The notes beneath the pieces were generated by a model, which was not told where the DNA came from, did no database searches, and saw only the letters and a program-made list of their open reading frames with translations. Shown here piece by piece: positions 1-44,496 of a stretch of 44,496 nucleotides of DNA. The stretch comes from Candidatus Omnitrophota bacterium (GTDB lineage Bacteria > Omnitrophota > Gorgyraeia > Gygaellales > Profunditerraquicolaceae). The position numbers and the translations under genes are program-made. Each line of letters starts with the position of its first letter. Position 1 is the first letter of the stretch. The DNA is taken from positions 1 to 44,496 of the forward strand of contig JAUYEC010000145.1 of NCBI GenBank assembly GCA_030691585.1. The letters are read 5' to 3'.

Positions 1-1
1 C

Positions 2-814
2 CCGGACACGCTGGTTATCGCCGTCAGCCAGTCCGGAGAGACAGCCGATACTTTGGCGGGTGTGCGCGAGGCCAAGGTTTATGGCGCTAGCGTGCTCTCT
101 ATTTGCAACGTCCTGGGCTCGACGCTTGCCAGAGAGTCGGATGGCGTTATCTATACTCACGCCGGGCCGGAAATTGGCGTTGCTTCCACTAAAGCCTATA
201 CAGCGCAGCTGGCCGCGTTTTATTTATTCGCTTTGTCTCTTGTCCAGATCCGGAATATCTTGCCTGCGGCCCAGGTCAATAAATATCTGGAACAGTTAGT
301 GAGCGTCCCCCGGAAGCAGAGCGCGGTCTTAAAGAAGCAAGACGTTATTGCCCGGCTTGCGCGCCGGCATTCGCATTTCGGTTCGTTTCTATTCTTAGGC
401 AGGAACGTTAATTATCCGTCCGCGCTGGAGGGTGCCTTAAAACTTAAAGAAATATCCTATATTCCTGCCGAAGGCTACGCTGCCGGCGAGATGAAACACG
501 GCCCCATTGCTCTTATTGATGAGTACCGGGGAGTGGTCTGCATCGCTCCGCAGTCCAAAATTTATGAAAAGATGGTCTCTAATATTCAGGAGATCCGCAG
601 CCGCCGCGGCAAGATCATTGCTATCGCCACAGAAGGTGATACTAAGATCAAAGAACTGACCCGGGAAGTAATATATGTGCCTGAAATCGAAGAACTTTTT
701 TCTCCTTTGATCGTGGCACTTCCTTTGCAATTGCTGGCCTATCACATCGCGGTCAAGCGCGGATGCGACGTGGACCAGCCGCGCAATCTGGCGAAGTCGG
801 TTACTGTAGAATAA
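2..814 (+). CDS. glmS: glutamine--fructose-6-phosphate aminotransferase (isomerising), C-terminal SIS-domain portion; 5' end outside window
   Basis: Frame 2 is open from base 2 (PDTLVIAVSQSGETADTLAGVREA...), containing the SIS-domain S-x-S-G-E-T motif. It ends with the family-typical C-terminus ...CDVDQPRNLAKSVTVE*. Track ORF 53..814 is the same frame. Confidence 0.93.
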   Translation, partial: PDTLVIAVSQSGETADTLAGVREAKVYGASVLSICNVLGSTLARESDGVIYTHAGPEIGVASTKAYTAQLAAFYLFALSLVQIRNILPAAQVNKYLEQLVSVPRKQSAVLKKQDVIARLARRHSHFGSFLFLGRNVNYPSALEGALKLKEISYIPAEGYAAGEMKHGPIALIDEYRGVVCIAPQSKIYEKMVSNIQEIRSRRGKIIAIATEGDTKIKELTREVIYVPEIEELFSPLIVALPLQLLAYHIAVKRGCDVDQPRNLAKSVTVE

Positions 815-823
815 AATAAATTC

Positions 824-854
824 TGTAGGGGCGGGTTTCAAACCCGCCCCTACA
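824..854. repeat. family-A REP-like palindrome (A1 subtype): TGTAGGGGCGGGTTTCAAACCCGCCCCTACA
   Basis: Read directly: 14-bp arms GTAGGGGCGGGTTT/AAACCCGCCCCTAC around a central C. It starts 10 nt after the glmS stop. Confidence 0.95.
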
Positions 855-874
855 ATTGAATGCATGGCAGATTT

Positions 875-932
875 TGTAGGGACAGGATAATATGCTGTCC
901 CTCGATGGACAGCATATTATGCTGTCCCTACA
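875..932. repeat. doublet of family-A palindromes (A4/A3 hybrid followed by a 5'-truncated A3)
   Basis: TGTAGGGACAGGATAATATGCTGTCCCTCGA followed by TGGACAGCATATTATGCTGTCCCTACA. The central base is A in the first and T in the second, so the two copies are in opposite orientation (REPIN-like pair). Confidence 0.9.
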
Positions 933-960
933 GTGAATCCGTATCGGGTACCATCAAAAA

Positions 961-1614
961 ATGCTTTATATCGTAGCTACCCCTATCGGCAACTTAAAAG
1001 ATATAACTCTGCGGGCGATAGAAACTCTTAAGTCCGTTGATCTGATCGCCTGCGAAGACACCCGCCACACAAAGATCCTCTTAGATGAATACGGCATCAA
1101 GACTTCCACCACCAGCTATTTTCAGCACAACCGTTTCGCTAAGGGCGAATATCTTTTGGGCCTGCTGAAGCAGGGTAAAAATATCGCCCTGGTTTCTGAT
1201 GCCGGCACGCCCGGCATACTTGACCCCGGATACCACTTGATCAACCTTGCGATAGAGCAAGATATCCCGGTTACCGCCATCCCCGGGCCAACCGCTTTTA
1301 TTGACGCGCTGGTTTTATCCGGCAAGCCCACGCATGATTTTATCTTTGCCGGTTTTCTGCCTAACCGCACCCTCGCACGGCAAAACTGCCTTAAAGAGTT
1401 GAGCAAGCAAAAGCGCACCATTGTCTTCTACGAATCCTACCACCGCATCCTTGCCACCCTGGAAGATATCCACAAGGTTTTTGCAGGCCGCGAAATCGTT
1501 GTTGCCAGGGAACTTACCAAGAAATTTGAAGAAATAAAGCGCGGCCCAGCCGAAGAAATCCTCTCTTCTTTCCAGCGCCAAAGCCCTCGCGGCGAGTTCG
1601 TAATCGTAATATAA
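961..1614 (+). CDS. rsmI: 16S rRNA (cytidine1402-2'-O)-methyltransferase
   Basis: The N-terminus MLYIVATPIGNLKDITLRAIETLKSVDLIACEDTRHT... and the later SDAGTPGILDPG are the tetrapyrrole-methylase-fold RsmI signature. The 217-aa length fits the short form. Confidence 0.85.
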   Translation: MLYIVATPIGNLKDITLRAIETLKSVDLIACEDTRHTKILLDEYGIKTSTTSYFQHNRFAKGEYLLGLLKQGKNIALVSDAGTPGILDPGYHLINLAIEQDIPVTAIPGPTAFIDALVLSGKPTHDFIFAGFLPNRTLARQNCLKELSKQKRTIVFYESYHRILATLEDIHKVFAGREIVVARELTKKFEEIKRGPAEEILSSFQRQSPRGEFVIVI

Positions 1615-1742
1615 AATCGTTTTAAAATGTCCAATTTGTATTAATTGGCTTTTATTGCCCAATTTTCATGCCCTGTCGGCATAATCGTACGGAATAAGCA
1701 ACCTCTGCCCCACAAAATGCAACCGCTTTCCCGAAACCCCTC

Positions 1743-1772
1743 TTAACCCCTTGAATTACCTTTATATATAAT
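1743..1772 (+). promoter_or_regulatory. candidate sigma70-type promoter upstream of the giant ORF
   Basis: TTAACC (1743-1748), an 18-nt spacer, then TATAAT (1767-1772), in an AT-rich tract containing two copies of TTTATATATAA (1761 and 1778). The -35 is weak, so the call is tentative. Confidence 0.25.
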
Positions 1773-1829
1773 GTAAATTTTATATATAACGGCTGATAAG
1801 CTAAAACGACTTTTAATGCGCAATTATCT

Positions 1830-1860
1830 TGTAGGGACAGGTTTGAAACCTGTCCCTACA
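1830..1860. repeat. family-A palindrome (A2 subtype): TGTAGGGACAGGTTTGAAACCTGTCCCTACA
   Basis: Perfect 14-bp arms around a central G. It ends 17 nt upstream of the giant ORF start codon. Confidence 0.95.
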
Positions 1861-1877
1861 GAAGAATCCAAAGTAAA

Positions 1878-1964
1878 ATGATTAAAATAACCGTCAGAAA
1901 AATCTATAAAATATTAACCATTCTACTCTGCTTTCTGCTTTGCTTTGAACAATCCGGTTTCGCC
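1878..1964 (+). other. Sec-type signal peptide of the giant protein (aa 1-29)
   Basis: MIKITVRKIYK (basic n-region), ILTILLCFLLCF (hydrophobic core), EQSGFA|QVAG (small-x-small cleavage context). Confidence 0.75.
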
Positions 1965-4900
1965 CAGGTTGCCGGGCAATTGGATATTTCCGGCTACCTC
2001 ACCCAGCTGCGGCAGTCCTGGACTACCGACAAATTCCGCCCCTTGCACCTGCGTTACCTTTCCTACGATAATCTGAATAATACTTTTAAGCTCCTTTTGG
2101 ATAAAGGAGATCAATCGAAAGATTCTGTAGGGACAGGTTTGAAACCTGTCCCTACAACAAACGGTGATAGCGCTCCTGTAGGGACAGAACATCGTTCTGT
2201 CCCTAACATCGAAACAGAGACCAAAACTCTGCTCAATTATTTCTTCATCGGCGTTTCCCTGCCCAACGACACATTCTGGGTCAATCTGCGGCCCGACTCG
2301 CCGGACAACATGATCGATCCGCTCCTTGCGTCAACTGACGTCGGTAAGATACTCTTGGAAGCCGACGTCCAGCTAAAGAAAGACACCGCTAAATGGACTT
2401 CTCCTGATTCCCCCGAAGGCAGAGAATACTGGGATAAATTATACCAAAAAGCCGGTGAAATCTTCGGCTCTGAAAATATCACTATTCCTACTCTTACCCG
2501 TCCCTGGATCGTGCCCGATGAAATCATTATCCGTGAATCAGATACCAATGCCTATATTTACAAAGCCACGCTCAAGGTAATGCTGGAGGAAGATTATCTC
2601 AACAACAACGGTAGGGACGGGTTTGAAACCCGCCCCTACAATTTTGATGATCCGCGTCTTAAAGAACTAAACGTCTATTCCTCCCAGCTTATTCGCGAAC
2701 TGATCATCCCCAAACTTACCAAAGAAATCAACATCTCCAAGCGTTACGCTCCCCTAAGGCAGGTTTATTATTCCCTGATCATGGCCCAGTGGTTCAAACA
2801 GAAATTCTATGGTTTGGGAGGATTATATTCCTCGCTGATTGACAAAAGAGACCTTTCCGGATTAACCTCTAAAGAACAATGGTCAAAAGACACCTACTTT
2901 GCTGCCTACCAGAAGTCCTTTAAAGACGGTGAATATAATTTTAAAGAGCCGGTGCGTACCCTTTTTGGCCAGAGTATCAGGAGTTATTTTTCCGGGGGGT
3001 GTGCTATAACCGGTGATTCTGTGGCTGCAGCTTATGCGACAGGAGGCAGGATAACGGCTGGCGCAAACAGAAGATTGCCGCCGGAATTAGCAAAGAACGG
3101 CCGGTTCGTTGATGGCAAGGGAGGAACGCCGGACGATCTTGCTCTAAGCGGGGCAAGCCCGTCCCAATCTGTCGCCGCGCCAAGCGCGCAGACGGCAATT
3201 AAGACGGCAACGCAGAATAAAGATGTCCGCTATTTTAAGTTAGGGGACGTGATTTGCGGCGCGTATGACCCGGTGGATGGCCAAATGTATTTTGATTTTG
3301 ACGCGATTAAAAAGGCATTACCTGATATAACAAAAGCCCAGGCAGTAAATTTACTCTATTTGCATGAAGCTTTTCATGAGGTAATCGACAGGGTAGGTAT
3401 TGTAATTGAAAACGAAGAAGCGCTGGTTAATGCTTTAGCTAAGGAGAAATTAAATATAACGTTGACGACGGAAGAAAACGGCGCATTAGCGGCCTGCCGC
3501 GGAGGAGAAGCATATAAACATTTACAAGGCGATGCTAAAGGCCTGCTTGATTATAAACCTTTCGCTGCAGAAAAGATCGGGACGTTTGAGGATCCGATCG
3601 GGGATTTTATGCTTAATCTGCAACGTATTCTGCCGGGCGCAGCTTTTAACAAAGTCCAGGCAGCTGTCTTTACGCAGGAATTTATTAAGAAGCTCGAAGG
3701 GCATGGAGCACGATTTAGGACGGCAACAATGGAGGCACCTGCCGATGAGGCAACATCAATAACCGGTACGGCCGCTGAGGAGATCGATGTTACTTCTTAC
3801 GCGGAATCCGCTAACGGCGCCAATGGTCAAGAGCCGCGTGATGGCGGAAGGCTAAAATTGCGCCCGCTTCGCGAAGACTTGTCAAAAATGAAATTGGAGG
3901 CAGATGACCTGCTGCCTGTCGGGCTAGGCGACTCAGGCGCAGATATTGCCATGCGTCAAAAGATAGCAAAAATAATGAACGGCCTGACGGTTAATATTGT
4001 GTTTGACCAGGCACGGGAAGAAGAAAAGTATGTATATGCGCAAGATGTGGGATCTGAATGGGTCAATAGCCAGGTTAAATCATTAGCCGCCCGGGATGAG
4101 GATATGTATAAGGTCGGGCGTGCCTTAGAAAGCGCGCTTGAACAAAATATACAATTTCAGATTGAAAAGAAAATTTTGAGCTATTGTCAGCAAAACAGCA
4201 GATTTTTGTCCCGCCAGCATCCATTGGTAGAGGCATTGCAGGCCTATTTGGACCGCACGGCTGATCCCGGCAAGCCAAAGGCCCGTTTATTTGTGGCAAT
4301 AGACGGAACCGAAGCCATGGGTTTTTCTTTCGGCAACAGCATTGTCGTGAATTTAGCCCTTATTGCAGCATTGGATACTATAGATGAAGCCGTAAGTGTG
4401 CTTTATCATGAACAGCAGCATCATGAAAGATATTGGGATCGCGGGTCCTTGGGCCGCGGTGGCGTGTTCGCCTTTATCAACGACATATCCAAGAGTAGGC
4501 TTCAGGAACATGAGGCTGACCTTGTCACGCCCGAAAAATTAGCCAGGGTCGGGCTTAATACTTCCGCTTTGTCAGATGCGTTGCTTAAAATAGCCGGGGT
4601 TCGTTCTCAACAGGATATGACGCACGGAAACGTCTCAAGAAGGGTCCTTGCGAACCTGATTTGGCACAAAAAAATAGATTTGGAAGGCGGGGTCACTGAC
4701 GGCAGGGCCCAAGTAAATATTCCCATGCCTTCTGACTGGAGGCCTGCCGAGATACTGCCAAATGTAAACGAAAGGCTATTGGCTGACGGTATGTCCGATT
4801 TCCGCCGCGCGGTTGCCGAGGCGCCGGTAGATATGCTGCTCGGTGTATTAAAAAGTTTGGTTGAAAAAACAGGCGCTGACAATATAGATAAACTTCTCTT

Positions 4901-7900
4901 TGTCATTTCTCATCTTGGTAAACAAGTATCTTCTGATGCAAGGAGAGCCGGATATTCACCGCGCCAGGCGGAATTAATGGCCCTGGCCTTATTAACAAAA
5001 GCCGGGGGAACGGATGATTGGCTGAAGCTCTATTTAGTCACTTTGGGCCGCGCGTCAGAAAGGATCAAGGAAATATTACGCAGGGCGGCTGTGTCTGCCT
5101 TGCAAGAAGTAAATGGCGATCCCCTGCTTGATAACCGCGGGGCGATGGCGGCAGGCCGCCAATTATTTAATGCCGACCTGAACCGCGCGGCCGATATTGC
5201 TGCCAGGGCATTTATTTATGATAGGAAAGTAAGACAGGGCCTGTTCGCGGACAGCCTTGAGGTGGCAGATGACGGTTATTTAATACCGGCCGCCTCAGAA
5301 CTATGGCAGCTTGCAAATCGCAGAAAGGCCGGGCAAAAAGAATTTTTTATGCAATACGCGCCTCTAATGACAGGTTGGTATGTGGATAATTTCTGGAACA
5401 ATCATCCTAATGACCATGCAAATTTTCTAGTTCTCGTCGCGCAGTTAAAAGCTGCGCACGCGCATTATCGGCAATTGGCCGATGTCAGCCAGCAGGAACT
5501 TATAGGCATGTATGATGTGGAAGTCAAGCTGAAAAGCAAGTTGCTAAACGACCCCAGTGCGTACGCTTATTCAATGAGGCTCGTCGAAATGGCCATACCA
5601 AACCATATAATAAGCGCGCAAGAGGCGATTGAAACGCTCTTTGAGATAAAAAATGAGGCTCTGGATATTTTGATAACTGCCCTGCGTGATAAAAACGAAG
5701 CGGCCTTTCTGCAATTATTGGCAAAACATCCCGATGCGCTGCTGAATAGTTTAGAGAATTGGCACCGTGAACGCAGGCTTGTCGAGCTTGGAGAGAATTC
5801 GCCTGAAATATGGAGCTGGCTGTATGAAACAGTGAAGAGCAATTGGCATAAGGATTCATTTGTGTTTCCTTCATCCATTCCGGATCCGGGCAAGAAGGGG
5901 CTCGATTTAGCGGATTCATTAGGCATACGTTACGCAATGGAGGGAAGAGATGACCCGATAACGCCCGATGCAAAAGTGCAGCCCGGATTAAGCAGGCTGT
6001 ATTATGCCATAGAGATAATCTGCTGGCTCAAGGTGCGCAGCTCGACAGAAAGGGCGCGCATGATAGAAGAATTTCTGGGGGGCCAAGAAGCCGTATCAGT
6101 CGTGAATTCCGCGCCCTGGATAGCCTTAGAATCTATTTTGAGATCGCTGGGCTCGGGCGGCTTCTCCAATGTCAATGCGCCTGATGATGAAACAAACGAA
6201 ATTCAAAAAGCATGCCGGGATAGAGTATTAAATACTTTGCCTTTTCTCCGCGTGAGAGATGGTTTATTGGTTTACCTGGCCGCGGCAGAAGATTTGAGAC
6301 AGGGTGGAAAAATATTCGGGAAGCTTTCGGAATCGTGGGATCTTTACGGACGAAGTTGGGGGAAAATTAAGGCGCAAGGCTTCTCGGAAGCCCATAATCG
6401 CTGGCTCGCGCCTGCCAACCGCGGTTACTGCGAATTGCTAAAAAGGGCATTATCTTCGCTGGATATTGCAAGCGAACCCGAGGAAGCAAGGAATTTTTAT
6501 TTTAAGCTAGCGGAATTCCTTCCCCCCGGCGCGGAAAGATCCGGTGTCTTGCGAGCCTATGCGATGCGTTTGGTAGAGCAGCTTCCTAGAGGCGAGCTGC
6601 ATTGGTTTTTGAACGAACTATCGCGTCAGGGCCAGATGGACAGGCAGATCTATGAACATTTTGTGCAGGTCAGGGTAAAAACATACAGGGAAGATTTCAG
6701 GGAATTTAAAAATTTCCTCAAACAGAACATAAATGAACTTGTTACAAGCGGCGACCTGAAGTTAAGCGGGTTAACCGCCCTAGACACGGTACTTGATCAA
6801 ATACTGAATGAAAATCTCGCCCGAGAGGTATTTGTTGCCATGCTCGGTTCCGGAAAGAATGATGCCGCTTTGCAGGCCCTGCTTGTGCCATATTGGTATC
6901 AGGCTATGGCCCACACGGAAGGTTTGGGATATTACATCATTAATAATAACGGGCGATTGGAGGTGGCCGGGGTAAACAAACCCAGGTTTGTCTCGTTTCC
7001 CCAATTCATGGATACGCTCTACAACATAAGCCCGGTTGTAAAGCTGATGATTTTGGAGAAATTACTCTTAAGCCCTAATGGATTATTACATCAATCTAAA
7101 GAGGCAGATGCCAATTATGGCAAAAAAGAGTTTGCCGCGGCTTTAGCCCAAAACTTGCCGCAAGATGGAGAATTGTCTGGATTGATAAGGGATGTTCTTT
7201 TTGCCTCAGGGGAATCACTGGAGGCAGAAGTGATGTTTTTGGCGTTAGCCAACCCTTTGCTTTCACAGTTTTTGCAAAGGCCCCCATCCGGGATTCGAAC
7301 GAACAACACCGAGTTAGCAGAAGCGATAAAAAATAACTTGAACAAGCACCATTCTTTTTCAGATAAAGTGCTGGCTGCGGTGGGGAGGCATGATATCAGC
7401 GCTTATGCGGATTTCCTGGACCGCTATAATAGCATTACTGCAACAAATGTTAAGGCAGGTTGGGAAACAGAAGCAGGTATAAGCTCGCTATATGATTCGC
7501 TAACGCAATCATTTGGCTTTCGGCCCACAGAAGCATCTTCCAAAGGCCCACAGGTATCCGCGGCAAGCGGCCCAATGAATATAATTGTTGAAGCCTGCCA
7601 AAGCTTAGGCCCTGTCGGCGTTAGGTTCTTGCAGGTTTTAGGGCAATATATGGACATACCTGAAGAATACCAGGAAAAATTCCGGGATATCTACGATTCT
7701 ACCAAGGGGCAGGATAAATTGATTGCCTTTAATACGCTAGACGCTTTATATTACGCTGCCATAGATCACCCGGAGAACCAGGAATTAGCGGAAATAAAAA
7801 AGTTTATAGATGAAGATCTTGTTTCTTTGGACAGCCAGATTGGAGGCGGTTCTATTGTGACCGTATTCTTAGTGACAGTGCGCGATCGTGATGCGTCCGG

Positions 7901-10900
7901 ACACATTTGCGAAACCACGCACCAGGAGGTTTTAAAAATAAGAAATCCCAACGCCGAGATGTGGGTGCGCCAGACGCAGGAACGGGCGTTGAAGATTGTT
8001 GATGTTCTGGAAAGACAGGCGCGCCAAAGAGGAGATTCGAAATCAAAGATTAAGCAATTTACGGTTGCAAGGAGAGTCTTGCGTGATATCGGAGAATGGG
8101 TTATCCAGGATATAAGAGACACAAGCTTTATGGAGTTGGACGCCCATTACAGCAAAGCGCATGAAGGTGCCGTCGCAACTAACGGTATGAAGGTAAGAGT
8201 ATCGCAAGCCAAACGGCCGAATAACAAAGATGTCAAGCGGGAATCTCTGGTTCCGGGTATAACCTTGAACAAGCTCTTAAAGTTGGCTTCATCGCCTAAG
8301 CCTATCGAGGAACTTATCAGGGAAGCGGACGACGCTTATACGTTAGAATTATTGCAGCAGGCAAAAAAAGAGGGGTTGGCCCCAGCTGAAATTTTAAAGC
8401 GCGCAACAGCCGCCGTAATAGAAGATTTTTCCCGCGGCCTGGCAGAACCAGCCTTTACGGAAAACGGCAGGGGAGTTTATTTGTTGCATTCAGACGTACA
8501 CTTTGGTAACGCTATTATCACGCCTGATCTTAAGGCGGTTTATTTAATTGACCGCAATCTTTATCTAAGGATGGATAAAGCAGATGTGGATTTTGTCCGT
8601 AAGATAGCCACGGGTAAGGCCTCGGATAAATTTGCTACACTGAGGGCGATCGTAGACTATTTCCTGGGTTTGCCGGAAAACAGGGGTTCGGTCCTTTTAT
8701 CAGGGTGGGGTTTTCTGCGCAGGTTTGGATTAGCAAGGGAAATAGGATTAAAAGTGCGGGCATCCGGATCGAGCAGCCCCTTTGTGACAATGATGATGGT
8801 CCTCCAGGAATTAGAATCGCGTAACGTAGTCATACCTTTACGGATGAGGATCATGTTTAAGAACCTCGCATCCATAAATGCGATGCTGGCTAAGACTGGA
8901 GCCGGTAATTTCAGTGATTATGTGAAGGCCGCTGAAAGAAATGCCCATGAGCCTCTGGCAGCAGGTAGTAGGATGCCCGAGAGGCTCTCCGCAGAGAGCG
9001 TTATTACCGACAAGCAGGAGCTTAGTCTTTTTGTTGTTCAACATGATATTAGCTGGACTCTCCGGCCCGATGAAGGCACACTGGGCATACAGGATATTAA
9101 AGATAGCAGATTGACTGCTTTATCCATGGCAGAAGACGGCGAAAGCGGGGACATTACCTATGACGGGAAAAGGCTCCATTTTTATAGGGTGAATAAAGAT
9201 GGGAAAGAGTTTTATCTTATTGTGACCGGTGGTATTGCCGAGCCGGATCCGCGACGCGTCCCCGGCGCGGCGGCGCAGGAGAGTAGAACACAAAGGGAGC
9301 AGCAACCGGATAAGCAGTTAGATCAAGATCCAAAGCCACAAATGACACGCCGGGCATTCTTACTAGGTGCGGCCGGCGCGACAACGGCCGCAGCATTAAT
9401 AGTGGCCGCGGGAAGATTGATTAAAGAAAAGAGATTGCCAGTTCCCCAGGACCAGGAATTATTAGATATTTTTAAACAAGGTGAGTCTTATTGGCGGACT
9501 ATTTCTGATGATCCCGAAAATGTCCCTCTTCCAGACCGGTTGGCCTTAGGAAAATTAATGTGGGAAATAGGGGAAACAGTCGATATCGGCTTCCGTCAGG
9601 AAACCGCGACGGGGGCTTATGACGGCGCAAGAAGGTTGTATTCTTCGCAGGAATTGCTAGATGCTGTTTTCGGTGTGCAGAGAGAGGCGTTGGATAGAGG
9701 GGATTTCGACAATGAGAAAAGAAAGATAAAGGAGCTGATTTTGTACCTGGCAGAACAAGTTTTTAGAAAGGAATTAAGGAATCCGCAAGGCTCGGGATCC
9801 GTTGCAAGTTCTATTGAAAGGGTTTTGGAGAAACTTGTGGAAATAGGAACTAATCCCGGTTCCTTTTTCCCGAGTCCAAATAGGGAGGTAATTAAAGAAG
9901 AAGTTAAGGGATTTTCTTTCTATCTGGAAGTTAAAAAGCGGTCTTATATTACCGGTCAATCCAAGACAGAAGAGGTAGTATCGGAAAAAGAGCAGCAAGA
10001 ACAAATCTTCCTAATGAAGGCCAGGCTTGCTTTTCAGTTGTATTATTATTTCCCTGCATTTAAAGAAGAAATATTGGGCAAAAGATTGATAAAAGTTAAT
10101 ATTCATTTAGCCGATAATATGGCGGATTTTGAGAGGATGGGCGCGGCAATGAATGGGGTAACTAATCCTTACGCATTTGAGGTAATAGAGGCGCCTGTCC
10201 ATGGGAGTTATTCAAAAGCCATGCGTAGTTTGAGTTTCCCTTTACGGTCCCTGTATTTAAGGCAATCCTTAGGGGATGACATCTCCTTACACGAGATGGG
10301 GCATTTGATAAGCTATATTTTAGGATGGGGGGATGAGAGGCAAGCGGAGAAGATAGCCAGGGCTATCTTGAAATTAAACAGTTCCGCATACAGAAAAGTA
10401 TTCCCCATTAAAAAAGGAAAGATTATCTTGCCAAAAGCGGATGATTACGGAAGCAGGGATTATTCTAAAAAAGATATAGAAATGGTCTATGCTCCTTATT
10501 CCCCCGACAAGGAAACTTTTGCTAATTTGTTTATGCTTTGCGAGATCGGCACGGATTTCCCCGAAATAGTTAATAGCGGCATTACCGAAAACGAGAGAGA
10601 CGGCGAAGAGGCAAAGGCAATATATTCAATTTTGTCCGCTTGGCGGCAATTCCTTTTAGAGCACGGGTACAAGGGAAATCCTCCATGGTTTAAAAAAGGA
10701 AAATCTTTGTCGGCTGAGGCTAATACAGCGGCTACTGCCGCTCGAATAACCTATGATGCACAGCAATTAAGGCAATCCTTGCAGGATGGCTCACTTGACT
10801 TGAGAGGAGTGGAAGGCAGCGGTATATCGGAAAAAGACCTGGAAGCATGGCGGGCACGCCAGGCACAAGGACAGCCTGCGGCGCAGACGCAAAACGTCCC

Positions 10901-13900
10901 CAGCGCGGCGGCTAAAATTGCAGAAGAACAATGGGGGGATGAAGGGGAAGATGTAAGCGCAGGTAGTGCACGAGATGCCGTTGATCTGAGTAAGTTAACC
11001 CGTATCAATTCTATCAGCGAAATACTGGTATCGCCAAGATTTATTGAATATGGACAAGCGATACGCACAGGGAGCAAGCCCAAAGACAATCTATATGGAG
11101 AGATTGTAATATTGGACGCGGATCCGACAACGGCTGAATTAGAAGAGATTGCGAATCTGCCCTATGAAATGGCGCTTTTCAAAATTAAAGATGGTAGATG
11201 GGTAGTGGGTGTCGGCAACGGCCATAGTCCGCCGTTAAGAATGTATAAAGACAACCAGTTAAAGGCAATGGTGATAATAGCTATACATAATCACCCCGGC
11301 GAAGGCTTAGTGCCTTCTCCTGAAGATATTGGCGCAGTTGAAGGAATGGAGCGCGCCACGCATGTTATTTTAGCAGGAAAAATCGCAATGATTTATCGCG
11401 GACTAGATGCCGCGCAGAAACGGAAACTAGAAGCAGGTTTTGCCGAACGGATGGGTATGCCGGAGGCCGCTTCCGCGCCCATGCCTAACGCGGCCACCAT
11501 TGAATTAAAAGCGCGTTGGGAGGAAATAAAGGCGCAGATGGCGGCAGAGATTAGGCAAACAGGCGTGACCATAAGCGTGGATGAGCAGTGCAGGAGAATT
11601 TTGAAAGTATATCAGGATATAGGAATGGACTTTAGGACTTTGTCTATTCCAGGATTGGTTGCGAGGCTTGATCTATCGTCTGCGGATACTTTTGTTGTGC
11701 CCGGAGCGTTGATTACCGCGTTGGAAAAAGAAGGATTGGTTGGGCGCAGTTTTGAGCAGGCGCTGTTGGGCATGCATAGAGGCTATAAGGCAGAAATCGA
11801 AAACGAGTATCCGGCTTTCGCCAACCTGCTTGCACAACCCGGCAATAGATTGGATTGGCACCATATCATACAGGCAGTTGCCGATCACAAGTACGTCCGT
11901 TGGCTTGCGCGTCAGCTTGGTGCCTCTTACGAAGATGTTTTTCTGCGCTTTAACGCTTCAAGTATCGGCCCGCAAGATCAGCTTTCTTTTGCCGATAAGC
12001 AGAAGGTTATCAACGCCCTTTTGGCTTCTGTGCATAGCGTGTATTTTGATTCTAAGGGCAGAAGTGTCAATATGCAGGGCTACCTCGAGGATTATTACGG
12101 GCCCTTGGGAGTTAAGGTCTCTGTTCGTTTTGAAGAAGCCACAGGGGCTTTGCGCGAAGACGTTATTAAGAAGGCGCTATGGGGCAGGATGAAGACTGAT
12201 AAAGCCCTGGGAATTCTTAATATTCTCAGGGAAGGAGGTATGCCGGCATTAAAACAGCGGCCCGAGTTTCTGGATATCGCAAAAGCTATTGAGCCAATAT
12301 GGAATGCAGAGGTGCCCATTCCTATTGTTTTAATAAATTCTCAAGGTAGAACATTTGAGACTATCATTGTGGCCGCTAAGATTACAAAAGAGGGGGTGTC
12401 CGGCCCGGCTACGGCAGCGGTTGTCCTTCCTTTAAAAAATATTCAAGGGGAGATCATCTTGATGGATGTCATCAAAGATATAGAGACTACCCAGGGGGTA
12501 TTTGATCTTTTGGGCAAACTGATTCATGAATTAGATCACGCGGTATTGATGACTGTGACCGGACGGCAAATTTATCACGCCAGTATATTTGCGGAAGGCG
12601 CCGCCGAAGAATCCTTTGCCGCCTTTATGGCAGCGCAGGATGGGCCGATGAGCCGCAACGGCGTTGACGGCCTTGATTATGATTCCGCTATCAGGTTATT
12701 TGACCGGCAAGCCGATCCGGACAGAGGGGCCGTTCCTTATACTGCCGGATGGCTCATGGCCCATGCTTATCGCGGCGTAATGGGTGAGCAGGCATACTTT
12801 GACTTATTCTATAATCCGGATAAATACGCGCAGGCTCAGCCTGTAGCTGATGCTTTTATAGGCGACTTGGAGCAGGTTTTAGCACCCCGTCGGCCGATCT
12901 ATAGAACATTATTTAGCCCTGTTTCAGCCCCAGCCGTTACTTCCGCCGCCGTCGGCGAAAGGCGCTATGCCGCACCAGAAATAAGGCAGATGATGCAAGG
13001 TAAAACACTTGACCTGCGATCGATGACAGGGGCCCCCGCAGACATAACCGATGACACCATCTTAGTTCTGACTCCTGATAGCGAATACATAATTCGAAAC
13101 GGCGCCCATATGGCAGTTCACAAAAGAGATAATTATTATTGGATTGAAGGCGGCGGCATGCCGGAGGAGCTTATTCGGGCAAGGCAAGAGCGCGAGCGCC
13201 AGGCGCAGGTCGGACAAGGCCAAACAAGCGGCCCCGGCGCGGCGGAGCGAGGTGATCGGGAGACTGTTAAGCGAAATTTACGCGCTGCTATTCAGTTAGC
13301 TGATGCCCGGGCGAAGACCGCCAGCGATTCTTACTACAAGCACAGCCAGATATTAGCAACAGCAAAAGAAGACCTTGCCAATTTCGAAAGGGGTATTTCT
13401 TCGCTGAAGGCACAGCTGGGTTATGCAGACAACAATATTAAGTCTAAGCAGCAAATACTGAACACTTTGCTGGGCAACCAAAATCAAGATTTTGCCAATA
13501 TGGGTTTTTGGGAGAGACGAAAAAACAAAGGCGCAAATGCTCCATACGCAGCGCCTATTGCAAGCGCGCAGGAAAAATTGCGGGAATTGAATGCGAAAAA
13601 ACAGGAATTGCAGTATTCCTTAACAGAAAAAACCGTTGCCCTTGAGGAACAAAAACAAAAAGTTGTTTCTTTGCAGGCCGAAAATGACCAGTTGGCCAAA
13701 ACAAACGATGAGGCAAAACAAGTTTCGTTGGCCCTCGCAATTATTGATGACATGGGGACTAAACAAATGCTGACTCCAGAGGACCAAATGCACATTGTTG
13801 CTCCCGAACGCCTTTCGGCTATTGCCCGGACAGCACCAGCAGGGTATATCCGGCAAACCATTTATCTTGCTGCCAAGGGAAAAATTGAAACCGGAGATCA

Positions 13901-16900
13901 GGCCAAGCCCTGGCTTTTGGAACGGTTAAAAAATGATTTTAATAATACAAGCCCATTAGTCAATTCTTATTCTTTAGAAACATTATCTATGGAAACGGTT
14001 GATCGGACCAAGAAGTTCCTCTCCCAGGCCGATTTTGATAATAAATCCACCGATGCGCAGTATGTCTTTTCGGAAATGCAAAAACAAGGAATCGATTTGG
14101 CCTCGGCCGATTTGCCGGAAACATTTGCCCGTATCCTGGCTGAGCGGGATATCAGGTCAGCGCAAGGCGAAGGCCAGGGGACCGGCAAGGTTTCTCTTGT
14201 GTCAGTTCAACGGGATCACTTTATGGCCCGATATAATCGGGAAAATATTTCCCGCATGAGCATGGAAAGATATCTCGCCTTGTACGGGCAGACCGCGGCC
14301 AAGGATTATGTGATCCATGGTTTTAGCTGGGCAAGTCCGAAATTCCCGCAGGTTTTGGCAGAAGGTAAACTTAAGCCTTCTGCTCCATATCAGAAAACAA
14401 CTTTTGGCACAGGGGCGCAAACGCATTCAGTACATTTCTCTGTTAATGAATCGGCTTACAATAATCCGATCGGTCTTTTTGCGCCAATCGGTGCGGTGAT
14501 CCAAAACGTGCCGTTTCAGATGATGACAAACTCCGAAATGGCCAGCTTGGCTAATGACTGGCCGGTGGCCGGGGACCAAGAGGTGACGCTGGACATCGGC
14601 ATCTTGCTGGTGCCAGACATATTGGATCCTGCGAAAAGTTTTGATGGTCAGAGGTTAGCGGAGATAGATTTACGGTGGCAGAGTGCCAGTAAAGCGCAAC
14701 AGTTAAGCATGCTTGCAGAAGCCCGAAGAAATATCCAGTCTTTGATACAGCAAGGTCAGCGGGTTTATTTTTATAAAGCGAATCTGGATCACATCTATTA
14801 CATGAGCAGCGGTGTCGAGCAGCTACTGAGAGATAAAGCGGAATTTGTTAAGAGGGGCGGGACTGTTGATGAAACGTTTTTGAATAAAATTGTGAATCCC
14901 GACAAACACACTCCCCAAGAGATAAGGATTGCAGGAGATTTGGAATATTCGCACAATGTCGCCTTAACCGATTCGCAGGAGGACACATACAAGTTCTCTC
15001 ATAGCCAACCGGGCTATACAAATACTAAAGGTCAAGGTTTGTTTGTGAAAGTAACAGCATTCAGGCAGGGAGGTGTAAAAGAGACAAATTTTGGTGCATC
15101 AGAAACCGTTCAGTCATCTTTAAATGCCCGGCAAATCAGGGATGCCTTGGATAACGGCAAACTTGATTTAAGGGGTGCGGCCGGCGGAGTAATTACGGAG
15201 GCGATAATTGACGATAGCGCCGTATTGGATTTAACTCCACGCGCTGAATATATCATATTAAACGGCGCCCGGCGAGCAGTTCACAAAGTTGGAGATCATT
15301 ATGAAATCGGCGCTGAAAGCGGCGGAATGCCGGAAGAGCTTATCCGGGCAAGGCAAGAACGCCAGCGCCAGGCGCAAGGACAGCCTGCGTCGCAGCCGCC
15401 AAGCGGCCCTTCCGCGGCGGAGGACGGAACAAGGGGTGTTGTGTATTATCATCAGAGCGATGTTGAGATCGATGGATCGCTAGGGCCATCTAAAACAGAT
15501 GTCTTAGCGGGTGTTTGGTTAAAACGCGAACCAGCTGATCTGAGGTTGCAGGGTAAATCTTTGGGGCGGTATCAATACGTAGTTCAAGTCAGCGATAAAA
15601 CAGAAAAAAACACATTGACCGTTACAAAGATAACCCGATGGGTTGGAAAAGCAGGAGAGCCTAGAGATAAGACTCAAGGCACATTGCAAGATTTTCTGAT
15701 TGAAAACGGGAGGCAGGATTTAGCCGAAAGACTACAGAGGGGATATACTAAGTTGCCTGGTGCAGAATTTTTAACAGCCTTGCGCCATGATCTCACTGAA
15801 TTTTTGTTGCTTAGAGGGTATAAATATATTGAATTTACAGATGCCGGTGATATCGTTGGCCGCGGTTTTGTTGAATTTCCAGCGGTGATTGCCCTTGAGA
15901 CAGCTAGTTTATCAATTTCCGGAAGGGAATTTACTCCAGTCGCCGTCGCGGCGGGAGAAGAGAACCGGACGATTGGCAACGGTATAGCCGTTGGCTTCAA
16001 GACTTCGCAAGGCAGCGCATATACCTTAAATGGGACTAGTACGCAACGCAATAAAACAAGTCATGCTTTTCACGATCCAAAGGATGTTGGTGTTAAGCCC
16101 ACAAGCGAGCGTACTTACTATGTAGCTCCCGAAGCGGCAAAGTGGATAGGAGCGTTCCAGGGGTTAGAAGGAGGTATCGAACACAGAAGGATATATATAA
16201 ATAATGAAGGCGTTTCCACAATCGCTTTTCACAAAACGAAAAATCGATGGGTTAGATTCGATGGCCCATTTAAAATTTCCAATACGCCGCAAATTGGTTT
16301 GTGCCCGCTGGAATTATGGGGAGAGGATTCCCAAGCAGGGAATGCGTACTCATATAACGAATGGCATCCGGGTAATCAAATTGTTGAAATAGTTTATGGA
16401 GATACTCAAATAGCACAAAAAGAGGAGCAGCCGCCAAGCGTCCCCGGCGCGGCGGCAACCTCCGTTACTTTGATCAAGGCAGATATATTCCAGGATATAG
16501 CGGATCGATATGAGGGGGCCTCTTGGGATCCGTCGCTGTTTGATGATGAAGATTATCTGAATGCCGAAGGTAAATATAACCAAGAGCCGGCATATAGATT
16601 CCGCAATAGAATACCGCATTATCTTGCGGCCGTAGAAAGATTAGGCCAAATACGTGCCACAGTTGCTGAAGGCAAACAATTAACGCAGGAACAGTTAATA
16701 TTAATAAAAACGATAGAAGTGCATTTTCGTTTACGTGGTTACTTGTGGTATTGGGAAGAGACGGGAAAGAGCAGGGTAACATTTCCGGCGAAAGTGACAT
16801 TGAGCCGCGCGCTCAACATGTTGTTCGGTCAGGTCAACGATTTGGATCATATGTTGGATTTCTTCGAACTTATGCTGCTTAGGCATGTGAATAGTTTCGC

Positions 16901-19115
16901 TCACCACATGAAGGGAATTGATCTCGGCGCAAAACAAGAAATGATTACAACGCGGATCAAGGATATTACCGAAAAATACCGTGATCCGTGGTTGACCGAG
17001 CGGCTGGATTTTTCCCAGATTGGCAGTGAATGGAAGGAAACGCGTAAAAAAACAGATGATGAAAAAACGCAAGAATTCAGAGAACAAGACGAGATATTCG
17101 CTATCGGGGAGAGACATAACATTATGGCTCACGGGGTCGAGGAGGCCAAGGGTGGATTAAGAAATTTATTAAATATAATTCTGGAAGGTAGATTACGTAG
17201 TAACGCGGCGGGAGAATGGTTCATCGGCGAGTTAAGCGGCGGTAATTCGGAATATAAATCCGGGCCGCATGGGCCCTTTTATGCCGTTATAAATGCCGGG
17301 ATGGAACCTAATACGAATGGTGCGTTTTTATGGTATTTGGTGCCCAACACTAAAGATCAAACCGCCTTACGGGTTGCGATTGCCCAGGCGAGCAGGCAAG
17401 GATTAATTAACTCTGAGCTTGTGGCAAACGAAGGTCAAAAAGTCATTACCTATTCCGAATTCATTGCTAAATATGCTGTGGTTGATGTTTCTTCGGCTGC
17501 CGCTTCTGCGGCCGGCGGGGCAGCCGCTGTCGGCGGAAGAATCTATGATGCGGATCAATTAAGGGATGCGCTGGAAAAGAGAACACTTGTTTTTCTTTGG
17601 ATGACAGGCAAGGAGATGACAGCCGCGGAAGTCGATGATCGAGCGCAATTAGTCATGACAGACGATCAGGGTGGCTCTCTGCGTTTGTTCGGCGTTGGTG
17701 GCCCCGTAGACGTGGTCGCAAAAGTAGGTGATCATTATCAGATAAATCGCGGCGGCATGCCGGAAGAGCTTATCCGGCAAAGGCAGGAGCGAGAGCATCA
17801 GGCACGGGAAGCACAAGGCCAAGCAAGCGGCCCCGGCGCGGTGGCGCAGGCCCGGCCTGGCGAATCGACCGCATCCGTCAAAACCGCCGATTGGGAAAAC
17901 ACAATGACTGCTCCCGCTACTCTGCCGGCTAAGCCTGCTCGGTTCCGTTTTATTGTCCATGCTTTAAAATTATCAGACGATCCGGCCCACCTGGGATTGA
18001 TAGAGCGTGTCCGAGCAACAGGCAGACATGATCCTTCGCTAGAAATAAATCTGCTGAAAGAACCAAAGAGAATATCCGAGAAGCCGATAATCTCTACATC
18101 TGTGATTGATGAAACGCATATTTCTACGTGGGGGTATGGAGGGTATATTTTAGGTGTACCCGCCGATAATATATTAAGAACAGGCTCTCAGTTTGCCGCG
18201 ATGATTTTTGGAGGCGGCCAGGAACAGGCAGACAAGTTATATGCCGAGCGGGACAGTAAAGGGGTGCTTAGCCCGGGCGAGATATTAAAAAAGACCAAAG
18301 ATCAATGCAATGAAGTGGTTATTACGGGAAGAGGTAGAAGCGGAGAATTGGTCGAGATCGAAGGGGTATTTATTAAGATTGATTCGCAAGGTAAACCCCT
18401 TGAGGAAGAATTAGCCAGTAAATTAGTTGCTCTTGCCCGTCAAAATAACTGGCCGATAATTTTAATCAATGGGCCCCTTATAAAATACACAACCCCCGGC
18501 TTAGGGTGGCAAGATCGTAGCCAAAACGTTCAAGATATCTCCCCTCAAGATGTAGCTACTCATGTTAATCCCGGAGATCCCGCTGTTACAACTAATGAAA
18601 GCGGTCAATTGGTTTTTGATCTTGCTAAAGCGGGACAAGGTATTGCTCTGGCGCAGGCCCAACTCGTCACGGAGAAGGCGCAGAAAGATAAAGGCACAGG
18701 CGGTATAAATTTTACCGGCATGCCGATTGTGACGCAGCCGATGATTAGTCAGGGACGGTTCTCTGGGGGCGGCGCTGTAAACGCTTTGCCGAGAACCGTC
18801 CCTGTAGAGCTGATTAAGAAATGGCAAGAGATAGAGCGGCTGGTGAAAGCGGATATTATGCCGTCTCCGGAGAGGCTAAGGGAATATTTACAGGATTGTT
18901 ATGCCGGCGGATGTATGGATACGGAGATAGACAAGGTTTTGGGTTGCATTGCCGATATATTGAGAAAAGAAGAGGAGCGTGGCTGTTTGACTGAAGCGTC
19001 ATTAAAGGAAATTCTGGTTGCGTTGGAGCAGGAAAGTTCAGCCGCGAATTTGGCCGCGGCGTTGAATAAGATCAGCGTTTCACCGGGAGAGCCGCAATTA
19101 ATTCCCGGGGCATAG
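1878..19115 (+). CDS. giant secreted multidomain protein, 5,745 aa (peptidase, JAMM and ABC1-kinase signatures; mostly unknown function)
   Basis: There is no stop codon for 5,745 codons from ATG 1878 to TAG 19115. It has an N-terminal signal peptide and several catalytic motifs (listed as sub-features), and a hairpin plus T-tract follows downstream. An ORF this long cannot arise by chance. Confidence 0.9.
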   Translation: MIKITVRKIYKILTILLCFLLCFEQSGFAQVAGQLDISGYLTQLRQSWTTDKFRPLHLRYLSYDNLNNTFKLLLDKGDQSKDSVGTGLKPVPTTNGDSAPVGTEHRSVPNIETETKTLLNYFFIGVSLPNDTFWVNLRPDSPDNMIDPLLASTDVGKILLEADVQLKKDTAKWTSPDSPEGREYWDKLYQKAGEIFGSENITIPTLTRPWIVPDEIIIRESDTNAYIYKATLKVMLEEDYLNNNGRDGFETRPYNFDDPRLKELNVYSSQLIRELIIPKLTKEINISKRYAPLRQVYYSLIMAQWFKQKFYGLGGLYSSLIDKRDLSGLTSKEQWSKDTYFAAYQKSFKDGEYNFKEPVRTLFGQSIRSYFSGGCAITGDSVAAAYATGGRITAGANRRLPPELAKNGRFVDGKGGTPDDLALSGASPSQSVAAPSAQTAIKTATQNKDVRYFKLGDVICGAYDPVDGQMYFDFDAIKKALPDITKAQAVNLLYLHEAFHEVIDRVGIVIENEEALVNALAKEKLNITLTTEENGALAACRGGEAYKHLQGDAKGLLDYKPFAAEKIGTFEDPIGDFMLNLQRILPGAAFNKVQAAVFTQEFIKKLEGHGARFRTATMEAPADEATSITGTAAEEIDVTSYAESANGANGQEPRDGGRLKLRPLREDLSKMKLEADDLLPVGLGDSGADIAMRQKIAKIMNGLTVNIVFDQAREEEKYVYAQDVGSEWVNSQVKSLAARDEDMYKVGRALESALEQNIQFQIEKKILSYCQQNSRFLSRQHPLVEALQAYLDRTADPGKPKARLFVAIDGTEAMGFSFGNSIVVNLALIAALDTIDEAVSVLYHEQQHHERYWDRGSLGRGGVFAFINDISKSRLQEHEADLVTPEKLARVGLNTSALSDALLKIAGVRSQQDMTHGNVSRRVLANLIWHKKIDLEGGVTDGRAQVNIPMPSDWRPAEILPNVNERLLADGMSDFRRAVAEAPVDMLLGVLKSLVEKTGADNIDKLLFVISHLGKQVSSDARRAGYSPRQAELMALALLTKAGGTDDWLKLYLVTLGRASERIKEILRRAAVSALQEVNGDPLLDNRGAMAAGRQLFNADLNRAADIAARAFIYDRKVRQGLFADSLEVADDGYLIPAASELWQLANRRKAGQKEFFMQYAPLMTGWYVDNFWNNHPNDHANFLVLVAQLKAAHAHYRQLADVSQQELIGMYDVEVKLKSKLLNDPSAYAYSMRLVEMAIPNHIISAQEAIETLFEIKNEALDILITALRDKNEAAFLQLLAKHPDALLNSLENWHRERRLVELGENSPEIWSWLYETVKSNWHKDSFVFPSSIPDPGKKGLDLADSLGIRYAMEGRDDPITPDAKVQPGLSRLYYAIEIICWLKVRSSTERARMIEEFLGGQEAVSVVNSAPWIALESILRSLGSGGFSNVNAPDDETNEIQKACRDRVLNTLPFLRVRDGLLVYLAAAEDLRQGGKIFGKLSESWDLYGRSWGKIKAQGFSEAHNRWLAPANRGYCELLKRALSSLDIASEPEEARNFYFKLAEFLPPGAERSGVLRAYAMRLVEQLPRGELHWFLNELSRQGQMDRQIYEHFVQVRVKTYREDFREFKNFLKQNINELVTSGDLKLSGLTALDTVLDQILNENLAREVFVAMLGSGKNDAALQALLVPYWYQAMAHTEGLGYYIINNNGRLEVAGVNKPRFVSFPQFMDTLYNISPVVKLMILEKLLLSPNGLLHQSKEADANYGKKEFAAALAQNLPQDGELSGLIRDVLFASGESLEAEVMFLALANPLLSQFLQRPPSGIRTNNTELAEAIKNNLNKHHSFSDKVLAAVGRHDISAYADFLDRYNSITATNVKAGWETEAGISSLYDSLTQSFGFRPTEASSKGPQVSAASGPMNIIVEACQSLGPVGVRFLQVLGQYMDIPEEYQEKFRDIYDSTKGQDKLIAFNTLDALYYAAIDHPENQELAEIKKFIDEDLVSLDSQIGGGSIVTVFLVTVRDRDASGHICETTHQEVLKIRNPNAEMWVRQTQERALKIVDVLERQARQRGDSKSKIKQFTVARRVLRDIGEWVIQDIRDTSFMELDAHYSKAHEGAVATNGMKVRVSQAKRPNNKDVKRESLVPGITLNKLLKLASSPKPIEELIREADDAYTLELLQQAKKEGLAPAEILKRATAAVIEDFSRGLAEPAFTENGRGVYLLHSDVHFGNAIITPDLKAVYLIDRNLYLRMDKADVDFVRKIATGKASDKFATLRAIVDYFLGLPENRGSVLLSGWGFLRRFGLAREIGLKVRASGSSSPFVTMMMVLQELESRNVVIPLRMRIMFKNLASINAMLAKTGAGNFSDYVKAAERNAHEPLAAGSRMPERLSAESVITDKQELSLFVVQHDISWTLRPDEGTLGIQDIKDSRLTALSMAEDGESGDITYDGKRLHFYRVNKDGKEFYLIVTGGIAEPDPRRVPGAAAQESRTQREQQPDKQLDQDPKPQMTRRAFLLGAAGATTAAALIVAAGRLIKEKRLPVPQDQELLDIFKQGESYWRTISDDPENVPLPDRLALGKLMWEIGETVDIGFRQETATGAYDGARRLYSSQELLDAVFGVQREALDRGDFDNEKRKIKELILYLAEQVFRKELRNPQGSGSVASSIERVLEKLVEIGTNPGSFFPSPNREVIKEEVKGFSFYLEVKKRSYITGQSKTEEVVSEKEQQEQIFLMKARLAFQLYYYFPAFKEEILGKRLIKVNIHLADNMADFERMGAAMNGVTNPYAFEVIEAPVHGSYSKAMRSLSFPLRSLYLRQSLGDDISLHEMGHLISYILGWGDERQAEKIARAILKLNSSAYRKVFPIKKGKIILPKADDYGSRDYSKKDIEMVYAPYSPDKETFANLFMLCEIGTDFPEIVNSGITENERDGEEAKAIYSILSAWRQFLLEHGYKGNPPWFKKGKSLSAEANTAATAARITYDAQQLRQSLQDGSLDLRGVEGSGISEKDLEAWRARQAQGQPAAQTQNVPSAAAKIAEEQWGDEGEDVSAGSARDAVDLSKLTRINSISEILVSPRFIEYGQAIRTGSKPKDNLYGEIVILDADPTTAELEEIANLPYEMALFKIKDGRWVVGVGNGHSPPLRMYKDNQLKAMVIIAIHNHPGEGLVPSPEDIGAVEGMERATHVILAGKIAMIYRGLDAAQKRKLEAGFAERMGMPEAASAPMPNAATIELKARWEEIKAQMAAEIRQTGVTISVDEQCRRILKVYQDIGMDFRTLSIPGLVARLDLSSADTFVVPGALITALEKEGLVGRSFEQALLGMHRGYKAEIENEYPAFANLLAQPGNRLDWHHIIQAVADHKYVRWLARQLGASYEDVFLRFNASSIGPQDQLSFADKQKVINALLASVHSVYFDSKGRSVNMQGYLEDYYGPLGVKVSVRFEEATGALREDVIKKALWGRMKTDKALGILNILREGGMPALKQRPEFLDIAKAIEPIWNAEVPIPIVLINSQGRTFETIIVAAKITKEGVSGPATAAVVLPLKNIQGEIILMDVIKDIETTQGVFDLLGKLIHELDHAVLMTVTGRQIYHASIFAEGAAEESFAAFMAAQDGPMSRNGVDGLDYDSAIRLFDRQADPDRGAVPYTAGWLMAHAYRGVMGEQAYFDLFYNPDKYAQAQPVADAFIGDLEQVLAPRRPIYRTLFSPVSAPAVTSAAVGERRYAAPEIRQMMQGKTLDLRSMTGAPADITDDTILVLTPDSEYIIRNGAHMAVHKRDNYYWIEGGGMPEELIRARQERERQAQVGQGQTSGPGAAERGDRETVKRNLRAAIQLADARAKTASDSYYKHSQILATAKEDLANFERGISSLKAQLGYADNNIKSKQQILNTLLGNQNQDFANMGFWERRKNKGANAPYAAPIASAQEKLRELNAKKQELQYSLTEKTVALEEQKQKVVSLQAENDQLAKTNDEAKQVSLALAIIDDMGTKQMLTPEDQMHIVAPERLSAIARTAPAGYIRQTIYLAAKGKIETGDQAKPWLLERLKNDFNNTSPLVNSYSLETLSMETVDRTKKFLSQADFDNKSTDAQYVFSEMQKQGIDLASADLPETFARILAERDIRSAQGEGQGTGKVSLVSVQRDHFMARYNRENISRMSMERYLALYGQTAAKDYVIHGFSWASPKFPQVLAEGKLKPSAPYQKTTFGTGAQTHSVHFSVNESAYNNPIGLFAPIGAVIQNVPFQMMTNSEMASLANDWPVAGDQEVTLDIGILLVPDILDPAKSFDGQRLAEIDLRWQSASKAQQLSMLAEARRNIQSLIQQGQRVYFYKANLDHIYYMSSGVEQLLRDKAEFVKRGGTVDETFLNKIVNPDKHTPQEIRIAGDLEYSHNVALTDSQEDTYKFSHSQPGYTNTKGQGLFVKVTAFRQGGVKETNFGASETVQSSLNARQIRDALDNGKLDLRGAAGGVITEAIIDDSAVLDLTPRAEYIILNGARRAVHKVGDHYEIGAESGGMPEELIRARQERQRQAQGQPASQPPSGPSAAEDGTRGVVYYHQSDVEIDGSLGPSKTDVLAGVWLKREPADLRLQGKSLGRYQYVVQVSDKTEKNTLTVTKITRWVGKAGEPRDKTQGTLQDFLIENGRQDLAERLQRGYTKLPGAEFLTALRHDLTEFLLLRGYKYIEFTDAGDIVGRGFVEFPAVIALETASLSISGREFTPVAVAAGEENRTIGNGIAVGFKTSQGSAYTLNGTSTQRNKTSHAFHDPKDVGVKPTSERTYYVAPEAAKWIGAFQGLEGGIEHRRIYINNEGVSTIAFHKTKNRWVRFDGPFKISNTPQIGLCPLELWGEDSQAGNAYSYNEWHPGNQIVEIVYGDTQIAQKEEQPPSVPGAAATSVTLIKADIFQDIADRYEGASWDPSLFDDEDYLNAEGKYNQEPAYRFRNRIPHYLAAVERLGQIRATVAEGKQLTQEQLILIKTIEVHFRLRGYLWYWEETGKSRVTFPAKVTLSRALNMLFGQVNDLDHMLDFFELMLLRHVNSFAHHMKGIDLGAKQEMITTRIKDITEKYRDPWLTERLDFSQIGSEWKETRKKTDDEKTQEFREQDEIFAIGERHNIMAHGVEEAKGGLRNLLNIILEGRLRSNAAGEWFIGELSGGNSEYKSGPHGPFYAVINAGMEPNTNGAFLWYLVPNTKDQTALRVAIAQASRQGLINSELVANEGQKVITYSEFIAKYAVVDVSSAAASAAGGAAAVGGRIYDADQLRDALEKRTLVFLWMTGKEMTAAEVDDRAQLVMTDDQGGSLRLFGVGGPVDVVAKVGDHYQINRGGMPEELIRQRQEREHQAREAQGQASGPGAVAQARPGESTASVKTADWENTMTAPATLPAKPARFRFIVHALKLSDDPAHLGLIERVRATGRHDPSLEINLLKEPKRISEKPIISTSVIDETHISTWGYGGYILGVPADNILRTGSQFAAMIFGGGQEQADKLYAERDSKGVLSPGEILKKTKDQCNEVVITGRGRSGELVEIEGVFIKIDSQGKPLEEELASKLVALARQNNWPIILINGPLIKYTTPGLGWQDRSQNVQDISPQDVATHVNPGDPAVTTNESGQLVFDLAKAGQGIALAQAQLVTEKAQKDKGTGGINFTGMPIVTQPMISQGRFSGGGAVNALPRTVPVELIKKWQEIERLVKADIMPSPERLREYLQDCYAGGCMDTEIDKVLGCIADILRKEEERGCLTEASLKEILVALEQESSAANLAAALNKISVSPGEPQLIPGA
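2126..2156. repeat. family-A palindrome (A2) inside the giant ORF, in frame
   Basis: TGTAGGGACAGGTTTGAAACCTGTCCCTACA, identical to the intergenic copy at 1830. It is translated as S-VGTGLKPVPT-T. Confidence 0.95.
2177..2208. repeat. family-A palindrome variant inside the giant ORF, in frame
   Basis: TGTAGGGACAGAAC-ATC-GTTCTGTCCCTAACA. The outer GTAGGGACAG/CTGTCCCTA(A)C clamp is kept and the inner stem differs but stays complementary. It is translated as PVGTEHRSVPNI. Confidence 0.85.
2610..2640. repeat. family-A palindrome (A1/A2 hybrid) inside the giant ORF, in frame
   Basis: GGTAGGGACGGGTTTGAAACCCGCCCCTACA with one arm mismatch. It is translated as NGRDGFETRPYN. Confidence 0.9.
3363..3377 (+). 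other. HExxH motif 1 of the giant protein (HEAFH, aa 496-500)
   Basis: LLYLHEAFHEVIDRV read in frame. Only the pentapeptide is recognisable and no family can be assigned. Confidence 0.35.
4281..4661 (+). other. M48 (HtpX/Ste24/BepA)-like zinc metallopeptidase core in the giant protein (aa ~802-928)
   Basis: ARLFVAIDGTEAMGFSFGNSIVVNLALIAALDTIDEAVSVLYHEQQHHE ... SRLQEHEADLVTPEKLARVGLNTSALSDALLKI ... THGNVSRRV. This matches the M48 layout: NAFA-like strand, HExxH, downstream E-x-x-AD, and a terminal H-P/G-x-x-x-R. Confidence 0.6.
7575..8610 (+). other. ABC1/UbiB (ADCK)-type atypical protein-kinase-like core in the giant protein (aa ~1900-2245)
   Basis: Three family-order elements are present. 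GPVGVRFLQVLGQYMDIPEEYQEKFRDIYD matches the K-x-GQ...P-x-E-x-x-x-L-x-x-L-x-D helix. SQIGGGSIVTVFLVTV...EVLKIRNPN matches the nucleotide-binding strands. LLHSDVHFGNAII...VYLIDRN matches the H-x-D-x-H-x-G-N catalytic loop. Confidence 0.7.
9342..9434 (+). other. internal Met followed by a twin-arginine-signal-like / transmembrane segment (aa 2489-2519)
   Basis: ...QDPKPQ-M-TRRAFLLGAAGATTAAALIVAAG-RLIKEKR. T-R-R-x-F-L matches the Tat consensus and is followed by an Ala/Gly-rich hydrophobic stretch and a basic c-region. A Q/P/D/K-rich low-complexity linker precedes it. Confidence 0.6.
10290..10304 (+). other. HExxH motif 3 of the giant protein (HEMGH, aa 2805-2809)
   Basis: DDISLHEMGHLISYILGWGDE read in frame. 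No family could be assigned. Confidence 0.4.
10746..10912 (+). repeat. giant-ORF spacer module, short form (a)
   Basis: ITYDAQQLRQSLQDGSLDLRGVEG...WRARQAQGQPAAQTQNVPSAAA. It shares the head (x-Y-D-A-x-Q-L-R-x-x-L-x-x-G-x-L-D-L-R-G) and the tail (QAQGQPA...VP-x-AAA) with modules b-d. The nucleotides CAAGGACAGCCTGCG are identical to module c. Confidence 0.8.
11088..11405 (+). other. JAB/MPN+ (JAMM) metalloisopeptidase-like domain in the giant protein (aa ~3071-3176)
   Basis: MVIIAIHNHPGEGLVPSPEDI gives H3137-x-H3139-x7-S3147-x2-D3150, which is exactly the JAMM H-x-H-x7-S-x2-D zinc-site signature. Confidence 0.7.
12312..12791 (+). other. gluzincin-type metallopeptidase-like domain in the giant protein (HELDH-x18-E, aa ~3479-3638)
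   Basis: LGKLIHELDHAVLMTVTGRQIYHASIFAEGAAEESFA. This is HExxH (aa 3550-3554) followed after 18 residues by E in an F-A-E-G context, the spacing seen in M1/MA-clan gluzincins. Confidence 0.55.
12958..13250 (+). repeat. giant-ORF spacer module, full form (b)
   Basis: RRYAAPEIRQMMQGKTLDLRS...ILVLTPDSEYIIRNGAHMAVHKRDNYYWIEGGGMPEELIRARQERERQAQVGQGQTSGPGAAE. ATGCCGGAGGAGCTTATTCGGGCAAGGCAAGAGCG is nearly identical at nucleotide level to modules c and d. Confidence 0.85.
13260..13748 (+). other. long coiled-coil segment of the giant protein (aa ~3795-3957)
   Basis: Heptad-like, K/E/Q/L-rich sequence without Pro/Gly over long runs: ...ILATAKEDLANFERGISSLKAQL...QEKLRELNAKKQELQYSLTEKTVALEEQKQKVVSLQAENDQLAKTNDEAKQ. 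Confidence 0.6.
15121..15422 (+). repeat. giant-ORF spacer module, full form (c)
   Basis: LNARQIRDALDNGKLDLRGAAG...AVLDLTPRAEYIILNGARRAVHKVGDHYEIGAESGGMPEELIRARQERQRQAQGQPASQPPSGPSAAE. Confidence 0.85.
17538..17850 (+). repeat. giant-ORF spacer module, full form (d)
   Basis: RIYDADQLRDALEKRTL...AQLVMTDDQGGSLRLFGVGGPVDVVAKVGDHYQINRGGMPEELIRQRQEREHQAREAQGQASGPGAVAQ. Confidence 0.85.
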
Positions 19116-19123
19116 TATTGCGA

Positions 19124-19154
19124 TGTAGGGACAGCATAATATGCTGTCCCGACA
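19124..19154. repeat. family-A palindrome (A3 subtype): TGTAGGGACAGCATAATATGCTGTCCCGACA
   Basis: It starts 9 nt after the giant-ORF stop. The inner stem ACAGCATA/TATGCTGT surrounds a central A, and the 3' clamp has one change (CCCGAC instead of CCCTAC). Confidence 0.9.
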
Positions 19155-19166
19155 AAAAATTGAGAC

Positions 19167-19237
19167 AAAAAGGGGCGCCCCTGCCTTAAAGGTTTATCAG
19201 CCGAAAAAGGCCCATCATCAGGCGCCCCTTTATTTTG
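19167..19237 (+). terminator. candidate intrinsic terminator of the giant ORF
   Basis: The 11-bp stem AAAGGGGCGCC (19169-19179) / GGCGCCCCTTT (19221-19231) is followed by ATTTTG. The 41-nt loop has a small inner stem (GCCTT/AAGGC). This long loop lowers confidence. Confidence 0.5.
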
Positions 19238-19247
19238 CAAAAATGCA

Positions 19248-19276
19248 TTGACAAATTAAATATTATTGGTAATAAT
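19248..19276 (+). promoter_or_regulatory. sigma70-type promoter of the wHTH-NTase/HEPN pair
   Basis: Consensus TTGACA (19248-19253), a 16-17-nt spacer, then TAATAAT (19270-19276). Confidence 0.6.
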
Positions 19277-19306
19277 AGTTACCAATTGGTAACTATTATT
19301 ACCAAT
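19265..19306. promoter_or_regulatory. 42-bp perfect palindrome (putative operator) spanning the -10 box to the ATG
   Basis: ATTGGTAATAATAGTTACCAA|TTGGTAACTATTATTACCAAT, checked base by base. It consists of two abutting TTGGTAA-n6-TTACCAA inverted repeats. It overlaps the -10 element and the annotated ATG at 19305. Confidence 0.7.
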
Positions 19307-19955
19307 GGAGGAGGTAGGATTGTTATTGGATAGGCCGCTTGATAATATCTTAGGACAGTATTCCAAGGTAAAAATACTGCGGTTCCTGGTTAAAAGCCAG
19401 GCGCAGTTGAACGGACGGGAGATCGCCAAGAATGTCGGCTTATCCCATGTAAAAGTCCACACTGCCTTGAAAGATCTAACTAATCAAGGCGTAGTGAATA
19501 TGCGTTCAGTGGGCAGTTCCCTGATTTACTGGCTTAATGAAGAACATTTCTTAGTCAGGGAAATTATAAGGCCCGCGTTTGAGAAAGAAGAGTCTCTTTT
19601 AAAATATGCCGCTAAAATTATCTTGGGAGAAATTTCTCCCCCGCGGCCTTTAAGCATTATTCTTTTCGGAAGTTTTGCCAAAGGCAGCGCATCGGCTGAT
19701 AGCGATATAGATGCCGCCATTGTGTATCCATGCGGCAAGAATAAATCGCTTATTGCGAAAGAATTATCAGAGGCGGAGAAGAAGATAACCTCGCTTTTTG
19801 GGAATCACTTGGCAAGCGTGCCGTTTTCGATACTTGAATTTCAAAAGAAATTAAAGAAAAAAAGCGCCTTTATTAACGAAATTATCCGCACCGGCAAGGT
19901 CATCTACGGGAAAGATATATCCGAATTAATCAGCGCAAATGACAAAAGAGATTAG
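19305..19955 (+). CDS. winged-helix DNA-binding domain fused to a minimal nucleotidyltransferase (MNT/MntA-like antitoxin candidate)
   Basis: The N-terminal half, GREIAKNVGLSHVKVHTALKDLTNQGVV, is a MarR/ArsR-like wHTH. The C-terminal half, IILFGSFAKGSASADSDIDAAIV, is the G-S-x9-10-D-x-D NTase motif. An alternative in-frame TTG at 19320 lies 5 nt after GGAGGAGG. Confidence 0.75.
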   Translation: MEEVGLLLDRPLDNILGQYSKVKILRFLVKSQAQLNGREIAKNVGLSHVKVHTALKDLTNQGVVNMRSVGSSLIYWLNEEHFLVREIIRPAFEKEESLLKYAAKIILGEISPPRPLSIILFGSFAKGSASADSDIDAAIVYPCGKNKSLIAKELSEAEKKITSLFGNHLASVPFSILEFQKKLKKKSAFINEIIRTGKVIYGKDISELISANDKRD

Positions 19956-20349
19956 AACCAGCCAGGTTTCCAAGTCGGAGTACATAAATTACCTTAAAAA
20001 AGCCGAAGAATTTTTCTCAAGCGCGCAAGACAGCATCATAAAAGGGAAATGGAATTCTGCCGGGTTGAATGCCATACATAGCGGCATATCTTCGGCAGAC
20101 GCCTTGTTGGTTTCTTTGCATGGCATAAAAAGCTCAAGCCCGAAACACGACGACATACTTAAGCTCCTTAACAGTTTGGTAAAACACAAGGGGCTTGAAG
20201 AAAATATCGGCCATTTACGCAATTTAATTTCTATGAAAAATGTTGTCGAATATGATCAAAGGTTAATCACTCAAAATGAGGCTATAAATCTGGCAAAGCA
20301 CGCCGAAAGATTTCTTGCGTGGGTGAAATCCATGTTGTTCAAAGGATAG
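19939..20349 (+). CDS. HEPN-domain protein (COG2250-like), partner of the upstream NTase
   Basis: All-helical, 136 aa, with ...KWNSAGLNAIHSGISSADALL...KHDDILKLL...HLRNLISMKNVVEYD, a layout typical of HEPN domains paired with MNTs. It overlaps the upstream gene by 17 nt. I do not see a canonical R-x4-6-H RNase motif. Confidence 0.65.
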   Translation: MTKEIRTSQVSKSEYINYLKKAEEFFSSAQDSIIKGKWNSAGLNAIHSGISSADALLVSLHGIKSSSPKHDDILKLLNSLVKHKGLEENIGHLRNLISMKNVVEYDQRLITQNEAINLAKHAERFLAWVKSMLFKG

Positions 20350-20374
20350 CGGGGGAAGATTTTTCCATCTATCC

Positions 20375-20403
20375 TTGACAAAAGACGATTTGGATGGTAT
20401 CTT
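20375..20403 (+). promoter_or_regulatory. sigma70-type promoter of the pyr operon
   Basis: Consensus TTGACA (20375-20380), a 17-nt spacer, then TATCTT (20398-20403). Confidence 0.55.
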
Positions 20404-20422
20404 TATTCAGAATATAAAACAA

Positions 20423-20454
20423 CCTTTAAGCCGACTCTTGAGAAGCCGGTAAGG
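20423..20454 (+). promoter_or_regulatory. candidate PyrR-binding (anti-antiterminator) hairpin in the pyr leader
   Basis: CCTT-TAA-GCCG-ACTCTTGAGAAGC-CGGT-AAGG folds as lower stem, 5' bulge, upper stem and loop. The loop UCUUGAGAAGC resembles, but does not equal, the Bacillus PyrR box UCCAGAGAGGC. The 3' arm GCCGGTAAGG could alternatively pair with the terminator 5' arm CCCTTGGC. Confidence 0.35.
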
Positions 20455-20475
20455 TGGAAAAAATGAAAATAATGA

Positions 20476-21066
<591 letters not shown>

Positions 21067-21073
21067 AGTTTAA

Positions 21074-21104
21074 TGTAGGGGCGGGTTTTAAACCCGCCCC
21101 TACA
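21074..21104. repeat. family-A palindrome (A1, TTTTAAA centre)
   Basis: TGTAGGGGCGGGTTTTAAACCCGCCCCTACA, a perfect palindrome between pyrR and pyrB. Confidence 0.95.
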
Positions 21105-21116
21105 GTGGATATGTGT

Positions 21117-22061
21117 ATGAATTGGACAAGGAAGGATTTATTAGGCCTGGAAGAATTAAGCAAAGTCGAGATCGAGTTGATCTTGGCAACGGCGGAGTCT
21201 TTTAAAGAAGTGTCCAGCCGCGAAATAAAAAAAGTCCCTGCTTTGCGCGGCAAGACAGTGGTGAATTTATTTTATGAGCCCTCCACGCGCACCCGCGTTT
21301 CCTTTGAAGTGGCAGCTAAGAGATTATCGGCGGATGTGATCAATATCGCCGCTCAGGAATCCAGTGTGCGCAAGGGCGAGACCTTGGTCGATACCGGTAA
21401 AAACATCGAGGCCCTGAAGGCAGACATCATCGTGGTGCGCCACGGCGCATCGGGGGCGCCGGCATTATTGGCCCGCCATGTCGGCCTGAACGTAGTCAAT
21501 GCCGGTGACGGTTGGCACGAGCACCCCACTCAGGCACTGTTGGATATATTTACGCTGAAAGAAAAATTAGGCCGCGTAGAAGGATTAAAAGTCGTTATTG
21601 TCGGTGATATCGCGCATTCACGCGTGGCGCGTTCCAATATCTGGGGCCTGAGCAAATTGGGCGCTAAGGTCTGCGTTTGCGCGCCGGGTATGCTCATCCC
21701 GCCGGCAATAGAAGAAATGGGCGCGTCTATTTCATCCGATATAGACGAGGCTTTAAAAGGGGCGGATGCGGTGAATGTTTTGCGCATGCAGTTTGAGCGC
21801 GACGAAGAAGCGGCTTTCCCGGAGAAATTGGAATATTTTAAGAACTTCGGTATCACCAAAGAGCGGTTGCTCCGGGCCAAAAAAGATATTATCGTGATGC
21901 ACCCCGGCCCGATCAACCGCGGTATAGAAATATCCAGCGAGGTAGCTGACGGAGCTAATTCCGTTATATTAGAACAAGTGACCAACGGCATTGCCGTCCG
22001 AATGGCGGTGCTGTTTCTGGTGGCGCAGGCAAGAGATGAAAAACAGCCGCATACTGATTAA
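21117..22061 (+). CDS. pyrB: aspartate carbamoyltransferase catalytic subunit
   Basis: ...LFYEPSTRTRVSFEVAAKRL..., HEHPTQALLD and ...MHPGPINRG are ATCase carbamoyl-phosphate and aspartate site motifs. The start is uncertain (GTG 21105, ATG 21111 or ATG 21117). Confidence 0.92.
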   Translation: MNWTRKDLLGLEELSKVEIELILATAESFKEVSSREIKKVPALRGKTVVNLFYEPSTRTRVSFEVAAKRLSADVINIAAQESSVRKGETLVDTGKNIEALKADIIVVRHGASGAPALLARHVGLNVVNAGDGWHEHPTQALLDIFTLKEKLGRVEGLKVVIVGDIAHSRVARSNIWGLSKLGAKVCVCAPGMLIPPAIEEMGASISSDIDEALKGADAVNVLRMQFERDEEAAFPEKLEYFKNFGITKERLLRAKKDIIVMHPGPINRGIEISSEVADGANSVILEQVTNGIAVRMAVLFLVAQARDEKQPHTD

Positions 22062-23328
22062 AAACGGGCGCGTAATTGACCCGGCCGCAAACAAAGACGA
22101 GATCTCGGATATCCTTATAGACGGCGGCAAGATTATAAGCGTTGCCAGGGATATTAAGAATGGATGCCGGCAGGTCCTTGACGCCGCGGGAAAAATTGTG
22201 CTGCCGGGCCTGGTGGATATGCATGTGCATCTGCGCCAGCCGGGCAGGGAAGACAAAGAAACTATCGCTTCCGGCACTGCCGCGGCCTTAAAAGGCGGAG
22301 TGACCAGCGTCTTGGCTATGCCCAATACCCTACCTGCGATAGACAGCCTGAAAAATGTCAGTTTATTGCAGGGTATAATAAAAAAGGATGCCCAGGCAAA
22401 TGTTTTTATCTGCGGCGCTATAAGCCTGGGCCGCCAGGGTAAAGAATTAGTTGACCTGGCCCGGATGAGGAAAGCAGGTGTTTTAGCTTTTAGCGATGAC
22501 GGCTCATCCGTTGATGACGCGGAGTTGTTGTTAAAGGCTTTTAAAAAAGCCAGAGAGTATAAAGCGCTTATTATTTGCCACTGCGAAGATAAAATCCTGT
22601 CCGCAGGCGGAGTAGTGAACCTGGGTTTTACCTCCACGCGGCTGGGCTTGCGGGGAATCTCCCGGGAATCGGAGTATAAAAGGATCGAGCGCGATATCGC
22701 CTTGTCTGTCCGCGCAAAAGCCGCCTTGCATATCGCCCATGTCAGCTGCCGGGAATCAGTGGAGATCATCGCACTTGCCAAAAAGAAAGGCGCTGACTTG
22801 ACTTGTGAGACCGCCCCGCATTATTTTTGCTTGACCGAAGAGGCAGTGCTCGGTTACGATACTAATATGAAAATAAACCCGCCGTTAAGAAGCAAGGATG
22901 ATGTTTTGGCCATTAAGCAGGGCCTGGGTGACGGCACCATTGATGCGATCGCTTCGGACCACGCTGGGCATACGGAAAACGAAAAAGACATTGAATTCGA
23001 ACGGGCGGAATTCGGCACAACCGGCCTGGAAACGGAATTGGCAGCGGCCGCGACGGAGTTGGTGCATACGGGGATACTGGATTGGCGGCAATTAGCCGCA
23101 AAGATGTCGTTAAATCCTTCCCGGATACTGGGAATAAATAAAGGGGCCCTTATCGTCGGAAGAGACGCGGATATAGTTATTGTGGATCCGGATAAAGAAT
23201 GGGTAGTGCGTAAAGAGGATTTTATTTCCGGATCCAAGAATTCCGCTTTTACCGGAAGAAAATTTAAAGGGGTAGTGGAATATACCATTTGTAACGGGAA
23301 AATCGCGTATAAGACGGAGACCGGATAA
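22036..23328 (+). CDS. pyrC: dihydroorotase
   Basis: MKNSRILIKNGRVIDP...LPGLVDMHVHLRQPG... (amidohydrolase H-x-H) and ...DHAGH.... The start at ATG 22036 overlaps the pyrB 3' end by 26 nt. The track ORF extends 15 codons further upstream. Confidence 0.92.
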   Translation: MKNSRILIKNGRVIDPAANKDEISDILIDGGKIISVARDIKNGCRQVLDAAGKIVLPGLVDMHVHLRQPGREDKETIASGTAAALKGGVTSVLAMPNTLPAIDSLKNVSLLQGIIKKDAQANVFICGAISLGRQGKELVDLARMRKAGVLAFSDDGSSVDDAELLLKAFKKAREYKALIICHCEDKILSAGGVVNLGFTSTRLGLRGISRESEYKRIERDIALSVRAKAALHIAHVSCRESVEIIALAKKKGADLTCETAPHYFCLTEEAVLGYDTNMKINPPLRSKDDVLAIKQGLGDGTIDAIASDHAGHTENEKDIEFERAEFGTTGLETELAAAATELVHTGILDWRQLAAKMSLNPSRILGINKGALIVGRDADIVIVDPDKEWVVRKEDFISGSKNSAFTGRKFKGVVEYTICNGKIAYKTETG

Positions 23329-24566
23329 TGGAATTTATCGCCGATTTTCATATCCATTCCAAATACTCGCGCGCCACGAGCCGCGATATGGATGTTGCGC
23401 ATATCGCAGAGTGGGCAAAGCTTAAAGGCATTACGCTTATGGGCACGGGAGATTTTACCCATCACCTCTGGCTGGAAGAATTAAAACGCACCCTTGAAGA
23501 CCTGGGCAATGGTTTGTTTAAGCATAAAGATATTTACTATATTCTTACCAGCGAGATCAGTAGTATTTATTCCAAGGGTGGGCGGTGTTATCGAATTCAC
23601 AATATGGTTATTGCCCCGTCCTTTAAAACGGTAGATAAGATTAATGAAACTTTGTCTAGGTATGGAAATTTGGCCAGTGACGGCCGGCCGATACTGGGAA
23701 TGGATGCCGAGGATTTGGCGCGCATTGTTTTTGATATTGATGAAAACTGTATAATTATTTGTGGTCATATCTGGACACCGTGGTTTTCTTTATTCGGATC
23801 AATGTCTGGCTTTGACCGGATAGAAGATTGTTTTGGGAAACAGACAGAAAAACTATTTGCACTGGAGACGGGCCTGTCCTCGGATCCTGCAATGAACTGG
23901 AGACTTTCCGCGCTGGACAGGTTCACCTTAGTCAGTAATTCCGATAGTCATAGCCCCTCAAAGATCGGACGCGAAGCTAATGTTTTTAACTGCGAGTTGG
24001 ATTATAAAACGATCAGGGAAGTATTAAAGACAAAGGACAAGAAAAGATTTTTATACACCATTGAATTTTTCCCCGAAGAAGGGAAGTACCATTACGACGG
24101 GCACCGTTTGTGCGGAGTGAGGCTTTCTCCCAAAGAGACCAAGGAGCATAACGGACGTTGCCCAAAATGCGGGAAGCCGGTGACTGTGGGGGTAATGAAC
24201 CGCGTGGACCAGCTGGCTGACCGGCCCGAAGGGGCGAAGCCCGATAATGCTATACCTTTTAAGAACCTGATCTCTTTTGATGAGATCATTGCCGAGACTA
24301 AAGGTGTGGGCAAGGGGTCAGTGGCAGTAGAAAGAGAATACCGAAGTTTGGTCTCTAAATTTGGAACAGAATTCAACATACTGCTGAAGGCTTCAAAAGA
24401 AGAATTGCTTAAAGGCCTGCCTCCGCGTGTGGCTGAAGGAGTCTTGCGAGTGCGCGAAGGCAAGGTCAATATTAAGGCCGGCTATGACGGCGAATACGGA
24501 ATAATCTCAATTTTCGGCGACGAAGATAAACCCGCCGCGCAAGAGCAGCAATTAAGCCTATTTTAA
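23328..24566 (+). CDS. endonuclease Q-like PHP-domain protein with Cys4-type zinc finger
   Basis: MEFIADFHIHSKYSRATSRDMD...GTGDFTHHLW is the PHP metal site, laid out like archaeal and Bacillus EndoQ. A central CGVRLSPKETKEHNGRCPKCGKPV zinc ribbon is present and the 412-aa length fits. The TAATG overlap with pyrC is 1 nt. Confidence 0.65.
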   Translation: MEFIADFHIHSKYSRATSRDMDVAHIAEWAKLKGITLMGTGDFTHHLWLEELKRTLEDLGNGLFKHKDIYYILTSEISSIYSKGGRCYRIHNMVIAPSFKTVDKINETLSRYGNLASDGRPILGMDAEDLARIVFDIDENCIIICGHIWTPWFSLFGSMSGFDRIEDCFGKQTEKLFALETGLSSDPAMNWRLSALDRFTLVSNSDSHSPSKIGREANVFNCELDYKTIREVLKTKDKKRFLYTIEFFPEEGKYHYDGHRLCGVRLSPKETKEHNGRCPKCGKPVTVGVMNRVDQLADRPEGAKPDNAIPFKNLISFDEIIAETKGVGKGSVAVEREYRSLVSKFGTEFNILLKASKEELLKGLPPRVAEGVLRVREGKVNIKAGYDGEYGIISIFGDEDKPAAQEQQLSLF

Positions 24567-24571
24567 ATTAC

Positions 24572-24643
24572 GCGCCTGTAGCTCAACGGATAGAGCATTG
24601 GCCTCCGAAGCCAGTTGTGCAGGTTCGATTCCCGCCAGGCGCA
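24572..24643 (+). tRNA. tRNA-Arg (anticodon CCG)
   Basis: Cloverleaf by hand: acceptor GCGCCTG/CAGGCGC, D-arm GCTC-AACGGATA-GAGC, anticodon arm TTGGC-CTCCGAA-GCCAG, T-arm GCAGG-TTCGATT-CCCGC (one A-C mismatch), discriminator A. No CCA is encoded. It starts 5 nt after the upstream stop. Confidence 0.85.
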
Positions 24644-24668
24644 ATTTTATTGTGGTACAGGTTCCCTG

Positions 24669-24688
24669 CCTGCCTGCCGGCAGGCAGG
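24669..24688. repeat. family-B palindrome CCTGCCTGCCGGCAGGCAGG
   Basis: A perfect 20-bp palindrome, flanked by a further ACAGG...CCTGT pairing (24656-24697). A second copy with one change lies at 40410-40429. Confidence 0.85.
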
Positions 24689-24800
24689 GACTCCTGTCAG
24701 GGGCATTTATTACAAAGTGGAGTATAAATCCATAAAATTAGGTAAAAATCCAGATAAAGTGGCGTATATTCATTATTCAGGCGGTTTAGGTGGAGCAGTA

Positions 24801-24818
24801 ATGGCGTTATTAGCATGA
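24801..24818 (+). other. possible 5-codon upstream ORF (MALLA*) coupled to carA
   Basis: AGGTGGAG (24788-24795), 5 nt, then ATG GCG TTA TTA GCA TGA. The TGA overlaps the carA ATG (ATGA). carA has no Shine-Dalgarno of its own. Confidence 0.25.
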
Positions 24819-25903
24819 AAGCAATACTTTTATTAGAAGACGGTACAGTTTTCCAGGGTAAAGGCTTTGGCCGCCAAGGCGAGGCCTTTGGCGAGGTGGT
24901 TTTTAATACCTCAATTACCGGTTATCAGGAGATCATTACCGATCCTTCTTATAAAGGCCAGATCGTGGCTATGACTTATCCGTTGATCGGTAACTATGGG
25001 GTCAACGATGAAGATGTGGAATCGGCTCGGCCGTGGCTTGAAGGACTTGTGGTCAAAGAGCTCAGCGCTGTTCGTTCTAACTGGCGTTCGACCATGGACC
25101 TGGGTGAGTATTTAAAGATCAACAATATTGTCGGCATCCAGGGCATAGACACGCGCGCCTTAACCCGGCATATCCGTTTGCAGGGAGCAATGCAGGCAGT
25201 GCTTTCAACAGGCGAGCAAGACGAAAAAAAATTGCTGGAAAAATTAAAGGCAGCGCCCCGGTTGGCAGGCGCGGATCTGGTAAAAGAAGTCAGCTGTCGG
25301 GCGCCTTATGAATGGATTGAGAATCCTAAGAAGGCGCGTTTTAAAGTGGTGGCCCTGGATTGCGGGATAAAATTTAATATACTGCGGCATTTAGCTGCGG
25401 CAGGTTGTAAAGTCAAAATTGTTCCCGCCTATACCGGCGCAGAAGAAATACTGAAATCAAAACCCGACGGTGTGCTGCTTTCTAACGGCCCGGGAGATCC
25501 GGCGGCTGTTACCTATGTAGTGGAAACTGCCCGTCAATTGATCGGCAAGGTCCCGATCTTCGGGATCTGCCTCGGCCATCAGATGCTCGGCCTGGCCCTG
25601 GGTGGTAAAACTTATAAATTAAAATTCGGCCACCACGGCGCAAACCATCCGGTAAAAGACCTGAAAACCGGCAAAGTCGCCATCACCAGTCAGAACCACG
25701 GTTTTTGTGTGGATATTAAAAGCATCCCAAATAAAAACACCGTAATGACGCACCTGAATTTATACGATAATACCGCCGAGGGCCTGGAAAACAAGCGCTT
25801 GAAATTATTCAGCGTGCAGTATCATCCGGAAGCAGGGCCCGGACCGCACGATGCCGGGTATTTATTTAACAAATTCACGCAGTTGATGGAGAAACATGCC
25901 TAA
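24815..25903 (+). CDS. carA: carbamoyl-phosphate synthase small (glutaminase) subunit
   Basis: [19 protein letters not shown]...[10 protein letters not shown]...[13 protein letters not shown]...YHPE is the class-I amidotransferase Cys-His-Glu layout. Confidence 0.95.
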
Positions 25904-28900
25904 GCGCACTGATATCAAAAAAATCCTGATTATCGGTTCCGGCCCGATCATTATCGGCCAGGCCTGTGAGTTTGATTATTCCGGCACACAGGCCTGCAAG
26001 GCCTTAAGAGAAGAAGGCTTTAAAGTGATCTTGGCTAATTCCAATCCGGCGACGATCATGACCGATCCCCAAACCGCTGACCGCACCTACATCGAGCCGC
26101 TCACCGTGGAAATGTTGGAAAAAATTATCCGCAAAGAGCGGCCGGACGCGCTTTTGCCGACGCTGGGCGGCCAGACCGGGTTAAACTTGAGCATCCAGCT
26201 TGCCGATAAGGGCATCCTCAAAAAATACGGGGTGCAGATGATCGGCGCGGACCGTAAGGCCATCAAAAAAGCCGAGGACCGCAAGCTCTTCAAAGCGGCA
26301 ATGCAAAAGATCGGCCTGGACCTGCCCAAAAGCGGCCTGGCCTATAATATGCGCGAGGCCAGAATTATAGCCAAGCGTATCGGATACCCGGTGATCATCC
26401 GGCCGTCGTTTACTTTGGGCGGCAGCGGAGGCGGCACTGCCTATAACGCTGAAGATTTTGATATTTATGCCCAGCGCGGCCTTGAGTCGAGCATGATCTC
26501 CGAGATCCTGGTCGAGGAATCGATCATCGGCTGGAAGGAATTTGAACTGGAAGTGATGCGCGACAAAAAAGACAACGTGGTGATTATCTGCTCAATTGAA
26601 AATTTTGACCCCATGGGTGTACACACCGGAGATTCCATTACCGTTGCTCCGGCCCAGACGCTTACTGATAGAGAATATCAGTTGATGCGTGACGCGGCCA
26701 TCGCCTGCATCAGGGAGATCGGAGTAGATACCGGTGGTTCAAATATCCAGTTTGCAGTCAATCCGGATAACGGCCGGATGGTGGTCATTGAAATGAACCC
26801 GCGGGTTTCGCGTTCATCGGCGTTGGCTTCTAAAGCCACGGGCTTTCCTATTGCCAAGATCGCGGCAAAACTGGCGGTCGGCTACACTTTGGACGAAATA
26901 CCGAATGATATTACCAAGGGCACGCCTGCTTCTTTTGAACCGGTGATCGATTATTGCGTGGTGAAGATCCCGCGTTTTGCCTTTGAGAAATTTCCTGCCG
27001 CGGATTCCACTCTTACCATTCAGATGAAATCCGTCGGAGAGGTGATGGCTATCGGCAGGACCTTTAAAGAAGCGCTGCAAAAGGGCATCCGCGGCCTGGA
27101 GATAAAGCGCTGGGGCCTTGAGGGCATAGAATATAAGGACAAACAGGAATTAGAAGGAGAGCTCAGGCGGCCAAACGAGAAACGCCTCTTTTATTTATGC
27201 CAGGCGCTTAAAGAAGAATATTCCATAGAAAAATTATATGAGCTAACCAAGATCGACCGCTGGTTTTTGCAAAACCTTAAAGAGATCGTCGAATTTGAAG
27301 AAAAAATAACACCGGATAATCTCCTGGAAGCAAAACAGATGGGTTTTAGCGACCGGCAGCTGGCCAGGATCTTAGGCAGTGACGAAGACAAGGTCAGGGC
27401 TACGCGCATTAAGCAGGGCATTGAGCCGGTCTATAAACTGGTGGATACCTGTGCCGCTGAATTCCAGGCGCCGACGCCGTATTACTATTCTACTTATGAA
27501 ACGCCTTTTAAGCGAAATGGCAAGATCGAAACGGAGAATGAAACGCGCAATGATGCAAAACCTAAAATCGTCATCTTAGGCGGCGGGCCCAACCGCATTG
27601 GCCAGGGGATTGAATTTGATTATTGCTGCTGCCATGCCGCTTACGCCCTTAAAGAAATGGGGTTTGAGACGATCATGGTCAATTCCAACCCGGAAACAGT
27701 TTCCACCGACTATGATACTTCGGATAAGTTATACTTTGAGCCGCTGACTAAAGAGGATGTTCTCAACATTATCGACAAGGAAAAACCCGAGGGGGTGATC
27801 GTGCAATTAGGCGGGCAGACGCCGTTGAACCTGGCTCTACCTCTTGAGAAGGCCGGGGCCAAGATCATCGGGACTTCTCCTGATGCCATTGACCGCGCCG
27901 AAGACAGGAAGCGCTTCAATCAACTGGTGGATAAATTAGGATTAACCCAGCCTGCCGGCGGCACAGCAGTGACTGTTAAAGAAGCGCTGGCAGTGGCGCA
28001 TAAAATCGGCTACCCGGTATTAGTGCGGCCGTCCTACGTTTTAGGGGGCAGGGCTATGGAGATCGTTTATGACGATAAGGCGCTGGAATATTATATGCAG
28101 CATGCTGTCTGGGTTTCTGATGCCCGGCCGGTGCTGGTGGATAAGTTTATTGAAGATGCCATAGAAGTGGACGTGGATATGGTCGCCGACGGAGAGACCT
28201 TTGTTATCGGCGGAATTTTAGAACATATTGAAGAGGCAGGTGTGCATTCGGGTGACGCGGCCATGGCCTTGCCGCCGCACACCCTGCCGCAGGAAATATT
28301 AGAGAAGATCCGCAAATACACTCACGAACTGGCCAGGGAACTGCATGTTGTGGGTTTAATGAATGTGCAATACGCGGTGAGAGGTGATACGGTCTATATC
28401 CTGGAAGTCAATCCCCGCGCCAGCCGCACCGTGCCGTTTGTTTCCAAGGCCATCGGTGTGCCGCTGGCAAAGTTGGCGGCCAAAGTCATGGCCGGGGCTA
28501 AACTCAAAGACCTGGGATTCACTGAAGAGGTTATTCCCAAACACATAGCGGTAAAAGAATCTGTGCTGCCTTTTGTAAAATTTCCCGGTATAGATATAAC
28601 CTTGGGCCCGGAAATGAGATCAACCGGCGAGGTCATGGGCATAGATATGGATTTTAACAAGGCCTTTGCCAAGAGCCAGCTTGGCGCCTATCAAAACTTG
28701 CCGCTTGCCGGGACTGTTTTCCTAAGCGTCAAAGACAGCGATAAAAAGCCCGCTCTTGCCGAGGTCGCCGCGAAATTGGAAGAGCTGGGGTTCAAGATCA
28801 TTTCCACGGTGGGCACGGCCGCGTTCCTGGAAAAGAACAAGGTATATGCCCGCACCATCCAGCGCGTAAACCAGAGTAAGCCCAATCTCCTGGATCTGAT

Positions 28901-29105
28901 CCGGGAAAATAAGGTGCAGTTGATCATCAATACCGCTTCGGGAAAAATTCCGCGCCGGGATGAGGTGAGGATACGCTCTGCCGCGGTCAGTTCAGGTGTC
29001 CCGACGGTAACCACGCTGCCCGGGGCGCAGGCTTGTATCAAGGGTATCGAGGCCCTGATTAAACATAAATTGGATGTCAAGCCGCTGCAGAAGTATTATG
29101 TCTAG
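25896..29105 (+). CDS. carB: carbamoyl-phosphate synthase large subunit
   Basis: [33 protein letters not shown]... with a second ATP-grasp half ...[22 protein letters not shown].... It is 1,069 aa and overlaps carA by 8 nt. Confidence 0.97.
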
Positions 29106-29109
29106 GCCC

Positions 29110-29138
29110 GTAGGGGCGGGTTTTAAACCCGCCCCTAC
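29110..29138. repeat. family-A palindrome (A1, TTTTAAA centre)
   Basis: GTAGGGGCGGGTTTTAAACCCGCCCCTAC, starting 5 nt after the carB stop. Confidence 0.95.
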
Positions 29139-29158
29139 AAAAATGGCAAAGGAGATAT

Positions 29159-29962
29159 ATGCCCGAATTGCCTGAAGTAGAGACTGTAAAGCGTGAACTT
29201 GAGGCTGCGGTCCTGGGGAAAAAGATCGTGGAGGTGCGCGTATTTGACTCCAGGGTGATCCGTTTTCCGTCCGCGGCTGAATTCAAAAAAGGGTTAACCG
29301 GCGCCGTCATAAAAAATATCTTACGCAAGGCAAAAGTTTTGATCCTGGAGCTGACAAATTCAAAATCATTGGTGGTCCATTTAAAGATGACCGGCCAGCT
29401 GGTCTATCCCGGAGCAGCCGGCAAGGCAAGCAGGGTGAGTTTTTATTTTTCCGACGGCAAGATCCTGGATTTTAACGACCAGAGGTTATTTGCGGAGTTG
29501 CGCCTGATGGAGCGCTGGCAGGACCTGGAATTTATCCGGAATCTCGGGCCGGAGCCGTTTGAGATCGGCCCAGAGCAATTCAGAGAGATGCTGGGTAAGA
29601 AAAAGACTAAGATCAAACCGTTGTTAATGGATCAGGCTTTTATCTCCGGCGTCGGCAATCTTTATGCGGCAGAAGCGCTTTTTGGCGCGGGCATCGATCC
29701 GCGCCGGCCGGCGGATAGCCTGACCGCCAAAGAGAGCGCGGTTCTTCTTAAGGAGATAAAGGATATTCTGAATAAGGCCATCGAGCATAAAGGTTCGTCG
29801 GTGGACCAGTATGTGCAATTGTCCGGGGAACCCGGAGGATATGCGAAATACCATAAGGTTTATGACAGAGTGGGTAAGCCGTGTTTAGTCTGTAAAACGC
29901 CCATTCAGAGGATCGCGCTCGGGGGCAGGGGCACCTATTTTTGCCCGAAGTGCCAGAGGTAG
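29159..29962 (+). CDS. mutM: formamidopyrimidine-DNA glycosylase (Fpg)
   Basis: The canonical N-terminus MPELPEVETV, the H2TH region, and the C-terminal zinc finger CLVCKTPIQRIALGGRGTYFCPKCQ. The RBS is AAAGGAG. Confidence 0.93.
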   Translation: MPELPEVETVKRELEAAVLGKKIVEVRVFDSRVIRFPSAAEFKKGLTGAVIKNILRKAKVLILELTNSKSLVVHLKMTGQLVYPGAAGKASRVSFYFSDGKILDFNDQRLFAELRLMERWQDLEFIRNLGPEPFEIGPEQFREMLGKKKTKIKPLLMDQAFISGVGNLYAAEALFGAGIDPRRPADSLTAKESAVLLKEIKDILNKAIEHKGSSVDQYVQLSGEPGGYAKYHKVYDRVGKPCLVCKTPIQRIALGGRGTYFCPKCQR

Positions 29963-29965
29963 AAT

Positions 29966-30652
29966 ATGAAGAAACGCATCAAGACTAACGGTTTCATAAT
30001 TTTTTTTAGCGTTGTGCTGATCGCGTTGTTCCCGGATAAGTTCCTGCGTTTTGCTCCGGGCCGGCTGGATAGCTTGTTAAGCTTATTGGGCTTGGCACTT
30101 TTGTTTTGCGGGATGCTCTTGAGGATCTCCGGCCGCGGGTATAAATCGGAACAGTCCGCGGGCGGTATCTTTTTAGTGCGGGGCGGGCCTTACGCCTTAG
30201 TCAGAAACCCGATGTACCTGGGTATTCTTTTGATCGGCGCCGGAGTTATATTGAGTTGTTTTAAATGGTGGCTGTTGTTGATCTTTCTGATCGTGCTGGT
30301 CGCACGCTACCTTACCCTGGTTTTTAAGGAAGAAAAATTATTGCTCTCGGCGTTTGGACAGGAGTATGCCAAGTATTGCATTAAGACTCCGCGGCTTTTC
30401 CCGCGGCCGCAAGACCTGCTTAAAAAGGACATAAGCTTTTACCTACCCCTGAAATTAAAATGGGTCAAAAAAGAGGCGAACAGCATGATCCCGATCATTT
30501 CGGTAGTGTTTGCCTTAAGGCTCTGGGCGGGATTTAAGTCCGGGGAGTGGGTCATTTTTATCCCGCAGCTTATCGGCATGCTCGGGATGGTTATATTTTT
30601 TGCCGTCTTGACAATGTCCCTGTCTAAAAAAGAAACTGTAGGGACAGCATAA
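29966..30652 (+). CDS. isoprenylcysteine carboxyl methyltransferase (ICMT)/phospholipid methyltransferase family membrane protein
   Basis: Polytopic hydrophobic protein with LVRGGPYALVRNPMYLGILLIG...FKEEKLLLSAFGQEYAKYCIKTPRLFP, the ICMT/PEMT-family C-terminal signature. The last 5 codons and the stop lie inside the palindrome at 30637. Confidence 0.75.
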   Translation: MKKRIKTNGFIIFFSVVLIALFPDKFLRFAPGRLDSLLSLLGLALLFCGMLLRISGRGYKSEQSAGGIFLVRGGPYALVRNPMYLGILLIGAGVILSCFKWWLLLIFLIVLVARYLTLVFKEEKLLLSAFGQEYAKYCIKTPRLFPRPQDLLKKDISFYLPLKLKWVKKEANSMIPIISVVFALRLWAGFKSGEWVIFIPQLIGMLGMVIFFAVLTMSLSKKETVGTA

Positions 30653-30667
30653 TATGCTGTCCCTACA
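30637..30667. repeat. family-A palindrome (A3) overlapping the 3' end of the ICMT-like CDS
   Basis: TGTAGGGACAGCATAATATGCTGTCCCTACA. It reads ...E-T-V-G-T-A-stop, with the TAA stop in the central CATAATATG. Confidence 0.95.
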
Positions 30668-30682
30668 TATTTGATTGAATAT

Positions 30683-31606
30683 ATGAAGATACTGCAGTGT
30701 AAAGCAAAGATTGTCAGCAGCCGCCGCATCCAGGGCGATTATTACAAAATCGTCCTGGCTTCCCCGGAGATCGCAGCTGGCGCTTTGCCCGGGCAATTTA
30801 TCAGCGTAAAAATTGACGGAGATTATCAGCCGTTATTAAGAAGGCCGTTTAGTATCCATCGCGCCAACAAAAGGGAGTTAGAGATCCTTTATGCCGTTGT
30901 GGGCGAGGGCACGCGGCTCCTGTCGCAGAAAAAACCCGGGAAGCATCTGGATGTTATCGGCCCGCTGGGGAATGGTTTTGATTACGAACGACCCCTCGAC
31001 GTTGCTCGGGGCAGGCGATCGACCCCTCGACGTTGCTCGGGGCAGGCGAATGACGGCCGACTGATTTTAGTCGCCGGGGGAATGGGTGTTGCGCCGCTTT
31101 TATTCTTGGCGGAGCAGTTGGTTTGTCGTCCGTCGTCCGTCGTCCGTAAAAATATCTTAGTTTTATTGGGCGCGAAAAATAAAAAAGAAGTTTTATGCGT
31201 AAAAGAATTTAAGAAATTGGGTTGCGAAGTCAAAATCTCTACTGACAACGGCTCAATGGGTTTCAAGGGTAAGGTTACGGATTTATTAAAGATTTTACTA
31301 ACGACGAACGACCCCTCGACTTGGTTCGACTTTGCTCACCACGGGTCGCTCGGGGCAGGCGAACGACCCCTCGACGTTACTCGGGGCAGGCGAACGACGA
31401 TTTACGCCTGCGGCCCGCGCCCGATGCTTCGCGCGATCAGCCATATTTCTTTAAAATACAATATTCCCGCGCAGATTTCCTTAGAAGAACATATGAGTTG
31501 CGCCATCGGAGCCTGCATGGGCTGCGTAGTGGGTACATTACAAGGGTTTAAGCGGGTCTGTAAAGAAGGGCCGGTTTTTGCGGCAGATGAAATTATATTT
31601 TGGTAG
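30683..31606 (+). CDS. pyrK: dihydroorotate dehydrogenase (class 1B) electron-transfer subunit, carrying repeat-derived in-frame insertions
   Basis: RRPFSIH (FAD site), GPLGNGF, LVAGGMGVAPL (NAD fold), and the C-terminal 2Fe-2S motif MSCAIGACMGCVV...CKEGPVF. ATG 30683 is preferred over the track's TTG 30671. The protein is about 50 aa longer than typical PyrK because of the inserts listed separately. Confidence 0.85.
   Translation: MKILQCKAKIVSSRRIQGDYYKIVLASPEIAAGALPGQFISVKIDGDYQPLLRRPFSIHRANKRELEILYAVVGEGTRLLSQKKPGKHLDVIGPLGNGFDYERPLDVARGRRSTPRRCSGQANDGRLILVAGGMGVAPLLFLAEQLVCRPSSVVRKNILVLLGAKNKKEVLCVKEFKKLGCEVKISTDNGSMGFKGKVTDLLKILLTTNDPSTWFDFAHHGSLGAGERPLDVTRGRRTTIYACGPRPMLRAISHISLKYNIPAQISLEEHMSCAIGACMGCVVGTLQGFKRVCKEGPVFAADEIIFW
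30986..31056 (+). repeat. family-C element, two tandem short-form copies, in frame within pyrK
   Basis: CGACCCCTCGACGTTGCTCGGGGCAGGCGA occurs at 30989-31018 and again at 31020-31049 (31-nt period). It is translated in two different frames as ERPLDVARGRR-STPRRCSGQAND, between GPLGNGFDY and RLILVAGG. Confidence 0.9.
31125..31147 (+). repeat. heptamer tandem repeat (GTCGTCC)x3 inside pyrK
   Basis: GTCGTCCGTCGTCCGTCGTCCGT is translated as CRPSSVV. Its reverse complement (ACGGACGAC)n resembles the ACGAACGAC flanks of family-C elements. Confidence 0.8.
31301..31399 (+). repeat. family-C element, long form plus short form, exactly 99 nt (33 codons) in frame within pyrK
   Basis: ACGACGAACGAC-CCCTCGACTTGGTTCGACTTTGCTCACCACGGGTCGCTCGGGGCAGGCGAACGAC-CCCTCGACGTTACTCGGGGCAGGCGAACGACG is translated as TTNDPSTWFDFAHHGSLGAGERPLDVTRGRRTT. 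It sits between LLKILL and IYACGPRPM. Confidence 0.9.
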
Positions 31607-31657
31607 CACCCGGCCATATCGGATTGGCCGGTGTGCCCTTGTGGGCTAGGAGGGACG

Positions 31658-32017
31658 ATGAACCCATTAATCTTTATCGGCATTGGTTTAGCGGCAGGGG
31701 TCCTCGGCGGAATGTTCGGCATCGGGGGCGCATCGATCAGTATCCCGGCGTTGATATATGTGGCTGGCTTTAGCCAGCACATGGCGCAGGGTACGCTTTT
31801 GGCTGCGATGGTCCCGCCTATCGGCTTATTGGCGGCTTTGCGCTACTGGCAGGCAGGCAATGTAAATATCAAGGTAGCCTTGATGATCTGCCTGGGTTTT
31901 TTTGTCGGCGGTTATTTCGGAGCCAGCCTGGCACAACAGATTTCGGAGCCGGTCATGAAAAAGATGTTTGGCGGGCTGCTTTTTCTGGTATCATTATATA
32001 TGATCTTCGGCAAATAG
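31658..32017 (+). CDS. half-size (4-TM) TauE/SafE (TSUP) family membrane protein
   Basis: MNPLIFIGIGLAAGVLGGMFGIGGASISIPAL...GGYFGASLAQ... has the Gly-rich TM1 typical of TSUP permeases. At 119 aa it is about half the usual 8-TM length. The RBS GGAGGG precedes ATG 31658. Confidence 0.65.
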   Translation: MNPLIFIGIGLAAGVLGGMFGIGGASISIPALIYVAGFSQHMAQGTLLAAMVPPIGLLAALRYWQAGNVNIKVALMICLGFFVGGYFGASLAQQISEPVMKKMFGGLLFLVSLYMIFGK

Positions 32018-32024
32018 AGGATAG

Positions 32025-32954
32025 ATGAGTCCAAGACTGAACATAAAAATAGGAAGATTAGAATTAAAAAATCCGGTGATGGTGGCCTCCGGGACTTTTG
32101 GCTACGGCGAGGAATTCAAGGGCCTTCTGGATTTAAAAAAGTTGGGCGCTATAGTCACCAAGACGATTACTCTAAATCCCCGCCAAGGAAATCCTGCGCC
32201 CCGCACCTGTGAAACGCCCGCCGGCATGCTTAATTCCATCGGCCTGGAAAATCCCGGCTTAGAAAAATTTATTACGGAAAAACTTCCGGTATTAAATAAA
32301 ACCGGCGTGCCGGTCATTGTCAGTATTGCCTCGGAAGGCGGCAGGGAGGAATTTGTGGAATTGGCTGCCGGGCTTGATCGCCTAAAAGAAGTGGCGGCAG
32401 TGGAATTGAATATATCCTGTCCTAACATTATCCATGGCAATAAAGCGCGGGCAAAGCTGATCGCGCAGGACGCCCAAGCGACTTATGAAACAGTAAAGGC
32501 AGTGCGCAAGGTCACGCGGAAAACCTTGATCACCAAGCTTTCTCCGAATGTTACGGACATTAGCGAGATCGCCCTTGCTGCTGAGCGCGGCGGCAGTGAC
32601 GCGCTTTCTTTGATCAATACCCTGGTGGGGATGAGTATTGATGTGAAAACCAGAAAGCCGAAGATCGCGGTAGCCACCGGCGGATTAAGCGGCCCGGCAG
32701 TGCGGCCGATTGCGGTCCGGATGGTCTGGGAAGTCTATAAACAAGTTAAAATTCCCATTATCGGCATGGGTGGTATAATGGATACAGCTTCTGCTCTGGA
32801 GTTTATCCTGGCCGGAGCAAGTGCTATCAGCGTGGGCACGGCTAATTTTGTCAACCCTAAAGCGGCCATAGAAATCATTGCCGGTATCAAAGAATATTTG
32901 ATCAAAAATAAGATTAGCGACATCCGCAGGCTTATCGGTAGCCTTAAAATATGA
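32025..32954 (+). CDS. pyrD: dihydroorotate dehydrogenase catalytic subunit (class 1B)
   Basis: LELKNPVMVASGTFGYGEEF...NSIGLENPG...ELNISCPN...GGLSGPAVRP...IIGMGGI are class-1 DHODH motifs with the active-site Cys. Confidence 0.95.
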   Translation: MSPRLNIKIGRLELKNPVMVASGTFGYGEEFKGLLDLKKLGAIVTKTITLNPRQGNPAPRTCETPAGMLNSIGLENPGLEKFITEKLPVLNKTGVPVIVSIASEGGREEFVELAAGLDRLKEVAAVELNISCPNIIHGNKARAKLIAQDAQATYETVKAVRKVTRKTLITKLSPNVTDISEIALAAERGGSDALSLINTLVGMSIDVKTRKPKIAVATGGLSGPAVRPIAVRMVWEVYKQVKIPIIGMGGIMDTASALEFILAGASAISVGTANFVNPKAAIEIIAGIKEYLIKNKISDIRRLIGSLKI

Positions 32955-33742
32955 AACGAACGACGAACGACCCCTCGACTTGGTTCGACTCCGCTCACCA
33001 CAGGTCGCTCGGGGTAAACGCACGACGAACGACGGAGCTTATTCTCGCCCTGGACGTGCCTACTCATGCGCAGGCAATGCGCCTGGTCAAACTGCTCTAT
33101 CCTAAGGTAAGGATTTTTAAGGTTGGCCTGCAGCTTTATACTGCCTGCGGGCCGAAGATCGTCGCGGATATCCGCAGGGCCGGCGCCGAGGTTTTTCTGG
33201 ACCTGAAGTTTAATGATATTCCTAATACCATGGCTAGCGCTGCTATCGAAGCGGTTAAACATAAAGCGGCGATGTTTACCGTGCATACGCTCTCCGGGCC
33301 GGAGGCACTTAAAGAGGTGGCAAAGGTCACCAAAGGTACCGGGACAAAAGCTTTGGGTGTGACCATCTTGACCAGCATCTGCGCGCATTTTTTAAAAGAC
33401 CTGAAGATCCAGCGCTCGCTTTCTCAGGAGGTCCTGTATTTAGCGCAGATGGCTAAGCGCTGCGGCTTAGACGGCGTGGTCTGTTCTGTCAATGAAGCGG
33501 CGCTGTTACGGCGCAAGATCAAAGGCAAATTTATTATCGTGACCCCCGGCATAAGGCCGGATGCGGCGGCGTGCGACGACCAGAAGAGGGCCGCTACTAT
33601 AAGCCAGGCCCTGGAAGCCGGAAGTGATTATCTCGTTGTTGGCCGGCCGATATTGGACGCGTCCGATCCCCTGAAAGCGGCGCAGAATTTTATTCGTCTT
33701 TGTAGGGGCGGGTTTGAAACCCGCCCCTACAGAAGATATTGA
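32951..33742 (+). CDS. pyrF: orotidine-5'-phosphate decarboxylase with repeat-derived N- and C-terminal extensions
   Basis: The core is LILALDV...DLKFNDIPNT...VHTLSG...VTPGIR...VVGRPI. The ATGA overlap with pyrD fixes the start, so aa 2-28 (KRTTNDPSTWFDSAHHRSLGVNARRTT) come from a family-C element. The last 14 aa (LCRGGFETRPYRRY) come from the family-A palindrome at 33701. Confidence 0.88.
   Translation: MKRTTNDPSTWFDSAHHRSLGVNARRTTELILALDVPTHAQAMRLVKLLYPKVRIFKVGLQLYTACGPKIVADIRRAGAEVFLDLKFNDIPNTMASAAIEAVKHKAAMFTVHTLSGPEALKEVAKVTKGTGTKALGVTILTSICAHFLKDLKIQRSLSQEVLYLAQMAKRCGLDGVVCSVNEAALLRRKIKGKFIIVTPGIRPDAAACDDQKRAATISQALEAGSDYLVVGRPILDASDPLKAAQNFIRLCRGGFETRPYRRY
32955..33034 (+). repeat. 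family-C element, long form, forming the 5' end of pyrF
   Basis: AACGAACGACGAACGAC-CCCTCGACTTGGTTCGACTCCGCTCACCACAGGTCGCTCGGGGTAAACGC-ACGACGAACGACG. It is about 90% identical to the long form in pyrK (31301). ACGACGAACGAC is present on both flanks. Confidence 0.9.
33701..33731. repeat. family-A palindrome (A1) read through by the pyrF 3' end
   Basis: TGTAGGGGCGGGTTTGAAACCCGCCCCTACA. The pyrF stop TGA lies at 33740-33742. Confidence 0.95.
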
Positions 33743-33756
33743 TACAGGAGAGTAAG

Positions 33757-34365
33757 ATGACACAGGATATCAAAGAGCTGATCGAAAAAATAAACCGGGA
33801 AGGCTTACAGGCGGCCGAAGAGAATGCCCGCGGCATCGAGCAGGCGGCAAAAGAAGAAGCAGCGCTCATCCTGGAAAAGGCAAAAAAAGAAACGGAAAAA
33901 TTGATCGCTGAAGCCAGGGAAAGTATCCGCTTGATGGAAGAAAAGCAGCAGGCGCTTCTGGCCCAGGCCGGCCGCGACCTTTTGCTTTCTTTGCGCGCCT
34001 CAATAAATGCCATGCTTAATAAAATCGTTGTTGAACGGATCCGGGATGCCCTTACTCCGCAGGAGCTGGCAACTTTAATCGTGAAGCTGGCCAAGCACGT
34101 CTGCGCCGACCATAAAGATGAAGTGGAAATTACTTTAAAAAAAGAAGATTACCAGGCGCTGGAGCATCATTTTCTCTCCGCGCTTAAAGAAGAAATAAAG
34201 AAGGGCATAACTTTAAAGCCGTCCCCTTATGTCCTGGGAGGTTTTTACATCAGCTTTGACGCCGGAAAGTCGCAGTTTGATTTTAGCGACAGCGCCCTGG
34301 CTGAATATATCGGGACTTATCTTAAGCCGAAACTTGCTGAAATACTAAATCCGGAGTCAAAATAA
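33757..34365 (+). CDS. atpE: V-type ATP synthase subunit E
   Basis: MTQDIKELIEKINREGLQAAEENARGIEQAAKEEAALILEKAKKETEKLIAEARE is the long charged N-terminal helix typical of V/A-type subunit E. The RBS AGGAGAG precedes it and it is first in the operon. Confidence 0.8.
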   Translation: MTQDIKELIEKINREGLQAAEENARGIEQAAKEEAALILEKAKKETEKLIAEARESIRLMEEKQQALLAQAGRDLLLSLRASINAMLNKIVVERIRDALTPQELATLIVKLAKHVCADHKDEVEITLKKEDYQALEHHFLSALKEEIKKGITLKPSPYVLGGFYISFDAGKSQFDFSDSALAEYIGTYLKPKLAEILNPESK

Positions 34366-34371
34366 TATATT

Positions 34372-34398
34372 GTTCGAGCGGGGTCGTCGTTTAGCCCC
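34372..34398. repeat. family-C fragment in inverted orientation
   Basis: GTTCGAGCGGGGTCGTCGTTTAGCCCC. Its reverse complement GGGGCTAAACGACGACCCCGCTCGAAC resembles a tail-head junction of family C. Confidence 0.55.
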
Positions 34399-34403
34399 TT
34401 GTT

Positions 34404-34434
34404 TGTAGGGGCGGGTTTGAAACCCGCCCCTACA
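34404..34434. repeat. family-A palindrome (A1)
   Basis: TGTAGGGGCGGGTTTGAAACCCGCCCCTACA, identical to the copy at 33701. Confidence 0.95.
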
Positions 34435-34451
34435 TAGCTGAGGTAAGAACT

Positions 34452-34985
34452 ATGGCGCAATTCTACGTTTACTTTATCTCCAGCTTGCCGATGTTGCATT
34501 ACGGCATGCGCCCGCCTTTTACTTTTGAGAGATTTCTGGAGAGCGCGGGAACCTTGATCGGCGAGAAGGACCGCGTTTTTTTAGAAAATCTTCCGGCGCA
34601 TATTGACGAATACGGCCCGAAGGTTGCCAACAGCACCGTAAAGGCGTGGCTTGATTTTGATACTGCCTTACGCAATGAGCTGGCAAGAATTCGCGGCCAC
34701 AGCAAAAAAATAGAAGCGGTGAAATTCCTGCGGCCTGTTACGGTGCATGCCGCGGACATCGCCTTTGTTGCCGCCTCCGCGCACCGCCATCCGCATATCC
34801 TTGAGGCTGAGGGCATATTGGATGCGGCGCGCTGGGCAAAGCTTGATGAATTAAATTTCGGTCATTACTTTGACCTGGACGCCCTGATCATATACGCCTA
34901 TAAATTGAAGATTTTGGAACGTTGGGACAAGATCAACACAGCGGACAAAGAAGGGCTTTTAGAAAATGCAGAAGCGCACGGGTAA
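34452..34985 (+). CDS. DUF2764-like protein (second gene of Bacteroidota/Chlamydia-type V-ATPase operons; possible C/d-subunit surrogate)
   Basis: MAQFYVYFISSLPMLHYGMRPPFTFERFLE... has the N-terminal Y-x-Y-L/F-x-S-x-L-P-x-L motif recalled from DUF2764 proteins. It lies between E and A and overlaps atpA by 20 nt. Confidence 0.55.
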   Translation: MAQFYVYFISSLPMLHYGMRPPFTFERFLESAGTLIGEKDRVFLENLPAHIDEYGPKVANSTVKAWLDFDTALRNELARIRGHSKKIEAVKFLRPVTVHAADIAFVAASAHRHPHILEAEGILDAARWAKLDELNFGHYFDLDALIIYAYKLKILERWDKINTADKEGLLENAEAHG

Positions 34986-36699
34986 GATCGTTAAAATAAT
35001 CGGCAATATGGTCACGGCGAGTTTTGATACTTACGTGATCCAGAATGAGGTGGGTTTTATTGTCCGGGGCGGCCTGCGCCTTAAGGCGGAGGTTATCCGC
35101 GTGCGCGGAGGGTGCGCCGAGCTGCAGGTTTTTGAAACCACCCGCGGCCTCAAAATCGCAGATGAAATAGAATTTACCGGCGAGCTCCTTTGCGCCGAAC
35201 TTGGGCCGGGGCTCCTGGGGCAGATCTTTGACGGCCTGCAGAACCCGCTTCCTGTTATGGCCCAGAAATGCGGTTTTTTCCTCAAGCCCGGAGAATACTT
35301 TAAACCTCTTGATGAAAACGCTCATTGGGGATTCACCCCTTTGGTTAAAATCGGGGATCAGCTGAAGCCGGGAGGGAGATTGGGTTTTGTTCCGGAAAAG
35401 ATCTTCAGGCATTTTATTATGGCCCCGTTCGGATTGAGCGGAGTTCTTGAAGTGGTAAATATTGCCGCCCCCGGAAATTATACCTTAAAAGACAGGATCG
35501 CCCAGCTTAAAGACGATCAGGGCAGGATCCACGATGCCTTCATGAGCCAGGCCTGGCCGGTAAAAATTCCGATCGGATGTTACGAAGAAAAATTGATGCC
35601 GCATGAGCCGCTGGTGACTAAGATGCGGCTTATGGATTCGCTTTTTCCGGTGGCCCTGGGCGGGACCTATTGCATACCCGGGCCGTTTGGCGCGGGGAAA
35701 ACGGTCTTGCAGCAATTGACCTCGCGCCACGCGCAGGTGGATGTGGTGGTCATTGCCGCCTGCGGCGAGCGCGCCGGAGAAGTAGTAGAGACTTTAAAAA
35801 CCTTTCCTCATATTAACGATCCGCGCACCGGCAGGCCGTTAAGCGACCGCACGGTGATCATCTGTAATACCAGTTCCATGCCTGTGGCGGCCAGGGAATC
35901 CAGCGTCTATACGGCGGTGACCATCGCCGAATATTACCGCCAGATGGGCTTGCATGTTTTGCTCCTGGCGGATTCCACCAGCCGTTGGGCGCAGGCAATG
36001 CGCGAGATGTCCGGCAGGCTCGAGGAGATCCCCGGGGAAGAGGCGTTTCCCGCGTACCTCGAGAGCCGCATTGCTTCTTTCTATGAAAGGGCCGGGGTGG
36101 TGCGTTTATATGACGGGATGTTCGGCTCGGTGACTATCGGCGGAGCAGTCAGCCCCGCCGGAGGAAATTTTGACGAGCCGGTCACCCAGGCGACTTTAAA
36201 AGTGGTGGGGGCATTTCACGGGCTCTCGCGCGAGCGCTCGGACGCCAGGCGTTACCCGGCCATAGACCCGTTGATCAGTTGGAGCAAATACCGCGGCATT
36301 ATTGAGCCGGAGAAGATGTCTACGGCACATGCATATCTGCGCAAAAGTTTTGAAGTCTCGCAGATGATGAAAGTAGTCGGCGAAGAGGGGACGCCGCTTG
36401 CGGATTACCTGGACTATCTCAAGGGAGAGTTTTTTGATTCTGTTTATCTGCAGCAAAACGCCTTTGATGAGGTGGATGAGGCAACCGCCAGCGACAGGCA
36501 GGTCTATGTGTTTGATCTTATACACCGGATAATGGAGGCAGAATTTATTTTTAAGGACAGAGAAGAAGCCTTGCATTTTTTTCAGAGGCTCAGGCAGTTG
36601 TTCCGCGGCCTGAATTCCAATACCTGGGGATCGGAAGAATTCCGGCGCAGCGAATCCGAGATAAAAAAGGCCGCGGCAGAAAAAATAGGCGTAAGTTAA
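34966..36699 (+). CDS. atpA: V-type ATP synthase catalytic subunit A
   Basis: Walker A in [14 protein letters not shown], with ...[33 protein letters not shown]..., 577 aa. Confidence 0.95.
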
Positions 36700-36710
36700 A
36701 GAAAGATCTT

Positions 36711-38006
36711 ATGCATAAAGTCTATACAAATATAATCGAGATATCCGGAGACGTGATCACGGTGGAAGCTGAGGGCATAGGTTATAATGAGATCGCCGAA
36801 GTCACAACCAGCCGCGGTACCTCTCTGGCGCAGGTCATCCGCCTGGACGGAAAAAAAGTGTTCCTGCAGGTCTTTGCCGGCAGTAAAGGCATTTCTACCG
36901 GGGACAAGGTGCGCTTTTTGTCGCATCCGATGCGCGTCTCTTGCGGAGAAGATCTCTTGGGGCGTATCTTTAACGGAAGCGGCCTTCCGCTTGACCGCGG
37001 GCCGGTGCTTTCTCAAAATCCCATTGATATCGGCGGGCCGTCGGTGAACCCGGTAAAAAGGATCATCCCGAATAAAATGATCCGTACCGGTGTGCCGATG
37101 ATAGATGTTTTTAATTCGCTGGTGGAGTCGCAGAAACTGCCTATTTTTTCTATCGCAGGCGAACCTTATAACGAACTGTTGGCGCGTATCGCCATCCAAG
37201 CGGAAGTGGACGTGATAATCTTAGGCGGTATGGGCTTGAAATACGATGACTATCTTTTTTTCAGGGATACGCTTGAAAAGCACGGAGCTTTGCCGCGTTC
37301 AATATTTTTTGTGCATACCGCCTCTGACCCGACCGTAGAATGCCTGCTTGTGCCGGATATCAGCCTGGCTGTGGCTGAGCAGTTCGCGCTTTCCGGTAAA
37401 CGCGTGCTCGTACTTTTAAGCGATATGACTAATTTCTGCGACGCGCTTAAAGAGATCAGTATTACTATGGAACAAGTGCCTTCTAACAGGGGATACCCGG
37501 GAGACCTTTATAGCCAGTTGGCCGCCAGGTATGAAAAGGCGGTGGATTTTGAAACCGCGGGGTCCATCACAATTCTTGCGGTCACCACAATGCCCGGCGA
37601 CGACGTGACCCATCCTGTGCCGGATAACACCGGTTATATCACCGAAGGGCAATTCTATCTGAAAAACGGGGTGATCGAGCCGTTCGGTTCGCTCTCCCGC
37701 CTTAAACAGCAGGTCAACGGCAAGACCCGCGATGACCACCGCCTGATTATGGATACGATGATCCAGCTTTTTGCCAGCGCCCGCGAGACAAAAGAAAAAC
37801 AGGCTATGGGTTTTCAAATGAGTGGCTGGGACAACAAACTCCTTAAATACGGCCTGGCCTTTGAGCAGAGGATGATGTCGCTTGCCGTGAATATTCCCCT
37901 TGAAAAAGCCCTGGACCTGGGCTGGGAGATCCTGGCTGATTGTTTTGAGCCGGAGGAGACCGGGATCAGGAAAGCTTTGATCGAGAAGTTCTGGCCGAAG
38001 AAATAA
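36711..38006 (+). CDS. atpB: V-type ATP synthase subunit B
   Basis: ...[14 protein letters not shown]...[44 protein letters not shown].... This is the non-catalytic B-subunit pattern, which lacks a canonical P-loop. 431 aa. Confidence 0.93.
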
Positions 38007-38007
38007 T

Positions 38008-38625
38008 ATGGCAAAAATTAAGCTGACTAAAGGCGAATTAAAAAAACAAAGAGACACCCTGAGGCAATATGAACGTTATCTGCCGACGCTGCAGCTGAAG
38101 AAACAGCAATTGCAGGCGGAGATACTGCACCAGCATAATCTGCTTTCGGAAAAGAAAACACTGTTGGAAAAGAAAAGGAATGCCGTTTTGGCCTGGGCAG
38201 GCCTTTTAGGCGAAGGGAACGTTATTCAAAAAGAATGGCTTATTTCAGAGAAGACCGTTGCTTCGGCAAGGAACATCGCCGGAGTTGAACTGCCGGTTTT
38301 TTCTGAAATGGCCTTTGCCCAGCCGGACTACGACCTTTTTCTTCTGCCCCTGTGGGTGGATAACGGGTTGGAAGCTTTGAGGGCAATAGTGGCGCTTGAG
38401 GCGGAGATTGTTTTCATTGAAAGAGGCATAGAGGCCCTCAAGCGCGAATTACGTATTACGACACAGCGTGTGAATCTTTTTGAAAAAATAAAGATACCCG
38501 AAGCCCAAGAGGCCATTCGCGTGATCAAGATCTATATCGGAGACCAGATGGCCAATGCCGTAGGCCGCTGTAAGATCGCCAAGCGCAAGATCGAGCAGGC
38601 ACAAATGCTGGAGGTTGCCGCGTGA
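38008..38625 (+). CDS. atpD: V-type ATP synthase subunit D
   Basis: MAKIKLTKGELKKQRDTLRQYERYLPTLQLKKQQL... and C-terminal ...TTQRVNLFEKIKIPEAQEAIRVIK..., typical of the central-stalk D subunit. Confidence 0.88.
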   Translation: MAKIKLTKGELKKQRDTLRQYERYLPTLQLKKQQLQAEILHQHNLLSEKKTLLEKKRNAVLAWAGLLGEGNVIQKEWLISEKTVASARNIAGVELPVFSEMAFAQPDYDLFLLPLWVDNGLEALRAIVALEAEIVFIERGIEALKRELRITTQRVNLFEKIKIPEAQEAIRVIKIYIGDQMANAVGRCKIAKRKIEQAQMLEVAA

Positions 38626-38633
38626 TCGTAGCG

Positions 38634-40400
38634 ATGAAGAAAACCGCGATAATCGTGCAATCAAAAGACGCGCAAGGTGCGGTTTTAAAATTGCGTTCTT
38701 TAGGCACTCTGCATGTGGAATACAACCGGCCCCCGGCAAGCACAAATATTAATGCTTTAAAAGAGGATATAAGCACGGTAGAGTCGGCGATAAATATTGT
38801 TTCCGGCCCCGCCGTTAATAAAATGCCTGTTGCCGGGCAGTTAAAACTTACGGACTGGAAAAGCGTTGCCGGCCATATCGTGGATCTCGCCAAGCGCCTT
38901 GAGCAGTTGTCGGCGTATTCCCTGGTCATTGCAGGGCTCATCCGGGAATGGGAGCGTTGGGGTGATTTTGACCCGCAGGAAATAGAAATACTTCAAGGCA
39001 AGGGTATTTATACCGGATTTTTTCAGGTCCCGCTCAAAGAGATAAGTCTAATTCCCGCCGGCGTCGTGGCAAAGGAAGTATTCAGGCGTTCCGGATTCGC
39101 ACATTATATTATAATTTCGCAAGGCAAGCCTGAATTGTCTTTTCAGCAAATACCTCCCCCGAAGATGGGGCTTATGAAGATGCGTGCCAGGGCTTATGAA
39201 GATCAGCGCGCCAGTGAAAAGATCGCGGAAGAAATATGCGGGCATTTAGTCCATCTGCAGGCCTTAGCTGAAGCCAAGAAGGATCTTGAAGGGCAGCTTG
39301 AGTTTCATCAAGCCCTTGAAGGGATGGGCAGCCAGGACAATATAGCTTATTTAAGCGGATACATCCCAATTGAACAGGTGGGGAATTTAGAAAAGGCCGC
39401 GCAACAGGAACAATGGGGCTTGTTGGTCCGGGATCCCTCCGACGAGGAAACGCCCCCGGTGTTGCTGCGTAATCCTCACTGGGTCCGCCTGATCGATCCG
39501 GTGCTCAAGATGCTGGGGATCTCGCCCGGTTACCGCGAGTTGGATGCCAGCCCGGTTTTATTGGTGTTCTTCAGCGTTTTTTTTGGAATTCTCATCGGCG
39601 ATGCCGGCTATGGCCTGGCCTATTTATTATTGACCGCCTGGTTTCAGAAGAAGAAGGGGATCAACCCCCGCAATGCCGATGTTTTTTATCTCTTTTATAC
39701 TTTAAGTTCATGCGCGATCATCTGGGGTGCGCTCACCGCAACATTTTTTGGGCAGAGTTGGTTGGTTGGCTGCGGGATAAAGCCGCTTGTGCCTGCCTTA
39801 AATGAGCCGGCGATTATGCAAAAGTTTTGTTTTTTTATCGGCGCCTTGCATTTGAGTATCGCCCATGCCTGGCGCGGGATATTAAAATTCCCGCATCCGT
39901 CTTGCCTTGCTGACATAGGATGGATCGCGGTTTTATGGGTTTCATTTTATATGGCTGGCGCGCTGATTTTGGGCCAGGCCTTTCCCGCTTTTGGCTTGCC
40001 GGCCGCGCTCTGCGGAATTGCATTGGTCCTGTTTTTCAGCGAACCGCGCAGGAATCCGCTCAAAGGCTTGGTCGCCGGTTTTGTTTCTGTTACTTTTGGC
40101 TTGAGTTTTATGAGCGCTTTTACCGACGTGGTATCGTATGTCAGGCTCTTTGCCGTGGGTTTGGCGGCAGTGGCCATTGCCGATACCACTAATGCGATGG
40201 CTGCCGGCCTTGGCGCCGGGGTTACTGGATTTAGCGCCGGCGTTTTGGTCAGGATAGTGGGCCATGCCTTAAATATCGTGCTCGGCCCCATTGCCATTTT
40301 GGTGCACGGGGTGCGGCTTAACGTATTGGAATTTGGCCTGAATCATACGGGCCTGACCTGGAGCGGCGAGCGTTATAAGCCGCTGCAGGAATCTGCGTAA
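38634..40400 (+). CDS. atpI: V-type ATP synthase subunit I (a-subunit)
   Basis: It has a soluble N-terminal half and a polytopic C-terminal half containing YVRLFAVGLA, which carries the essential stator Arg context. ATG 38634 is preferred. GTG 38622 (a GTGA overlap with atpD) is the alternative start. Confidence 0.88.
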   Translation: MKKTAIIVQSKDAQGAVLKLRSLGTLHVEYNRPPASTNINALKEDISTVESAINIVSGPAVNKMPVAGQLKLTDWKSVAGHIVDLAKRLEQLSAYSLVIAGLIREWERWGDFDPQEIEILQGKGIYTGFFQVPLKEISLIPAGVVAKEVFRRSGFAHYIIISQGKPELSFQQIPPPKMGLMKMRARAYEDQRASEKIAEEICGHLVHLQALAEAKKDLEGQLEFHQALEGMGSQDNIAYLSGYIPIEQVGNLEKAAQQEQWGLLVRDPSDEETPPVLLRNPHWVRLIDPVLKMLGISPGYRELDASPVLLVFFSVFFGILIGDAGYGLAYLLLTAWFQKKKGINPRNADVFYLFYTLSSCAIIWGALTATFFGQSWLVGCGIKPLVPALNEPAIMQKFCFFIGALHLSIAHAWRGILKFPHPSCLADIGWIAVLWVSFYMAGALILGQAFPAFGLPAALCGIALVLFFSEPRRNPLKGLVAGFVSVTFGLSFMSAFTDVVSYVRLFAVGLAAVAIADTTNAMAAGLGAGVTGFSAGVLVRIVGHALNIVLGPIAILVHGVRLNVLEFGLNHTGLTWSGERYKPLQESA

Positions 40401-40409
40401 AAGATTTTG

Positions 40410-40429
40410 CCTGCCTGCCGGTAGGCAGG
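40410..40429. repeat. family-B palindrome, second copy (CCTGCCTGCCGGTAGGCAGG)
   Basis: One substitution relative to the copy at 24669. It abuts the next family-A element, sharing one G. Confidence 0.8.
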
Positions 40430-40458
40430 TAGGGACAGGTTTTAAACCTGTCCCTACA
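40429..40458. repeat. family-A palindrome (A2, TTTTAAA centre)
   Basis: GTAGGGACAGGTTTTAAACCTGTCCCTACA. Confidence 0.95.
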
Positions 40459-40477
40459 GCGGATATCCAAAAGGTTT

Positions 40478-40508
40478 TGTAGGGACAGCATATTATGCTG
40501 TCCCTACA
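40478..40508. repeat. family-A palindrome (A3, central T, i.e. opposite orientation to 19124/30637)
   Basis: TGTAGGGACAGCATATTATGCTGTCCCTACA. Confidence 0.95.
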
Positions 40509-40551
40509 GGATGTAATCATAAATCAATATAGAAAAAGGAGGAGTGATATC

Positions 40552-41034
40552 ATGGAGCCAGCAATTATGAGTCAATTCAAAGATCTGGGTTTGAGTATGG
40601 TCCTGGCGCTTGCTGCTTGTGGGTCGGCAATCGGAGCCGGGACAGCCGGGATGAGTGCTATCGGGGCCTGGAAGAAAAATTACAGCCAGAATAAAGCGGC
40701 GTCGTTTATGCTGGTAGCTTTTGTCGGCGCCCCGCTTACCCAGACCATCTATGGGATGATCGTAATGAATAAACTCTTTGAGCTGGCGGCAAAAGGGTTA
40801 TACTGTTGGGGTATCGGCGCGTTTGCCGGCCTGGCAATAGGATTGTCGGCGTATTGGCAGGGTAAGTGCGCGGCCTGCGCCTGCGACGCCATGGGCGAAA
40901 CAAATAAGGGTTTCGGCAATTACCTCGTCGTGCTGGGCATGACTGAAACCGTAGCACTCTTTGTCATGGCCTTTACGCTGGGCATACTCGGTAAATTAGC
41001 AGCGACAATTCCCGTACCAATCGTGGGCGGTTAG
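40552..41034 (+). CDS. atpK: V-type ATP synthase proteolipid subunit K (double-hairpin, 4 TM)
   Basis: The RBS AGGAGGAG precedes ATG 40552. The 160-aa protein has GAPLTQTIYGMIV, SAYWQGKCAA and GMTETVALFVMAF, which align by eye with the Enterococcus hirae NtpK helices carrying T64/Q65, Q110 and E139. The stop TAG 41032-41034 lies inside tRNA-Val. Confidence 0.88.
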   Translation: MEPAIMSQFKDLGLSMVLALAACGSAIGAGTAGMSAIGAWKKNYSQNKAASFMLVAFVGAPLTQTIYGMIVMNKLFELAAKGLYCWGIGAFAGLAIGLSAYWQGKCAACACDAMGETNKGFGNYLVVLGMTETVALFVMAFTLGILGKLAATIPVPIVGG

Positions 41035-41101
41035 TTCAGCTGGTTAGAACGTCTCTCTTACACAGAGAAGGTCAGGGGTCCGAATCCTCTACCGCCCACC
41101 A
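41025..41101 (+). tRNA. tRNA-Val (anticodon UAC), CCA encoded
   Basis: Acceptor GGGCGGT/ACCGCCC (7/7), D-arm GTTC-AGCTGGTTA-GAAC, anticodon arm TCTCT-CTTACAC-AGAGA, T-arm AGGGG-TCCGAAT-CCTCT, discriminator A, then CCA. The T-loop reads TCC instead of TTC. Confidence 0.85.
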
Positions 41102-41286
41102 CTCGACTCGGCGCTTCGCGCCTCGCTCGTGGTAAACCATACATCCGAGTGACTCCGAGCAAGCGAAGCGCGTCGAGGAGCCACTCGACTCGGCGCTTCG
41201 CGCCTCGCTCGTGGTTTACCCTTCGATATACTCAGGGTAAACCAGGCATGCGAGTGATCCCGAGTGAACGAAGTGAATCGAGGGAC
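41099..41286 (+). repeat. family-D (C-related) repeat array filling the tRNA-Val/tRNA-Asp spacer
   Basis: CCACTCGACTCGGCGCTTCGCGCCTCGCTCGTGGT occurs at 41099-41133 and 41181-41215. Each copy is followed by an imperfect inverted partner (CGAGTGACTCCGAGCAAGCGAAGCGCGTCGAGGAG at 41146-41180; CGAGTGATCCCGAGTGAACGAAGTGAATCGAGGGAC at 41251-41286). There is also a GGTTTACCCT/AGGGTAAACC hairpin at 41213-41243. The element shares CCNCTCGACT...CGCTCGNGGTAAAC with family C. Confidence 0.85.
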
Positions 41287-41345
41287 CATTAAAAACTCTT
41301 GAAAACAGAGCATTTTTGGTCTACAATTAACATCTATGTCATTTT

Positions 41346-41424
41346 GGGGCTGTAGCCTAGTCTGGTTCATGGCGCCACCCTGTCACGGTGGAGACCACGG
41401 GTCCAAATCCCGTCAGCCCCGCCA
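41346..41424 (+). tRNA. tRNA-Asp (anticodon GUC), CCA encoded
   Basis: Acceptor GGGGCTG/CAGCCCC, anticodon arm CCACC-CTGTCAC-GGTGG, T-arm ACGGG-TCCAAAT-CCCGT, discriminator G, then CCA. The T-loop again reads TCC. Confidence 0.85.
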
Positions 41425-41426
41425 TT

Positions 41427-41476
41427 AAAAGAGCCTTTTGATTACGTAAATAGATCAAAAGGCTCTTTTGTGTTTT
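41427..41476 (+). terminator. strong intrinsic terminator after tRNA-Asp
   Basis: A perfect 16-bp stem AAAAGAGCCTTTTGAT / ATCAAAAGGCTCTTTT with an 11-nt loop, followed by GTGTTTT. Confidence 0.85.
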
Positions 41477-41497
41477 CACAGCCAAAAACCTTTTTAT

Positions 41498-42454
41498 ATG
41501 GTAAAACTTGAGCTTTGCCGTAGAACCCAAGATATAGAAAGCCGTTTTAATGCGCGCGTAGAAGATCTGCTTTATCAAATGCACTGGCCTGAAGAGATGA
41601 AACATAGCGATATAAGCGCAGAGATAGATATTCCAAGAGCGACAGTGACTAAATGGTTTCATCATTACGATATACCCACGCAGACTTGCCGCAGGTTTAC
41701 TGACATGAATCTTACGAGCTGGCTTTATAAGACCGGGCAGTTAAAAAAGAAGCCCGAATATAAAAAACCCGTAAAAGAACCGCAAGCCAATGTCAATTTC
41801 TTTAAGAAATGGTCTACAGAAATGGCGTATGTTTTAGGCTATTTTGCCGCCGACGGCAGTATGTACGCTAACCCGCGAGGGGCAAAATATATTACCTTCA
41901 GTTCGATCGACCGCGAAATGCTGGAGAAAGTCAAGCGATGCTTAAATTCTAAACATAAAATCGCCTTAAGAAAGAGATATAATGATAACTGGCAAGATTC
42001 ATATACGTTTCAAATCGGTTCTAAAGAAATGTATAGCGATATGATTAAGCTGGGTTTTATGCAAAATAAAGCCCGGAGATTTCATCTGCCAAAAGTGCCC
42101 AAGAAATATATGAACCACTTTATTAGAGGCCATTTTGACGGCGACGGCAGCATTAGCTGCGGGTATACAAAAATAAAAGCTAGGAATTATAAAATGGTTC
42201 CATATGTCTCAAGTTGTTTTGCTTCGGCAAATTTAAGTTTTTTAAGAGAAATCTATAAGGTTTTGAAAGAAAACGCGGGCCTTGCAGGGGGACATATAGA
42301 TAAAAAAGGCGGCCACCTTGCATATTCTAAATCCGACAGTATCAAGTTGTTCTATTATATGTATCGGAATGCCACTAAAGACCAATATTTAGAAAGAAAA
42401 TATACTAAATTTTTGCAAGCGGTTAATCCGGAGGGAGGTAGTTTAGCAAATTAG
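41498..42454 (+). CDS. free-standing LAGLIDADG homing-endonuclease-like protein (two motifs) with N-terminal HTH
   Basis: YVLGYFAADGS (motif 1) and NHFIRGHFDGDGS (motif 2) lie about 105 aa apart. The N-terminal DISAEIDIPRATVTKWFHHYDIP is HTH-like. The start is uncertain: ATG 41498 has no clear RBS, and the track's start lies inside the terminator. Confidence 0.75.
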   Translation: MVKLELCRRTQDIESRFNARVEDLLYQMHWPEEMKHSDISAEIDIPRATVTKWFHHYDIPTQTCRRFTDMNLTSWLYKTGQLKKKPEYKKPVKEPQANVNFFKKWSTEMAYVLGYFAADGSMYANPRGAKYITFSSIDREMLEKVKRCLNSKHKIALRKRYNDNWQDSYTFQIGSKEMYSDMIKLGFMQNKARRFHLPKVPKKYMNHFIRGHFDGDGSISCGYTKIKARNYKMVPYVSSCFASANLSFLREIYKVLKENAGLAGGHIDKKGGHLAYSKSDSIKLFYYMYRNATKDQYLERKYTKFLQAVNPEGGSLAN

Positions 42455-42514
42455 AATACATGTTTGAGGTTATTTAGTTTCTATTTTTTATCTTTCTTGG
42501 GGCGGTTCGGCTTT

Positions 42515-42545
42515 AAAGGCGGAATCGCCTTTTTGCTTTGTTTTT
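42515..42545 (+). terminator. intrinsic terminator after the LAGLIDADG gene
   Basis: AAAGGCG-GAAT-CGCCTTT followed by TTGCTTTGTTTTT. Confidence 0.7.
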
Positions 42546-42570
42546 GCCCGGTGGCGTGGTATTATACATA

Positions 42571-42600
42571 CGAGGGACAGGATAATATCCTGTCCCTACA
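42571..42600. repeat. family-A palindrome (A4 subtype)
   Basis: CGAGGGACAGGATAATATCCTGTCCCTACA. The 5' clamp is degenerate (GAGGG instead of GTAGGG). Confidence 0.9.
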
Positions 42601-42634
42601 GTTGAATACGTTAAGGTAATTATATGGAGGAAAT

Positions 42635-42955
42635 ATGGCTACAATAGAGGATTTTCACAAGTTAGAGTTTAAAGTCGCTGTGATTAAAGAAGTTACGGAA
42701 CATCCCAATGCCGACCGGCTTTATGTGGTCACTTTGGACGTGGGGGACAAAACCAAGCAGGTGGTAGCCGGGATCCGCGGCAGTTATCAGAAGGAAGAAT
42801 TGATCGGCAGACAGGTGGTGCTGGTGGATAATCTGGATCCGGCAATCCTGCGCGGAGTGGAAAGCCAGGGCATGATCCTGGCAGCTTCCGATGAAAACGG
42901 CATCGTGGTGGTAAGCCCGGAGAAACCCGTGAAATTAGGAAGCGTTGTAAAGTGA
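42635..42955 (+). CDS. tRNA-binding domain protein (Trbp111/CsaA/MetRS-C-terminal-like OB fold)
   Basis: FHKLEFKVAVIKEVTEHPNADRLYVVTLDVGDKTKQVVAGIRGSYQKEELIGRQVVLVDNLDPAILRGVESQGMILAA is the classic EMAP/Trbp111 pattern. The RBS is GGAGGAAAT. Confidence 0.88.
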   Translation: MATIEDFHKLEFKVAVIKEVTEHPNADRLYVVTLDVGDKTKQVVAGIRGSYQKEELIGRQVVLVDNLDPAILRGVESQGMILAASDENGIVVVSPEKPVKLGSVVK

Positions 42956-43464
42956 TCGAGCAATTTGTGCCAAGCGAGGTTTGTCTGAAATGTATTGGAT
43001 GCTGTCGTTTCAGCGAGGCGAATTCCGTTTGGCTGCCCTGTCTCTTGGATGAGGAAATACAGGACCTGCTGGACAAAAAAATACCGCCGGTCTCCATATC
43101 CATAGATAAAAAGATCCAACCCATTCCTAATCCGCGCCTTGTGGAGAGCGCTTTTATCTGCGCCTTTTTGGATGCGTCGGCCAATAAATGCGCGATCTAT
43201 GATTTCCGTCCGCTGGAATGCCAACTCTATCCGTTCTTAATCGCGATACGGGATAAAAAAGTCCTGCTTACGGTGGATTTAAATTGTCCTTATATCAAGG
43301 ATAAAATGAGCAGCCGGGAATTTGAGGAATACGTGCGCTATCTGACCGATTTCTTAAACGCCCCGGCGCGGATTCGGCTGCTGCGGGATAATCCGCATAT
43401 TATCCAGGCCTACAAGGACGCGCTGGACGTAGTAGAATTAAAGATGCCCGATGAAACTAAATGA
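42952..43464 (+). CDS. YkgJ-family (CxxCxxCC) cysteine-cluster protein
   Basis: CLKCIGCCRF ... CAFLDASANKCAIYDFRPLECQLYPF is the putative Zn/Fe-chelating domain signature. It has a GTGA overlap with the upstream gene. Confidence 0.75.
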   Translation: MIEQFVPSEVCLKCIGCCRFSEANSVWLPCLLDEEIQDLLDKKIPPVSISIDKKIQPIPNPRLVESAFICAFLDASANKCAIYDFRPLECQLYPFLIAIRDKKVLLTVDLNCPYIKDKMSSREFEEYVRYLTDFLNAPARIRLLRDNPHIIQAYKDALDVVELKMPDETK

Positions 43465-44350
43465 TCTATCTCTTCGCGACAAGGAAATCTTTTCGAAATA
43501 CCTGAGTTTATCCAGCCACGAATTATCCGTCTATAACTTTATTAATATCTACATATGGATTGGGCTCTTTGAAATTAAATGGGCCCTGATCAATAAGAGC
43601 CTCTGCGTATTTTTTCAGGATAGAATCGGCGCGTTTCTCTATCTGCCGCCGCTGGCGCAAACCCATGATCCTGAAACAGTAGAGAAGGTATTTTCGATAT
43701 TGGACTCGATCAACGCCAACAAAGAAATTTCCCGCATCGAGAATGTGGAAGCCGGGGATCTGGAATTCTACCGCGGCCTGGGCCTGAAGTGCGCGCAAAA
43801 ATCTTGGGATTATCTTTGTTCACGCCAGAGCCTGGCGGAGTTAAAAGGCGATAAGTTGAAATCAAAGCGCGCCGCCTATAATTATTTTGTCAAAAACTAT
43901 TCCTTCGAGTTCCTGCCGTTTACAAAAAAGGATTTAGGCGGCTGCCTGAAGCTCTATCAGACCTGGGCCGAGGACCGCCGGGGCGATAATCCGGATATGA
44001 TGTATCGTGCGATGCTGGAAGATAGCTGTAACGCGGTCGAGATATTGTTAAAGCATTACGATAAATTGAATTGTGTGGGCCGGATAGTCAAAGTGAACTC
44101 TAAGATCAAAGGTTTTACCTTTGGTTACAAGCTGAACGCTGATACATTTTGCGTTTTATATGAGATCACGGATCTGTCCATCAAAGGCCTGGCGCAATTT
44201 ATCTTCCGTGCCTTATCACAGGAGATGACGGATTACAAATATATCAACATCATGGACGATTCGGGCTTAGAAAACCTGAAAAAAGTAAAATTGTCGTACC
44301 GGCCGGTAAAGCTAGTCCCGGCGTATATTGTGAAGAGAAAATTACCGTAG
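43451..44350 (+). CDS. DUF2156 (MprF C-terminal / aminoacyl-phosphatidylglycerol-synthase-like, GNAT-fold) domain protein
   Basis: ...LSSHELSVYNFINIYIW..., ...DYLCSRQSLAELKGDKLKSKRAAYNYFVKNY..., ...LYQTWAEDR... and the C-terminal ...LKKVKLSYRPVKLVPAY match my recollection of stand-alone DUF2156 proteins. It overlaps the upstream gene by 14 nt. The stop TAG is the GTAG of the palindrome at 44347. Confidence 0.65.
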   Translation: MKLNDLSLRDKEIFSKYLSLSSHELSVYNFINIYIWIGLFEIKWALINKSLCVFFQDRIGAFLYLPPLAQTHDPETVEKVFSILDSINANKEISRIENVEAGDLEFYRGLGLKCAQKSWDYLCSRQSLAELKGDKLKSKRAAYNYFVKNYSFEFLPFTKKDLGGCLKLYQTWAEDRRGDNPDMMYRAMLEDSCNAVEILLKHYDKLNCVGRIVKVNSKIKGFTFGYKLNADTFCVLYEITDLSIKGLAQFIFRALSQEMTDYKYINIMDDSGLENLKKVKLSYRPVKLVPAYIVKRKLP

Positions 44351-44374
44351 GGACAGGATAGCATCCTGTCCGCC
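44347..44374. repeat. family-A palindrome (A4 variant) supplying the stop codon of the DUF2156 gene
   Basis: GTAGGGACAGGATAGCATCCTGTCCGCC. The 3' clamp is degenerate. Confidence 0.85.
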
Positions 44375-44403
44375 GAGGGACAGCATAATATGCTGTCCCT
44401 ACA
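44375..44403. repeat. family-A palindrome (A3)
   Basis: GAGGGACAGCATAATATGCTGTCCCTACA, directly abutting the previous copy. Confidence 0.9.
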
Positions 44404-44424
44404 AAATTCTGCCGAACGTTTACC

Positions 44425-44455
44425 GTAGGGGCACGGCATGGCGCATGCGTGTCCC
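44425..44455. repeat. degenerate family-A-like palindrome
   Basis: GTAGGGGCACG-GCATGGCGCATG-CGTGTCCC, an 8-bp stem with one G-T pair. It keeps the GTAGGGG head but lacks the CCCTAC tail. Confidence 0.6.
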
Positions 44456-44496
44456 AATATAACCTACGTTATTTCAATCGGTTATAGATTCGCCCC

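Follow-up and report, generated by a model that had tools for sequence, protein, structure and literature searches.

Omnitrophota, ultra-small and uncultivated, are believed to be epibionts or predators of other cells. Their giant genes are an acknowledged riddle to which hardly any functional clues exist. The MARTX (multifunctional autoprocessing repeats-in-toxin) toxins (3.5-5.3 kAA) have conserved N- and C-terminal regions around variable effector modules that are shuffled between strains, and a built-in protease frees these modules at the inter-domain linkers. The TPS domain of the two-partner-secretion protein TpsA is a beta-helix. In T9SS cargo proteins the CTD folds as an Ig-like beta-sandwich (PMC11285876). 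For the Omnitrophota themselves, signal-peptide-bearing multi-enzyme giants have already been published (bioRxiv 10.1101/2023.11.21.568195, West-Roberts 2023; bioRxiv 10.64898/2026.06.07.730766, Nielsen & Lui 2026), an 'archaeovorin'-type giant is credited to Kizina 2022 in a citation within PMC10066038, and a host-dependent lifestyle has been published for the phylum.

The window analysed here, i.e., the whole stretch of 44,496 nucleotides from a Candidatus Omnitrophota bacterium, contains a gene for a 5,745-aa protein (hereafter the giant) that resembles the archaeovorin-type giants in its Omnitrophota origin, in having both a signal peptide and internal hydrophobic sequence, in stringing together many enzyme-like modules that are unrelated to one another, peptidases among them, and mostly lack Pfam matches, and in being proposed to interact with a host or prey. 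It differs from them in size (5.7 kAA versus the 10-30 kAA thresholds of the published catalogues) and in having one internal hydrophobic segment versus tens; SecA-DEAD, C39, S8, glycosyl hydrolase, glycosyl transferase and dockerin domains are absent from it, as are the TSP3 repeats and the length above 30 kAA of the archaeovorin/dockerin type. The conserved N-terminal (head) and C-terminal (tail) domains and the spacer/junction system reported below do not appear in the descriptions given by those giant-protein papers. The earlier note's expectation of an undescribed system therefore held in part: multi-enzyme giants of Omnitrophota were already known, whereas the head/tail family is apparently undescribed and is not mentioned in the Omnitrophota giant-protein papers searched.

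With the MARTX toxins the giant has in common the logic of conserved ends and variable modules, and no homology. RTX/glycine-rich repeats and a C80 cysteine protease domain were not found in the giant (Pfam, repeat analysis), its signal is an N-terminal Sec signal rather than a C-terminal type I secretion signal, and its protease activity, if any, would be of the metallo rather than the cysteine type. T9SS CTD proteins and TpsA also combine a signal peptide and a conserved terminal domain with many unrelated, often very large cargoes per genome, but their terminal folds differ from the helical bundle predicted for the giant's tail and from its alpha/beta head without structural match, and no partner transporter gene is linked to the giant. 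Homology over the full length of its core links the giant to M48-ABC1 fusions of Patescibacteria (P0003 and P0004; 'AarF/UbiB family protein', Candidatus Paceibacterota, ~1,450 aa), which have the same order of M48 peptidase, long linker and ABC1 kinase but lack the signal peptide, head, tail and extra modules.

The single reading frame of 5,745 codons reported before was borne out: nt 1878-19115 of the forward strand are open from ATG 1878 to TAG 19113-19115 with no internal stop, and the 17-kb gene is confirmed as real. Its 3' flank consists of a REP-like palindrome (19118-19153), a GC-rich stem (~19169-19232) and then UUUAUUUUG; the hairpin with T-tract pointed out previously has an MFE of -51.9 kcal/mol (z = -6.1). 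Among the REP-like palindromes within the N-domain (Table 1), the first two encode aa 81-111 (VGTGLKPVPTT, VGTEHRSVPN), residues that paralogs lack, and the GRDGFETRPY insertion is present in P0006 and absent from P0011.

The giant is a member of a paralogous protein family that is nearly confined to Omnitrophota, and it is the largest member found in this analysis. The family plan comprises a Sec-type signal peptide, the head (an alpha/beta N-domain of ~350 aa), variable cargo, a disordered linker with the motif GGI[DN]F-x-LPIxTQ, and the tail (a helical C-domain of ~110 aa). The suspected Sec signal peptide of the giant (MIKITVRKIYKILTILLCFLLCFEQSGFA followed by QVAG) has the expected n-, h- and c-region pattern, with a positive n-region holding 4 K/R, a 12-residue hydrophobic core and GFA/Q, and conservation of this pattern across the family supports the prediction. 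The giant carries the FEQSGFAQ c-region and the head, whose blocks FWVNLRPD, TRPWIVP and LRQVYYSL..WFK are invariant across the family; its head (aa 7-377) is 61% identical to that of P0001 and 59% to that of P0154. The tail signature, in which the linker motif is followed by a helical domain (PSxERIKEY...CIxDILRLEEE) that forms the very C-terminus, was also found in the giant (aa 5585-5741: GGINFTGMPIVTQ...PSPERLREYLQ...CIADILRKEEERGC), where identity to P0001 is 35% and to P0154 45%. These first ~380 and last ~160 residues, which had been passed over in the earlier note, thus contain the domains by which a large, nearly Omnitrophota-only family is defined.

A query composed of head plus tail had at least 402 matches, nearly all in Omnitrophota, with head identities of 55-69%. 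In GTDB species-representative genomes 477 family loci were counted, with 2-4 paralogs per genome even inside the top 80. A viral or mobile origin was rejected, as merely two loci were present in 2.9 M viral contigs. The cargo is unrelated between matches and includes CheR, FHA with metallophosphoesterase, HEAT, SAM methyltransferases, DnaJ and M23, as well as phosphoribosyltransferase and Fic-like domains. Head and tail occupy the ends in members from 537 to 4,842 aa, and five minimal members (589-612 aa) consist of head and tail alone, covering 96% of the head-plus-tail query. Typically one cargo of 300-500 aa is present, while the giant has ~5,200 aa of it; in P0154 (4,842 aa) HEAT repeats, an intein and a Fic-like domain occur together with the HELDH module. 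In the AF2 model of the minimal member P0022 (pTM 0.74) the head and the tail helices were predicted at pLDDT ~90 and the linker as disordered (133 residues). Foldseek comparison of this model with PDB and BFVD (E<=0.001) returned no structural relatives of head or tail, and Pfam and NCBIfam hold no model for the family. Secretion, pilus or host-interaction genes were not found near the giant's gene or near two other members, the surrounding genes being of housekeeping type or toxin-antitoxin pairs. The idea of a conserved neighbourhood or of a transporter linked to the family was likewise rejected, with none around P0001, P0107 and P0017.

BLAST comparison of the giant with P0001 (2,557 aa) gave matches at aa 7-377, 659-2362 and 5585-5729, showing that the giant corresponds to a P0001-like protein with an insert of ~3,200 aa. 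The cargo core consists of a putative M48 zinc peptidase, a linker of ~940 aa and a putative ABC1/UbiB-like kinase; in the insert, a HEMGH module bearing a relic Tat-like signal is accompanied by a JAMM-like and a gluzincin-like (HExDH) module, a coiled coil and some four dark modules. The tile-wise profile search proposed before (Pfam/NCBIfam on both halves and on ten 700-aa tiles) returned no model above its cut-off, and a PDB sequence search with both halves (phmmer) gave nothing significant. The motifs that had been listed along the chain (HEAFH, HEMGH, JAMM, HELDH, TRRAFLL and the kinase loop) were all located at their positions. HExxH occurs four times (HEAFH 496, HEQQH 844, HEMGH 2805, HELDH 3550-x18-E) versus 0.12 expected, and none of 5,000 shuffles reached four. 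For the segment around HEAFH (aa 381-659) no homologs were found.

In the M48 region the H, E, H and downstream E are invariant in the alignment with relatives, and a profile of giant and relatives matched in PDB the peptidase 3c37 (E 1.8e-9) and BepA (8e-5). PF01435 scored 15.7 bits on the giant alone, under the 20.3 cut-off and covering 37 residues, and 19.8 bits on P0001; P0003 (30.6) and P0004 (34.8) both passed. The linker to the kinase (aa 941-1879) has no domain-family match in Pfam. P0003 and P0004 align to aa 1544-2349 and 1885-2344 of the giant, respectively, and score 63.7 and 49.6 bits with PF03109 (ABC1), which has no match in the giant itself even at E<=5. The catalytic and metal residues of the kinase (VLK, HSDxHxGN, DRN) are invariant in the alignment, the loop of the giant being HSDVHFGN at 2204, and the kinase-domain profile had weak PDB matches to aminoglycoside and Ser/Thr kinases, located on the catalytic loop. 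The M48, ABC1-like, JAMM and HExxH readings are supported as putative assignments at the motif or profile level.

The sole internal hydrophobic stretch, at the opening of the insert, has TRRAFLL at aa 2490 and a mildly hydrophobic core far from the N-terminus of the giant. It scored 12.3 bits with TAT_signal (PF10518), below the 22.7 cut-off, and is therefore called Tat-like rather than a Tat signal peptide; The stretch is Ala/Gly-rich, and its counterpart in the stand-alone homolog P0130 is the signal at the N-terminus. The stand-alone homologs of the HEMGH module (Module A) are 430-580 aa long and conserve its motif; the module was modelled by AF2 at pLDDT 85-97. The HELDH module, modelled at pLDDT 80-95, also exists as stand-alone proteins, and profile-versus-PDB searches gave no relative for either module. 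The JAMM motif HxHx7Sx2D is complete at aa 3137-3150 and conserved in P0126 and P0128, whose modules are 44-48% identical to that of the giant; in P0128 the head directly precedes the module. With PF04002 the giant scored 17.2 bits (cut-off 22.1) and P0128 22.4 bits, barely above. The JAMM alignment profile had marginal PDB matches (RadC E 0.13, BubCD 0.44), the AF2 model of this module is of low confidence, and a metagenome scan with the alignment found no close relative. Foldseek comparison of the AF2 insert-module model with PDB gave no match at E<=0.001, where the 1,200-aa multi-domain query may lower sensitivity. Further downstream, aa 5093-5196 weakly match the cargo of family member L078. 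A homolog search with aa 3800-5585 scored nothing and missed the known spacer relatives too, a word-index limit by which absence is not implied; a metagenome scan with the same region found no close relative.

The conserved spacers that the earlier note had reported were recovered as five related copies of ~100 aa that separate the insert modules. The junction motif [VG]P[GS]A[AV] occurs six times in the giant versus 0.13 expected, each time after a Q-rich linker, and twice in P0126 in the same Q-rich-linker context. The spacer at aa 3682-3800 is 77% identical to the P0126 spacer, and in P0005 a spacer immediately follows the head. On the question raised in the earlier note, whether segments occur as independent genes, the HEMGH and HELDH modules were found to stand alone and the JAMM module to sit in other large proteins; recurrence of these three modules and of the spacers in other proteins supports the view that the insert modules are portable. 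A modular protein rather than a repetitive adhesin, as had been proposed, also agrees with the absence of Ig, cadherin and RTX arrays from the giant (repeat analysis, Pfam).

Table 1. Features of the giant gene and its flanks (nt, positions in the window; aa, residues of the giant).
Feature	Position (nt)	Strand	Basis
Sigma-70-like promoter match TTAACC-18-TATAAT	1743..1772	+	Upstream of ORF; consensus match only
REP-like palindrome GTAGGGACAG-N9-CTGTCCCTAC	1824..1861	.	Directly 5' of start codon
Putative Sec-type signal peptide, aa 1-29	1878..1964	+	Inspection; family-conserved c-region FEQSGFA/Q
Family-defining N-domain, aa 30-380; FWVNLRPD, >50 invariant columns; alpha/beta	1965..3017	+	Alignment, AF2 model
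Two REP-like palindromes, in-frame insertions	2120-2157 and 2171-2206	.	Within N-domain
Third in-frame REP-like palindrome	2606..2641	.	Encodes GRDGFETRPY, aa 245-254
Giant-specific segment, aa 381-659; P/Q/A/G/S/T-rich linker aa 410-452; HEAFH aa 496	3018..3854	+	Motif only
M48-type zinc peptidase domain (putative), aa 740-940; HEQQH 844, third-ligand Glu in RLQEHEAD	4095..4697	+	Alignment, profile
Conserved peptidase-kinase linker region, aa 941-1879	4698..7514	+	Common to P0001, P0002, P0003
ABC1/UbiB-like atypical kinase domain (putative), aa 1880-2360; GGGSIVTV, VLKIRNPN, HSDVHFGN, IDRN	7515..8957	+	Invariant motifs, homologs
Diverged spacer copy, aa 2395-2466, ending in VPGAA (aa 2461)	9060..9275	+	Repeat and motif comparison
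Tat-signal-like hydrophobic segment MTRRAFLLGAAGATTAAALIVAAG, aa 2489-2514	9342..9419	+	Motif, alignment
Module A, putative zinc peptidase, aa 2527-2941; HE[LMV][GA]H	9456..10700	+	Stand-alone homologs, motif conservation
Truncated spacer copy, aa 2942-3014; VPSAA (aa 3007)	10701..10919	+	Repeat and motif comparison
JAB/JAMM metalloprotease-like module, aa 3010-3270; HNHPGEGLVPSPED	10905..11687	+	Motif, homologous modules
HExDH-x18-EGxAE module, putative gluzincin-type peptidase, aa 3261-3700	11658..12977	+	Homologs; invariant H, E, D, H, E, A, E columns
Spacer copy, aa 3682-3800 (...GGMPEELIRARQERERQAQ...GPGAA)	12921..13277	+	Repeat and motif comparison
Coiled-coil segment, ~aa 3798-3957	13269..13748	+	Sub-threshold cross-matches to coiled-coil Pfam families only (~aa 3798-3949)
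Dark module, aa 3958-4406	13749..15095	+	Without Pfam or PDB match
Spacer copy, aa 4407-4525; GPSAA (aa 4510)	15096..15452	+	Repeat and motif comparison
Dark modules, aa 4526-5220, split by lone junction motif	15453..17537	+	Without Pfam match
Stand-alone junction motif VPGAA, aa 4855	16440-16454	+	Motif only
Spacer copy, aa 5221-5330; GPGAV (aa 5318)	17538..17867	+	Repeat and motif comparison
Dark module, aa 5331-5584	17868..18629	+	Without Pfam match
Family-defining C-terminal region, aa 5585-5745: GGINF-x-MPIVTQ, Cys-containing helical bundle, stop codon	18630..19115	+	Alignment, column conservation
REP-like palindrome, then GC-rich hairpin and U-tract, intrinsic-terminator-like	19118..19240	+	Sequence, folding energy

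On balance we are modestly inclined to read the giant as a multi-enzyme platform, exported by Sec, that serves delivery or display by a MARTX-like logic and is possibly self-processed. Judging from its N-terminus, Sec would export the protein, and head and tail would form a constant chassis for anchoring, sorting or translocating whatever lies between; they probably frame interchangeable enzyme modules in order to export or deliver them. Many family cargoes are ATP- or SAM-dependent or of cytoplasmic type. The cargo enzymes would work beyond the cytoplasm of the cell that makes them, the most plausible place being the surface or interior of the host or prey cell of these episymbiotic bacteria, and in this sense we infer an effector platform. 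The junctions may serve as hinges, or as sites of cleavage where one of the giant's own five metalloprotease-like modules could set modules free; cleavage is conjectural here, and the motifs could be hinges or duplication traces. A further-reaching version, which we regard as possible but doubtful, holds that head and tail are an unrecognised Sec-dependent delivery chassis of novel fold, by which enzymes of cytoplasmic type (kinases, methyltransferases, DnaJ, Fic, peptidases) are taken to host cells or into them, the giant being a multi-effector, self-processing form cut at [VG]P[GS]A[AV] by its own metalloproteases. Speaking against delivery, M48 and UbiB-type proteins mostly serve the cell's own envelope, secretion genes are absent nearby, and the chassis fold matches nothing. 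The internal hydrophobic segment also counts against this reading if it is a stop-transfer anchor, since tail and C-terminal cargo would then stay in the cytoplasm.

The giant might instead be an envelope-resident housekeeping enzyme, tethered in the producer's inner membrane via aa 2491-2514 and engaged in protein quality control and lipid homeostasis, with head and tail docking to the envelope and no role towards a host. The match of the M48 profile to BepA, a periplasmic quality-control protease, accords with a proposed BepA/HtpX-like action, the kinase is of UbiB type, the gene lies among housekeeping genes away from secretion genes, and a signal peptide with a transmembrane segment is the common topology class reported for long Omnitrophota proteins. 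We nevertheless think this role unlikely, since the DnaJ, CheR, SAM methyltransferase, phosphoribosyltransferase and Fic-like cargoes of the family require cytoplasmic cofactors or partners, and since aa 2491-2514, if a stop-transfer anchor, would leave the C-terminal 3,200 aa including the tail in the cytoplasm, across the membrane from the side of the tail in minimal members and in conflict with a uniform chassis role. The segment is moreover Ala/Gly-rich and homologous to the N-terminal Tat-like signal of stand-alone homologs.

Conserved ends around a hypervariable middle are also the plan of flagellin and S-layer proteins, and head and tail could pack together and build up a lattice or fibre on the cell surface by polymerisation, with the middle as a permissive site for enzyme display, oversized in the giant. 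That minimal members consist of head and tail alone fits such a surface-coat subunit, as does the pTM of 0.74 despite 133 disordered residues, which may mean that the model places head and tail against each other, and a giant-protein 'coat' has been proposed in the literature for Velamenicoccus. Foldseek gave no likeness to any known polymerising protein, however, and the several divergent paralogs per genome would need to co-assemble, making a polymer subunit decidedly improbable in our judgement. Scarcely credible is an assembly chimera or decaying fusion in which separate genes (e.g., P0001-like) were joined by misassembly at the spacers or at the paralogous head/tail sequences. A chance series of same-frame joins would not yield 5,745 stop-free sense codons; GC content and skew are uniform over the whole ORF; collapse at the spacers is unlikely because the longest exact DNA repeat within the ORF is only 21 nt; one head and one tail each stand at the proper end; and further multi-kiloresidue members of the same plan are known (P0154; P0128). 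In favour of a chimera, the nearest relative (P0001) is less than half as long, at the start of the insert stand an internal Met and a stretch resembling a signal, the octamer ATCCAAAG preceding both this Met and the true start, and no independent full-length copy of the ORF was found in databases, the sole full-length match (P0125) being rejected as such since it is identical to the window's own protein. A Shine-Dalgarno sequence was not found for an internal start at Met2489, and most genes of the window likewise lack one.

The giant ORF ties the puzzle of Omnitrophota giant genes to a family with hundreds of members of ordinary size, which share head and tail and have swappable cargo. Family members of ~590-1,000 aa are small enough for expression, localisation and structure determination. 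The two conserved HExxH modules, with confident models and no structural relatives, are candidates for new families of metallopeptidases. Should the chassis prove to serve export or delivery, as in the delivery or display reading preferred here, the cargo list would become a candidate effector catalogue for the whole phylum, and the giant would be a natural multi-effector fusion.

The giant protein is a modular member of a family with a head-cargo-tail plan, and its segments meet at repeated junctions. Its gene is, as claimed in the earlier note, a single open reading frame (nt 1878-19115, + strand; 5,745 codons, zero internal stops), over the whole of which GC content (0.46-0.49) and GC skew are both even. 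Using the first 400 and last 185 residues as query, at least 402 proteins were matched, almost throughout from Omnitrophota MAGs and with head identities of 55-69%. When all retrieved proteins were tabulated by BLAST, the ~350-aa head was invariably N-terminal and the ~110-aa helical tail invariably at the protein end. The middles (cargo) of these proteins were mutually unrelated and in the majority had no Pfam match; recognized cargo included CheR, FHA with metallophosphoesterase, HEAT repeats, several SAM methyltransferase families, DnaJ, M23, and phosphoribosyltransferase. Five proteins of 589-612 aa covered 96% of the query and therefore consist of head and tail only, the head-tail distance in ordinary members is 50-590 aa, and two larger members are listed in the table. 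One of them, P0154, has an intein within its cargo (splicing domain PF14890, 79.9 bits; aa 2327-2681). With each GTDB species represented by one genome, 477 family loci were found; among the best 80, nearly all were labelled Omnitrophota, with 2-4 paralogs per genome even in this subset, and the few labelled Planctomycetales, Thermodesulfovibrionia or Margulisiibacteriota are taken to be binning or labelling noise. Only two family loci were found among 2.9 million viral contigs.

The Sec-type N-terminus noted earlier was recovered as four Lys/Arg, a 12-residue hydrophobic core and a G-F-A|Q c-region, in shape a Sec/SPase I signal peptide, and the family signal peptide is conserved, including ...FEQSGFAQ. 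More than 50 head columns were invariant in an alignment of 91 sequences. From this alignment the minimal member P0022 was modelled with AlphaFold2 (pTM 0.74), which predicted three beta-hairpins and six long helices at residues ~50-340 (pLDDT about 90), a disordered linker at residues 341-471, and a five-helix bundle at residues 497-589 (pLDDT about 90). The GGIDF-LPIVTQ motif falls in the low-confidence linker of the model, as expected of a linear motif. Foldseek searches of the model against PDB and BFVD returned nothing at E<=0.001 (top PDB match NheA, E 0.98, TM 0.14).

Pfam and NCBIfam scans of the giant protein, as halves and as 700-aa tiles, gave zero matches over threshold; below threshold were M48 (15.7 bits), RadC-type JAB (17.2 bits), TAT_signal (12.3 bits), and coiled-coil cross-hits at ~aa 3798-3949. 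No match was obtained by phmmer against all PDB sequences, and aa 381-659 and 3958-5584 were unmatched in our searches, the large searches with the latter being uninformative. Every motif listed in the earlier note was present at its given residue, and HExxH occurs four times versus 0.12 expected (four reached in 0 of 5,000 shuffles).

The region aa 1801-3266 matched only four proteins among 5.8 billion. The relative P0001 (2,557 aa, from a 34.7-kb contig) aligned in three blocks, and the giant is therefore a P0001-like protein with ~280 aa added after the head and ~3,200 aa before the tail. P0002 is an incomplete protein from Omnitrophica; P0003 and P0004, both from Paceibacterota and ~1,450 aa long, score over the Pfam thresholds for M48 and for ABC1. 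In the M48 region the giant and its relatives all retain HEQQH and the Glu of RLQEHEAD, and the M48 profile matched the M48 structure 3c37 (E 1.8e-9) and BepA (8e-5) in PDB. The kinase region (invariants GGGSIVTV, VLK, HSDxHxGN, DRN) gave weak kinase-loop matches only against PDB; from the Pfam matches of its homologs it is assigned as an ABC1/UbiB-like kinase.

In an exhaustive phmmer search with aa 2520-3719, only 26 of 1.84 billion representatives proved to be related, and these sorted into three independent modules. Module A also occurs as an independent gene elsewhere, in homologs of 430-580 aa that stand alone (one is labelled Altiarchaeota), and its HE[LMV][GA]H is invariant. The JAMM module, common to P0126 and P0128, has a complete HxHx7Sx2D, with P0128 barely over the PF04002 threshold and a marginal PDB profile; in the HELDH module HExDH-x18-EGxAE is invariant. 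In an AlphaFold2 model of aa 2520-3719, module A and the HELDH module reach pLDDT 80-97, but the JAMM module is poorly modelled; no structural relatives were found by Foldseek of this model against PDB, nor any relatives by profile-versus-PDB searches with module A and the HELDH module. The large Omnitrophota proteins P0002 and P0126 contain modules of the giant without its head and tail, and their similar C-termini (...W(Q)xxQ(Q/K)(A/V)ATSL) hint at another kind of conserved terminal tag.

The internal hydrophobic segment MTRRAFLLGAAGATTAAALIVAAG aligns to the true N-terminal Tat-like signal of P0130, a stand-alone module A homolog, so the module was acquired along with its signal. The octamer ATCCAAAG precedes both the ORF start codon (1866-1880) and Met2489 (9328-9344), the only two such sites in the window (two reached in 3 of 100 shuffles). 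Because of this shared octamer translation may also begin internally at Met2489, yielding a signal-bearing protein of 3,257 aa; a Shine-Dalgarno motif is absent before it, as before most genes of the window.

Coordinates of features in the window (nt) and in the giant protein (aa), with two larger family members
Feature	Position or length	Remark
Sigma-70-like promoter	nt 1743-1772	consensus match upstream of giant ORF
REP-like palindromes	nt 818-931, 1824-1861, 2120-2157, 2171-2206, 2606-2641, 30638-30666, 40429-40507, 42590-42599, 44347-44402	
REP-like palindrome	nt 19118-19153	36 nt, 3' of giant stop
Inverted repeat	nt 19265-19306	19 bp, perfect
Nucleotidyltransferase/HEPN pair	nt 19305-20349	directly downstream of giant gene
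412-aa ORF	nt 23328-24566	within pyrimidine biosynthesis cluster
LAGLIDADG protein	nt 41468-42454	free-standing
P0001 block 1	aa 7-377	61% identity
P0001 block 2	aa 659-2362	34% identity
P0001 block 3	aa 5585-5729	35% identity
Hydrophobic segment	aa 2489-2514	
Module A	aa 2527-2941	
JAMM module	aa 3010-3270	
HELDH module	aa 3261-3700	
Spacer, full copies	aa 3682-3800, 4407-4525, 5221-5330	44-54% identical
Spacer, truncated	aa 2942-3014	
Spacer, diverged	aa 2395-2466	
Junction motif	aa 2461, 3007, 3785, 4510, 4855, 5318	[VG]P[GS]A[AV]
P0128	2,083 aa	JAMM module directly after head
P0154	4,842 aa	head, HEAT repeats, intein, Fic-like domain, HELDH module, tail

Self-comparison agreed with the earlier note in finding no tandem arrays, the only repeated element being a spacer of ~100 aa. 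The junction motif [VG]P[GS]A[AV] was found six times versus 0.13 expected, each time at the end of a Gln-rich linker (...RARQERERQAQGQ...PQS-GPGAA), and P0126 has two copies in the same context. The six motifs, also detectable at the DNA level (repeat family D2), divide the giant into seven segments that agree with the module boundaries.

The giant's neighbours are housekeeping genes (SIS-domain protein, tetrapyrrole-methylase-type protein, NTase/HEPN pair, pyrimidine biosynthesis genes, fpg, V-type ATPase, LAGLIDADG protein), and no conserved neighbour or secretion genes were found at the loci of the relatives P0001, P0107 and P0017; one pair of family paralogs lies 4 kb apart. The NTase/HEPN pair, toxin-antitoxin-like and with a wHTH in its nucleotidyltransferase, is preceded by an inverted repeat overlapping its promoter-like site, and other family members are also flanked by toxin-antitoxin pairs (locus L002). 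The 412-aa ORF had no Pfam match and no identical protein on record. Downstream of the giant stop the 36-nt palindrome is followed by the hairpin and T-tract described earlier, a GC-rich stem and then UUUAUUUUG (MFE -51.9 kcal/mol, z = -6.1). The REP-like family (GTAGGGAC[AG]G-N9-C[TC]GTCCCTAC, about 30-36 nt) has 20 half-site matches in the window versus 0.9 expected. Three in-frame copies within the giant ORF encode extra head loops (VGTGLKPVPTT, VGTEHRSVPN, GRDGFETRPY) that paralogs do not have, and recall Rickettsia palindromic elements, which insert into coding sequence. A CarA identical to that of the window was assembled from Logan run SRR13727536 (locus L085), which probably contains the organism of the window.

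In the main rival explanation the protein is a housekeeping enzyme complex that resides in the envelope, tethered via aa 2491-2514; this segment and the signal peptide were the only two hydrophobic ones in a hydropathy scan. Such tethering would, however, put the tail across the membrane from its side in minimal members. It is less likely that the protein is a subunit of a coat or polymer, or that the ORF is an assembly chimera. The longest exact DNA repeat of the ORF is 21 nt and its spacer copies share 78-90% identity over at most 63 nt, which speaks against a collapse during assembly.

Signal-peptide-bearing giants that combine many enzymes have already been published from Omnitrophota (bioRxiv 10.1101/2023.11.21.568195; bioRxiv 10.64898/2026.06.07.730766), but the present protein is below the size of those catalogues and without their hallmark domains. 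In the limited literature searched, nothing was found on the head/tail family, on the system of spacers and junctions, or on the M48-ABC1 core. MARTX toxins are the nearest functional analogy, although their defining features were tested for and are absent.

On the reading that we prefer, an exported carrier of variable cargo, Sec would export the giant, head and tail would act as a chassis for sorting, anchoring or translocation, and one of the five metalloprotease-like modules would possibly process the protein itself at the junctions. The cytoplasmic-type cargo would then act beyond the producing cell, with a host cell as its most plausible target, in agreement with the published host-dependent biology of Omnitrophota.

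Follow-up and report, generated by a model that had tools for sequence, protein, structure and literature searches.

The window, the 44,496-nucleotide stretch of Omnitrophota bacterium DNA analyzed here, contains a giant open reading frame (ORF) that encodes a head domain, a series of cargo modules, and a tail domain, in that order (Table 1). A survey of the window's genes placed pyr genes, carAB, and V/A-ATPase genes next to this ORF. No secretion-system or immunity-like genes flanked the ORF, and the window had no phage or conjugation genes. A phage origin of the locus was rejected, as the pyr operon and V/A-ATPase show a cellular chromosome. An initial annotation of this DNA had assigned four HExxH sites, a JAMM site, and an ABC1-type kinase core to one polypeptide. 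Translation of the ORF confirmed this, with all six motifs at the positions given there and on a single uninterrupted frame. The database protein P0009 matches the ORF residue for residue and is therefore not an independent orthologue.

Table 1. Features of the giant ORF, with positions in the window
Feature	Position (nt)	Strand	Details or basis
Giant ORF	1878-19115	+	5,745 aa, no internal stop; Omnitrophota bacterium
Putative Sec-type signal peptide MIKITVRKIYKILTILLCFLLCFEQSGFAQ	1878-1967	+	Sequence and hydropathy
Head ("N-leader") domain	1968-3008	+	aa ~31-377, ~350 aa
HEAFH pentapeptide	3363-3377	+	aa 496-500; within ~220-aa region, nt 3195-3857
M48-like metallopeptidase domain	4155-4757	+	HEQQH, aa 844, nt 4407-4421; E878 and D882 (QEHEAD, aa 877-882), nt 4506-4523
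Cassette middle region	4758-7544	+	aa ~961-1889; collinear alignments with P0001-P0008
UbiB/ABC1-type atypical kinase domain	7545-8972	+	HSDVHFGN, aa 2204, nt 8487-8510; homologue alignment, PF03109 in homologues
Spacer L0, divergent	8973-9317	+	Ends in FYLIVTGGIAEP
Internal Met and twin-arginine signal-like stretch MTRRAFLLGAAGATTAAALIVAAG	9342-9413	+	Weak Pfam TAT_signal and TIGR02811 matches
Module D, HExxH family	9435-10712	+	aa 2520-2945; HEMGH, aa 2805, nt 10290-10304
Spacer L1, shortened	10707-10910	+	Repeat comparison
RadC-type JAB/JAMM module	10965-11657	+	E3097, nt 11166-11168; HNHPGEGLVPSPED, aa 3137, nt 11286-11327
HExDH gluzincin-like module	11658-12956	+	aa 3261-3693; HELDH, aa 3550, nt 12525-12539; E3573, nt 12594-12596
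Spacer L2	12960-13268	+	Ends in YYWIEGGGMPEELIRARQERERQAQ
Glu/Lys/Gln-rich stretch and cargo module	13269-15122	+	aa 3798-4415
Spacer L3	15126-15443	+	Repeat comparison
Two cargo modules	15444-17522	+	aa 4523-5215
Spacer L4	17538-17843	+	Repeat comparison
Cargo module	17844-18617	+	aa 5323-5580
Tail domain (GGINFTGMPIVTQP ... EIDKVLGCIADILRKEEE ...)	18618-19112	+	~160 aa; homology

Chance expectations were computed from the amino acid composition of the giant protein itself. Four HExxH pentapeptides were observed versus 0.11 expected (P for four or more, 6e-6), and the expectations for the JAMM pattern and for SD.H.GN were 0.006 and 0.001, respectively. Thus, the motif set as a whole is far beyond chance. 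Five of the motifs (HEQQH, HSDVHFGN, HEMGH, HELDH, and HNHPx6SxxD) were backed by homologues, in whose alignments the catalytic residues were invariant and the flanks poorly conserved. The sixth, HEAFH, had also been proposed as a zincin site, but it is the only motif without supporting homology. The region around it had no detectable homologue, Pfam context, or conserved flank, and HEAFH may be a chance pentapeptide, a single HExxH in 5,745 aa having a chance probability of about 0.11.

The M48-like assignment of HEQQH was upheld by homologues. PF01435 was above threshold in P0002, P0004, and P0005/7/8, and the H, E, H, E, and D residues were invariant across eight aligned sequences. As in BepA, HtpX, Ste24, and Oma1, there is an HExxH helix, a downstream Glu in E-x-x-x-D, and a conserved strand preceding the motif. 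In contrast to those M48 enzymes, the giant's domain scored only 14 bits against the 20.3-bit PF01435 threshold, is not surrounded by transmembrane helices, and sits in a cassette of ~1,600 aa that ends in a kinase.

This kinase shares with UbiB/ABC1/COQ8 proteins (PF03109) a KxGQ-like RFLQ (aa 1916 to 1919), a nucleotide-loop equivalent (GGGS loop at 1989), the VLK lysine (2018 to 2020), an ExD-like helix, the HxDxHxGN catalytic loop (HSDVHFGN), and a metal-binding Asp (IDRN, aa 2224 to 2227). It differs in being very divergent, with DRN in place of DFG, in its fusion behind an M48 peptidase, and in its location after a signal peptide instead of at the cytoplasmic face of a membrane. The giant itself had no Pfam ABC1 match. 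PF03109 was above threshold (E, 1e-13 to 4e-18) in P0005/7/8, which align with the giant across ~780 aa, and these matches together with the alignment invariants substantiate the ABC1/UbiB-like core.

From M48 to UbiB the cassette is collinear with stand-alone proteins of ~1,500 aa (P0004 to P0008), and its parts are also conserved together in other bacteria. The middle region, which appeared helix-rich on inspection, is conserved jointly with both end domains. [quoted passage not shown] P0001, P0002, and P0003 join different modules to the same cassette. The initial annotation had stated that no characterized protein is known to have this combination of domains. M48 and UbiB already existed as a cassette, however, and the remaining modules were inserted independently, which makes the combination less unusual.

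Apart from the N-terminal signal, the stretch MTRRAFLLGAAGATTAAALIVAAG (hydropathy, 1.94) contains the giant's only hydrophobic segment (aa 2493 to 2511). Its internal Met-TRRAFLLGAAG precedes module D, and P0014, a stand-alone homologue of module D with its own Tat signal, starts MAVTRRKFLVGAAA. As read from the sequence, the internal stretch is a relic signal of a once-separate gene. Were aa 2493 to 2511 to act as a genuine stop-transfer anchor, the 3,200 aa on the C-terminal side would remain in the cytoplasm. The homologues of module D include stand-alone proteins of 290 to 581 aa. Twelve alignment columns were invariant, including the H, E, and H of HEMGH, and the candidate third ligand, E2879 (nt 10512 to 10514), was nearly so. 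In an AF2 model (pLDDT 81, pTM 0.81), HExxH and E2879 lie on two different helices, which follow beta strands. Module D had no significant fold or Pfam match; its top viral fold matches were phage polyvalent proteins, which were not significant (E = 0.04).

In the HExDH module, exactly 18 residues separate the second His of HELDH from E3573, in the context IFAEGAAEE. Seventeen of 327 columns were invariant in 11 sequences, among them H3550, E3551, D3553, H3554, E3573, and A3576. The proposed gluzincin spacing is thus retained in homologues, which include a stand-alone protein with a Sec-type signal (P0016). Three members had weak DUF2268 matches. In the AF2 model a beta sheet is followed by consecutive, confidently modeled helices bearing the two motifs, and the best PDB fold match, DPP III (M49), was not significant (E = 0.07). 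The HEMGH and HELDH families are new, separate, zincin-like, and outside Pfam. Neither module had a significant structural match that would confirm a zincin fold.

The JAMM signature was found to be complete. It fits HxHx7Sx2D exactly, aligns with that of canonical RadC proteins (L083/L084), and its E, H, H, S, and D are conserved in P0010 and P0012. PF04002 scored 19.3 bits in the giant (cutoff, 22.1) and 25.2 in the P0012 segment. RadC-like JAB domains (PF04002) likewise have IHNHPxGxxxPSxxD with canonical spacing, an upstream Glu, and a hydrophobic strand after the motif (THVILAG versus DHIIIG). However, the giant's domain is ~14 residues shorter from the SxxD helix to the last strand, its profile match spans ~35 residues, and the HhH domain is absent. 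In the AF2 model pLDDT was below 50 directly after HNHP, over the S-x-x-D part. These comparisons make HNHPx6SxxD a shortened JAB core of the RadC type. Even for RadC, the biochemical activity is debated. The initial annotation had associated the site with cleavage beside ubiquitin-like tags. The site is indeed of JAMM type, but the RadC-type clade has been argued to lack the ubiquitin-tail groove (Iyer et al. 2017, PMC5512222), and therefore tag cleavage is not automatically transferable.

The Sec-type signal predicted at the N terminus has a K/R-rich n-region, a 12-residue hydrophobic core, and small residues preceding Q. The head domain that follows is 61 to 65% identical to those of P0001/P0002 and has 37 invariant columns among 26 aligned sequences. 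At least 579 stretches in GTDB genomes were confirmed by tblastn, in records almost all labeled Omnitrophota (homologues are named Omnitrophota/Omnitrophica), and single MAGs had 4 to 9 or more head-domain loci, including tandem copies. The tail domain, common to P0001, P0002, and P0011/P0040, was present in 39 of 79 retrieved head-domain loci, following the head in frame in 36 ORFs. The head domain had no match in Pfam or PDB, and nothing known in Pfam, NCBIfam, or PDB matched the two domains. The cargo modules of the window were absent from all 79 loci; paralogues carry Fic, an intein, and HEAT repeats (P0040), methyltransferases (P0010), or a metallophosphatase and GNAT. Because head and tail are common to hundreds of proteins, the odd domain combination reflects module shuffling in a large family. 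No description of this family was found in the available portions of West-Roberts et al. 2023 or of the 2026 long-protein catalogue.

Most modules of the giant are separated by a ~100-aa spacer that ends in YYxIxGGG and is followed by a charged helix. The Glu/Lys/Gln-rich stretch with its cargo module gave only weak coiled-coil-type Pfam matches and no PDB match. The modules between L3 and L4 and between L4 and the tail had no match in Pfam, NCBIfam, or PDB.

With modest confidence, the giant can be regarded as an exported, mosaic ("polyvalent") multi-enzyme, effector-like protein. It belongs to a very large paralogous family that combines a Sec-type signal and head, variable cargo, and a tail. 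Here the cargo comprises the M48-UbiB cassette, which existed beforehand, module D, once an HExxH protein in its own right with a Tat signal, the shortened RadC-type JAB domain, the HExDH...E gluzincin-like module, and at least four further modules to which no function is assigned. The Sec signal would carry the chain out of the cytoplasm, and the head and tail might serve sorting or display, a role proposed only by analogy because they match nothing known. The enzymatic modules may then be effectors whose targets are proteins or parts of the envelope beyond the producer, possibly in another cell. For a kinase domain that depends on ATP, no use in the periplasm is obvious. The spacers may in addition be cut by some of the peptidase modules. 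The effector cocktail already suggested in the initial annotation is favored because module D, JAB, and HExDH each have a separate set of homologues and because the head/tail family carries different cargo. HExxH is also about 10-fold enriched in the family's cargo (17 observed versus 1.6 expected). Against this reading, no secretion-system or immunity-like genes lie beside the ORF, the stand-alone M48-UbiB proteins point to a cytoplasmic cassette, aa 2493 to 2511 might keep the C-terminal part in the cytoplasm, the zincin folds of module D and the HExDH module have no significant structural match, and HEAFH lacks homologues.

It is possible, but unlikely, that the giant is instead a self-processing polyprotein in which the zincin and/or JAB modules cut in cis at the spacers, for example, after GGG. 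The M48-UbiB cassette and the other modules would be released, and the peptidases would be maturation enzymes, not effectors. Spacers ending in YYxIxGG(G), followed by variable or low-complexity sequence, lie exactly at module borders, and the same spacer and JAB module occur together in P0010. Classical JAMM enzymes cut after Gly-Gly. Zincin autoprocessing has been proposed for polyvalent proteins (Iyer et al., PMC5512222). However, L030 has two spacers and no JAB motif, P0012 has the JAB module and no detected spacer, and the argued lack of a ubiquitin-tail groove also weighs against JAB cleavage. An HExxH occurs in only 15 of 71 proteins of the family, and therefore zincin processing in cis cannot be something that the family generally requires.

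Similarly doubtful is a housekeeping role in the producer, with the giant as a quality-control machine for the envelope or membrane that is anchored in the inner membrane through aa 2493 to 2511. M48 and UbiB would act on the cell's own envelope, and the other peptidases would add processing capacity. M48 enzymes (BepA, HtpX, Oma1) function in membrane-associated quality control and UbiB in lipid/quinone homeostasis. Conservation of the cassette in other bacteria and the housekeeping genes around the ORF would fit, as would the membrane association of most long Omnitrophota proteins (bioRxiv 10.64898/2026.06.07.730766). However, a stable architecture would be expected, and each of the 79 paralogue loci has different cargo, the cassette is attached to different modules in P0001 to P0003, and there are many paralogues per genome. 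The kinase would also be on the translocated side of the only transmembrane candidate, without ATP. That the motifs are chance pentapeptides of a very long protein, without catalytic meaning, would suit HEAFH but is highly improbable for the set and is ruled out for the other five sites by their invariance in homologues at 20 to 35% identity and by above-threshold M48, ABC1, and RadC profile matches in homologues.

The effector-like protein favored here resembles the polyvalent proteins of phages and of plasmids or other conjugative elements (Iyer, Burroughs, Anand, de Souza, and Aravind 2017, PMC5512222), in which one very long polypeptide carries many unrelated enzymatic domains, one to five interspersed zincin-like domains from clades not close to classical families, and RadC-type JABs, and in which modules recur in different combinations. 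In contrast, the giant's gene is chromosomal, the protein carries a Sec signal together with a head and a tail that are specific to its family, and DNA-directed modules (methylase, SNF2, ArdC-N, primase) were not detected. An M48-UbiB cassette was not mentioned in the available portions of PMC5512222.

MARTX and other multieffector or polymorphic toxins also have conserved ends around a variable effector string that differs between paralogues and strains, and processing to separate effectors belongs to their mechanism. Unlike these toxins, the giant had no RTX repeats, cysteine protease domain, Rhs/YD, TPS, or other known toxin-delivery domain in Pfam, NCBIfam, or PDB searches; no immunity gene is evident nearby, and its delivery is putative.

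Giants already described from Omnitrophota include Archaeovorins and dockerin-type proteins (West-Roberts et al. 2023, bioRxiv 10.1101/2023.11.21.568195) and those of the long-protein catalogue (bioRxiv 10.64898/2026.06.07.730766). The giants of both papers are of 30,000 aa or more and are rich in glycosyl hydrolases/transferases, methylases, NUDIX, C39/S8 peptidases, and SecA-like or dockerin domains. The terms M48, ABC1, and UbiB are absent from both texts, and JAMM is absent from the 2026 preprint. They share with the giant its phylum and the format of very long multidomain proteins with signal peptides and/or transmembrane segments, and for them, too, attack on other cells and cutting of the chain by peptidase domains have been proposed.

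A single ORF without interruption on the plus strand encodes the giant, and its translation contains, on one polypeptide, all six motifs that the initial annotation had placed there. With the giant's own amino acid composition, 0.11 HExxH pentapeptides and 0.006 JAMM patterns would be expected; one chance HExxH has a probability of about 0.11, and four or more have a probability of 6e-6. The suggestion that the sites are catalytic rather than chance occurrences stood for five of the six, which are conserved catalytic-type signatures, and found no support for HEAFH. No homologue of the approximately 220 residues around HEAFH was found in 79 paralogue loci, nor was one of the HEAFH region found among the proteins collected, in a search of 5.8 billion proteins, or in the metagenome scan. 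With four independent searches empty, the designation of HEAFH as a zincin site was not upheld, and it may be either a minimal zincin or a chance pentapeptide. Reading of the sequences had raised the suspicion of a DUF4157-like minimal zincin, and no score supported it. The database protein P0009 has the same sequence as the giant and was ruled out as an independent orthologue.

Features of the giant and of its surroundings, with residue numbers in the protein and nucleotide positions in the window
Feature	Residues (aa)	Position (nt)	Strand	Basis
ORF of the giant	5,745 in all	1878-19115	+	
HEAFH	496	3363	+	translation
M48-UbiB cassette	~760-2365			
HEQQH, then QEHEAD	844	4407	+	translation
HSDVHFGN	2204	8487	+	translation
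Divergent spacer copy	~2366-2480	8973-9317	+	
Internal Met + TRRAFLLGAAGATTAAALIVAAG	2489-2512	9342-9413		
Module D	2520-2945			
HEMGH	2805	10290	+	translation
Shortened spacer copy	2944-3011	10707-10910	+	
JAB module	~3030-3260			
HNHPGEGLVPSPED, exact HxHx7Sx2D	3137	11286	+	translation
HExDH module	3261-3693			
HELDH; exactly 18 residues between second His and Glu of IFAEGAAEE	3550	12525	+	translation
Spacer repeat, ~100 aa	3695-3797	12960-13268	+	
Spacer repeat, ~100 aa	4416-4522	15126-15443	+	
Spacer repeat, ~100 aa	5221-5322	17538-17843	+	
Palindromes within the ORF, head-domain coding region, in frame		2126-2157, ~2177, 2610-2641		
Intergenic palindromes, first part		824-933, 1830-1861, 19124, 21074-21105, 29133, 30637-30668		
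Intergenic palindromes, second part		33701-33732, 34404-34435, 40452-40509, 42594, 44397		
412-aa ORF between pyrC and carA		23328-24566		
LAGLIDADG_3 homing-endonuclease-like ORF, 328 aa		41468-42454		

HEQQH and HSDVHFGN appear to belong to one pre-existing two-enzyme cassette, because the region that holds them is collinear with stand-alone M48 + ABC1 proteins. The collinearity extends over approximately 1,700 aa with P0001 and P0002 (36% identity), over approximately 1,560 aa with P0003 (27% identity; a partial sequence whose alignment starts at aa 880, so that the HExxH is missing), and to P0004 through P0008, which are stand-alone proteins of approximately 1,500 aa. The giant itself matches the Peptidase_M48 profile PF01435 weakly (14.0 bits, E = 0.046; Pfam gathering threshold, 20.3 bits), and its collinear homologues exceed the threshold (P0002, 24.0 bits; P0004, 34.9 bits; P0005, P0007, and P0008, 34 to 44 bits). 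The H, E, and H of the HExxH and E878 and D882 of QEHEAD are invariant across eight homologues, in agreement with the M48-like context and downstream EHEAD described earlier. ABC1 (PF03109) gave no Pfam match at E <= 1 in the giant; P0005, P0007, and P0008, which align with the giant over approximately 780 aa at 22 to 25% identity, scored 51 to 66 bits (gathering threshold, 22.9 bits). The giant has the HSDVHFGN catalytic loop, IDRN with the metal-binding Asp, VLK, and RFLQ in the N-terminal extension. In a nine-sequence kinase alignment the KxGQ-like R.LQ, the GGGS loop, S-D-x-H-x-G-N, and the D-R equivalent to DFG are invariant, and the VLK lysine is kept in eight sequences and replaced by R in the ninth. 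The ABC1/UbiB-like kinase core is therefore borne out by its loop, Asp, lysine, and KxGQ-like motifs, and by homologues above the PF03109 threshold. Against the PDB, the kinase profile had a weak match restricted to aminoglycoside and protein kinase catalytic loops (E = 0.019). At the locus of P0005 (L080, 886-6244), a patatin-like phospholipase gene comes next, its start overlapping the stop of the M48 + ABC1 gene, and after it a T2SSE-type ATPase; this arrangement may reflect a functional link for the cassette. Pfam did not bear out two by-eye ideas, a RelA/SpoT-type HD domain in P0003 and a nucleotidyltransferase in P0002. The coupling of an M48 peptidase with a UbiB kinase is conserved.

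An exhaustive profile-free search resolved aa 2500-3699 into three independent modules with separate sets of homologues. The first, module D, matches stand-alone proteins of 290 to 581 aa and the first approximately 200 residues of P0019 (820 aa). Only 12 columns are invariant across 11 sequences, and these include the H, E, and H of its HExxH; E2879, in a Y(D/N)PxxET..NL....G.DFPE block, is conserved in 10 of the 11 and is the candidate third ligand. An AlphaFold2 model from this alignment (pLDDT 81, pTM 0.81) placed the HExxH and E2879 on separate helices after beta strands. Module D had no match in Pfam and PDB-sequence profile searches and nothing significant with Foldseek against the PDB; its best viral matches in BFVD were phage "large polyvalent protein" entries that were not significant (E = 0.04). 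Module D is a conserved HExxH family and probably a zincin. Kinship with the HExDH family was not demonstrable from the sequences, as hhalign aligned only 15 residues around the HExxH (probability 1.5%).

Directly upstream of module D, an internal Met opens a segment that resembles a twin-arginine signal and matches the true N-terminus of P0014, a stand-alone module D homologue that begins with the twin-arginine signal MAVTRRKFLVGAAA. This Tat-like stretch and the N-terminal one are the only hydrophobic segments of the giant. It is a relic of the signal of a formerly separate gene, and its Met may be a candidate translation start. The 8-mer ATCCAAAG lies 9 to 11 nt upstream of the annotated start and of the internal ATG alike, no ribosome-binding signal singling out the internal Met was found, and Shine-Dalgarno sites are generally missing from the genes of this organism. 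A comparable internal stretch, MPRRKFTLGILKGVVAAAALL, occurs in the paralogue P0040.

The JAB module recurs at 46 to 50% identity in two mosaic proteins of Omnitrophota, P0010 (3,584 aa) and P0012 (2,083 aa), the latter with the same N-terminal head domain as the giant. E3097, H3137, H3139, S3147, and D3150 are conserved in both. Scores for RadC-JAB (PF04002; cutoff, 22.1 bits) were 19.3 bits for the giant, 18.4 for P0010, and 25.2 for the P0012 segment, with the match always confined to profile positions ~62-98 of 121. In the metagenome scan, the spacing of the giant's motif was that of the canonical RadC proteins L083 and L084 (IHNHPGGxxxPSPED). Because of the conserved residues, the profile scores, and this motif alignment, the JAMM signature, which had been called complete, is considered real and RadC-type, in a minimized domain: the stretch from the SxxD helix to the last strand is approximately 14 residues shorter than in canonical RadC. 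In the AF2 model, pLDDT falls below 50 straight after HNHP, over the S-x-x-D part. Iyer et al. contend that JABs of the RadC type have no groove for the ubiquitin tail and may not be isopeptidases (PMC5512222).

Matches to the HExDH module were stand-alone proteins, mostly of approximately 400 to 670 aa, and segments of other giants; one of the entries, P0011, is a fragment of the 4,842-aa P0040. Among 11 sequences with 17 to 35% identity, 17 of 327 columns are invariant, including H3550, E3551, D3553, H3554, E3573, and A3576. The gluzincin spacing proposed for HELDH thus holds, with ligands invariant throughout the family. Three members matched DUF2268 ("predicted Zn-dependent protease") weakly, over the same profile stretch (E = 0.011 to 0.023). 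The AF2 model has HELDH and E3573 on consecutive helices (pLDDT ~90) after a beta sheet, and the top Foldseek match in the PDB, dipeptidyl peptidase DPP III (M49), was not significant (E = 0.07, probability 0.47). The profile matched no PDB sequence. Conservation therefore supports the assignment as a putative gluzincin well, and the modeled structure supports it weakly. PDB sequence searches with the kinase/M48 region, aa 2500-3699, aa 3800-5600, the head region, and the alignment profiles A2, A3, and A4 returned only noise, and no Foldseek match reached E <= 0.001, whether either AF2 model was compared with the PDB or module D with BFVD. The two HExxH families, absent from Pfam and PDB sequence searches and with invariant metal-ligand candidates, are ready for biochemistry.

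The modules are framed by domains that define a family. The giant carries a putative Sec-type signal, a head of approximately 350 aa, and a GGI(D/N)F...CIADILR tail of approximately 160 aa; its aa 7-377 share 61 to 65% identity with the N-terminal regions of P0001 and P0002, and its aa 5581-5742 share 36 to 42% identity with the C-terminal regions of these two proteins. Neither head nor tail matched Pfam, NCBIfam, or PDB sequences. At least 579 tblastn-confirmed head domain stretches were obtained when one genome per species was scanned. Among the matches listed, nearly all records are Omnitrophota/Omnitrophica, with a few "uncultured Planctomycetales," "bacterium," and "Deltaproteobacteria," and single MAGs have from four to at least nine head-domain loci; family genes are often paired in tandem. 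The head of the giant is 50 to 73% identical to most of the 79 retrieved loci and approximately 32 to 38% identical to L071 through L079; examples of family loci among L001 through L079 are L015, L022, L035, L047, L073, L078, and L079. The tail is present in 39 of the 79, in 36 ORFs in the same frame downstream of the head, and the giant's tail is 35 to 43% identical to the best scoring of the 39 and to P0001, P0002, and P0040. Complete ORFs with a full head match range from ~470 to 3,419 aa, and longer ones, which reach up to 3,730 aa within the retrieved sequence, run off the locus. The cargo between head and tail varies: none of the 79 loci has the M48, kinase, D, JAB, or HExDH module, paralogues carry metallophosphatase and GNAT domains, P0010 carries methyltransferases, and P0040 combines the HExDH module and tail with an intein, HEAT repeats, and a Fic domain that scores near the threshold. 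The P0040 intein matches PF14890 (E = 2e-22), regions noted in this protein are aa 2327-2681 and 3873-3964, and low-complexity "SSPxAKPGAASPAE" recurs in its linkers between modules. HExxH is approximately 10-fold enriched in family cargo (17 observed versus 1.6 expected) and is carried by only 15 of 71 family proteins.

The window is bacterial chromosome, neither phage nor plasmid, because the neighbors of the giant are cellular housekeeping genes: upstream, a SIS-domain protein and a TP_methylase; downstream, a nucleotidyltransferase, pyrR-like, pyrB, pyrC, carA, carB, fpg, pyrK, pyrD, pyrF, and a V/A-type ATPase operon. The all-plus-strand gene order had suggested a phage origin, which the gene content rules out; there are no phage or conjugation genes in the window, and the names of the giant's homologues are Omnitrophota/Omnitrophica. 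No Pfam family matched the 412-aa ORF that separates pyrC from carA, and a free-standing homing-endonuclease-like ORF (E = 5e-14) directly follows the V/A-ATPase cluster. Most intergenic gaps contain a perfect palindromic element of approximately 31 nt, TGTAGGG[G/A]C[G/A]GGTTTnAAACC[C/T]G[C/T]CCCTACA or the variant TGTAGGGACAGCATAnTATGCTGTCCCTACA. The copies inside the head-domain coding region encode ..GTGLKPVPTT.., ..TEHRSVP.., and ..DGFETRPYNF.., and homologues have similar GTVP/GQSP/GLSP peptides at variable positions; these in-frame insertions resemble Rickettsia palindromic elements.

Omnitrophota are uncultured, mostly ultra-small, suspected predators or parasites of other microbes, and their very long proteins, most of whose sequence is uncharacterized, are the leading candidates for the means by which they might do so. 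The evidence agrees with a polymorphic multi-enzyme protein that is exported. At its front stand a putative Sec-type signal and the head specific to the family, at its back stands the family-specific tail, and its cargo was built by fusion of modules that also exist as separate genes; module D, at least, is predicted to be exported by itself as well. Since the modules have their own homologue sets, the motifs came together by module shuffling and do not make up one integrated machine. The initial annotation had read the combination as fitting self-processing of a polyprotein or a cocktail of effectors. This reading is borne out in part: five of its signatures are real and conserved, HEAFH lacks support, and the whole is a mosaic. 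We lean, by a modest degree, toward an effector role because of the polymorphic cargo, the high paralogy, and a UbiB domain behind a signal peptide. An ATP-dependent UbiB domain in that position makes most sense if it ends in the cytoplasm of another cell. The giant may have a housekeeping role in the envelope instead. Head and tail, common to hundreds of proteins and flanking freely exchanged cargo, give a starting point for a phylum-wide catalogue of candidate effectors.

An attractive further possibility is that resident peptidase modules cut the giant at its spacers. The spacers fall exactly on module borders and end in a conserved YYxIxGG(G), followed by the charged helix MPEELIRARQERERQAQ and Pro/Ser/Gly/Ala-rich low-complexity sequence, features that make them candidate processing sites. 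The same spacer occurs in P0010 (aa 862-964), in L001, and twice in L030. Under this proposal, the spacers would be small tag-like domains with exposed Gly-Gly(-Gly) ends, and cleavage of the 630-kDa chain behind the spacer glycines, following export or delivery, would fall to the RadC-type JAB, the new zincin modules, or both, as in a bacterial "polyubiquitin-style" self-maturing polyprotein. Roughly eight individual enzymes might be released in this way, among them an ATP-dependent UbiB kinase able to work only inside another cell. However, L030 has spacers without a JAB, P0012 has a JAB module without a detected spacer, and HExxH is missing from most family members. These counterexamples weaken the case for self-processing, and we regard the version with tag-like spacers as improbable. 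The GG-ended spacers and resident JAB and zincin modules supply a testable processing hypothesis. If the version with tag-like spacers were true, the Omnitrophota head/tail family would be a hitherto unrecognized means by which ultra-small predatory or parasitic bacteria deliver polymorphic strings of effectors.

The literature searched held no description of the head/tail family, and the module D and HExDH families match nothing in Pfam or the PDB. Published Omnitrophota giants, as presented in two preprints, are much longer and have other domain sets (bioRxiv 10.1101/2023.11.21.568195; 10.64898/2026.06.07.730766); searches of both texts turned up no mention of M48, ABC1, or UbiB, nor of JAMM in that of the 2026 preprint (10.64898/2026.06.07.730766). 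MARTX-type toxins offer a further analogue, although Pfam and NCBIfam gave no match to RTX repeats or the cysteine protease (CPD) domain anywhere in the giant. The nearest described concept is that of the polyvalent proteins of phages and plasmids, in which RadC-JAB domains and as many as five divergent zincin metallopeptidases are interspersed among other enzymes, and for which Iyer et al. proposed both autoprocessing and effector roles (PMC5512222). The giant likewise has many unrelated domains with interspersed zincin-type modules on one polypeptide. However, polyvalent proteins are products of phages, prophages, or conjugative elements, whereas the giant is chromosomal and set in a phylum-specific, Sec-dependent frame.

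Follow-up and report, generated by a model that had tools for sequence, protein, structure and literature searches.

Rare connector modules at the cassette boundaries of a hypervariable giant protein from Omnitrophota

Omnitrophota are widespread, uncultured and probably host-dependent nanobacteria with very long, largely unannotated proteins. In the 44,496-nt stretch of Omnitrophota DNA analysed here (the window), a single ORF (1878–19115; all features given below lie on the plus strand) encodes 5,745 amino acids and carries several copies of a similar module, each ending in a short junction motif. A sequence-only reading of this DNA had taken the modules as boundaries of independently acting cassettes, and the junction as either a processing site for a peptidase domain in cis or a recombination handle. 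The question raised by the locus is therefore what these boundaries separate and which of the two roles, if either, they play. Searches of the giant protein against Pfam, NCBIfam, and PDB sequences matched almost nothing. Its N-terminus is hydrophobic, was read as a Sec-type signal peptide, and opens a conserved head domain (aa 1–421, 1878–3140); its C-terminus is a conserved tail (aa 5596–5745, 18663–19112) with GGI(D/N)F..MPIVTQP and a Cys-containing helical region. No match was found for the head in PDB, Pfam, or NCBIfam, or for the tail in PDB. The chromosomal neighbourhood of the gene is of housekeeping type: directly downstream are a gene for an HTH and nucleotidyltransferase (NTP_transf_2) protein and then pyr genes, and the order SIS–TP_methylase–X–PRT–OTCase–DHOase is kept in at least nine genomes. 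An assembly chimera at the repeats was judged unlikely because the exact repeats (21 nt or less) are too short to mislead an assembler, and no tandem repeats were found.

Sequence similarity places the giant in a family from Omnitrophota, defined here, that has a conserved head and tail. The head was found at 45 loci, 38 of them titled Omnitrophota or Omnitrophica and 7 'uncultured Planctomycetales', with identities of 53–70% over near-full-length matches and 43–46% in the two most distant. The head signature consists of a signal peptide and about 380 amino acids (..LRYLSYDNLNN..IMAQWFK..), and that of the tail of ~140 amino acids (GGIDFR.LPIVTQ...CIADILR.EEE); the giant conforms to both. About 30 family ORFs carry the tail at their very C-terminus (E 1e-16 to 1e-80), and most of the complete head-bearing ORFs terminate in it. 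The giant's own last residues (...LIPGA) were considered as a mimic of the junction, but the homologues end in ...VIK or ...VIR and the ending is not conserved. Two positional orthologues, of 2,824 and 3,219 amino acids, have only the head and tail in common with the giant, so the cargo is hypervariable; constancy of the cargo among orthologues would have spoken against the earlier reading, and comparison of these sequences instead shows the region between head and tail replaced wholesale.

The three full modules that had been picked out in the giant are present at the stated coordinates, each extending a little beyond them on both sides. BLASTP and alignment of the copies place them at aa 3690–3795 (M2, 12945–13262), aa 4410–4520 (M3, 15105–15437), and aa 5215–5330 (M4, 17520–17867), with pairwise identities of 41–55% (BLASTP, E 1e-16 to 1e-25). 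The short form (aa 2957–3012, 10746–10913) was also confirmed; it lacks the beta core, and the head helix is fused straight to the GG-helix, the Q/P tract, and VPSAAA. Of the two copies thought to be tail-only, the one at 16440 is indeed a junction alone (aa 4845–4860, 16410–16457; QKEEQPPSVPGAAA), recognised by its motif, whereas the one at 9258 is adjoined upstream by a diverged module core. This core and its junction, the first in the protein (aa 2405–2466, 9090–9275, ...YLIVTGGIAEPDPRRVPGAAA), were identified by a profile match (conditional E 0.0024) and the motif, and an equivalent copy in another protein, P0002, scored E 1e-5. The segments between the modules were mutually unrelated, as had been claimed, with no match between them at E < 0.1. 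A full connector is composed of an alpha/beta domain of ~65 amino acids, an invariant GG, a charged helix (MPEELIRARQERERQAQ), and a Q/P-rich tract ending in QPxS(V/G)PGAA. The structure prediction that the sequence-only reading had proposed was made with AF2 from nine aligned copies, and yielded a folded core in the order strand–helix–loop–four-strand (pLDDT about 90 over residues 1–63), a helix of lower confidence, and a disordered tail. The core residues A5, L35, G48, Y60, and GG are kept across the nine copies. At least two ancient core subtypes occur together in one protein, indicating that the core has not simply been homogenised.

This connector of ~100 residues is rare and previously undescribed. 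In an exhaustive HMM scan of 1.84 billion representative proteins (1.84e9), a profile search such as had been suggested, it was retrieved from only five other proteins, and those with a traceable source all came from Omnitrophota. Protein searches by word index, run with the module profile or the C-terminal 3,345 amino acids, returned the giant itself or nothing, and module-pattern scans of genome and metagenome contigs returned only an already known Lake Tanganyika contig and no further proteins. A Pfam search of all nine copies assigned no family, nothing significant came from NCBIfam or from PDB sequences searched with the module profile, and Foldseek found no significant match to the modelled structure in PDB or the viral BFVD (best PDB E 0.65). 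A known structural repeat, which would have undermined the idea of a boundary, is thus absent from the Pfam, NCBIfam, PDB, and BFVD results. Most members of the head–tail family also lack the module.

Sequence comparisons with other proteins place the connectors and junctions where homology begins or ends. In the giant, a JAB/MPN-like cassette (aa 3009–3269, 10902–11684) starts exactly at the junction (VPSAA|A). Cassettes 48% and 45% identical to it occur in other contexts, after a degenerate junction in P0002 and after a remnant of the module consisting of the head helix alone in L004, respectively. A second cassette, ALWSRAG, begins at a junction in both P0005 and L004. The module in P0002 is 77% identical to M2, with homology running from the module start to GPGAA and unrelated sequence on both flanks. 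Three independent cases have a homology block whose start or end coincides exactly with a junction; one cassette boundary lacks a module, namely the C-terminal limit of the giant's JAB cassette. The recurrence of the JAB cassette in two other proteins and the module with unrelated flanks bear out the view that modules and junctions are the edges of separable cassettes, and the truncated modules found at boundaries are scar-like.

The cargo itself appears to include enzymes of the zincin-like HExxH, JAB-like, and kinase-like kinds. In the JAB-like cassette, HNHPGEGLVPSPED fits HxHx7Sx2D and is conserved across the three homologues, although matches of the cassette to RadC/JAB were sub-threshold (Pfam E 0.025, NCBIfam E 0.0014, PDB 2qlc E 0.13). 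Four HExxH motifs were counted in the giant, as against 0.09 expected: HEAFH (3363–3377), HEQQH (4407–4421), HEMGH (10290–10304; 153 amino acids upstream of the short module), and HELDH...EGAAE (12525–12539; 144 amino acids upstream of M2). The HExxH cassettes had no Pfam or PDB match. Judged by eye, HELDH...EGAAE has a gluzincin-like arrangement.

The giant contains six copies of the junction motif [VGS]P[GS]A[AV] (aa 2461, 3007, 3785, 4510, 4855, and 5318), with a shuffle expectation of 0.11 and a maximum of two in 2,000 shuffles. The conserved PGAA-type ending that had been described therefore stands for the giant; it is not universal elsewhere, being missing from four of the nine full modules aligned. 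The conservation had also been said to extend to nucleotides, and this was found to be so: the repeat ATGCCGGARGAGCTTATYCGG lies at three sites (13158, 15327, and 17757), GTCCCCGGCGCGGCGGC lies in exact form at 9258 and 16440 and as variants at 10896, 13230, 15405, and 17829, and all of these copies share one reading frame with the junctions. At identical residues, the same codon was used in 60–78% of cases in the helix and junction part, compared with about 50% in the beta core and control cassettes and about 33% predicted from codon usage; this excess comes from few, non-independent pairs, and a recently shared ancestry of the 3' part could also account for it. M2 and M3 share a 63-nt stretch that is 90% identical, and the codons CAG CCG CAA AGY GTC CCC GGC GCG GCG were found again in a different genome.

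We propose, with moderate confidence, that the modules are lineage-specific connectors between cassettes and also an in-frame recombination handle, within a hypervariable, Sec-exported Omnitrophota protein of the form head–cargo–tail. The connector would act as a spacer that allows unrelated enzyme cassettes to fold and act independently. Its 3' part, conserved in nucleotides and always in frame, would offer a patch of homology for the gain, loss, and exchange of cassettes between paralogous and orthologous genes, those with a different chassis included, and such events would have left the truncated connectors behind as scars. The in-frame copies, the shared codons, and the scar-like modules are what the handle suggested in the earlier reading would leave behind. 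Against this, homologous recombination would be inefficient, as the exact repeats are so short; a pure spacer needs no conserved motif of five to nine residues; and the boundary motif of the wider family, kept at the protein level, points to a trans-acting factor that lies outside the connector explanation.

That family motif bears on a second reading, in which the giant is a bacterial polyprotein and a protease cuts QPxS(V/G)PGAA or the invariant GG|MPE to free the cassettes from a head–tail carrier. In most other family members, a 5-aa boundary motif, [AS][SG]SP[VIL], is roughly 20–100 times above the shuffle expectation, and the broader form [AGS][SG]SP[LIVMA] occurs 5–10 times per member against about 0.1 expected. 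The broader ASSP-type form has a density of 1.13 per 1,000 amino acids, compared with 0.047 in neighbouring ORFs; it is found at the end of the head and immediately ahead of the tail, with enrichment at the ends of homology blocks (0.158 versus 0.065). Synonymous codons are used interchangeably to encode it, indicating selection on the peptide and arguing for recognition at the protein level, with which a polyprotein is compatible. No other recurrent boundary motif was found in the members without it (L008, L022, L029, and L030). The junctions of the giant behave differently, in that the nucleotide-level identity of PGAA can explain its conservation without selection on the peptide, and the four full modules that lack PGAA count in the same direction. 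Nevertheless, the giant has about 50 times as many copies of its junction motif as expected, in linkers predicted to be disordered and accessible.

The protease in such a polyprotein could be one of the HExxH or JAB-like cassettes in cis or a dedicated enzyme in trans, and such processing is compatible with the recombination role. The four HExxH motifs and the HxHx7Sx2D of the JAB-like cassette provide candidates in cis, and across the relatives five of nine HExxH cassettes lie about 145–200 amino acids upstream of a module or junction. However, the cassettes are mutually unrelated and their pairing with the sites is inconsistent, and we rejected a scheme in which one HExxH peptidase accompanies every junction, as only those five are so placed and the cassettes are non-homologous. 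Apart from the sub-threshold RadC/JAB match, no peptidase family was detected at Pfam E <= 0.1, nor was any releasing or autoprocessing peptidase family in a Pfam search of the whole giant, and P0003 carries modules without the JAB cassette. A Tat-like segment follows the first junction (9342–9413; MTRRAFLLGAAGATTAAALIVAAG): a Met 22 amino acids past the junction, an RR motif (TRRAFLL), and a hydrophobic helix (aa 2493–2511), which is the only strong internal one in the giant. With only a weak match to TIGR02811, this segment resembles the start of an exported protein that was, or still is, separate, as a polyprotein might contain. Internal translation from this Met (nt 9342) was rejected, there being no obvious Shine–Dalgarno sequence upstream. 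Cleavage of Omnitrophota giant proteins has been raised previously, and that paper poses explicitly the open question of whether the long proteins are whole or cut, with cleavage points not known (10.1101/2023.11.21.568195). On balance, we consider a polyprotein possible but unlikely for the giant. Its extension to the head–tail proteins as a group, as true polyproteins with a secreted carrier, interchangeable enzymes, a dedicated protease, and lineage-specific codes ([AS][SG]SP[VIL], or QPxS(V/G)PGAA with the module), seems to us rather improbable.

It is very unlikely that the junction is instead a modification sequon (S-x-P-G-A-A here and A-S-S-P-V in the relatives), for example for general O-glycosylation of Ser within low-complexity stretches rich in Ala, Ser, and Pro, which would stiffen exported linkers and shield them from proteases. 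PglL-type O-oligosaccharyltransferases favour Ser in Ala/Pro-rich segments, such as WPAAASAP. The Sec signal, the position of the motifs in inter-domain linkers, the Ser preceding (V/G)PGAA in most copies, and the Ser-centred family motif kept at the protein level would all suit this idea, but the PGAA core contains no Ser or Thr, the window revealed no glycosylation machinery, and a stop-transfer role for the helix at aa 2493–2511, if it has one, would leave the three full modules in the cytoplasm, where periplasmic glycosylation could not reach them. There is a slimmer chance still that the ~65-aa core docks a common partner (for instance a chaperone, a molecule of the target cell, or part of a secretion or sorting apparatus); every cargo unit would then require an adaptor, which would explain why the module recurs, and its boundary position would be incidental. 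The confident AF2 fold, the conserved core residues, and the coexisting subtypes fit such docking; the core, however, is dispensable, with short, helix-only, and junction-only forms at equivalent boundaries, most family members manage without any module, and Foldseek against PDB and BFVD gave no structural analogue hinting at a ligand. Finally, a C39 double-glycine leader was rejected, as there is no C39 domain in the giant or the window and the region before GG is modelled as a beta strand rather than a leader helix, as was a ubiquitin-like domain with GG and a JAB in cis, as the order of elements is not beta-grasp, Foldseek found nothing significant in PDB, and the modules of P0003 occur without JAB.

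Several known systems resemble the giant. Effector shuffling in MARTX toxins is reportedly treated in one paper. These toxins (Vibrio RtxA) are giant secreted proteins with conserved ends and a central effector array that varies by recombination, and the effector domains are released by processing between them (PMC6315884, PMC5218395, PMC4453568). The giant likewise has a variable central array between conserved ends, with orthologues sharing head and tail and cassettes recurring elsewhere. It differs in having no RTX/glycine-rich repeat or HemolysinCabind match (Pfam, E <= 0.1), no C80 cysteine protease (Pfam, NCBIfam), a separate Omnitrophota-specific pair of ends, an N-terminal Sec signal in place of type I secretion, and boundaries made of a folded connector and conserved junction, at which cleavage is hypothetical, in place of unstructured linkers; its host is an uncultured, probably host-dependent member of Omnitrophota and not a proteobacterial pathogen. 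Polymorphic toxins have pre-toxin domains (PT-VENN, PT-TG, and PT-HINT) and releasing HExxH peptidases in cis (PMC3482391). They share with the giant HExxH motifs in cis and a short conserved domain or motif that delimits variable cargo, as a proposed recombination boundary and possible processing site. In the giant, however, the variable units are several, serial, and internal, and the C-terminus is a conserved tail; PT-VENN, PT-TG, PT-HINT, DUF637, RHS, and HINT were absent in Pfam searches of the giant, and the pre-toxin domains also from the nine modules; and no immunity gene is evident downstream. Viral polyproteins and polyubiquitin-type precursors similarly encode unrelated units and a recurring short motif in one ORF; the invariant GG behind a small domain and the motif of a JAB-type isopeptidase in cis are further points of likeness. 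Yet Foldseek gave the module core no significant match to any solved structure, ubiquitin-like ones included, cleavage is here hypothetical, and the gene has a chromosomal housekeeping setting.

A further comparison is with the giant and long proteins of Omnitrophota itself, which are multi-enzyme, largely unannotated, and signal-peptide-bearing, with cleavage hypothesised (10.1101/2023.11.21.568195; 10.64898/2026.06.07.730766; PMC10066038). The present protein shares the phylum and these features but has 5.7 k residues rather than the 10–147 k given there, and the dockerin, TSP3, C39, S8, and SecA domains of the archaeovorin/dockerin type are absent from it (Pfam). Neither the head–tail family nor the connector module is mentioned in the available parts of those three sources. 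The locus described here is a conserved chromosomal site at which the cargo of a secreted protein is replaced wholesale between species, with defined boundary elements: a new connector domain in this protein and, in its relatives, a motif of five residues that is selected at the protein level. These elements divide the proteins into pieces small enough for modelling and expression, and the junctions name specific peptide bonds to seek in metaproteomes. If cleavage does occur, the family would represent a new architecture for delivering multiple effectors outside the Proteobacteria; as polyproteins with boundary codes, its members would show MARTX-like delivery with a new processing code and would give the long proteins of Omnitrophota their first concrete cleavage points. 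If there is no cleavage, the family would still be a clear natural case of domain shuffling at marked, in-frame boundaries.

All modules and junctions lie within a single ORF (1878–19115, + strand), which encodes a protein of 5,745 amino acids (hereafter, the giant). The repeated modules and junctions described in the sequence-only reading were confirmed. The three full modules (M2, M3, and M4; aa 3690–3795, 4410–4520, and 5215–5330) shared 41–55% pairwise identity (BLASTP E values of 1e-16 to 1e-25), and the short form (aa 2957–3012) proved to be the head helix of the module joined directly to its GG-helix-tail part. The junction at the module end, [VGS]P[GS]A[AV], occurred six times, against 0.11 occurrences expected from shuffling, and every nucleotide repeat that had been quoted was found, always in the same frame. 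The segments between the modules, said to be mutually unrelated, showed no similarity to one another, and no tandem repeats were found. Two descriptions were only partly correct: the copy at 9258 does have the tail but is not "tail-only", as a diverged module core precedes it (aa 2405–2466), and the PGAA ending, taken to be the common end of the modules, was present in five but absent from four of the nine full modules aligned, which include homologous modules in other proteins.

Nine full copies, drawn from five proteins, were aligned; six positions were invariant, among them the GG that closes the folded core. When the structure was predicted with AlphaFold2 from this alignment, as had been proposed, a confident core was obtained (residues 1–63, pLDDT ~90), with the order strand, helix, loop, and four strands, followed by a charged helix (MPEELIRARQERERQAQ) predicted at lower confidence and a disordered Q/P-rich tail. 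Because a Foldseek search of the model against the PDB and viral models yielded no significant analogue and none of the module copies matched a Pfam family, the module is an undescribed domain plus linker. This connector is new and very rare: the proposed profile search, run exhaustively on 1.84 billion representative proteins, detected it in only five others, and no others came from scanning the species genomes of GTDB or the metagenome contigs of JGI. They were P0002 (3,584 aa, from a MAG assembly), P0003 (2,412 aa), P0004 and P0006 (two proteins of a single Lake Tanganyika sample, each cut short at a contig edge), and P0005 (from MAG STB_56, C-terminal fragment only). The weakest profile match, P0007 (884 aa), contained 57-aa tandem repeats (SIVDNGDDTYTVNDGTNPEFIITAKPET..) resembling the β-hairpin segment of the module and was rejected as an unrelated protein matched by chance or composition.

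Several comparisons showed that the modules and junctions mark cassette boundaries, as had been suggested. One module of P0002 is 77% identical to M2; the homology opens at the module start and ends exactly at GPGAA, and both flanks of this module are unrelated to those in the giant. A JAB-like cassette of the giant (aa 3009–3269; 10902–11684, + strand) opens exactly at the VPSAA/A boundary; at 45–48% identity, the cassette recurs in P0002, where the junction ahead of it is degenerate, and in L004, one of the two contig loci of the STB_56 orthologue, where it is preceded by a remnant consisting of the module head helix alone (GERRYGAEELKRELQG). An 'ALWSRAG..HELRH' cassette occurs at least twice in the STB_56 orthologue with 74–77% identity (L004, aa 709–811 and 1981–2083; P0005, aa 208–447) and opens at the junction in both copies, which demonstrates cassette duplication within one gene. 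The module-bearing proteins have two chassis, one with the head and/or the GGIDF-type tail (the giant and the fragments P0004, P0005, and P0006) and the other with a different C-terminal domain and no head (P0002 and P0003); therefore, cassettes and connectors move between gene families.

The conserved parts of the giant are its first ~420 amino acids (head) and last ~150 amino acids (tail), neither of which matches Pfam, NCBIfam, or the PDB. A genome scan found the head at 45 loci (38 records titled Omnitrophota/Omnitrophica and seven titled 'uncultured Planctomycetales'), with several loci in some single genomes; the family ORFs range from ~900 to >3,700 aa, and the same tail ends most of the complete ones. 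The giant begins with a hydrophobic Sec-type signal sequence. This region (1878–1970, ..CFLLCFEQSGFAQ) is unusually conserved in the heads of L003–L041, sufficiently so to be used as a search pattern, and because of this conservation it may be more than a generic Sec signal. The other genes of the 44.5-kb window are those of an ordinary bacterial chromosome. The giant is preceded by an SIS-domain gene and a tetrapyrrole-type methylase and followed by a nucleotidyltransferase and the pyrimidine pathway genes (PRT, OTCase/ATCase, DHOase, CPSase, DHODH, and OMP decarboxylase). Fpg and a V-type ATPase operon are also on this side, with a free-standing LAGLIDADG homing-endonuclease-like ORF (41468–42454, 328 aa) downstream of the c-subunit gene of the operon.

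At least nine further genomes of Omnitrophota have the same gene order, SIS, methylase, head–tail gene, PRT, OTCase, and DHOase (flanks 53–1614 and 20497–23328 compared with L004, L008, L012, L013, L014, L017, L019, L032, L034, and L049). The gene in this slot encodes from 2,824 (the shortest complete orthologue) to 5,745 aa, and the positional orthologues have only the head (56–71% identity) and tail (41–46%) in common with the giant. These orthologues, among them the complete L013 (2,824 aa) and L019 (3,219 aa), have middles unrelated to that of the giant, and entire blocks have been inserted, deleted, or rearranged among the close orthologues L012, L013, and L014. The cargo region is therefore hypervariable at an orthologous locus, in agreement with the variable cargo that had been anticipated. 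The sole positional orthologue to share more than head and tail with the giant is that of STB_56, divided over two contigs (L004 and L049/P0005), in which the JAB-like cassette comes straight after the head and a full module follows later.

A 29-nt near-perfect palindrome (GTAGGGACAGGTTTGAAACCTGTCCCTAC) occurs four times in the window (1831–1859, 2127–2155, 2611–2639, and 40429–40457; none expected). Of these copies, two lie between genes, one being shortly 5' of the start codon of the giant, and two are in frame within the head-domain coding sequence, where homologues have different low-complexity inserts; the palindrome resembles a REP/RPE-like element able to reside within coding sequence.

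The modules had also been proposed to act as a recombination handle, which the nucleotide sequences support by inference. The share of identical residues that also use the identical codon was 60–78% in the helix and tail part of M2, M3, M4, and the P0002 module, compared with about 50% in the β core, 43–50% in the controls (JAB cassette, head, and tail), and about 33% expected from codon usage, in a small sample of non-independent pairs. Over 63 nt, M2 is 90% identical to M3, and a different genome encodes the junction with the codons used in the window, CAG CCG CAA AGY GTC CCC GGC GCG GCG. In contrast, at least two old subtypes can be distinguished among the module cores, and these are found together in a single protein. 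From this excess of codon identity and the old core subtypes, the 3' part appears to have been homogenised or recently shared, and the core not; with its in-frame copies, the 3' part of the connector would resemble the patch expected of in-frame recombination.

Inspection of block breakpoints in L012, L013, and L014 revealed a second boundary motif, [AGS][SG]SP[LIVMA] (typically ASSPV, ASSPI, or AGSPL), of which many family members carry 5–10 copies each where about 0.1 would be expected (carriers include L005, L006, L007, L011–L014, L019, L032, and L034; in the L013 ORF, aa 380, 395, 812, 822, 1308, 1318, 2171, 2443, and 2686). Its density was 1.13 per 1,000 aa in the family and 0.047 in 215 neighbouring ORFs, and it often stands directly at the head end and 5–20 residues ahead of the tail. 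The fraction of homology-block endpoints near the motif was 0.158, compared with 0.065 by chance, and none of 1,000 randomisations was as high. Synonymous codons are used interchangeably to encode it, which places the selection at the peptide level. Since the giant, the STB_56 orthologue, and P0002–P0004 have no copy of the motif and carry QPxS(V/G)PGAA instead, the PGAA junction appears to have taken the place, in this lineage, of an inter-cassette signal of the whole family, one that would be read at the protein level by some factor, perhaps a protease or a modifying enzyme.

This motif is the strongest indirect argument for the polyprotein interpretation, in which the giant is proteolytically processed at the junctions, but it is not evidence of cleavage, and such processing is a possibility. 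The giant and several relatives have a marked excess of HExxH motifs in their cargo: four are in cis in the giant (3363–3377, 4407–4421, 10290–10304, and 12525–12539; 0.09 expected). Its JAB signature, HxHx7Sx2D, also in cis, is retained by three homologues, and the junctions are predicted to lie within accessible, disordered linkers. However, the HExxH cassettes are mutually unrelated, match no Pfam peptidase family, and are just upstream of a junction in only five of nine cases; among the relatives, P0002, P0003, and P0005 have one or two each, L004 also carries the motif, and P0004 and P0006 have none. Known families of autoprocessing or releasing peptidases were absent from the Pfam matches of the giant, several modules lack the PGAA ending, and, because the identity of this ending reaches the nucleotide level, selection on the peptide is not required to explain it. 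The giant is almost wholly unannotatable, with only sub-threshold RadC/JAB and Tat-signal matches in Pfam/NCBIfam and zero matches in PDB sequence searches. An LLHSDVHFGNAIITPDLKAVYLIDRN segment (8487–8510, aa 2204–2211), which has no Pfam match, is similar to the HxDxxxxN...D catalytic loop of aminoglycoside-/choline-kinase-like phosphotransferases. Also in favour of processing, 22 residues past the first junction (9258, aa 2461) stands Met-TRRAFLL, with a hydrophobic helix that has no equally strong counterpart elsewhere in the interior of the giant; together they resemble the N-terminus of an independently exported protein. This segment, Met-TRRAFLLGAAGATTAAALIVAAG (9342–9413, aa 2489–2512), with its Tat-like twin-arginine motif, is either the relic of a once-separate exported protein that became fused or a stop-transfer anchor. 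If it is an anchor, the C-terminal 3,200 amino acids, including all three full modules, would be in the cytoplasm.

The first interpretation of the modules, as boundaries, recombination handles, and processing sites, is thus partly supported. The closest functional analogues are the MARTX toxins, which have conserved ends, a central array of swappable effectors, and inter-effector processing (PMC6315884, PMC5218395), but the RTX repeats, C80 protease, and secretion mode all fail to correspond in the giant. Polymorphic toxins have a conserved pre-toxin boundary with a possible role in recombination and processing, and HExxH releasing peptidases in cis (PMC3482391), whereas the variable units of the giant are internal and serial, and neither known pre-toxin domains (Pfam, giant and module copies) nor an immunity gene (neighbouring genes) was found. 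Published Omnitrophota giant proteins are far longer and have other domains; the accessible parts of that literature do not describe the head–tail family or the connector, and state that the cleavage points are unknown (10.1101/2023.11.21.568195). The architecture of the giant is a new variation on the modular multi-effector theme.

Follow-up and report, generated by a model that had tools for sequence, protein, structure and literature searches.

MARTX toxins and Rhs/CDI-type polymorphic toxins are modular multi-effector giant proteins. The giant open reading frame (ORF) analyzed here resembles them in its conserved N-terminal delivery part, in interchangeable cassettes, which vary among close relatives at one locus, and in its repeated joints. 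It differs in that MARTX repeats, CPD, Rhs/YD and known toxin domains were not found in it with Pfam and NCBIfam. Its connectors are an undescribed module of about 100 aa, and one cassette still has a start codon and leader of its own. With the giant proteins of Omnitrophota and further uncultured bacteria (West-Roberts et al. 2023, preprint, 10.1101/2023.11.21.568195) it shares the groundwater origin, a very long and mostly unannotatable ORF, internal transmembrane (TM) helices, and peptidase domains with proposed self-processing; in contrast to those, it is much smaller (5.7 kaa), has one internal TM candidate, and contains no SecA-DEAD domain.

The twin-arginine (Tat) consensus at the n/h boundary is S/T-R-R-x-F-L-K (Palmer & Stansfeld 2020, PMC7317946). 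The leader segment studied here is similar to Tat signal peptides and to uncleaved Tat signal-anchors (Rieske/PetC) in its T-R-R-x-F-L motif, its moderately hydrophobic, G/A/T-rich h-region, and the basic residues that follow. Hand-over from Sec to Tat is marked by an RR motif just N-terminal of the segment, by low hydrophobicity, and by positive charges just C-terminal (Tooke et al. 2017, PMC5449189). The same succession of internal RR motif, low-hydrophobicity TM domain (TMD) and positive charges is present in the dual Sec/Tat proteins (S. coelicolor Rieske Sco2149, Sco3746, polyferredoxins; Keller 2012, PMC3471235, PMC5449189) and in the giant. In the former, the Sec-inserted TMDs upstream are even in number and the downstream domain is compact and binds a cofactor; in the giant, one N-terminal signal peptide precedes and a multi-cassette tail follows.

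Layout of the giant reading frame

The window (the whole analyzed stretch of 44,496 nt; all features given below are on its + strand) contains the giant ORF at 1878..19115, a single uninterrupted frame of 5,745 aa with no internal stop. Protein P0001 of the public protein library is identical to it. The N-terminal Sec-type signal peptide (MIKITVRKIYKILTILLCFLLCFEQSGFA/Q, 1878..1964; Kyte-Doolittle value (KD) 1.79) was assigned by inspection. The positional orthologue P0008 keeps its n/h/c layout and its GFAQ site, and the layout in P0024 is similar. The N-terminal domain was assigned to 1896..3188 (35% identity with P0024). HExxH motifs occur at aa 496, 844, 2805 and 3550, on either side of the leader segment. 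Searches of Pfam and NCBIfam with both halves of the giant gave only noise at E<=0.01, and a PDB sequence search with both halves and a word-indexed homologue search with aa 2200-3200 gave no match.

A protein-kinase-like domain (GGGS loop, VLKIRNPN, HSDVHFGN, IDRN) with more than 100 homologues is encoded at 7575..8972. Its catalytic motifs (G-loop, beta-3 Lys, HxDxHxGN, metal-binding Asp) are kept across 60 homologues. A PDB profile search returned kinase-fold chains only, namely APH(9) (E 3e-4), UbiB-like 5yjz (E 8e-4), CK2 and PknB. An ABC1-kinase core had been placed N-terminal of the leader in the earlier note; the kinase-like domain is there and a UbiB-like chain was matched, but the family label was not recovered, Pfam ABC1 giving no match even at E<=1.

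The kinase-like domain is followed by a divergent copy of the connector of about 100 aa (9000..9275, aa 2375-2466), which ends in ...YLIVTGGIAEPDPRRVPGAAA and was aligned with the four other connectors and those of P0005. A low-complexity Q/E/D/K/P spacer of 22 aa (9276..9341) separates the connector tail from the Met of the leader segment. Further connector copies were assigned by connector alignment and repeat family at 12960..13268 (...GGMPEELIRARQERERQAQ...GPGAA), 15123..15443 and 17538..17843. A short copy at 10707..10910, assigned by alignment, closes the cassette that contains the HExxH domain. At the DNA level the junctions carry a 35-nt repeat, D1, present in six copies, most of them inside the connectors, and encoding (V/G)P(G/S)A(A/V). 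Two copies bracket the HExxH cassette (9240-9274 and 10878-10912, the latter in the short connector). Four more junctions carry D1; at 16422..16456 (EEQPPSVPGAAA) the repeat stands alone. The connector tail (V/G)P(G/S)AA is conserved in its DNA and is probably the recombination joint.

At least five further cassettes, parted by connector repeats, follow the HExxH cassette. The first of these, a JAMM-like cassette (10911..11477) that also occurs in P0005, carries the motif HNHPGEGLVPSPED at 11286-11327 (aa 3137-3150). Of the JAMM domain noted earlier on this side of the leader, the motif (H-x-H-x7-S-x2-D in JAMM/MPN+ proteases) is present; the matches to RadC-like JAB (19.5 bits, cutoff 22.1) and Prok-JAB (11.8 bits) are sub-threshold. 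P0008 is found in the same glmS-rsmI-giant synteny; its signal peptide and N-domain share 69% identity with the giant and are followed directly by the JAMM cassette, with no TM segment in between. In P0002 the kinase-like domain is followed by unrelated modules. Since P0008 has other cassettes at that position, the giant is a shuffled mosaic and not a two-gene fusion. From N- to C-terminus it consists of a Sec signal peptide, a conserved N-domain, a block of M48-like, helical and kinase-like domains, and the connector-joined cassettes.

The leader segment and its cassette

The in-frame Met and the near-consensus twin-arginine segment reported in mid-ORF are real. The ATG (9342-9344) and the translation were reproduced, and the segment M-TRRAFLLGAAGATTAAALIVAAG-RLIKEKR spans 9342..9434 (aa 2489-2519). 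It is immediately preceded by QESRTQREQQPDKQLDQDPKPQ. The motif T-R-R-A-F-L (9345-9362) follows the Met, the h-region AFLLGAAGATTAAALIVAAG (9354-9413) consists of 20 uncharged, A/G/T-rich residues, and the basic flank RLIKEKR (9414-9434) is directly C-terminal of it.

A KD scan identified the leader as the sole internal TM candidate of the giant. Residues 2493-2511 form its top 19-residue hydrophobic window (KD 1.94); KD 1.6 is otherwise exceeded only in the signal peptide at the N-terminus and in a strand that is conserved in the M48-like domain. By itself the hydrophobicity of the leader is unremarkable, because KD 1.94 is attained in 73% of the shuffles that preserve composition. An RR motif combined with 13 uncharged residues and a hydrophobic stretch was obtained in 42 of 5,000 shuffles, and the expectation for RR.FL is 0.07 per shuffle. 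The Hessa dG sum of +0.63 kcal/mol is marginal, yet the lowest in the giant.

The helical HExxH domain of an unnamed family (9453..10694) has HEMGH at 10290-10304 and terminates with GYKGNPPWFK like its stand-alone homologues. By BLASTP, aa 2489-2939 of the giant were aligned in one HSP with aa 3-463 of P0012 (463 aa; E 7e-48). The alignment begins M-TRR / V-TRR, and the cassette bodies share 27% identity. P0012 is the product of a distinct gene, which starts with GTG and has a 147-nt spacer upstream, and its N-terminus MAVTRRKFLVGAAATAVGGFALM passes TIGR01409 (19.3 bits, cutoff 16.7). The family has seven stand-alone members (P0006, P0012, P0022, P0026, P0074, P0115 and P0117; phmmer E-values of the family's homologues 2.6e-52 to 4.7e-08), all of which stop where the giant's cassette stops. 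An RR leader is present in one of the seven (P0012); P0006 has a non-RR TM segment and the other five have neither. The family alignment A1 has 22 invariant columns, including H-E-x-x-H, W, P-x6-L-G, E-T...L...DFP and P-x-W, and end-to-end colinearity together with these columns places the giant's cassette in the family.

With its invariant HExxH, the domain could bind zinc. The label gluzincin, which the earlier note had given to a C-terminal domain, is unconfirmed because Foldseek of the modelled domain against the PDB gave no match at E<=0.001. The AF2 model of the domain has a pLDDT of 76 and a pTM of 0.77, with pLDDT <50 in the leader part. A word-indexed search with alignment A1 found no protein other than P0115, itself a member of A1. 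The genome contig collection gave no match to the junction region of the giant, and alignment A2 matched there the locus of P0006 alone, which lies in a MAG labelled Altiarchaeota; no match to A2 or to P0012 was obtained in the metagenome contig collection.

Very probably the segment goes back to the N-terminal leader of a gene of about 450 aa that once stood alone and was captured, leader included, as one of several cassettes in the mosaic giant. As to the mode of capture, we infer that a free HExxH gene would have been taken in whole and in frame, with its start Met and its twin-arginine leader. The idea of a fossil gene fusion therefore holds in kind, with P0012 matched end to end and the leader included, but not in the proposed shape of a 2,488-aa protein joined to one of 3,257 aa. 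The simple two-gene fusion was rejected: the leader heads a cassette of about 450 aa, the cassettes of P0008 differ, and D1 is found at six junctions. The locus would be an example of how bacterial giant proteins grow, in which a whole gene was taken in, its start codon and export leader are still readable, and the joint is marked by a DNA repeat.

That the assembly joined two genes in frame as a chimera is extremely unlikely. The Logan contigs of the source run are interrupted at 9435-9460, where the depth is 10.5 on one side and 13.8 on the other, but the two contigs share an overlap of 26 nt, a sequence that occurs nowhere else in the window. The break falls after the leader, inside the stretch colinear with P0012. 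Moreover, the junction between N-half and leader (9240-9342) is contained in one independent Logan contig (8000-9460) with zero differences.

Tat export and internal initiation as unlikely readings

T-R-R-A-F-L-L at aa 2490-2496 agrees with the Tat consensus at six of seven positions, K being replaced by L. The best HMM matches of the leader are Tat models (TIGR01409, PF10518, PF10399, PF25471), and the top matches include TM_PetC and UCR_Fe-S_N, which model Rieske Tat signal-anchors. TIGR01409 was just missed (16.4 bits, cutoff 16.7) and PF10518 was widely missed (13.9-14.2 bits, cutoff 22.7). The h-region is less hydrophobic than the N-terminal Sec h-regions rich in Leu/Ile/Phe/Cys and is followed by basic residues, as in Tat-type signals, whose h-regions are Gly-rich and Leu-poor. 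Unlike Tat signals, the leader does not begin at an N-terminus: 2,488 residues of a continuous ORF precede it and 3,226 aa of passenger lie downstream, and with a Sec signal upstream the RR motif would face the trans side. Only internal initiation or processing would make the leader N-terminal. That these 3,226 aa are truly exported by Tat is unlikely.

A variant of this idea is an internal Tat-dependent TMD of the dual Sec/Tat type, in which Sec would abort at the weakly hydrophobic segment owing to the positive charges C-terminal of it, and Tat would export the folded downstream domain or domains. All three hand-over signatures (PMC5449189) are found in the leader, and the Rieske signal-anchor models are among its HMM matches. 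P0027 has an internal TRRGFL and hydrophobic segment and an acidic C-flank but no N-terminal signal, a geometry that fits N-in/C-out. In the giant, however, one cleavable-type Sec signal lies upstream instead of an even number of TMDs, so the RR motif would be on the wrong (trans) side. The passenger of Sco2149-type proteins is a compact, cofactor-binding extracytoplasmic domain; the next domain of the giant has the invariant HExxH and could bind zinc, but about 2,800 more residues follow behind it. To our knowledge, a passenger of 3,226 residues is far beyond known Tat cargo. With the Tat thresholds missed and no tat genes among the ORFs of the 44-kb window, we consider this reading improbable.

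Initiation at ATG 9342 would give a second protein of 3,257 aa, headed by a Tat or Sec leader. The in-frame ATG is placed exactly at the ancestral start, and the 8-mer ATCCAAAG occurs upstream both of it and of the giant's own ATG. As noted earlier, a Shine-Dalgarno (SD) sequence is missing upstream of 9342. Its absence is uninformative, because about half of the window's genes, the giant's own included, also lack one; the A-rich upstream sequence of these SD-less genes is found at 9342 as well. No SD or promoter-like signal above chance was detected. The analogous segment of P0027 retains TRRGFL and the hydrophobic run although GTA (Val), a non-initiating codon, stands where the giant has ATG, which disfavours an internal start; we regard it as highly improbable. 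A word-indexed search with P0027 returned only P0027 itself, and the domain after its RR segment is unrelated to the HExxH family by hhalign.

Proposed present role of the leader

In its internal position the leader would no longer be able to serve as an N-terminal Tat signal. Sec would thread the N-terminal 2,460 residues outward until the 20-residue apolar stretch and RLIKEKR halt translocation, and the leader would become a single N-out/C-in membrane span, leaving the C-terminal cassettes cytoplasmic. The charges around the segment are consistent with this. The C-flank of the giant's leader has a net charge of +2 over 15 residues (+3 over the first 7), as opposed to -3 in P0012 and -1 in both P0027 and P0006; the N-flanks have +2 (P0012, P0027) and 0 (P0006). 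Thus only the giant, which has an upstream Sec signal, shows a reversed charge bias. Four basic C-flank residues of its leader are absent from the relatives.

A stop-transfer anchor behind a Sec-exported N-half, as read from the sequence, is the most likely present role, put forward tentatively. The single TM anchor of the earlier note is plausible: the leader is the only internal TM candidate, with marginal hydrophobicity and a basic C-flank. As an explanation of the whole, retained-leader origin together with an internal stop-transfer role is on balance probable. A captured signal sequence could in this way become an internal membrane span, and such a span would decide between the cytoplasmic and the outside face for about ten enzyme-like modules (kinase-like, JAMM-like, four HExxH).

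A neutral relic without a present role, either threaded through SecYEG in a fully exported protein or buried, is rather doubtful. The marginal dG sum leaves membrane integration unclear, and shuffles often equal the leader's hydrophobicity. No TM segment precedes the cassettes of P0024, or of P0008 up to aa 1050, that are C-terminal in the giant. A C-terminal GGI(D/N)(L/F) tail is common to the giant and P0024, a fully exported protein that carries a Sec signal but lacks a TM segment; if the tail works extracellularly, the giant's C-half would be expected outside as well, contrary to stop-transfer. A literature search on the P0008 assembly and the GGIDL tail motif found nothing. Against a relic, RR-x-FL, the Met and the unbroken run of 20 uncharged residues are intact despite 27% body identity to P0012, and the C-flank has gained its four basic residues.

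The intact leader also speaks for a polyprotein, in which the connectors would be cut, perhaps by the JAMM or HExxH peptidases in cis, and the freed cassette of about 500 aa would be targeted to membrane or periplasm like P0012. Connector tails bracket the cassette on both sides, several peptidase-like motifs are present in the same polypeptide, and proteolytic processing was proposed for Omnitrophota giants (bioRxiv 10.1101/2023.11.21.568195). Nevertheless, no known autoprocessing domain was found with Pfam and NCBIfam in either half, and 22 residues would remain ahead of the Met. Co-translational export of the N-half would mean that the cassette is not free in the cytoplasm for Tat, which also counts against processing. 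We give this reading little credence. The same small weight is given to a 'cassette carrier', whose connectors would be both swap joints between relatives and in-cis peptidase sites and whose freed P0012-like cassette would travel by Tat to membrane or periplasm, its twin-arginine leader being still functional. Caution is needed in annotation, as Tat and signal-peptide predictors will report fossil 'signals' when they are given pieces of giant ORFs.

Further observations run against the preferred reading: with its marginal hydrophobicity the leader could pass SecYEG, the JAMM cassette of P0008 adjoins an exported N-domain without a TM segment, the leader is modelled with low pLDDT, and an RR leader is seen in only one stand-alone homologue. 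The hydrophobic peak at aa 814-832 was considered as a second TM segment and rejected, since it corresponds to a strand of the M48-like domain that precedes HExxH and is conserved in all relatives.

Origin of the internal leader

The giant ORF (1878-19115, + strand) was uninterrupted and encodes 5,745 aa. An internal Met and Tat-like signal, described in the earlier note, were reproduced exactly by translation: M-TRRAFLLGAAGATTAAALIVAAG-RLIKEKR is encoded at 9342-9434 (+ strand; aa 2489-2519), directly after QESRTQREQQPDKQLDQDPKPQ. Using 19-residue windows over the whole protein, the Kyte-Doolittle maximum was located at aa 2493-2511 (mean 1.94); the only other windows above 1.6 belonged to the N-terminal signal (1.79) and to a strand of the M48-like domain (1.70). 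The best HMM matches of the segment were all Tat-leader models, each scoring below its cut-off (TIGR01409, 16.4 bits vs. 16.7; PF10518, about 14 bits vs. 22.7), and Rieske Tat-anchor models matched weakly. An equally hydrophobic stretch was present in 73% of 5,000 composition-preserving shuffles, and an RR motif combined with an uncharged hydrophobic stretch in only 0.8%, so that a chance origin of the motif was judged unlikely. The lack of a Shine-Dalgarno sequence before ATG 9342 was noted correctly, yet is uninformative since about half of the genes in the window have none. Promoter or terminator signals did not exceed chance. The 8-mer ATCCAAAG was found 9-14 nt 5' of both ATGs, 1878 and 9342 (regions 1861-1880 and 9322-9344), which may be chance.

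Word-indexed homologue searches, including giant aa 2200-3200, returned no relatives. An exhaustive phmmer search with giant aa 2000-3199 against 1.8 billion cluster representatives yielded 259 relatives matching in three separate blocks: the kinase-like domain (aa 2000-2360; ends of many ~1,550-aa proteins and the interior of other giants), the HExxH domain (aa ~2526-2941; stand-alone proteins of 350-580 aa) and a JAMM-like block (aa 3010-3199; proteins P0005 and P0008). The stand-alone homologue P0012 (463 aa) starts with MAVTRRKFLVGAAATAVGGFALMQMKESETPP, followed by the same HExxH domain, and its residues 3-463 were aligned by BLASTP in one piece with Met 2489 to K2939 of the giant (E 7e-48). 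As far as sequence comparison goes, this homology settles that the RR motif of the giant is no chance product. P0012 is encoded by a true stand-alone gene that starts with GTG behind a 147-nt spacer, and the P0012 leader scored above the TIGR01409 cut-off (19.3 bits). The remaining stand-alone members share the GNPxW motif as end point; a TM helix without RR precedes the HExxH domain in P0006, and the members besides P0012 and P0006 have no hydrophobic N-terminus. Given the colinearity with P0012, leader included, and the shared ends of the stand-alone members, the internal Met and leader are very probably what remains of the N-terminus of a ~450-aa gene that was captured.

Mosaic architecture and assembly

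Self-comparison of the giant revealed a connector of ~100 aa (...DLRG...NGA..AVHK...GGMPEELIRARQERERQAQ...GPGAA) at aa 3695-3797, 4416-4522 and 5221-5322, in a short form at aa 2944-3011, and as a divergent copy at aa 2375-2466, directly upstream of the spacer and Met. The connector tail '(V/G)P(G/S)A(A/V)' is encoded by a 35-nt direct repeat with six copies in the window (9240-9274, 10878-10912, 13212-13246, 15387-15421, 16422-16456 and 17811-17845; 63-83% DNA identity). Copies at 9240 and 10878 flank the leader and HExxH cassette, and each joint between cassettes in the C-terminal half carries one; the repeat is a likely recombination substrate in cassette swapping.

The positional orthologue P0008 (GCA_028710405.1, JAQTUD010000032.1, 5905-12153) shows the gene order glmS - rsmI-like - giant, as in window 53-19115. 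Its signal peptide and N-domain are 69% identical to those of the giant, but its JAMM cassette follows the N-domain directly and its cassette order differs, as far as its sequence extends (it ends at the contig end). The connectors of P0005 are near-identical to those of the giant, and P0002, another relative, shares the M48-like to kinase-like block (~50% identity), followed by unrelated modules. Judging from the repeated connectors and the other cassettes of P0008 and P0002, the giant is a shuffled mosaic. The proposed fossil gene fusion thus stands as capture of a ~450-aa gene with its leader, as in P0012; a fusion of two long genes was rejected on the same connectors and architectures.

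An assembly chimera was also considered. In Logan, an independent assembly of the source run (a groundwater metagenome), one contig covers the joint of N-half and leader. A break at 9435-9460 (two contigs, 26-nt overlap, depths 10.5 and 13.8) falls within P0012-colinear sequence. A chimera is therefore very unlikely, and the break suggests that the graph branches where leader and domain meet, e.g. through a strain variant.

Giant proteins with internal TMs are already known, as are Tat leaders and internal Tat-dependent TMDs. New are the preservation of a near-threshold twin-arginine leader and start codon inside a mosaic giant, the position of this leader at a repeat-marked cassette joint, and a putative capture documented by a stand-alone homologue together with a positional orthologue.

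Present role of the segment

The N-terminus of the giant (MIKITVRKIYKILTILLCFLLCFEQSGFA|Q) is by inspection a classical Sec signal; P0008 conserves it, and P0024 (a protein found in the searches) has a similar one. Export of the first ~2,460 residues is therefore expected, and the segment would then reach the translocon on its trans side. The segment comprises 20 uncharged residues of marginal insertion energy (summed Hessa dG +0.63 kcal/mol), and its C-flank RLIKEKR, with four basic residues in seven, would favour its retention as an N-out/C-in span, since the positive-inside rule and charge-block effects bear on stop-transfer. In P0012, P0027 and P0006, whose segments are homologous or analogous, the C-flank is acidic, and the reversed charge in the giant hints at adaptation to the new context. 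A present role as stop-transfer membrane span is proposed tentatively. Against it, the JAMM cassette of P0008 follows the exported N-domain without a TM, and the giant shares its C-terminal tail with P0024, which is TM-less and carries a Sec signal; the AF2 model (pLDDT <50 for the leader) is uninformative on this part. A neutral relic without present role is unlikely.

The probability left is shared by Tat hand-over, polyprotein processing and internal initiation. In dual-targeted proteins, the TMD at which Sec hands over to Tat is marked by an RR motif, low hydrophobicity and C-terminal positive charges (Tooke 2017, PMC5449189), all three also present in the giant's segment. Such a hand-over, however, requires a cytoplasmic RR motif and a compact passenger; in the giant the RR motif would be on the trans side, and the next domain, which may bind zinc through its invariant HExxH, is followed by about 2,800 further residues.

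A second internal twin-arginine and hydrophobic segment, GGPQVTRRGFLQLFVGLFSSIISLP, was found in P0027 (contig L004, 1040-5119; 1,359 aa) at residues 455-485 (L004 ~2400-2490). This protein has no N-terminal signal and contains a JAMM-like motif as well as a kinase-like C-lobe; ~65 residues past the latter comes ...GGPQ-V-TRRGFLQLFVGLFSSIISLP..., and then an unrelated region with HEWFH. TRR is preceded by a GTA codon (Val), at which translation cannot initiate; internal RR-hydrophobic segments thus occur among these proteins without being start sites. With flank charges of +2 (N) and -1 (C), the P0027 segment fits an N-in/C-out signal-anchor. The adjoining gene encodes an SLT-domain lytic transglycosylase.

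Other domains, repeats and neighbouring genes

The domain assignments of the earlier note held in part. Its ABC1-kinase core is kinase-like, with conserved GGGS, VLK, HSDxHxGN and IDR columns and a profile matching only kinase-fold chains in PDB, but had no match to Pfam ABC1; the JAMM motif is present, with sub-threshold Pfam scores. HExxH motifs occur on both sides of the segment. The confident AF2 model of the HExxH domain (pLDDT 76, pTM 0.77) had no Foldseek match in PDB at E<=0.001, so that its gluzincin nature is unproven. No Pfam or NCBIfam family was found for this helical domain (window 9453-10694), which may represent a fold or enzyme family not described before.

A C-terminal tail starting with GGI(D/N)(L/F) is common to four otherwise dissimilar proteins, including one stand-alone HExxH-domain protein: the giant (window 18675-19112, aa ~5600-5745), P0024 (aa 2003-2060), P0035 (aa 225-290) and P0046 (aa 1746-1807). 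No literature match was found for the tail, which may serve as a tag for sorting or secretion.

The + strand carries every gene of the window; the cumulative GC skew is steadily positive. A nucleotidyltransferase gene with wHTH (19305-19955, +), directly downstream of the giant gene, is overlapped by a 136-aa ORF (19939-20349, +), whose product, as encoded in L001, a Logan contig with the identical nucleotidyltransferase, matches the HEPN family; the pair is a predicted MNT-HEPN-type toxin-antitoxin-like module. The remaining genes are housekeeping (pyrimidine synthesis, carAB, fpg and a V/A-type ATPase operon with E, A, B, D and I subunits at 33739-40400, +, adjoining the pyrimidine-biosynthesis genes), and no tat genes were found in the window.

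A perfect palindrome of 31 nt with two families of loops, TGTAGGG[AG]C[AG]G-loop-C[TC]G[TC]CCCTACA, is repeated at ~824, 875, 1830, 19124, 21074, 29109, 30637, 33701, 34404, 40428, 40478, 42570 and 44373; its core CCCTACA occurs 25 times in the window vs. 3 expected. Most copies are intergenic. Three copies in the giant's N-domain (2126-2156, 2177-2207 and 2610-2640) are in frame and encode VGTGLKPVPT, PVGTEHRSVPN and GRDGFETRPY, stretches absent from P0008; they are reminiscent of Rickettsia palindromic elements, which insert into coding sequence.

What the first reader, a model, noticed from the sequence alone, without database searches (positions are those of the whole stretch)
30986..33034. 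A second mobile repeat family is inserted in frame into two core pyrimidine-biosynthesis enzymes (PyrK three or four times, PyrF once)
Seen, for family C (core CGACCCCTCGAC[TTGGTTCGACTYYGCTCACCACRGGTCG]CTCGGGG(CAGGCGA/TAAACGC), flanked by ACGACGAACGAC-like direct repeats):
- Two tandem 31-nt short forms lie at 30989-31049. Because 31 is not a multiple of 3, the two copies are translated in different frames (RPLDVARGR, then TPRRCSGQA).
- A long form plus a short form of exactly 99 nt (33 codons) lies at 31301-31399.
- A long form supplies codons 2-28 of pyrF (32955-33034).
- A related (GTCGTCC)x3 tract lies at 31125-31147.
- The inserts fall between conserved blocks: GPLGNGF | LVAGGMGVAPL, and LLKILL | IYACGPRPM.
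- The pyrF start is pinned by the ATGA overlap with pyrD, and no alternative start exists before the conserved LILALDV.

Established: in-frame palindromic-element insertions in essential genes are documented for Rickettsia RPEs.

Inference: a MITE-like element is colonising housekeeping genes here while the reading frame is preserved, so the inserts are expressed as extra loops or tails.
Basis: partly seen in the sequence, partly recalled or inferred. Interest (0 to 1): 0.7.

Follow-up and report, generated by a model that had tools for sequence, protein, structure and literature searches.

The report
Tiny 24-base repeats inside essential genes
Two pyrimidine-synthesis genes of an uncultured Omnitrophota bacterium carry exact 24-base repeat modules inserted in frame into runs of 7-base repeats at surface loops, and the same module sits inside housekeeping genes of many other bacterial phyla, which points to a very small kind of mobile DNA whose mechanism is unknown.

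Summary
The repeat unit is not 31 or 55 nt. It is a 24-nt module A (CCCTCGAC-N4-CTCGGGGCAGGC), sometimes carrying a second 24-nt module B nested in its centre (48 nt in total). Each module is inserted exactly between units of a tandem heptamer tract (GAACGAC)n. Close relatives have the same tracts empty, with the same number of heptamers, so the inserts are precise gains of +24 or +48 nt with no target duplication.

PyrK carries four A modules and one B at two loops. PyrF carries A plus B at codons 8-23. Both genes are intact and under purifying selection (dN/dS 0.13-0.23). The PyrK inserts model as disordered loops.

The modules have no inverted ends and no hairpin stability above shuffled controls, so MITE-like and RPE-like labels fail. 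The closest precedent is the 21-27-nt small dispersed repeats of Nostoc, which are also embedded in heptamer repeats.

New findings: heptamer tracts occupy the same PyrK and PyrF sites in most of the Omnitrophota homologues examined. Other modules (21 and 33 nt) use the same tracts. Module A occurs, exactly 24 nt long, in more than 10 phyla and in viral contigs, in frame inside PheT, LeuA, DnaJ and aminoacyl-tRNA synthetase genes. How it inserts is unknown.

The parts
30683..31606 (+). pyrK (dihydroorotate dehydrogenase B electron-transfer subunit), 307 aa, host gene
   Evidence: Pfam PF10418 and PF00175. Homologues are named as this subunit in Ca. Omnitrophica. Matches PDB 5ksw_B and 1ep3_B. 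dN/dS 0.16-0.23.
30986..31061 (+). PyrK site 1: heptamer tract with two modules, laid out as GAACGAC [A] GATCGAC [A] GAATGAC GGCCGAC
   Evidence: L001 and L155 have four bare heptamers at this position. The window is longer by exactly 48 nt. Coordinates checked.
30993..31016 (+). module A copy 1 (CCCTCGACGTTGCTCGGGGCAGGC), read as ..PLDVARGR..
31024..31047 (+). module A copy 2, identical in sequence to copy 1 and read one frame later (..TPRRCSGQA..)
31125..31147 (+). PyrK site 2: bare heptamer tract (GTCGTCC)x3.3, encoding RPSSVVR; no module
   Evidence: TRF. L001 has a 21-nt gap here. L155 has (GGTCAAA)x4 here. Among 118 homologues this site falls into 11-aa and 18-aa classes.
31299..31398 (+). 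PyrK site 3: TAACGAC GAACGAC [A with nested B, 48 nt] GAACGAC [A, 24 nt] GAACGAC
   Evidence: L001 has four bare GAACGAC-type units at this position. The window is longer by exactly 72 nt. Coordinates checked.
31313..31360 (+). module A copy 3 carrying nested module B; the 48 nt read as PSTWFDFAHHGSLGAG
   Evidence: (D9)
31322..31345 (+). nested module B (TGGTTCGACTTTGCTCACCACGGG), lying inside the centre of module A
   Evidence: The boundary is inferred from the pyrF short form in L155. B also occurs on its own in viral contigs L169 and L170.
31368..31391 (+). module A copy 4 (CCCTCGACGTTACTCGGGGCAGGC), read as ..PLDVTRGR..
32025..32954 (+). pyrD (catalytic subunit). It has no insert, and its stop codon overlaps the pyrF start (ATGA).
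   Evidence: Pfam PF01180, E 1e-78. Sequence read. dN/dS 0.11.
32951..33742 (+). pyrF (OMP decarboxylase), 263 aa, host gene
   Evidence: Pfam PF00215, E 4e-55, matching residues 29-246. PDB homology starts at residue 27. The DxKxxD, GIRP and VVGRP motifs are conserved. dN/dS 0.13-0.17.
32958..33033 (+). PyrF N-terminal composite: GAACGAC GAACGAC [A with nested B, 48 nt] GCACGAC GAACGAC
   Evidence: L155 (PyrF 88% identical) has the same layout with A only (24 nt). L158 has neither the extra heptamers nor a module.
32972..33019 (+). module A copy 5 (3' end diverged to GGGGTAAAC) with nested B; read as PSTWFDSAHHRSLGVN
   Evidence: (D9)
32981..33004 (+). nested module B (TGGTTCGACTCCGCTCACCACAGG)
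   Evidence: This is exactly the stretch missing from the L155 pyrF module CCTTCGACT|TCGCTCGGGGTAAAC.

Best explanation
Family C is a set of very small dispersed repeat modules: 24-nt module A, and a related 24-nt module B that can sit nested in A's centre. They were copied precisely, with no target duplication, into pre-existing tandem heptamer tracts (GAACGAC)n.

Those tracts lie at places that tolerate extra residues: two loops of PyrK and the N-terminal tail of PyrF. Each module is 24 nt long and has no stop codon in any frame, so every insertion keeps the reading frame automatically. Each intervening heptamer shifts the phase by one, so the same module is read in all three frames within PyrK.

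The inserts are most probably translated as short disordered loops or tails. Both enzymes remain functional.

Shown:
- The modules are precise gains relative to orthologues.
- Each genome has its own module variant, which implies copying within the genome.
- Insertions are nested.
- The same modules sit in other essential genes of the lineage and in many phyla.

Inferred:
- Copying is done by a trans-acting, sequence-directed process that inserts next to a C (after ..GAC or ..CAC of the heptamer). This could work through single-stranded DNA or RNA, as was proposed for the cyanobacterial small dispersed repeats.
- Local slippage and conversion between tracts with the same heptamer add further copies.
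- No enzyme has been identified.
For: Precise gain:
- Window versus L001, and versus L155/L156/L157: identical flanks and the same four heptamers, with +24+24 nt at site 1 and +48+24 nt at site 3.
- The pyrF series runs from empty (L158), to A only (L155), to A plus B (window).

Copying within a genome:
- All window copies have the centre GTTG, GTTA or (T)TCG.
- All four L122 copies have the centre TTCG.
- At site 1 the two A copies are identical although the heptamers that follow them differ at 2 of 7 positions. That argues against a simple 31-nt tandem duplication.

The heptamer tracts act as shared landing pads:
- L122 has A three times, alternating with A(A/G)GTCAC units.
- L121 has a different 33-nt module at the same two GAACGAC tracts.
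- L122 has a 21-nt palindromic module in (ACGCAAT)n at the pyrF start.
- Of 69 Omnitrophota PyrK that could be parsed at all three sites, 27 carry an insert longer than the usual length classes, in steps of +7, +8 or +11 aa.

Same lineage, other genes:
- A sits inside (GAACGAC)n, in frame, in LeuS (L135), SerS (L132, with a second A nested in it) and a 524-aa ORF that looks like a radical-SAM enzyme by eye (not domain-searched) (L127).

Other phyla:
- 84 of 128 pattern matches are exactly 24 nt long.
- Copies lie in frame inside the PheT B5 domain, LeuA, DnaJ, RmuC, RseP and a class-I aminoacyl-tRNA synthetase.
- There are 10 hits in viral contigs against about 0.2 expected (my rough estimate, assuming about 1e11 bases in the collection, whose size was not given).

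The host genes work:
- dN/dS is 0.11-0.23 and the catalytic and cofactor motifs are intact.
- The AlphaFold model has pTM 0.79. pLDDT falls below 50 only at residues 108-110 and 113-120 (site 1), 214-225 and 227-233 (site 3) and 269-279.
Against: - No transposase, reverse transcriptase or REP-associated tyrosine transposase (RAYT) lies in the 44-kb window. No candidate enzyme could be linked to the modules.
- The module has no fold stability above shuffled controls and matches no Rfam family, so there is no obvious recognition structure.
- No presence/absence polymorphism was seen among near-identical contigs.
- The pyrF module predates the window/L155 split (pyrF dS about 0.5). Insertions are therefore long-lived and events may be rare.
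- Translation of the inserts is inferred from the open frame only. There are no proteomic data.
- Outside Omnitrophota and a few other metagenome-assembled genomes, only 3 of 94 copies clearly lie in heptamer tracts (period-7 score of 20 or more of 35), and a few more score just below. The tract is therefore not a universal requirement.
- Orientation is sense in all the Omnitrophota cases examined except L118 (antisense). This is my tally, not a computed test. L052 and L023, from other phyla, are also antisense.
Confidence: 0.6

Rival explanations
1. There is no dedicated mobility. The modules spread only by general DNA transactions: replication slippage, template switching, and gene conversion between tracts with the same heptamer, which act as short homology arms. 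Tandem arrays arise by slippage.
For: - The modules lie in tracts with the same unit within a genome: GAACGAC at three window sites and in LeuS, SerS and the L127 ORF.
- The same 33-nt module sits at the same phase in two GAACGAC tracts of L121.
- Insertions are exact and in phase, with no duplication.
- Tandem arrays with 24-nt and 31-nt periods exist.
- Heptamer units are themselves overwritten between relatives.
- No enzyme was found.
Against: - It does not explain how the same 24-nt module enters tracts with unrelated units (GAACGAC, AAGTCAC, AAGCTGG, GCTGAC, GTCGTTC).
- It does not explain nested insertion into the centre of another module.
- It does not explain entry into sites with no heptamers in more than 10 phyla with 20 fixed bases conserved.
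- At site 1 the modules are identical while the heptamers next to them differ.
Confidence: 0.3
2. One reading: a MITE-like or RPE-like palindromic transposable element, with terminal inverted repeats and target duplication, mobilised by a transposase.
For: - The copies are dispersed and inserted in frame in essential genes, which is the outcome described for Rickettsia RPEs (PMC10969869).
- They are flanked by direct repeats.
Against: - The units are 24 or 48 nt, not 50-500 nt.
- They have no inverted termini.
- The flanking repeats pre-exist in empty alleles in equal number, so no target-site duplication was made.
- They fold no better than shuffled sequence.
- All copies in the window have one orientation.
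Confidence: 0.04
3. The segments are lineage-specific protein features (functional loops or tails) kept by selection on the peptide. They are not DNA elements.
For: - The insert positions are the same loops in many Omnitrophota PyrK.
- The pyrF module has persisted since before the window/L155 split.
Against: - The same nucleotide module is read in three different frames within PyrK.
- It occurs in unrelated genes, in intergenic DNA and in both orientations.
- The closest relatives lack it.
- The PyrK inserts model as disordered.
Confidence: 0.03
4. pyrK and pyrF are pseudogenes or assembly chimeras, or the inserts are not translated because they are bypassed or removed at the RNA level.
For: - The rest of the genome is not available, so intact paralogues cannot be excluded.
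- Matched heptamers flank each module. This resembles the matched take-off and landing codons of translational bypass elements (from memory: phage T4 gene 60; byp elements of Magnusiomyces mitochondria).
Against: - The reading frames are open and the motifs intact, with dN/dS 0.13-0.23.
- The repeats are much shorter than sequencing reads.
- Equivalent structures recur in independent assemblies from three samples (L155, L156, L157).
- A hop from one heptamer to the next would skip 31 nt and break the frame, whereas straight translation keeps it.
Confidence: 0.03

Closest known systems
Small dispersed repeats (SDR1-8) of Nostoc punctiforme and relatives (Elhai et al. 2008, Genome Res 18:1484). 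The paper is not held, so it is cited from memory of its abstract. Secondary mentions: PMC5861425 and PMC4390886.
   Same: - Elements of 21-27 nt.
- Often embedded within tandem heptameric repeats.
- Nested insertions of one element inside another.
- Precise insertion at a fixed point of a short target (SDR5 between the 3rd and 4th bases of HIP1).
- No encoded protein, and an unknown mechanism.
   Different: - A different phylum (Omnitrophota), and no sequence relationship could be tested.
- The SDRs were reported as confined to Nostocaceae. Module A is found in more than 10 phyla and in viral contigs.
- The SDRs were described (from memory) mainly in non-coding contexts, such as heptamer repeats and minitransposons. 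Here the modules sit in frame in essential enzymes.
- SDR4-6 share a hairpin supported by compensatory changes. No fold stability above shuffled controls was found here.
Rickettsia palindromic elements (RPEs) (review PMC10969869)
   Same: - A repeat family inserted in frame into unrelated housekeeping genes.
- The insert adds a peptide segment and the host protein stays compatible with function.
   Different: - RPEs are about 100-150 bp, palindromic, specific to Rickettsia, and encode a conserved peptide in one frame.
- Family C units are 24 or 48 nt, not palindromic, read in all three frames, and inserted into heptamer tracts.
Heptanucleotide tandem repeats of bacteria: the STRR repeats of heterocystous cyanobacteria; TAACTGA repeats (PMC4679880); GGGAATC repeats of Xanthomonas and Nostoc (PMC4692102); and the survey by Mrazek and colleagues as summarised in those two papers
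   Same: - Tandem 7-nt units.
- About four copies preferred.
- Units differ between lineages, and length and sequence turn over between close relatives.
- Polymerase slippage has been proposed as the source.
   Different: [quoted passage not shown]
- Here the tracts lie inside essential genes, in steps of 3 units (21 nt), at the same loop in most of the Omnitrophota homologues examined, and they serve as insertion sites.
REP/REPIN elements and their RAYT transposases; GTAG- and CGTC-tagged REPs (PMC3733652 and PMC3116915)
   Same: - Size in the range of 20-40 nt, many copies, no coding capacity, and mobilised in trans.
- The window also holds a separate, typical GTAG-headed REP-like family.
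   Different: - Family C has no GTAG or CGTC head and no palindrome.
- It lies inside genes and is not arranged as inverted pairs.
- No RAYT gene is in the window.
Tandem repeats of Borg elements that create disordered regions in proteins (PMC9879509)
   Same: Fast-evolving nucleotide repeats inside ORFs that keep the frame and add disordered segments.
   Different: - Borg repeats are local tandem arrays whose units are multiples of 3 nt.
- They are not a dispersed module shared between genes and phyla.

Membership tests
MITE | Terminal inverted repeats | tested here: not met
   The module ends CCCTCGAC.. and ..GGGCAGGC are not reverse complements of each other. DNA folding gives -2.2 kcal/mol, z +0.5. 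In context, z ranges from -0.8 to +1.2.
MITE | Target-site duplication made on insertion | tested here: not met
   Filled and empty alleles have the same four heptamers at PyrK sites 1 and 3. The net gain is exactly 24 or 48 nt per unit.
MITE | Size of about 50-500 bp and derivation from an insertion sequence with the same ends | tested here: not met
   The units are 24 or 48 nt. No insertion sequence or transposase is in the window. The rest of the genome could not be tested.
Rickettsia palindromic element (RPE) | A palindromic unit of about 100-150 bp that encodes one conserved peptide | tested here: not met
   The units are 24 or 48 nt with no fold stability above shuffled controls. The same module is read in three frames within PyrK.
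Rickettsia palindromic element (RPE) | In-frame insertion into housekeeping ORFs, with the host gene retained | tested here: met
   Open frames, dN/dS 0.13-0.23 and intact motifs.
REP / REPIN (RAYT-mobilised) | A GTAG or CGTC head followed by an imperfect palindrome; extragenic; often in inverted pairs | tested here: not met
   No such head and no palindrome. All copies are inside genes and on one strand. The window's other repeat family does meet this feature.
REP / REPIN (RAYT-mobilised) | A RAYT gene in the genome | not testable with these tools
   None in the 44-kb window. The rest of the genome is not available.
Cyanobacterial small dispersed repeats (SDRs) | A dispersed repeat of 21-27 nt | tested here: met
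   Module A is 24 nt in 84 of 128 pattern matches. Module B is 24 nt.
Cyanobacterial small dispersed repeats (SDRs) | Embedded within tandem heptameric repeats | tested here: met
   Seen in the window, L122, L127, L132, L135, L118, L089 and L099. Among copies from all phyla, 3.2% score as tract-embedded against 0.05% of control positions.
Cyanobacterial small dispersed repeats (SDRs) | Nested insertions and precise presence/absence at orthologous sites | tested here: met
   B inside A (window versus L155). A inside A (L132). A 24-nt insert inside A (L122 site 3). Empty sites.
Cyanobacterial small dispersed repeats (SDRs) | A shared hairpin supported by compensatory changes (SDR4-6) | tested here: inconclusive
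   Only a weak 6-bp stem with a T.G pair is possible, no more stable than in shuffles. My copies were collected with a pattern that fixed the stem bases, so covariation could not be assessed.
Cyanobacterial small dispersed repeats (SDRs) | Sequence identity to SDR1-8 and restriction to Nostocaceae | not testable with these tools
   The paper and its sequences are not held. The host here is Omnitrophota, so this is at most an analogue.
Heptanucleotide simple-sequence repeat (the flanks only) | Head-to-tail 7-nt units whose copy number and sequence change between relatives | tested here: met
   TRF period-7 tracts. Alleles with 0 versus 3 extra units at site 2 and at the pyrF start. The unit at site 3 is replaced in L155. 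Lag-7 amino-acid identity is 0.20-0.38, against 0.01-0.13 at other lags.

The most novel reading that the evidence does not exclude
Module A and its relatives (core TCGAC-N3-GCTC-N4-CAGG, always 24 nt) may be a pan-bacterial class of frame-neutral mobile DNA, among the smallest known. On this reading they are moved by an unidentified, widely distributed trans-acting machinery, possibly carried between phyla by phages. They use tandem heptamer tracts as preferred landing pads, and so continually add disordered loops to essential proteins. In Omnitrophota the tracts themselves would be actively maintained or rewritten at fixed protein sites.
Probability: 0.3. Interest if true: 0.85.

Novelty: new variant of a known kind. 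Interest (0 to 1): 0.72.

Why it matters
- If 24-nt modules can copy themselves into coding DNA without breaking genes, they are an overlooked source of protein loop and tail variation. They would also be a systematic source of odd low-complexity segments in proteins predicted from metagenomes.
- The clean series found here gives a concrete system for asking how such tiny elements move. At pyrK there are empty and filled alleles of the same tracts; at pyrF the series runs from a bare site, through a tract holding A, to a tract holding A plus B. That question has been open since the cyanobacterial small dispersed repeats were described.
- The presence of one module in more than 10 phyla and in viral contigs suggests either a shared mechanism or horizontal spread. 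Either can now be tested by phylogenetic profiling.
- The heptamer tracts recur at the same PyrK and PyrF sites in most of the Omnitrophota homologues examined. That is a separate puzzle about how tandem repeats are maintained inside essential genes.

Tried and rejected
- RNA and DNA folding of the inserts, in context and isolated: no stability beyond shuffled sequence. The hairpin or palindrome idea was dropped.
- Rfam at a permissive threshold over 30600-33800: no match.
- Exact-protein look-up of the window's PyrD: not on record. DNA for the nearest PyrK, P0002, is not available.
- The metagenome scan for GAACGAC plus module A gave 29 stretches. Only L127, L132 and L135 are true tract-embedded relatives. 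The rest are chance matches or other contexts in GC-rich genomes.
- Near-identical contig pairs (L122/L123, L155/L156/L157, L124/L125) were compared for presence/absence polymorphism of modules. None was found, only SNPs and one 2-nt indel outside the repeats.
- The Elhai 2008 paper could not be read. Literature searches by module sequence and for Omnitrophota repeats found nothing relevant.
- Module B resembles a tRNA T-arm and acceptor end (GGTTCGACTCC...CACCA). I considered this and rejected it, because the T-stem would not pair and there is no CCA in register (by eye).
- The 23-nt class of matches (17 hits) at first seemed to contradict the 24-nt rule. It is a sister variant (centre AAG or AGG) preceded by a fourth C in most copies, and where a second unit follows it (L054) the period looks like 24 nt.
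- I looked for a strict rule that modules lie in the sense orientation. It fails: L118, L052 and L023 are antisense.

Full report

Yes. The core CGACCCCTCGAC occurs five times, all on the + strand, at 30989, 31020, 31309, 31364 and 32968. Shuffles of the window predict 0.12 occurrences. The 3' part GCTCGGGGCAGGCGA occurs four times against 0.18 expected. TRF reports the 31-nt period at 30985-31054 and (GTCGTCC)x3.3 at 31125-31147. The two long forms are 85% identical over 80 nt (D9).

The host ORFs are:
- pyrK, 30683-31606 (PF10418 plus PF00175);
- pyrD, 32025-32954 (PF01180);
- pyrF, 32951-33742 (PF00215).

The ATGA overlap of pyrD and pyrF is present, and no in-frame ATG, GTG or TTG lies before LILALDV. 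The homologues named by their sources are annotated as Candidatus Omnitrophica or Omnitrophota. Gene order carA-carB-fpg-PEMT-pyrK-tauE-pyrD-pyrF-V-ATPase is conserved in relatives.

**2. Anatomy, from comparison with relatives**

Aligning the window's pyrK with that of L001 (85% DNA identity) shows that L001 has pure tandem heptamers at both insert sites:
- site 1: GGACGAC GAACCAC GAACGAC GAACGAC;
- site 3: GAACGAA GAACGAC GAACGAC GAACGAC.

L155, L156 and L157 have a perfect (GAACGAC)x4 at site 1. The window has the same four heptamers at each site, with extra DNA placed exactly between units:
- site 1: GAACGAC [24] GATCGAC [24] GAATGAC GGCCGAC;
- site 3: TAACGAC GAACGAC [48] GAACGAC [24] GAACGAC.

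The real units are therefore 24 nt (module A, CCCTCGAC-GTTG-CTCGGGGCAGGC) and 48 nt. The heptamer count does not change, so no target-site duplication was made.

pyrF gives a three-step series:
- L158 is empty (ATGAAACGAACGACGAAACTT);
- L155 (PyrF 88% identical) has heptamers plus one 24-nt module (CCTTCGACTTCGCTCGGGGTAAAC);
- the window has that module plus a further 24 nt (TGGTTCGACTCCGCTCACCACAGG, module B) inside its centre.

The long form is therefore a nested insertion of B into A. B also occurs alone in two viral contigs, in one of them between TTTATGA units.

Each heptamer shifts the phase by one, so module A is read in all three frames within PyrK: PSTxLGAG, PLDVxRGR and TPRRCSGQA. 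By my own translation of the module (not a tool result), no frame on either strand contains a stop codon. Frame preservation is thus a built-in property of the module, not evidence of selection on each insert.

**3. The host genes work, and the inserts are peripheral**

dN/dS against relatives is 0.16-0.23 for pyrK, 0.13-0.17 for pyrF and 0.11 for pyrD. The following are intact:
- the RRPFSI motif (the FAD-binding motif, by my assignment);
- the four cysteines that I take to be the 2Fe-2S ligands;
- the PyrF DxKxxD, GIRP and VVGRP motifs.

Against Lactococcus PyrK (5ksw_B, 1ep3_B) the inserts fall in alignment gaps: after GNGF, after the first helix of the NAD-type domain, and before the strand ..YxCGP. 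PyrF homology to solved structures begins at residue 27, so the insert is an N-terminal tail.

An AlphaFold model of PyrK has pTM 0.79 and mean pLDDT 79.7. pLDDT falls below 50 only at 108-110 and 113-120 (site 1 inserts), 214-225 and 227-233 (site 3 inserts) and 269-279, which overlaps the cysteine-rich stretch. No secondary structure is predicted in the inserts.

**4. Heptamer tracts are conserved landing pads**

In 118 PyrK homologues retrieved for this protein (those with a source name are Omnitrophica/Omnitrophota), site 1 has a modal length of 12 aa, site 2 is either 11 or 18 aa, and site 3 is 14-15 aa. Amino-acid identity at lag 7 is 0.20-0.38, against 0.01-0.13 at other lags. That is the signature of 7-nt units read in three frames.

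The unit differs between lineages: LSTIDYRLST = (CTATCGA)n, RTTNDERRTT = (CGAACGA)n, and so on. The DNA confirms this in L124, L122 and L155. The unit differs even between close relatives: site 3 is GAACGAC in the window, L001 and L121 but ACGTCCC in L155. PyrF N-termini show the same pattern.

Longer alleles differ by +7, +8 or +11 aa, which corresponds to 21-, 24- and 33-nt modules. 27 of the 69 PyrK that could be parsed at all three sites carry at least one.

DNA from relatives shows other modules in the same tracts:
- a 33-nt module (GTGCGAAGCGAAGCGCAGCCTCCCCGAAGGGGA) at both GAACGAC tracts of L121 and in an AAGTCAC tract of L122;
- a 21-nt palindromic module in (ACGCAAT)n of L122 pyrF and pyrK;
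- module A three times, alternating with A(A/G)GTCAC, in L122.

**5. The module elsewhere**

In metagenome contigs, A inside (GAACGAC)n lies in frame in LeuS (L135), SerS (L132, with a second A nested in it) and a 524-aa ORF that looks like a radical-SAM enzyme by eye (not domain-searched) (L127). L127 and L135 come from the same sample as L156.

The 119 stretches come from Acidobacteriota, Gemmatimonadota, Chloroflexota, Patescibacteria, Planctomycetota, Verrucomicrobiota, Bacteroidota (including the isolate Aequorivita antarctica), Alphaproteobacteria, Myxococcota, Nitrospinota, Omnitrophota and others. Of 128 matches, 84 are exactly 24 nt. Chance would spread matches evenly over the 27 allowed spacings. 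A 23-nt class of 17 matches is a sister variant. Most copies are preceded by a fourth C, and where a second unit follows (L054) the period looks like 24 nt.

Copies occur singly, as 24-nt tandem arrays, or inside heptamer tracts. The clearest tract-embedded cases are L118 (Omnitrophota), L099 (Pirellulales) and L089 (Bacteroidota), with L084, L077 and L105 scoring just below the cut-off. Tract-embedded copies make up 3.2%, against 0.05% of control positions.

Pfam confirms in-frame copies within the PheT B5 domain (three tandem modules), a class-I aminoacyl-tRNA synthetase, DnaJ_C, RmuC, LeuA and the RseP-type M50 peptidase. Ten exact copies lie in viral contigs.

**6. What it is not**

It is not a MITE: it has no inverted ends, makes no target duplication and is far too small. 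It is not an RPE: RPEs are 100-150 bp palindromes that encode one peptide. It is not a REP or REPIN: it has no GTAG or CGTC head, lies inside genes and occurs in one orientation. The window does contain a separate, typical GTAG-headed hairpin family.

Folding gives no stability beyond shuffled sequence, and no Rfam family matches.

**7. How it most likely works**

Shown:
- precise, duplication-free gains at heptamer-unit boundaries;
- nested insertions into the centre of module A;
- genome-specific module variants (centre GTTG, GTTA or TCG in the window; TTCG in all four L122 copies), which imply copying within the genome;
- identical modules next to diverged heptamers at site 1, which argues against a simple 31-nt duplication;
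- persistence of the pyrF module since before the window/L155 split (pyrF dS about 0.5).

Inferred:
- A trans-acting, sequence-directed copy-and-insert process. The base before the module is C in about 80 of 94 copies, most often as ..GAC.
- This process may act on single-stranded DNA or through RNA, as was suggested for cyanobacterial small dispersed repeats.
- Slippage and conversion between tracts with the same heptamer probably add copies.

No enzyme is identified, and none lies in the window. The main rival is recombination or template switching with no dedicated machinery. It explains the in-tract, in-phase copies. It does not explain entry into unrelated tracts and non-tract sites across phyla, or the nested insertions.

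**8. Comparison with what is known**

The closest precedent is the SDR families of Nostoc. They are 21-27 nt long, often lie within tandem heptameric repeats, show nested insertions and have been called perhaps the smallest mobile elements (Elhai et al. 2008). I cite that paper from memory because it is not held. Later papers state that SDR5 inserts precisely within HIP1 and that SDRs were found only in Nostocaceae.

Heptamer repeats are known as the commonest long simple-sequence repeats in many bacteria. They show a preference for about four units and vary in length and sequence between related species, but they have been described mainly in intergenic DNA. In-frame colonisation of housekeeping genes is documented for RPEs.

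I found no paper on such elements in Omnitrophota, or on this module by its sequence, in the held library.

**9. Verdict**

The finding is confirmed, with a corrected anatomy and a different classification. It is best filed as a new variant of a known kind: SDR-like micro-modules in heptamer tracts, with an RPE-like outcome.

Three aspects appear to be undescribed:
- the modules sit in frame in essential enzymes;
- the landing pads recur at the same sites across the Omnitrophota homologues examined;
- the same 24-nt module is shared by many phyla and by viral contigs.

Caveats:
- Translation of the inserts is inferred, not observed.
- The mechanism is unknown.

Noticed in passing
window 33701-33731 (also 30637-30667, 29110-29141, 21074-21104, 34404-34434, 824-854 and others): A separate family of GTAG-headed REP-like hairpins (GTAGGGGCGGGTTT(G/T)AAACCCGCCCCTAC and a GACAG variant) has about 20 copies in the window. 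The copy at 33701-33731 encodes the last 13 codons and the stop of pyrF (CRGGFETRPYRRY*), replacing the ..LLENQRKIK tail seen in relatives.
   Followed up: partly
L155:7270-8140 versus window 31299-31398; alignment A6 (118 PyrK); alignment A3 (PyrF): Tandem heptamer tracts of about 30 nt sit at the same three PyrK loops and at the PyrF N-terminus in most of the Omnitrophota homologues examined, with a different unit in each lineage. Between close relatives the whole unit is replaced (GAACGAC versus ACGTCCC at site 3). How perfect repeats persist or are rewritten at fixed sites is unexplained.
   Followed up: partly
L121:570-640 and 866-940; L122:10512-10580, 10976-11023 and 13677-13727: Two further micro-modules use the same heptamer tracts in relatives: a 33-nt module (GTGCGAAGCGAAGCGCAGCCTCCCCGAAGGGGA, read as ..EAKRSLPEG..) and a 21-nt palindromic module (CTGCCTGCCGGCAGGCAAGGC, read as ..LPAGRQG..). 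A relative of the 21-nt module occurs in the window at 24662-24691 and 40407-40436.
   Followed up: partly
window 41102-41345: The spacer between tRNA-Val (41025-41101) and tRNA-Asp (41346-41424) is filled with small repeat modules. Two copies of CTCGAC[TCGGCGCTTCGCGCCTC]GCTCGTGGT(A/T)(A/T)AC look like the module A core with a hairpin in its centre.
   Followed up: partly
L159:10719-10742, L167:2174-2197, L168:4070-4093; L169:350-373; L170:3778-3801: Modules A and B occur in IMG/VR viral contigs. Three contigs share identical flanks around A, so probably the same phage gene. In L170, B lies between TTTATGA units. Phages could carry the modules between hosts.
   Followed up: partly
window 1878-19115: A giant ORF of 5745 aa with internal repeats of about 60-130 nt (D5-D8).
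   Followed up: no
window 41468-42454; L124:573-3050 and 20115-20783: A LAGLIDADG-domain ORF follows the tRNA pair after the V-ATPase operon. The syntenic locus L124 has a LAGLIDADG ORF at the same place, and a faint intein-domain hit in an enlarged (825 aa) MJ0043_C-like gene.
   Followed up: no
window 31658-32017: A half-length TauE/SafE-family gene (119 aa, matching profile positions 2-110 of 237) sits between pyrK and pyrD. It is conserved there in most relatives but absent in L155.
   Followed up: no
window 19265-19306: A 20-nt unit (ATTGGTAACTAATATTACCA) repeated 2.1 times just upstream of a nucleotidyltransferase/HTH gene (19305-19955).
   Followed up: no
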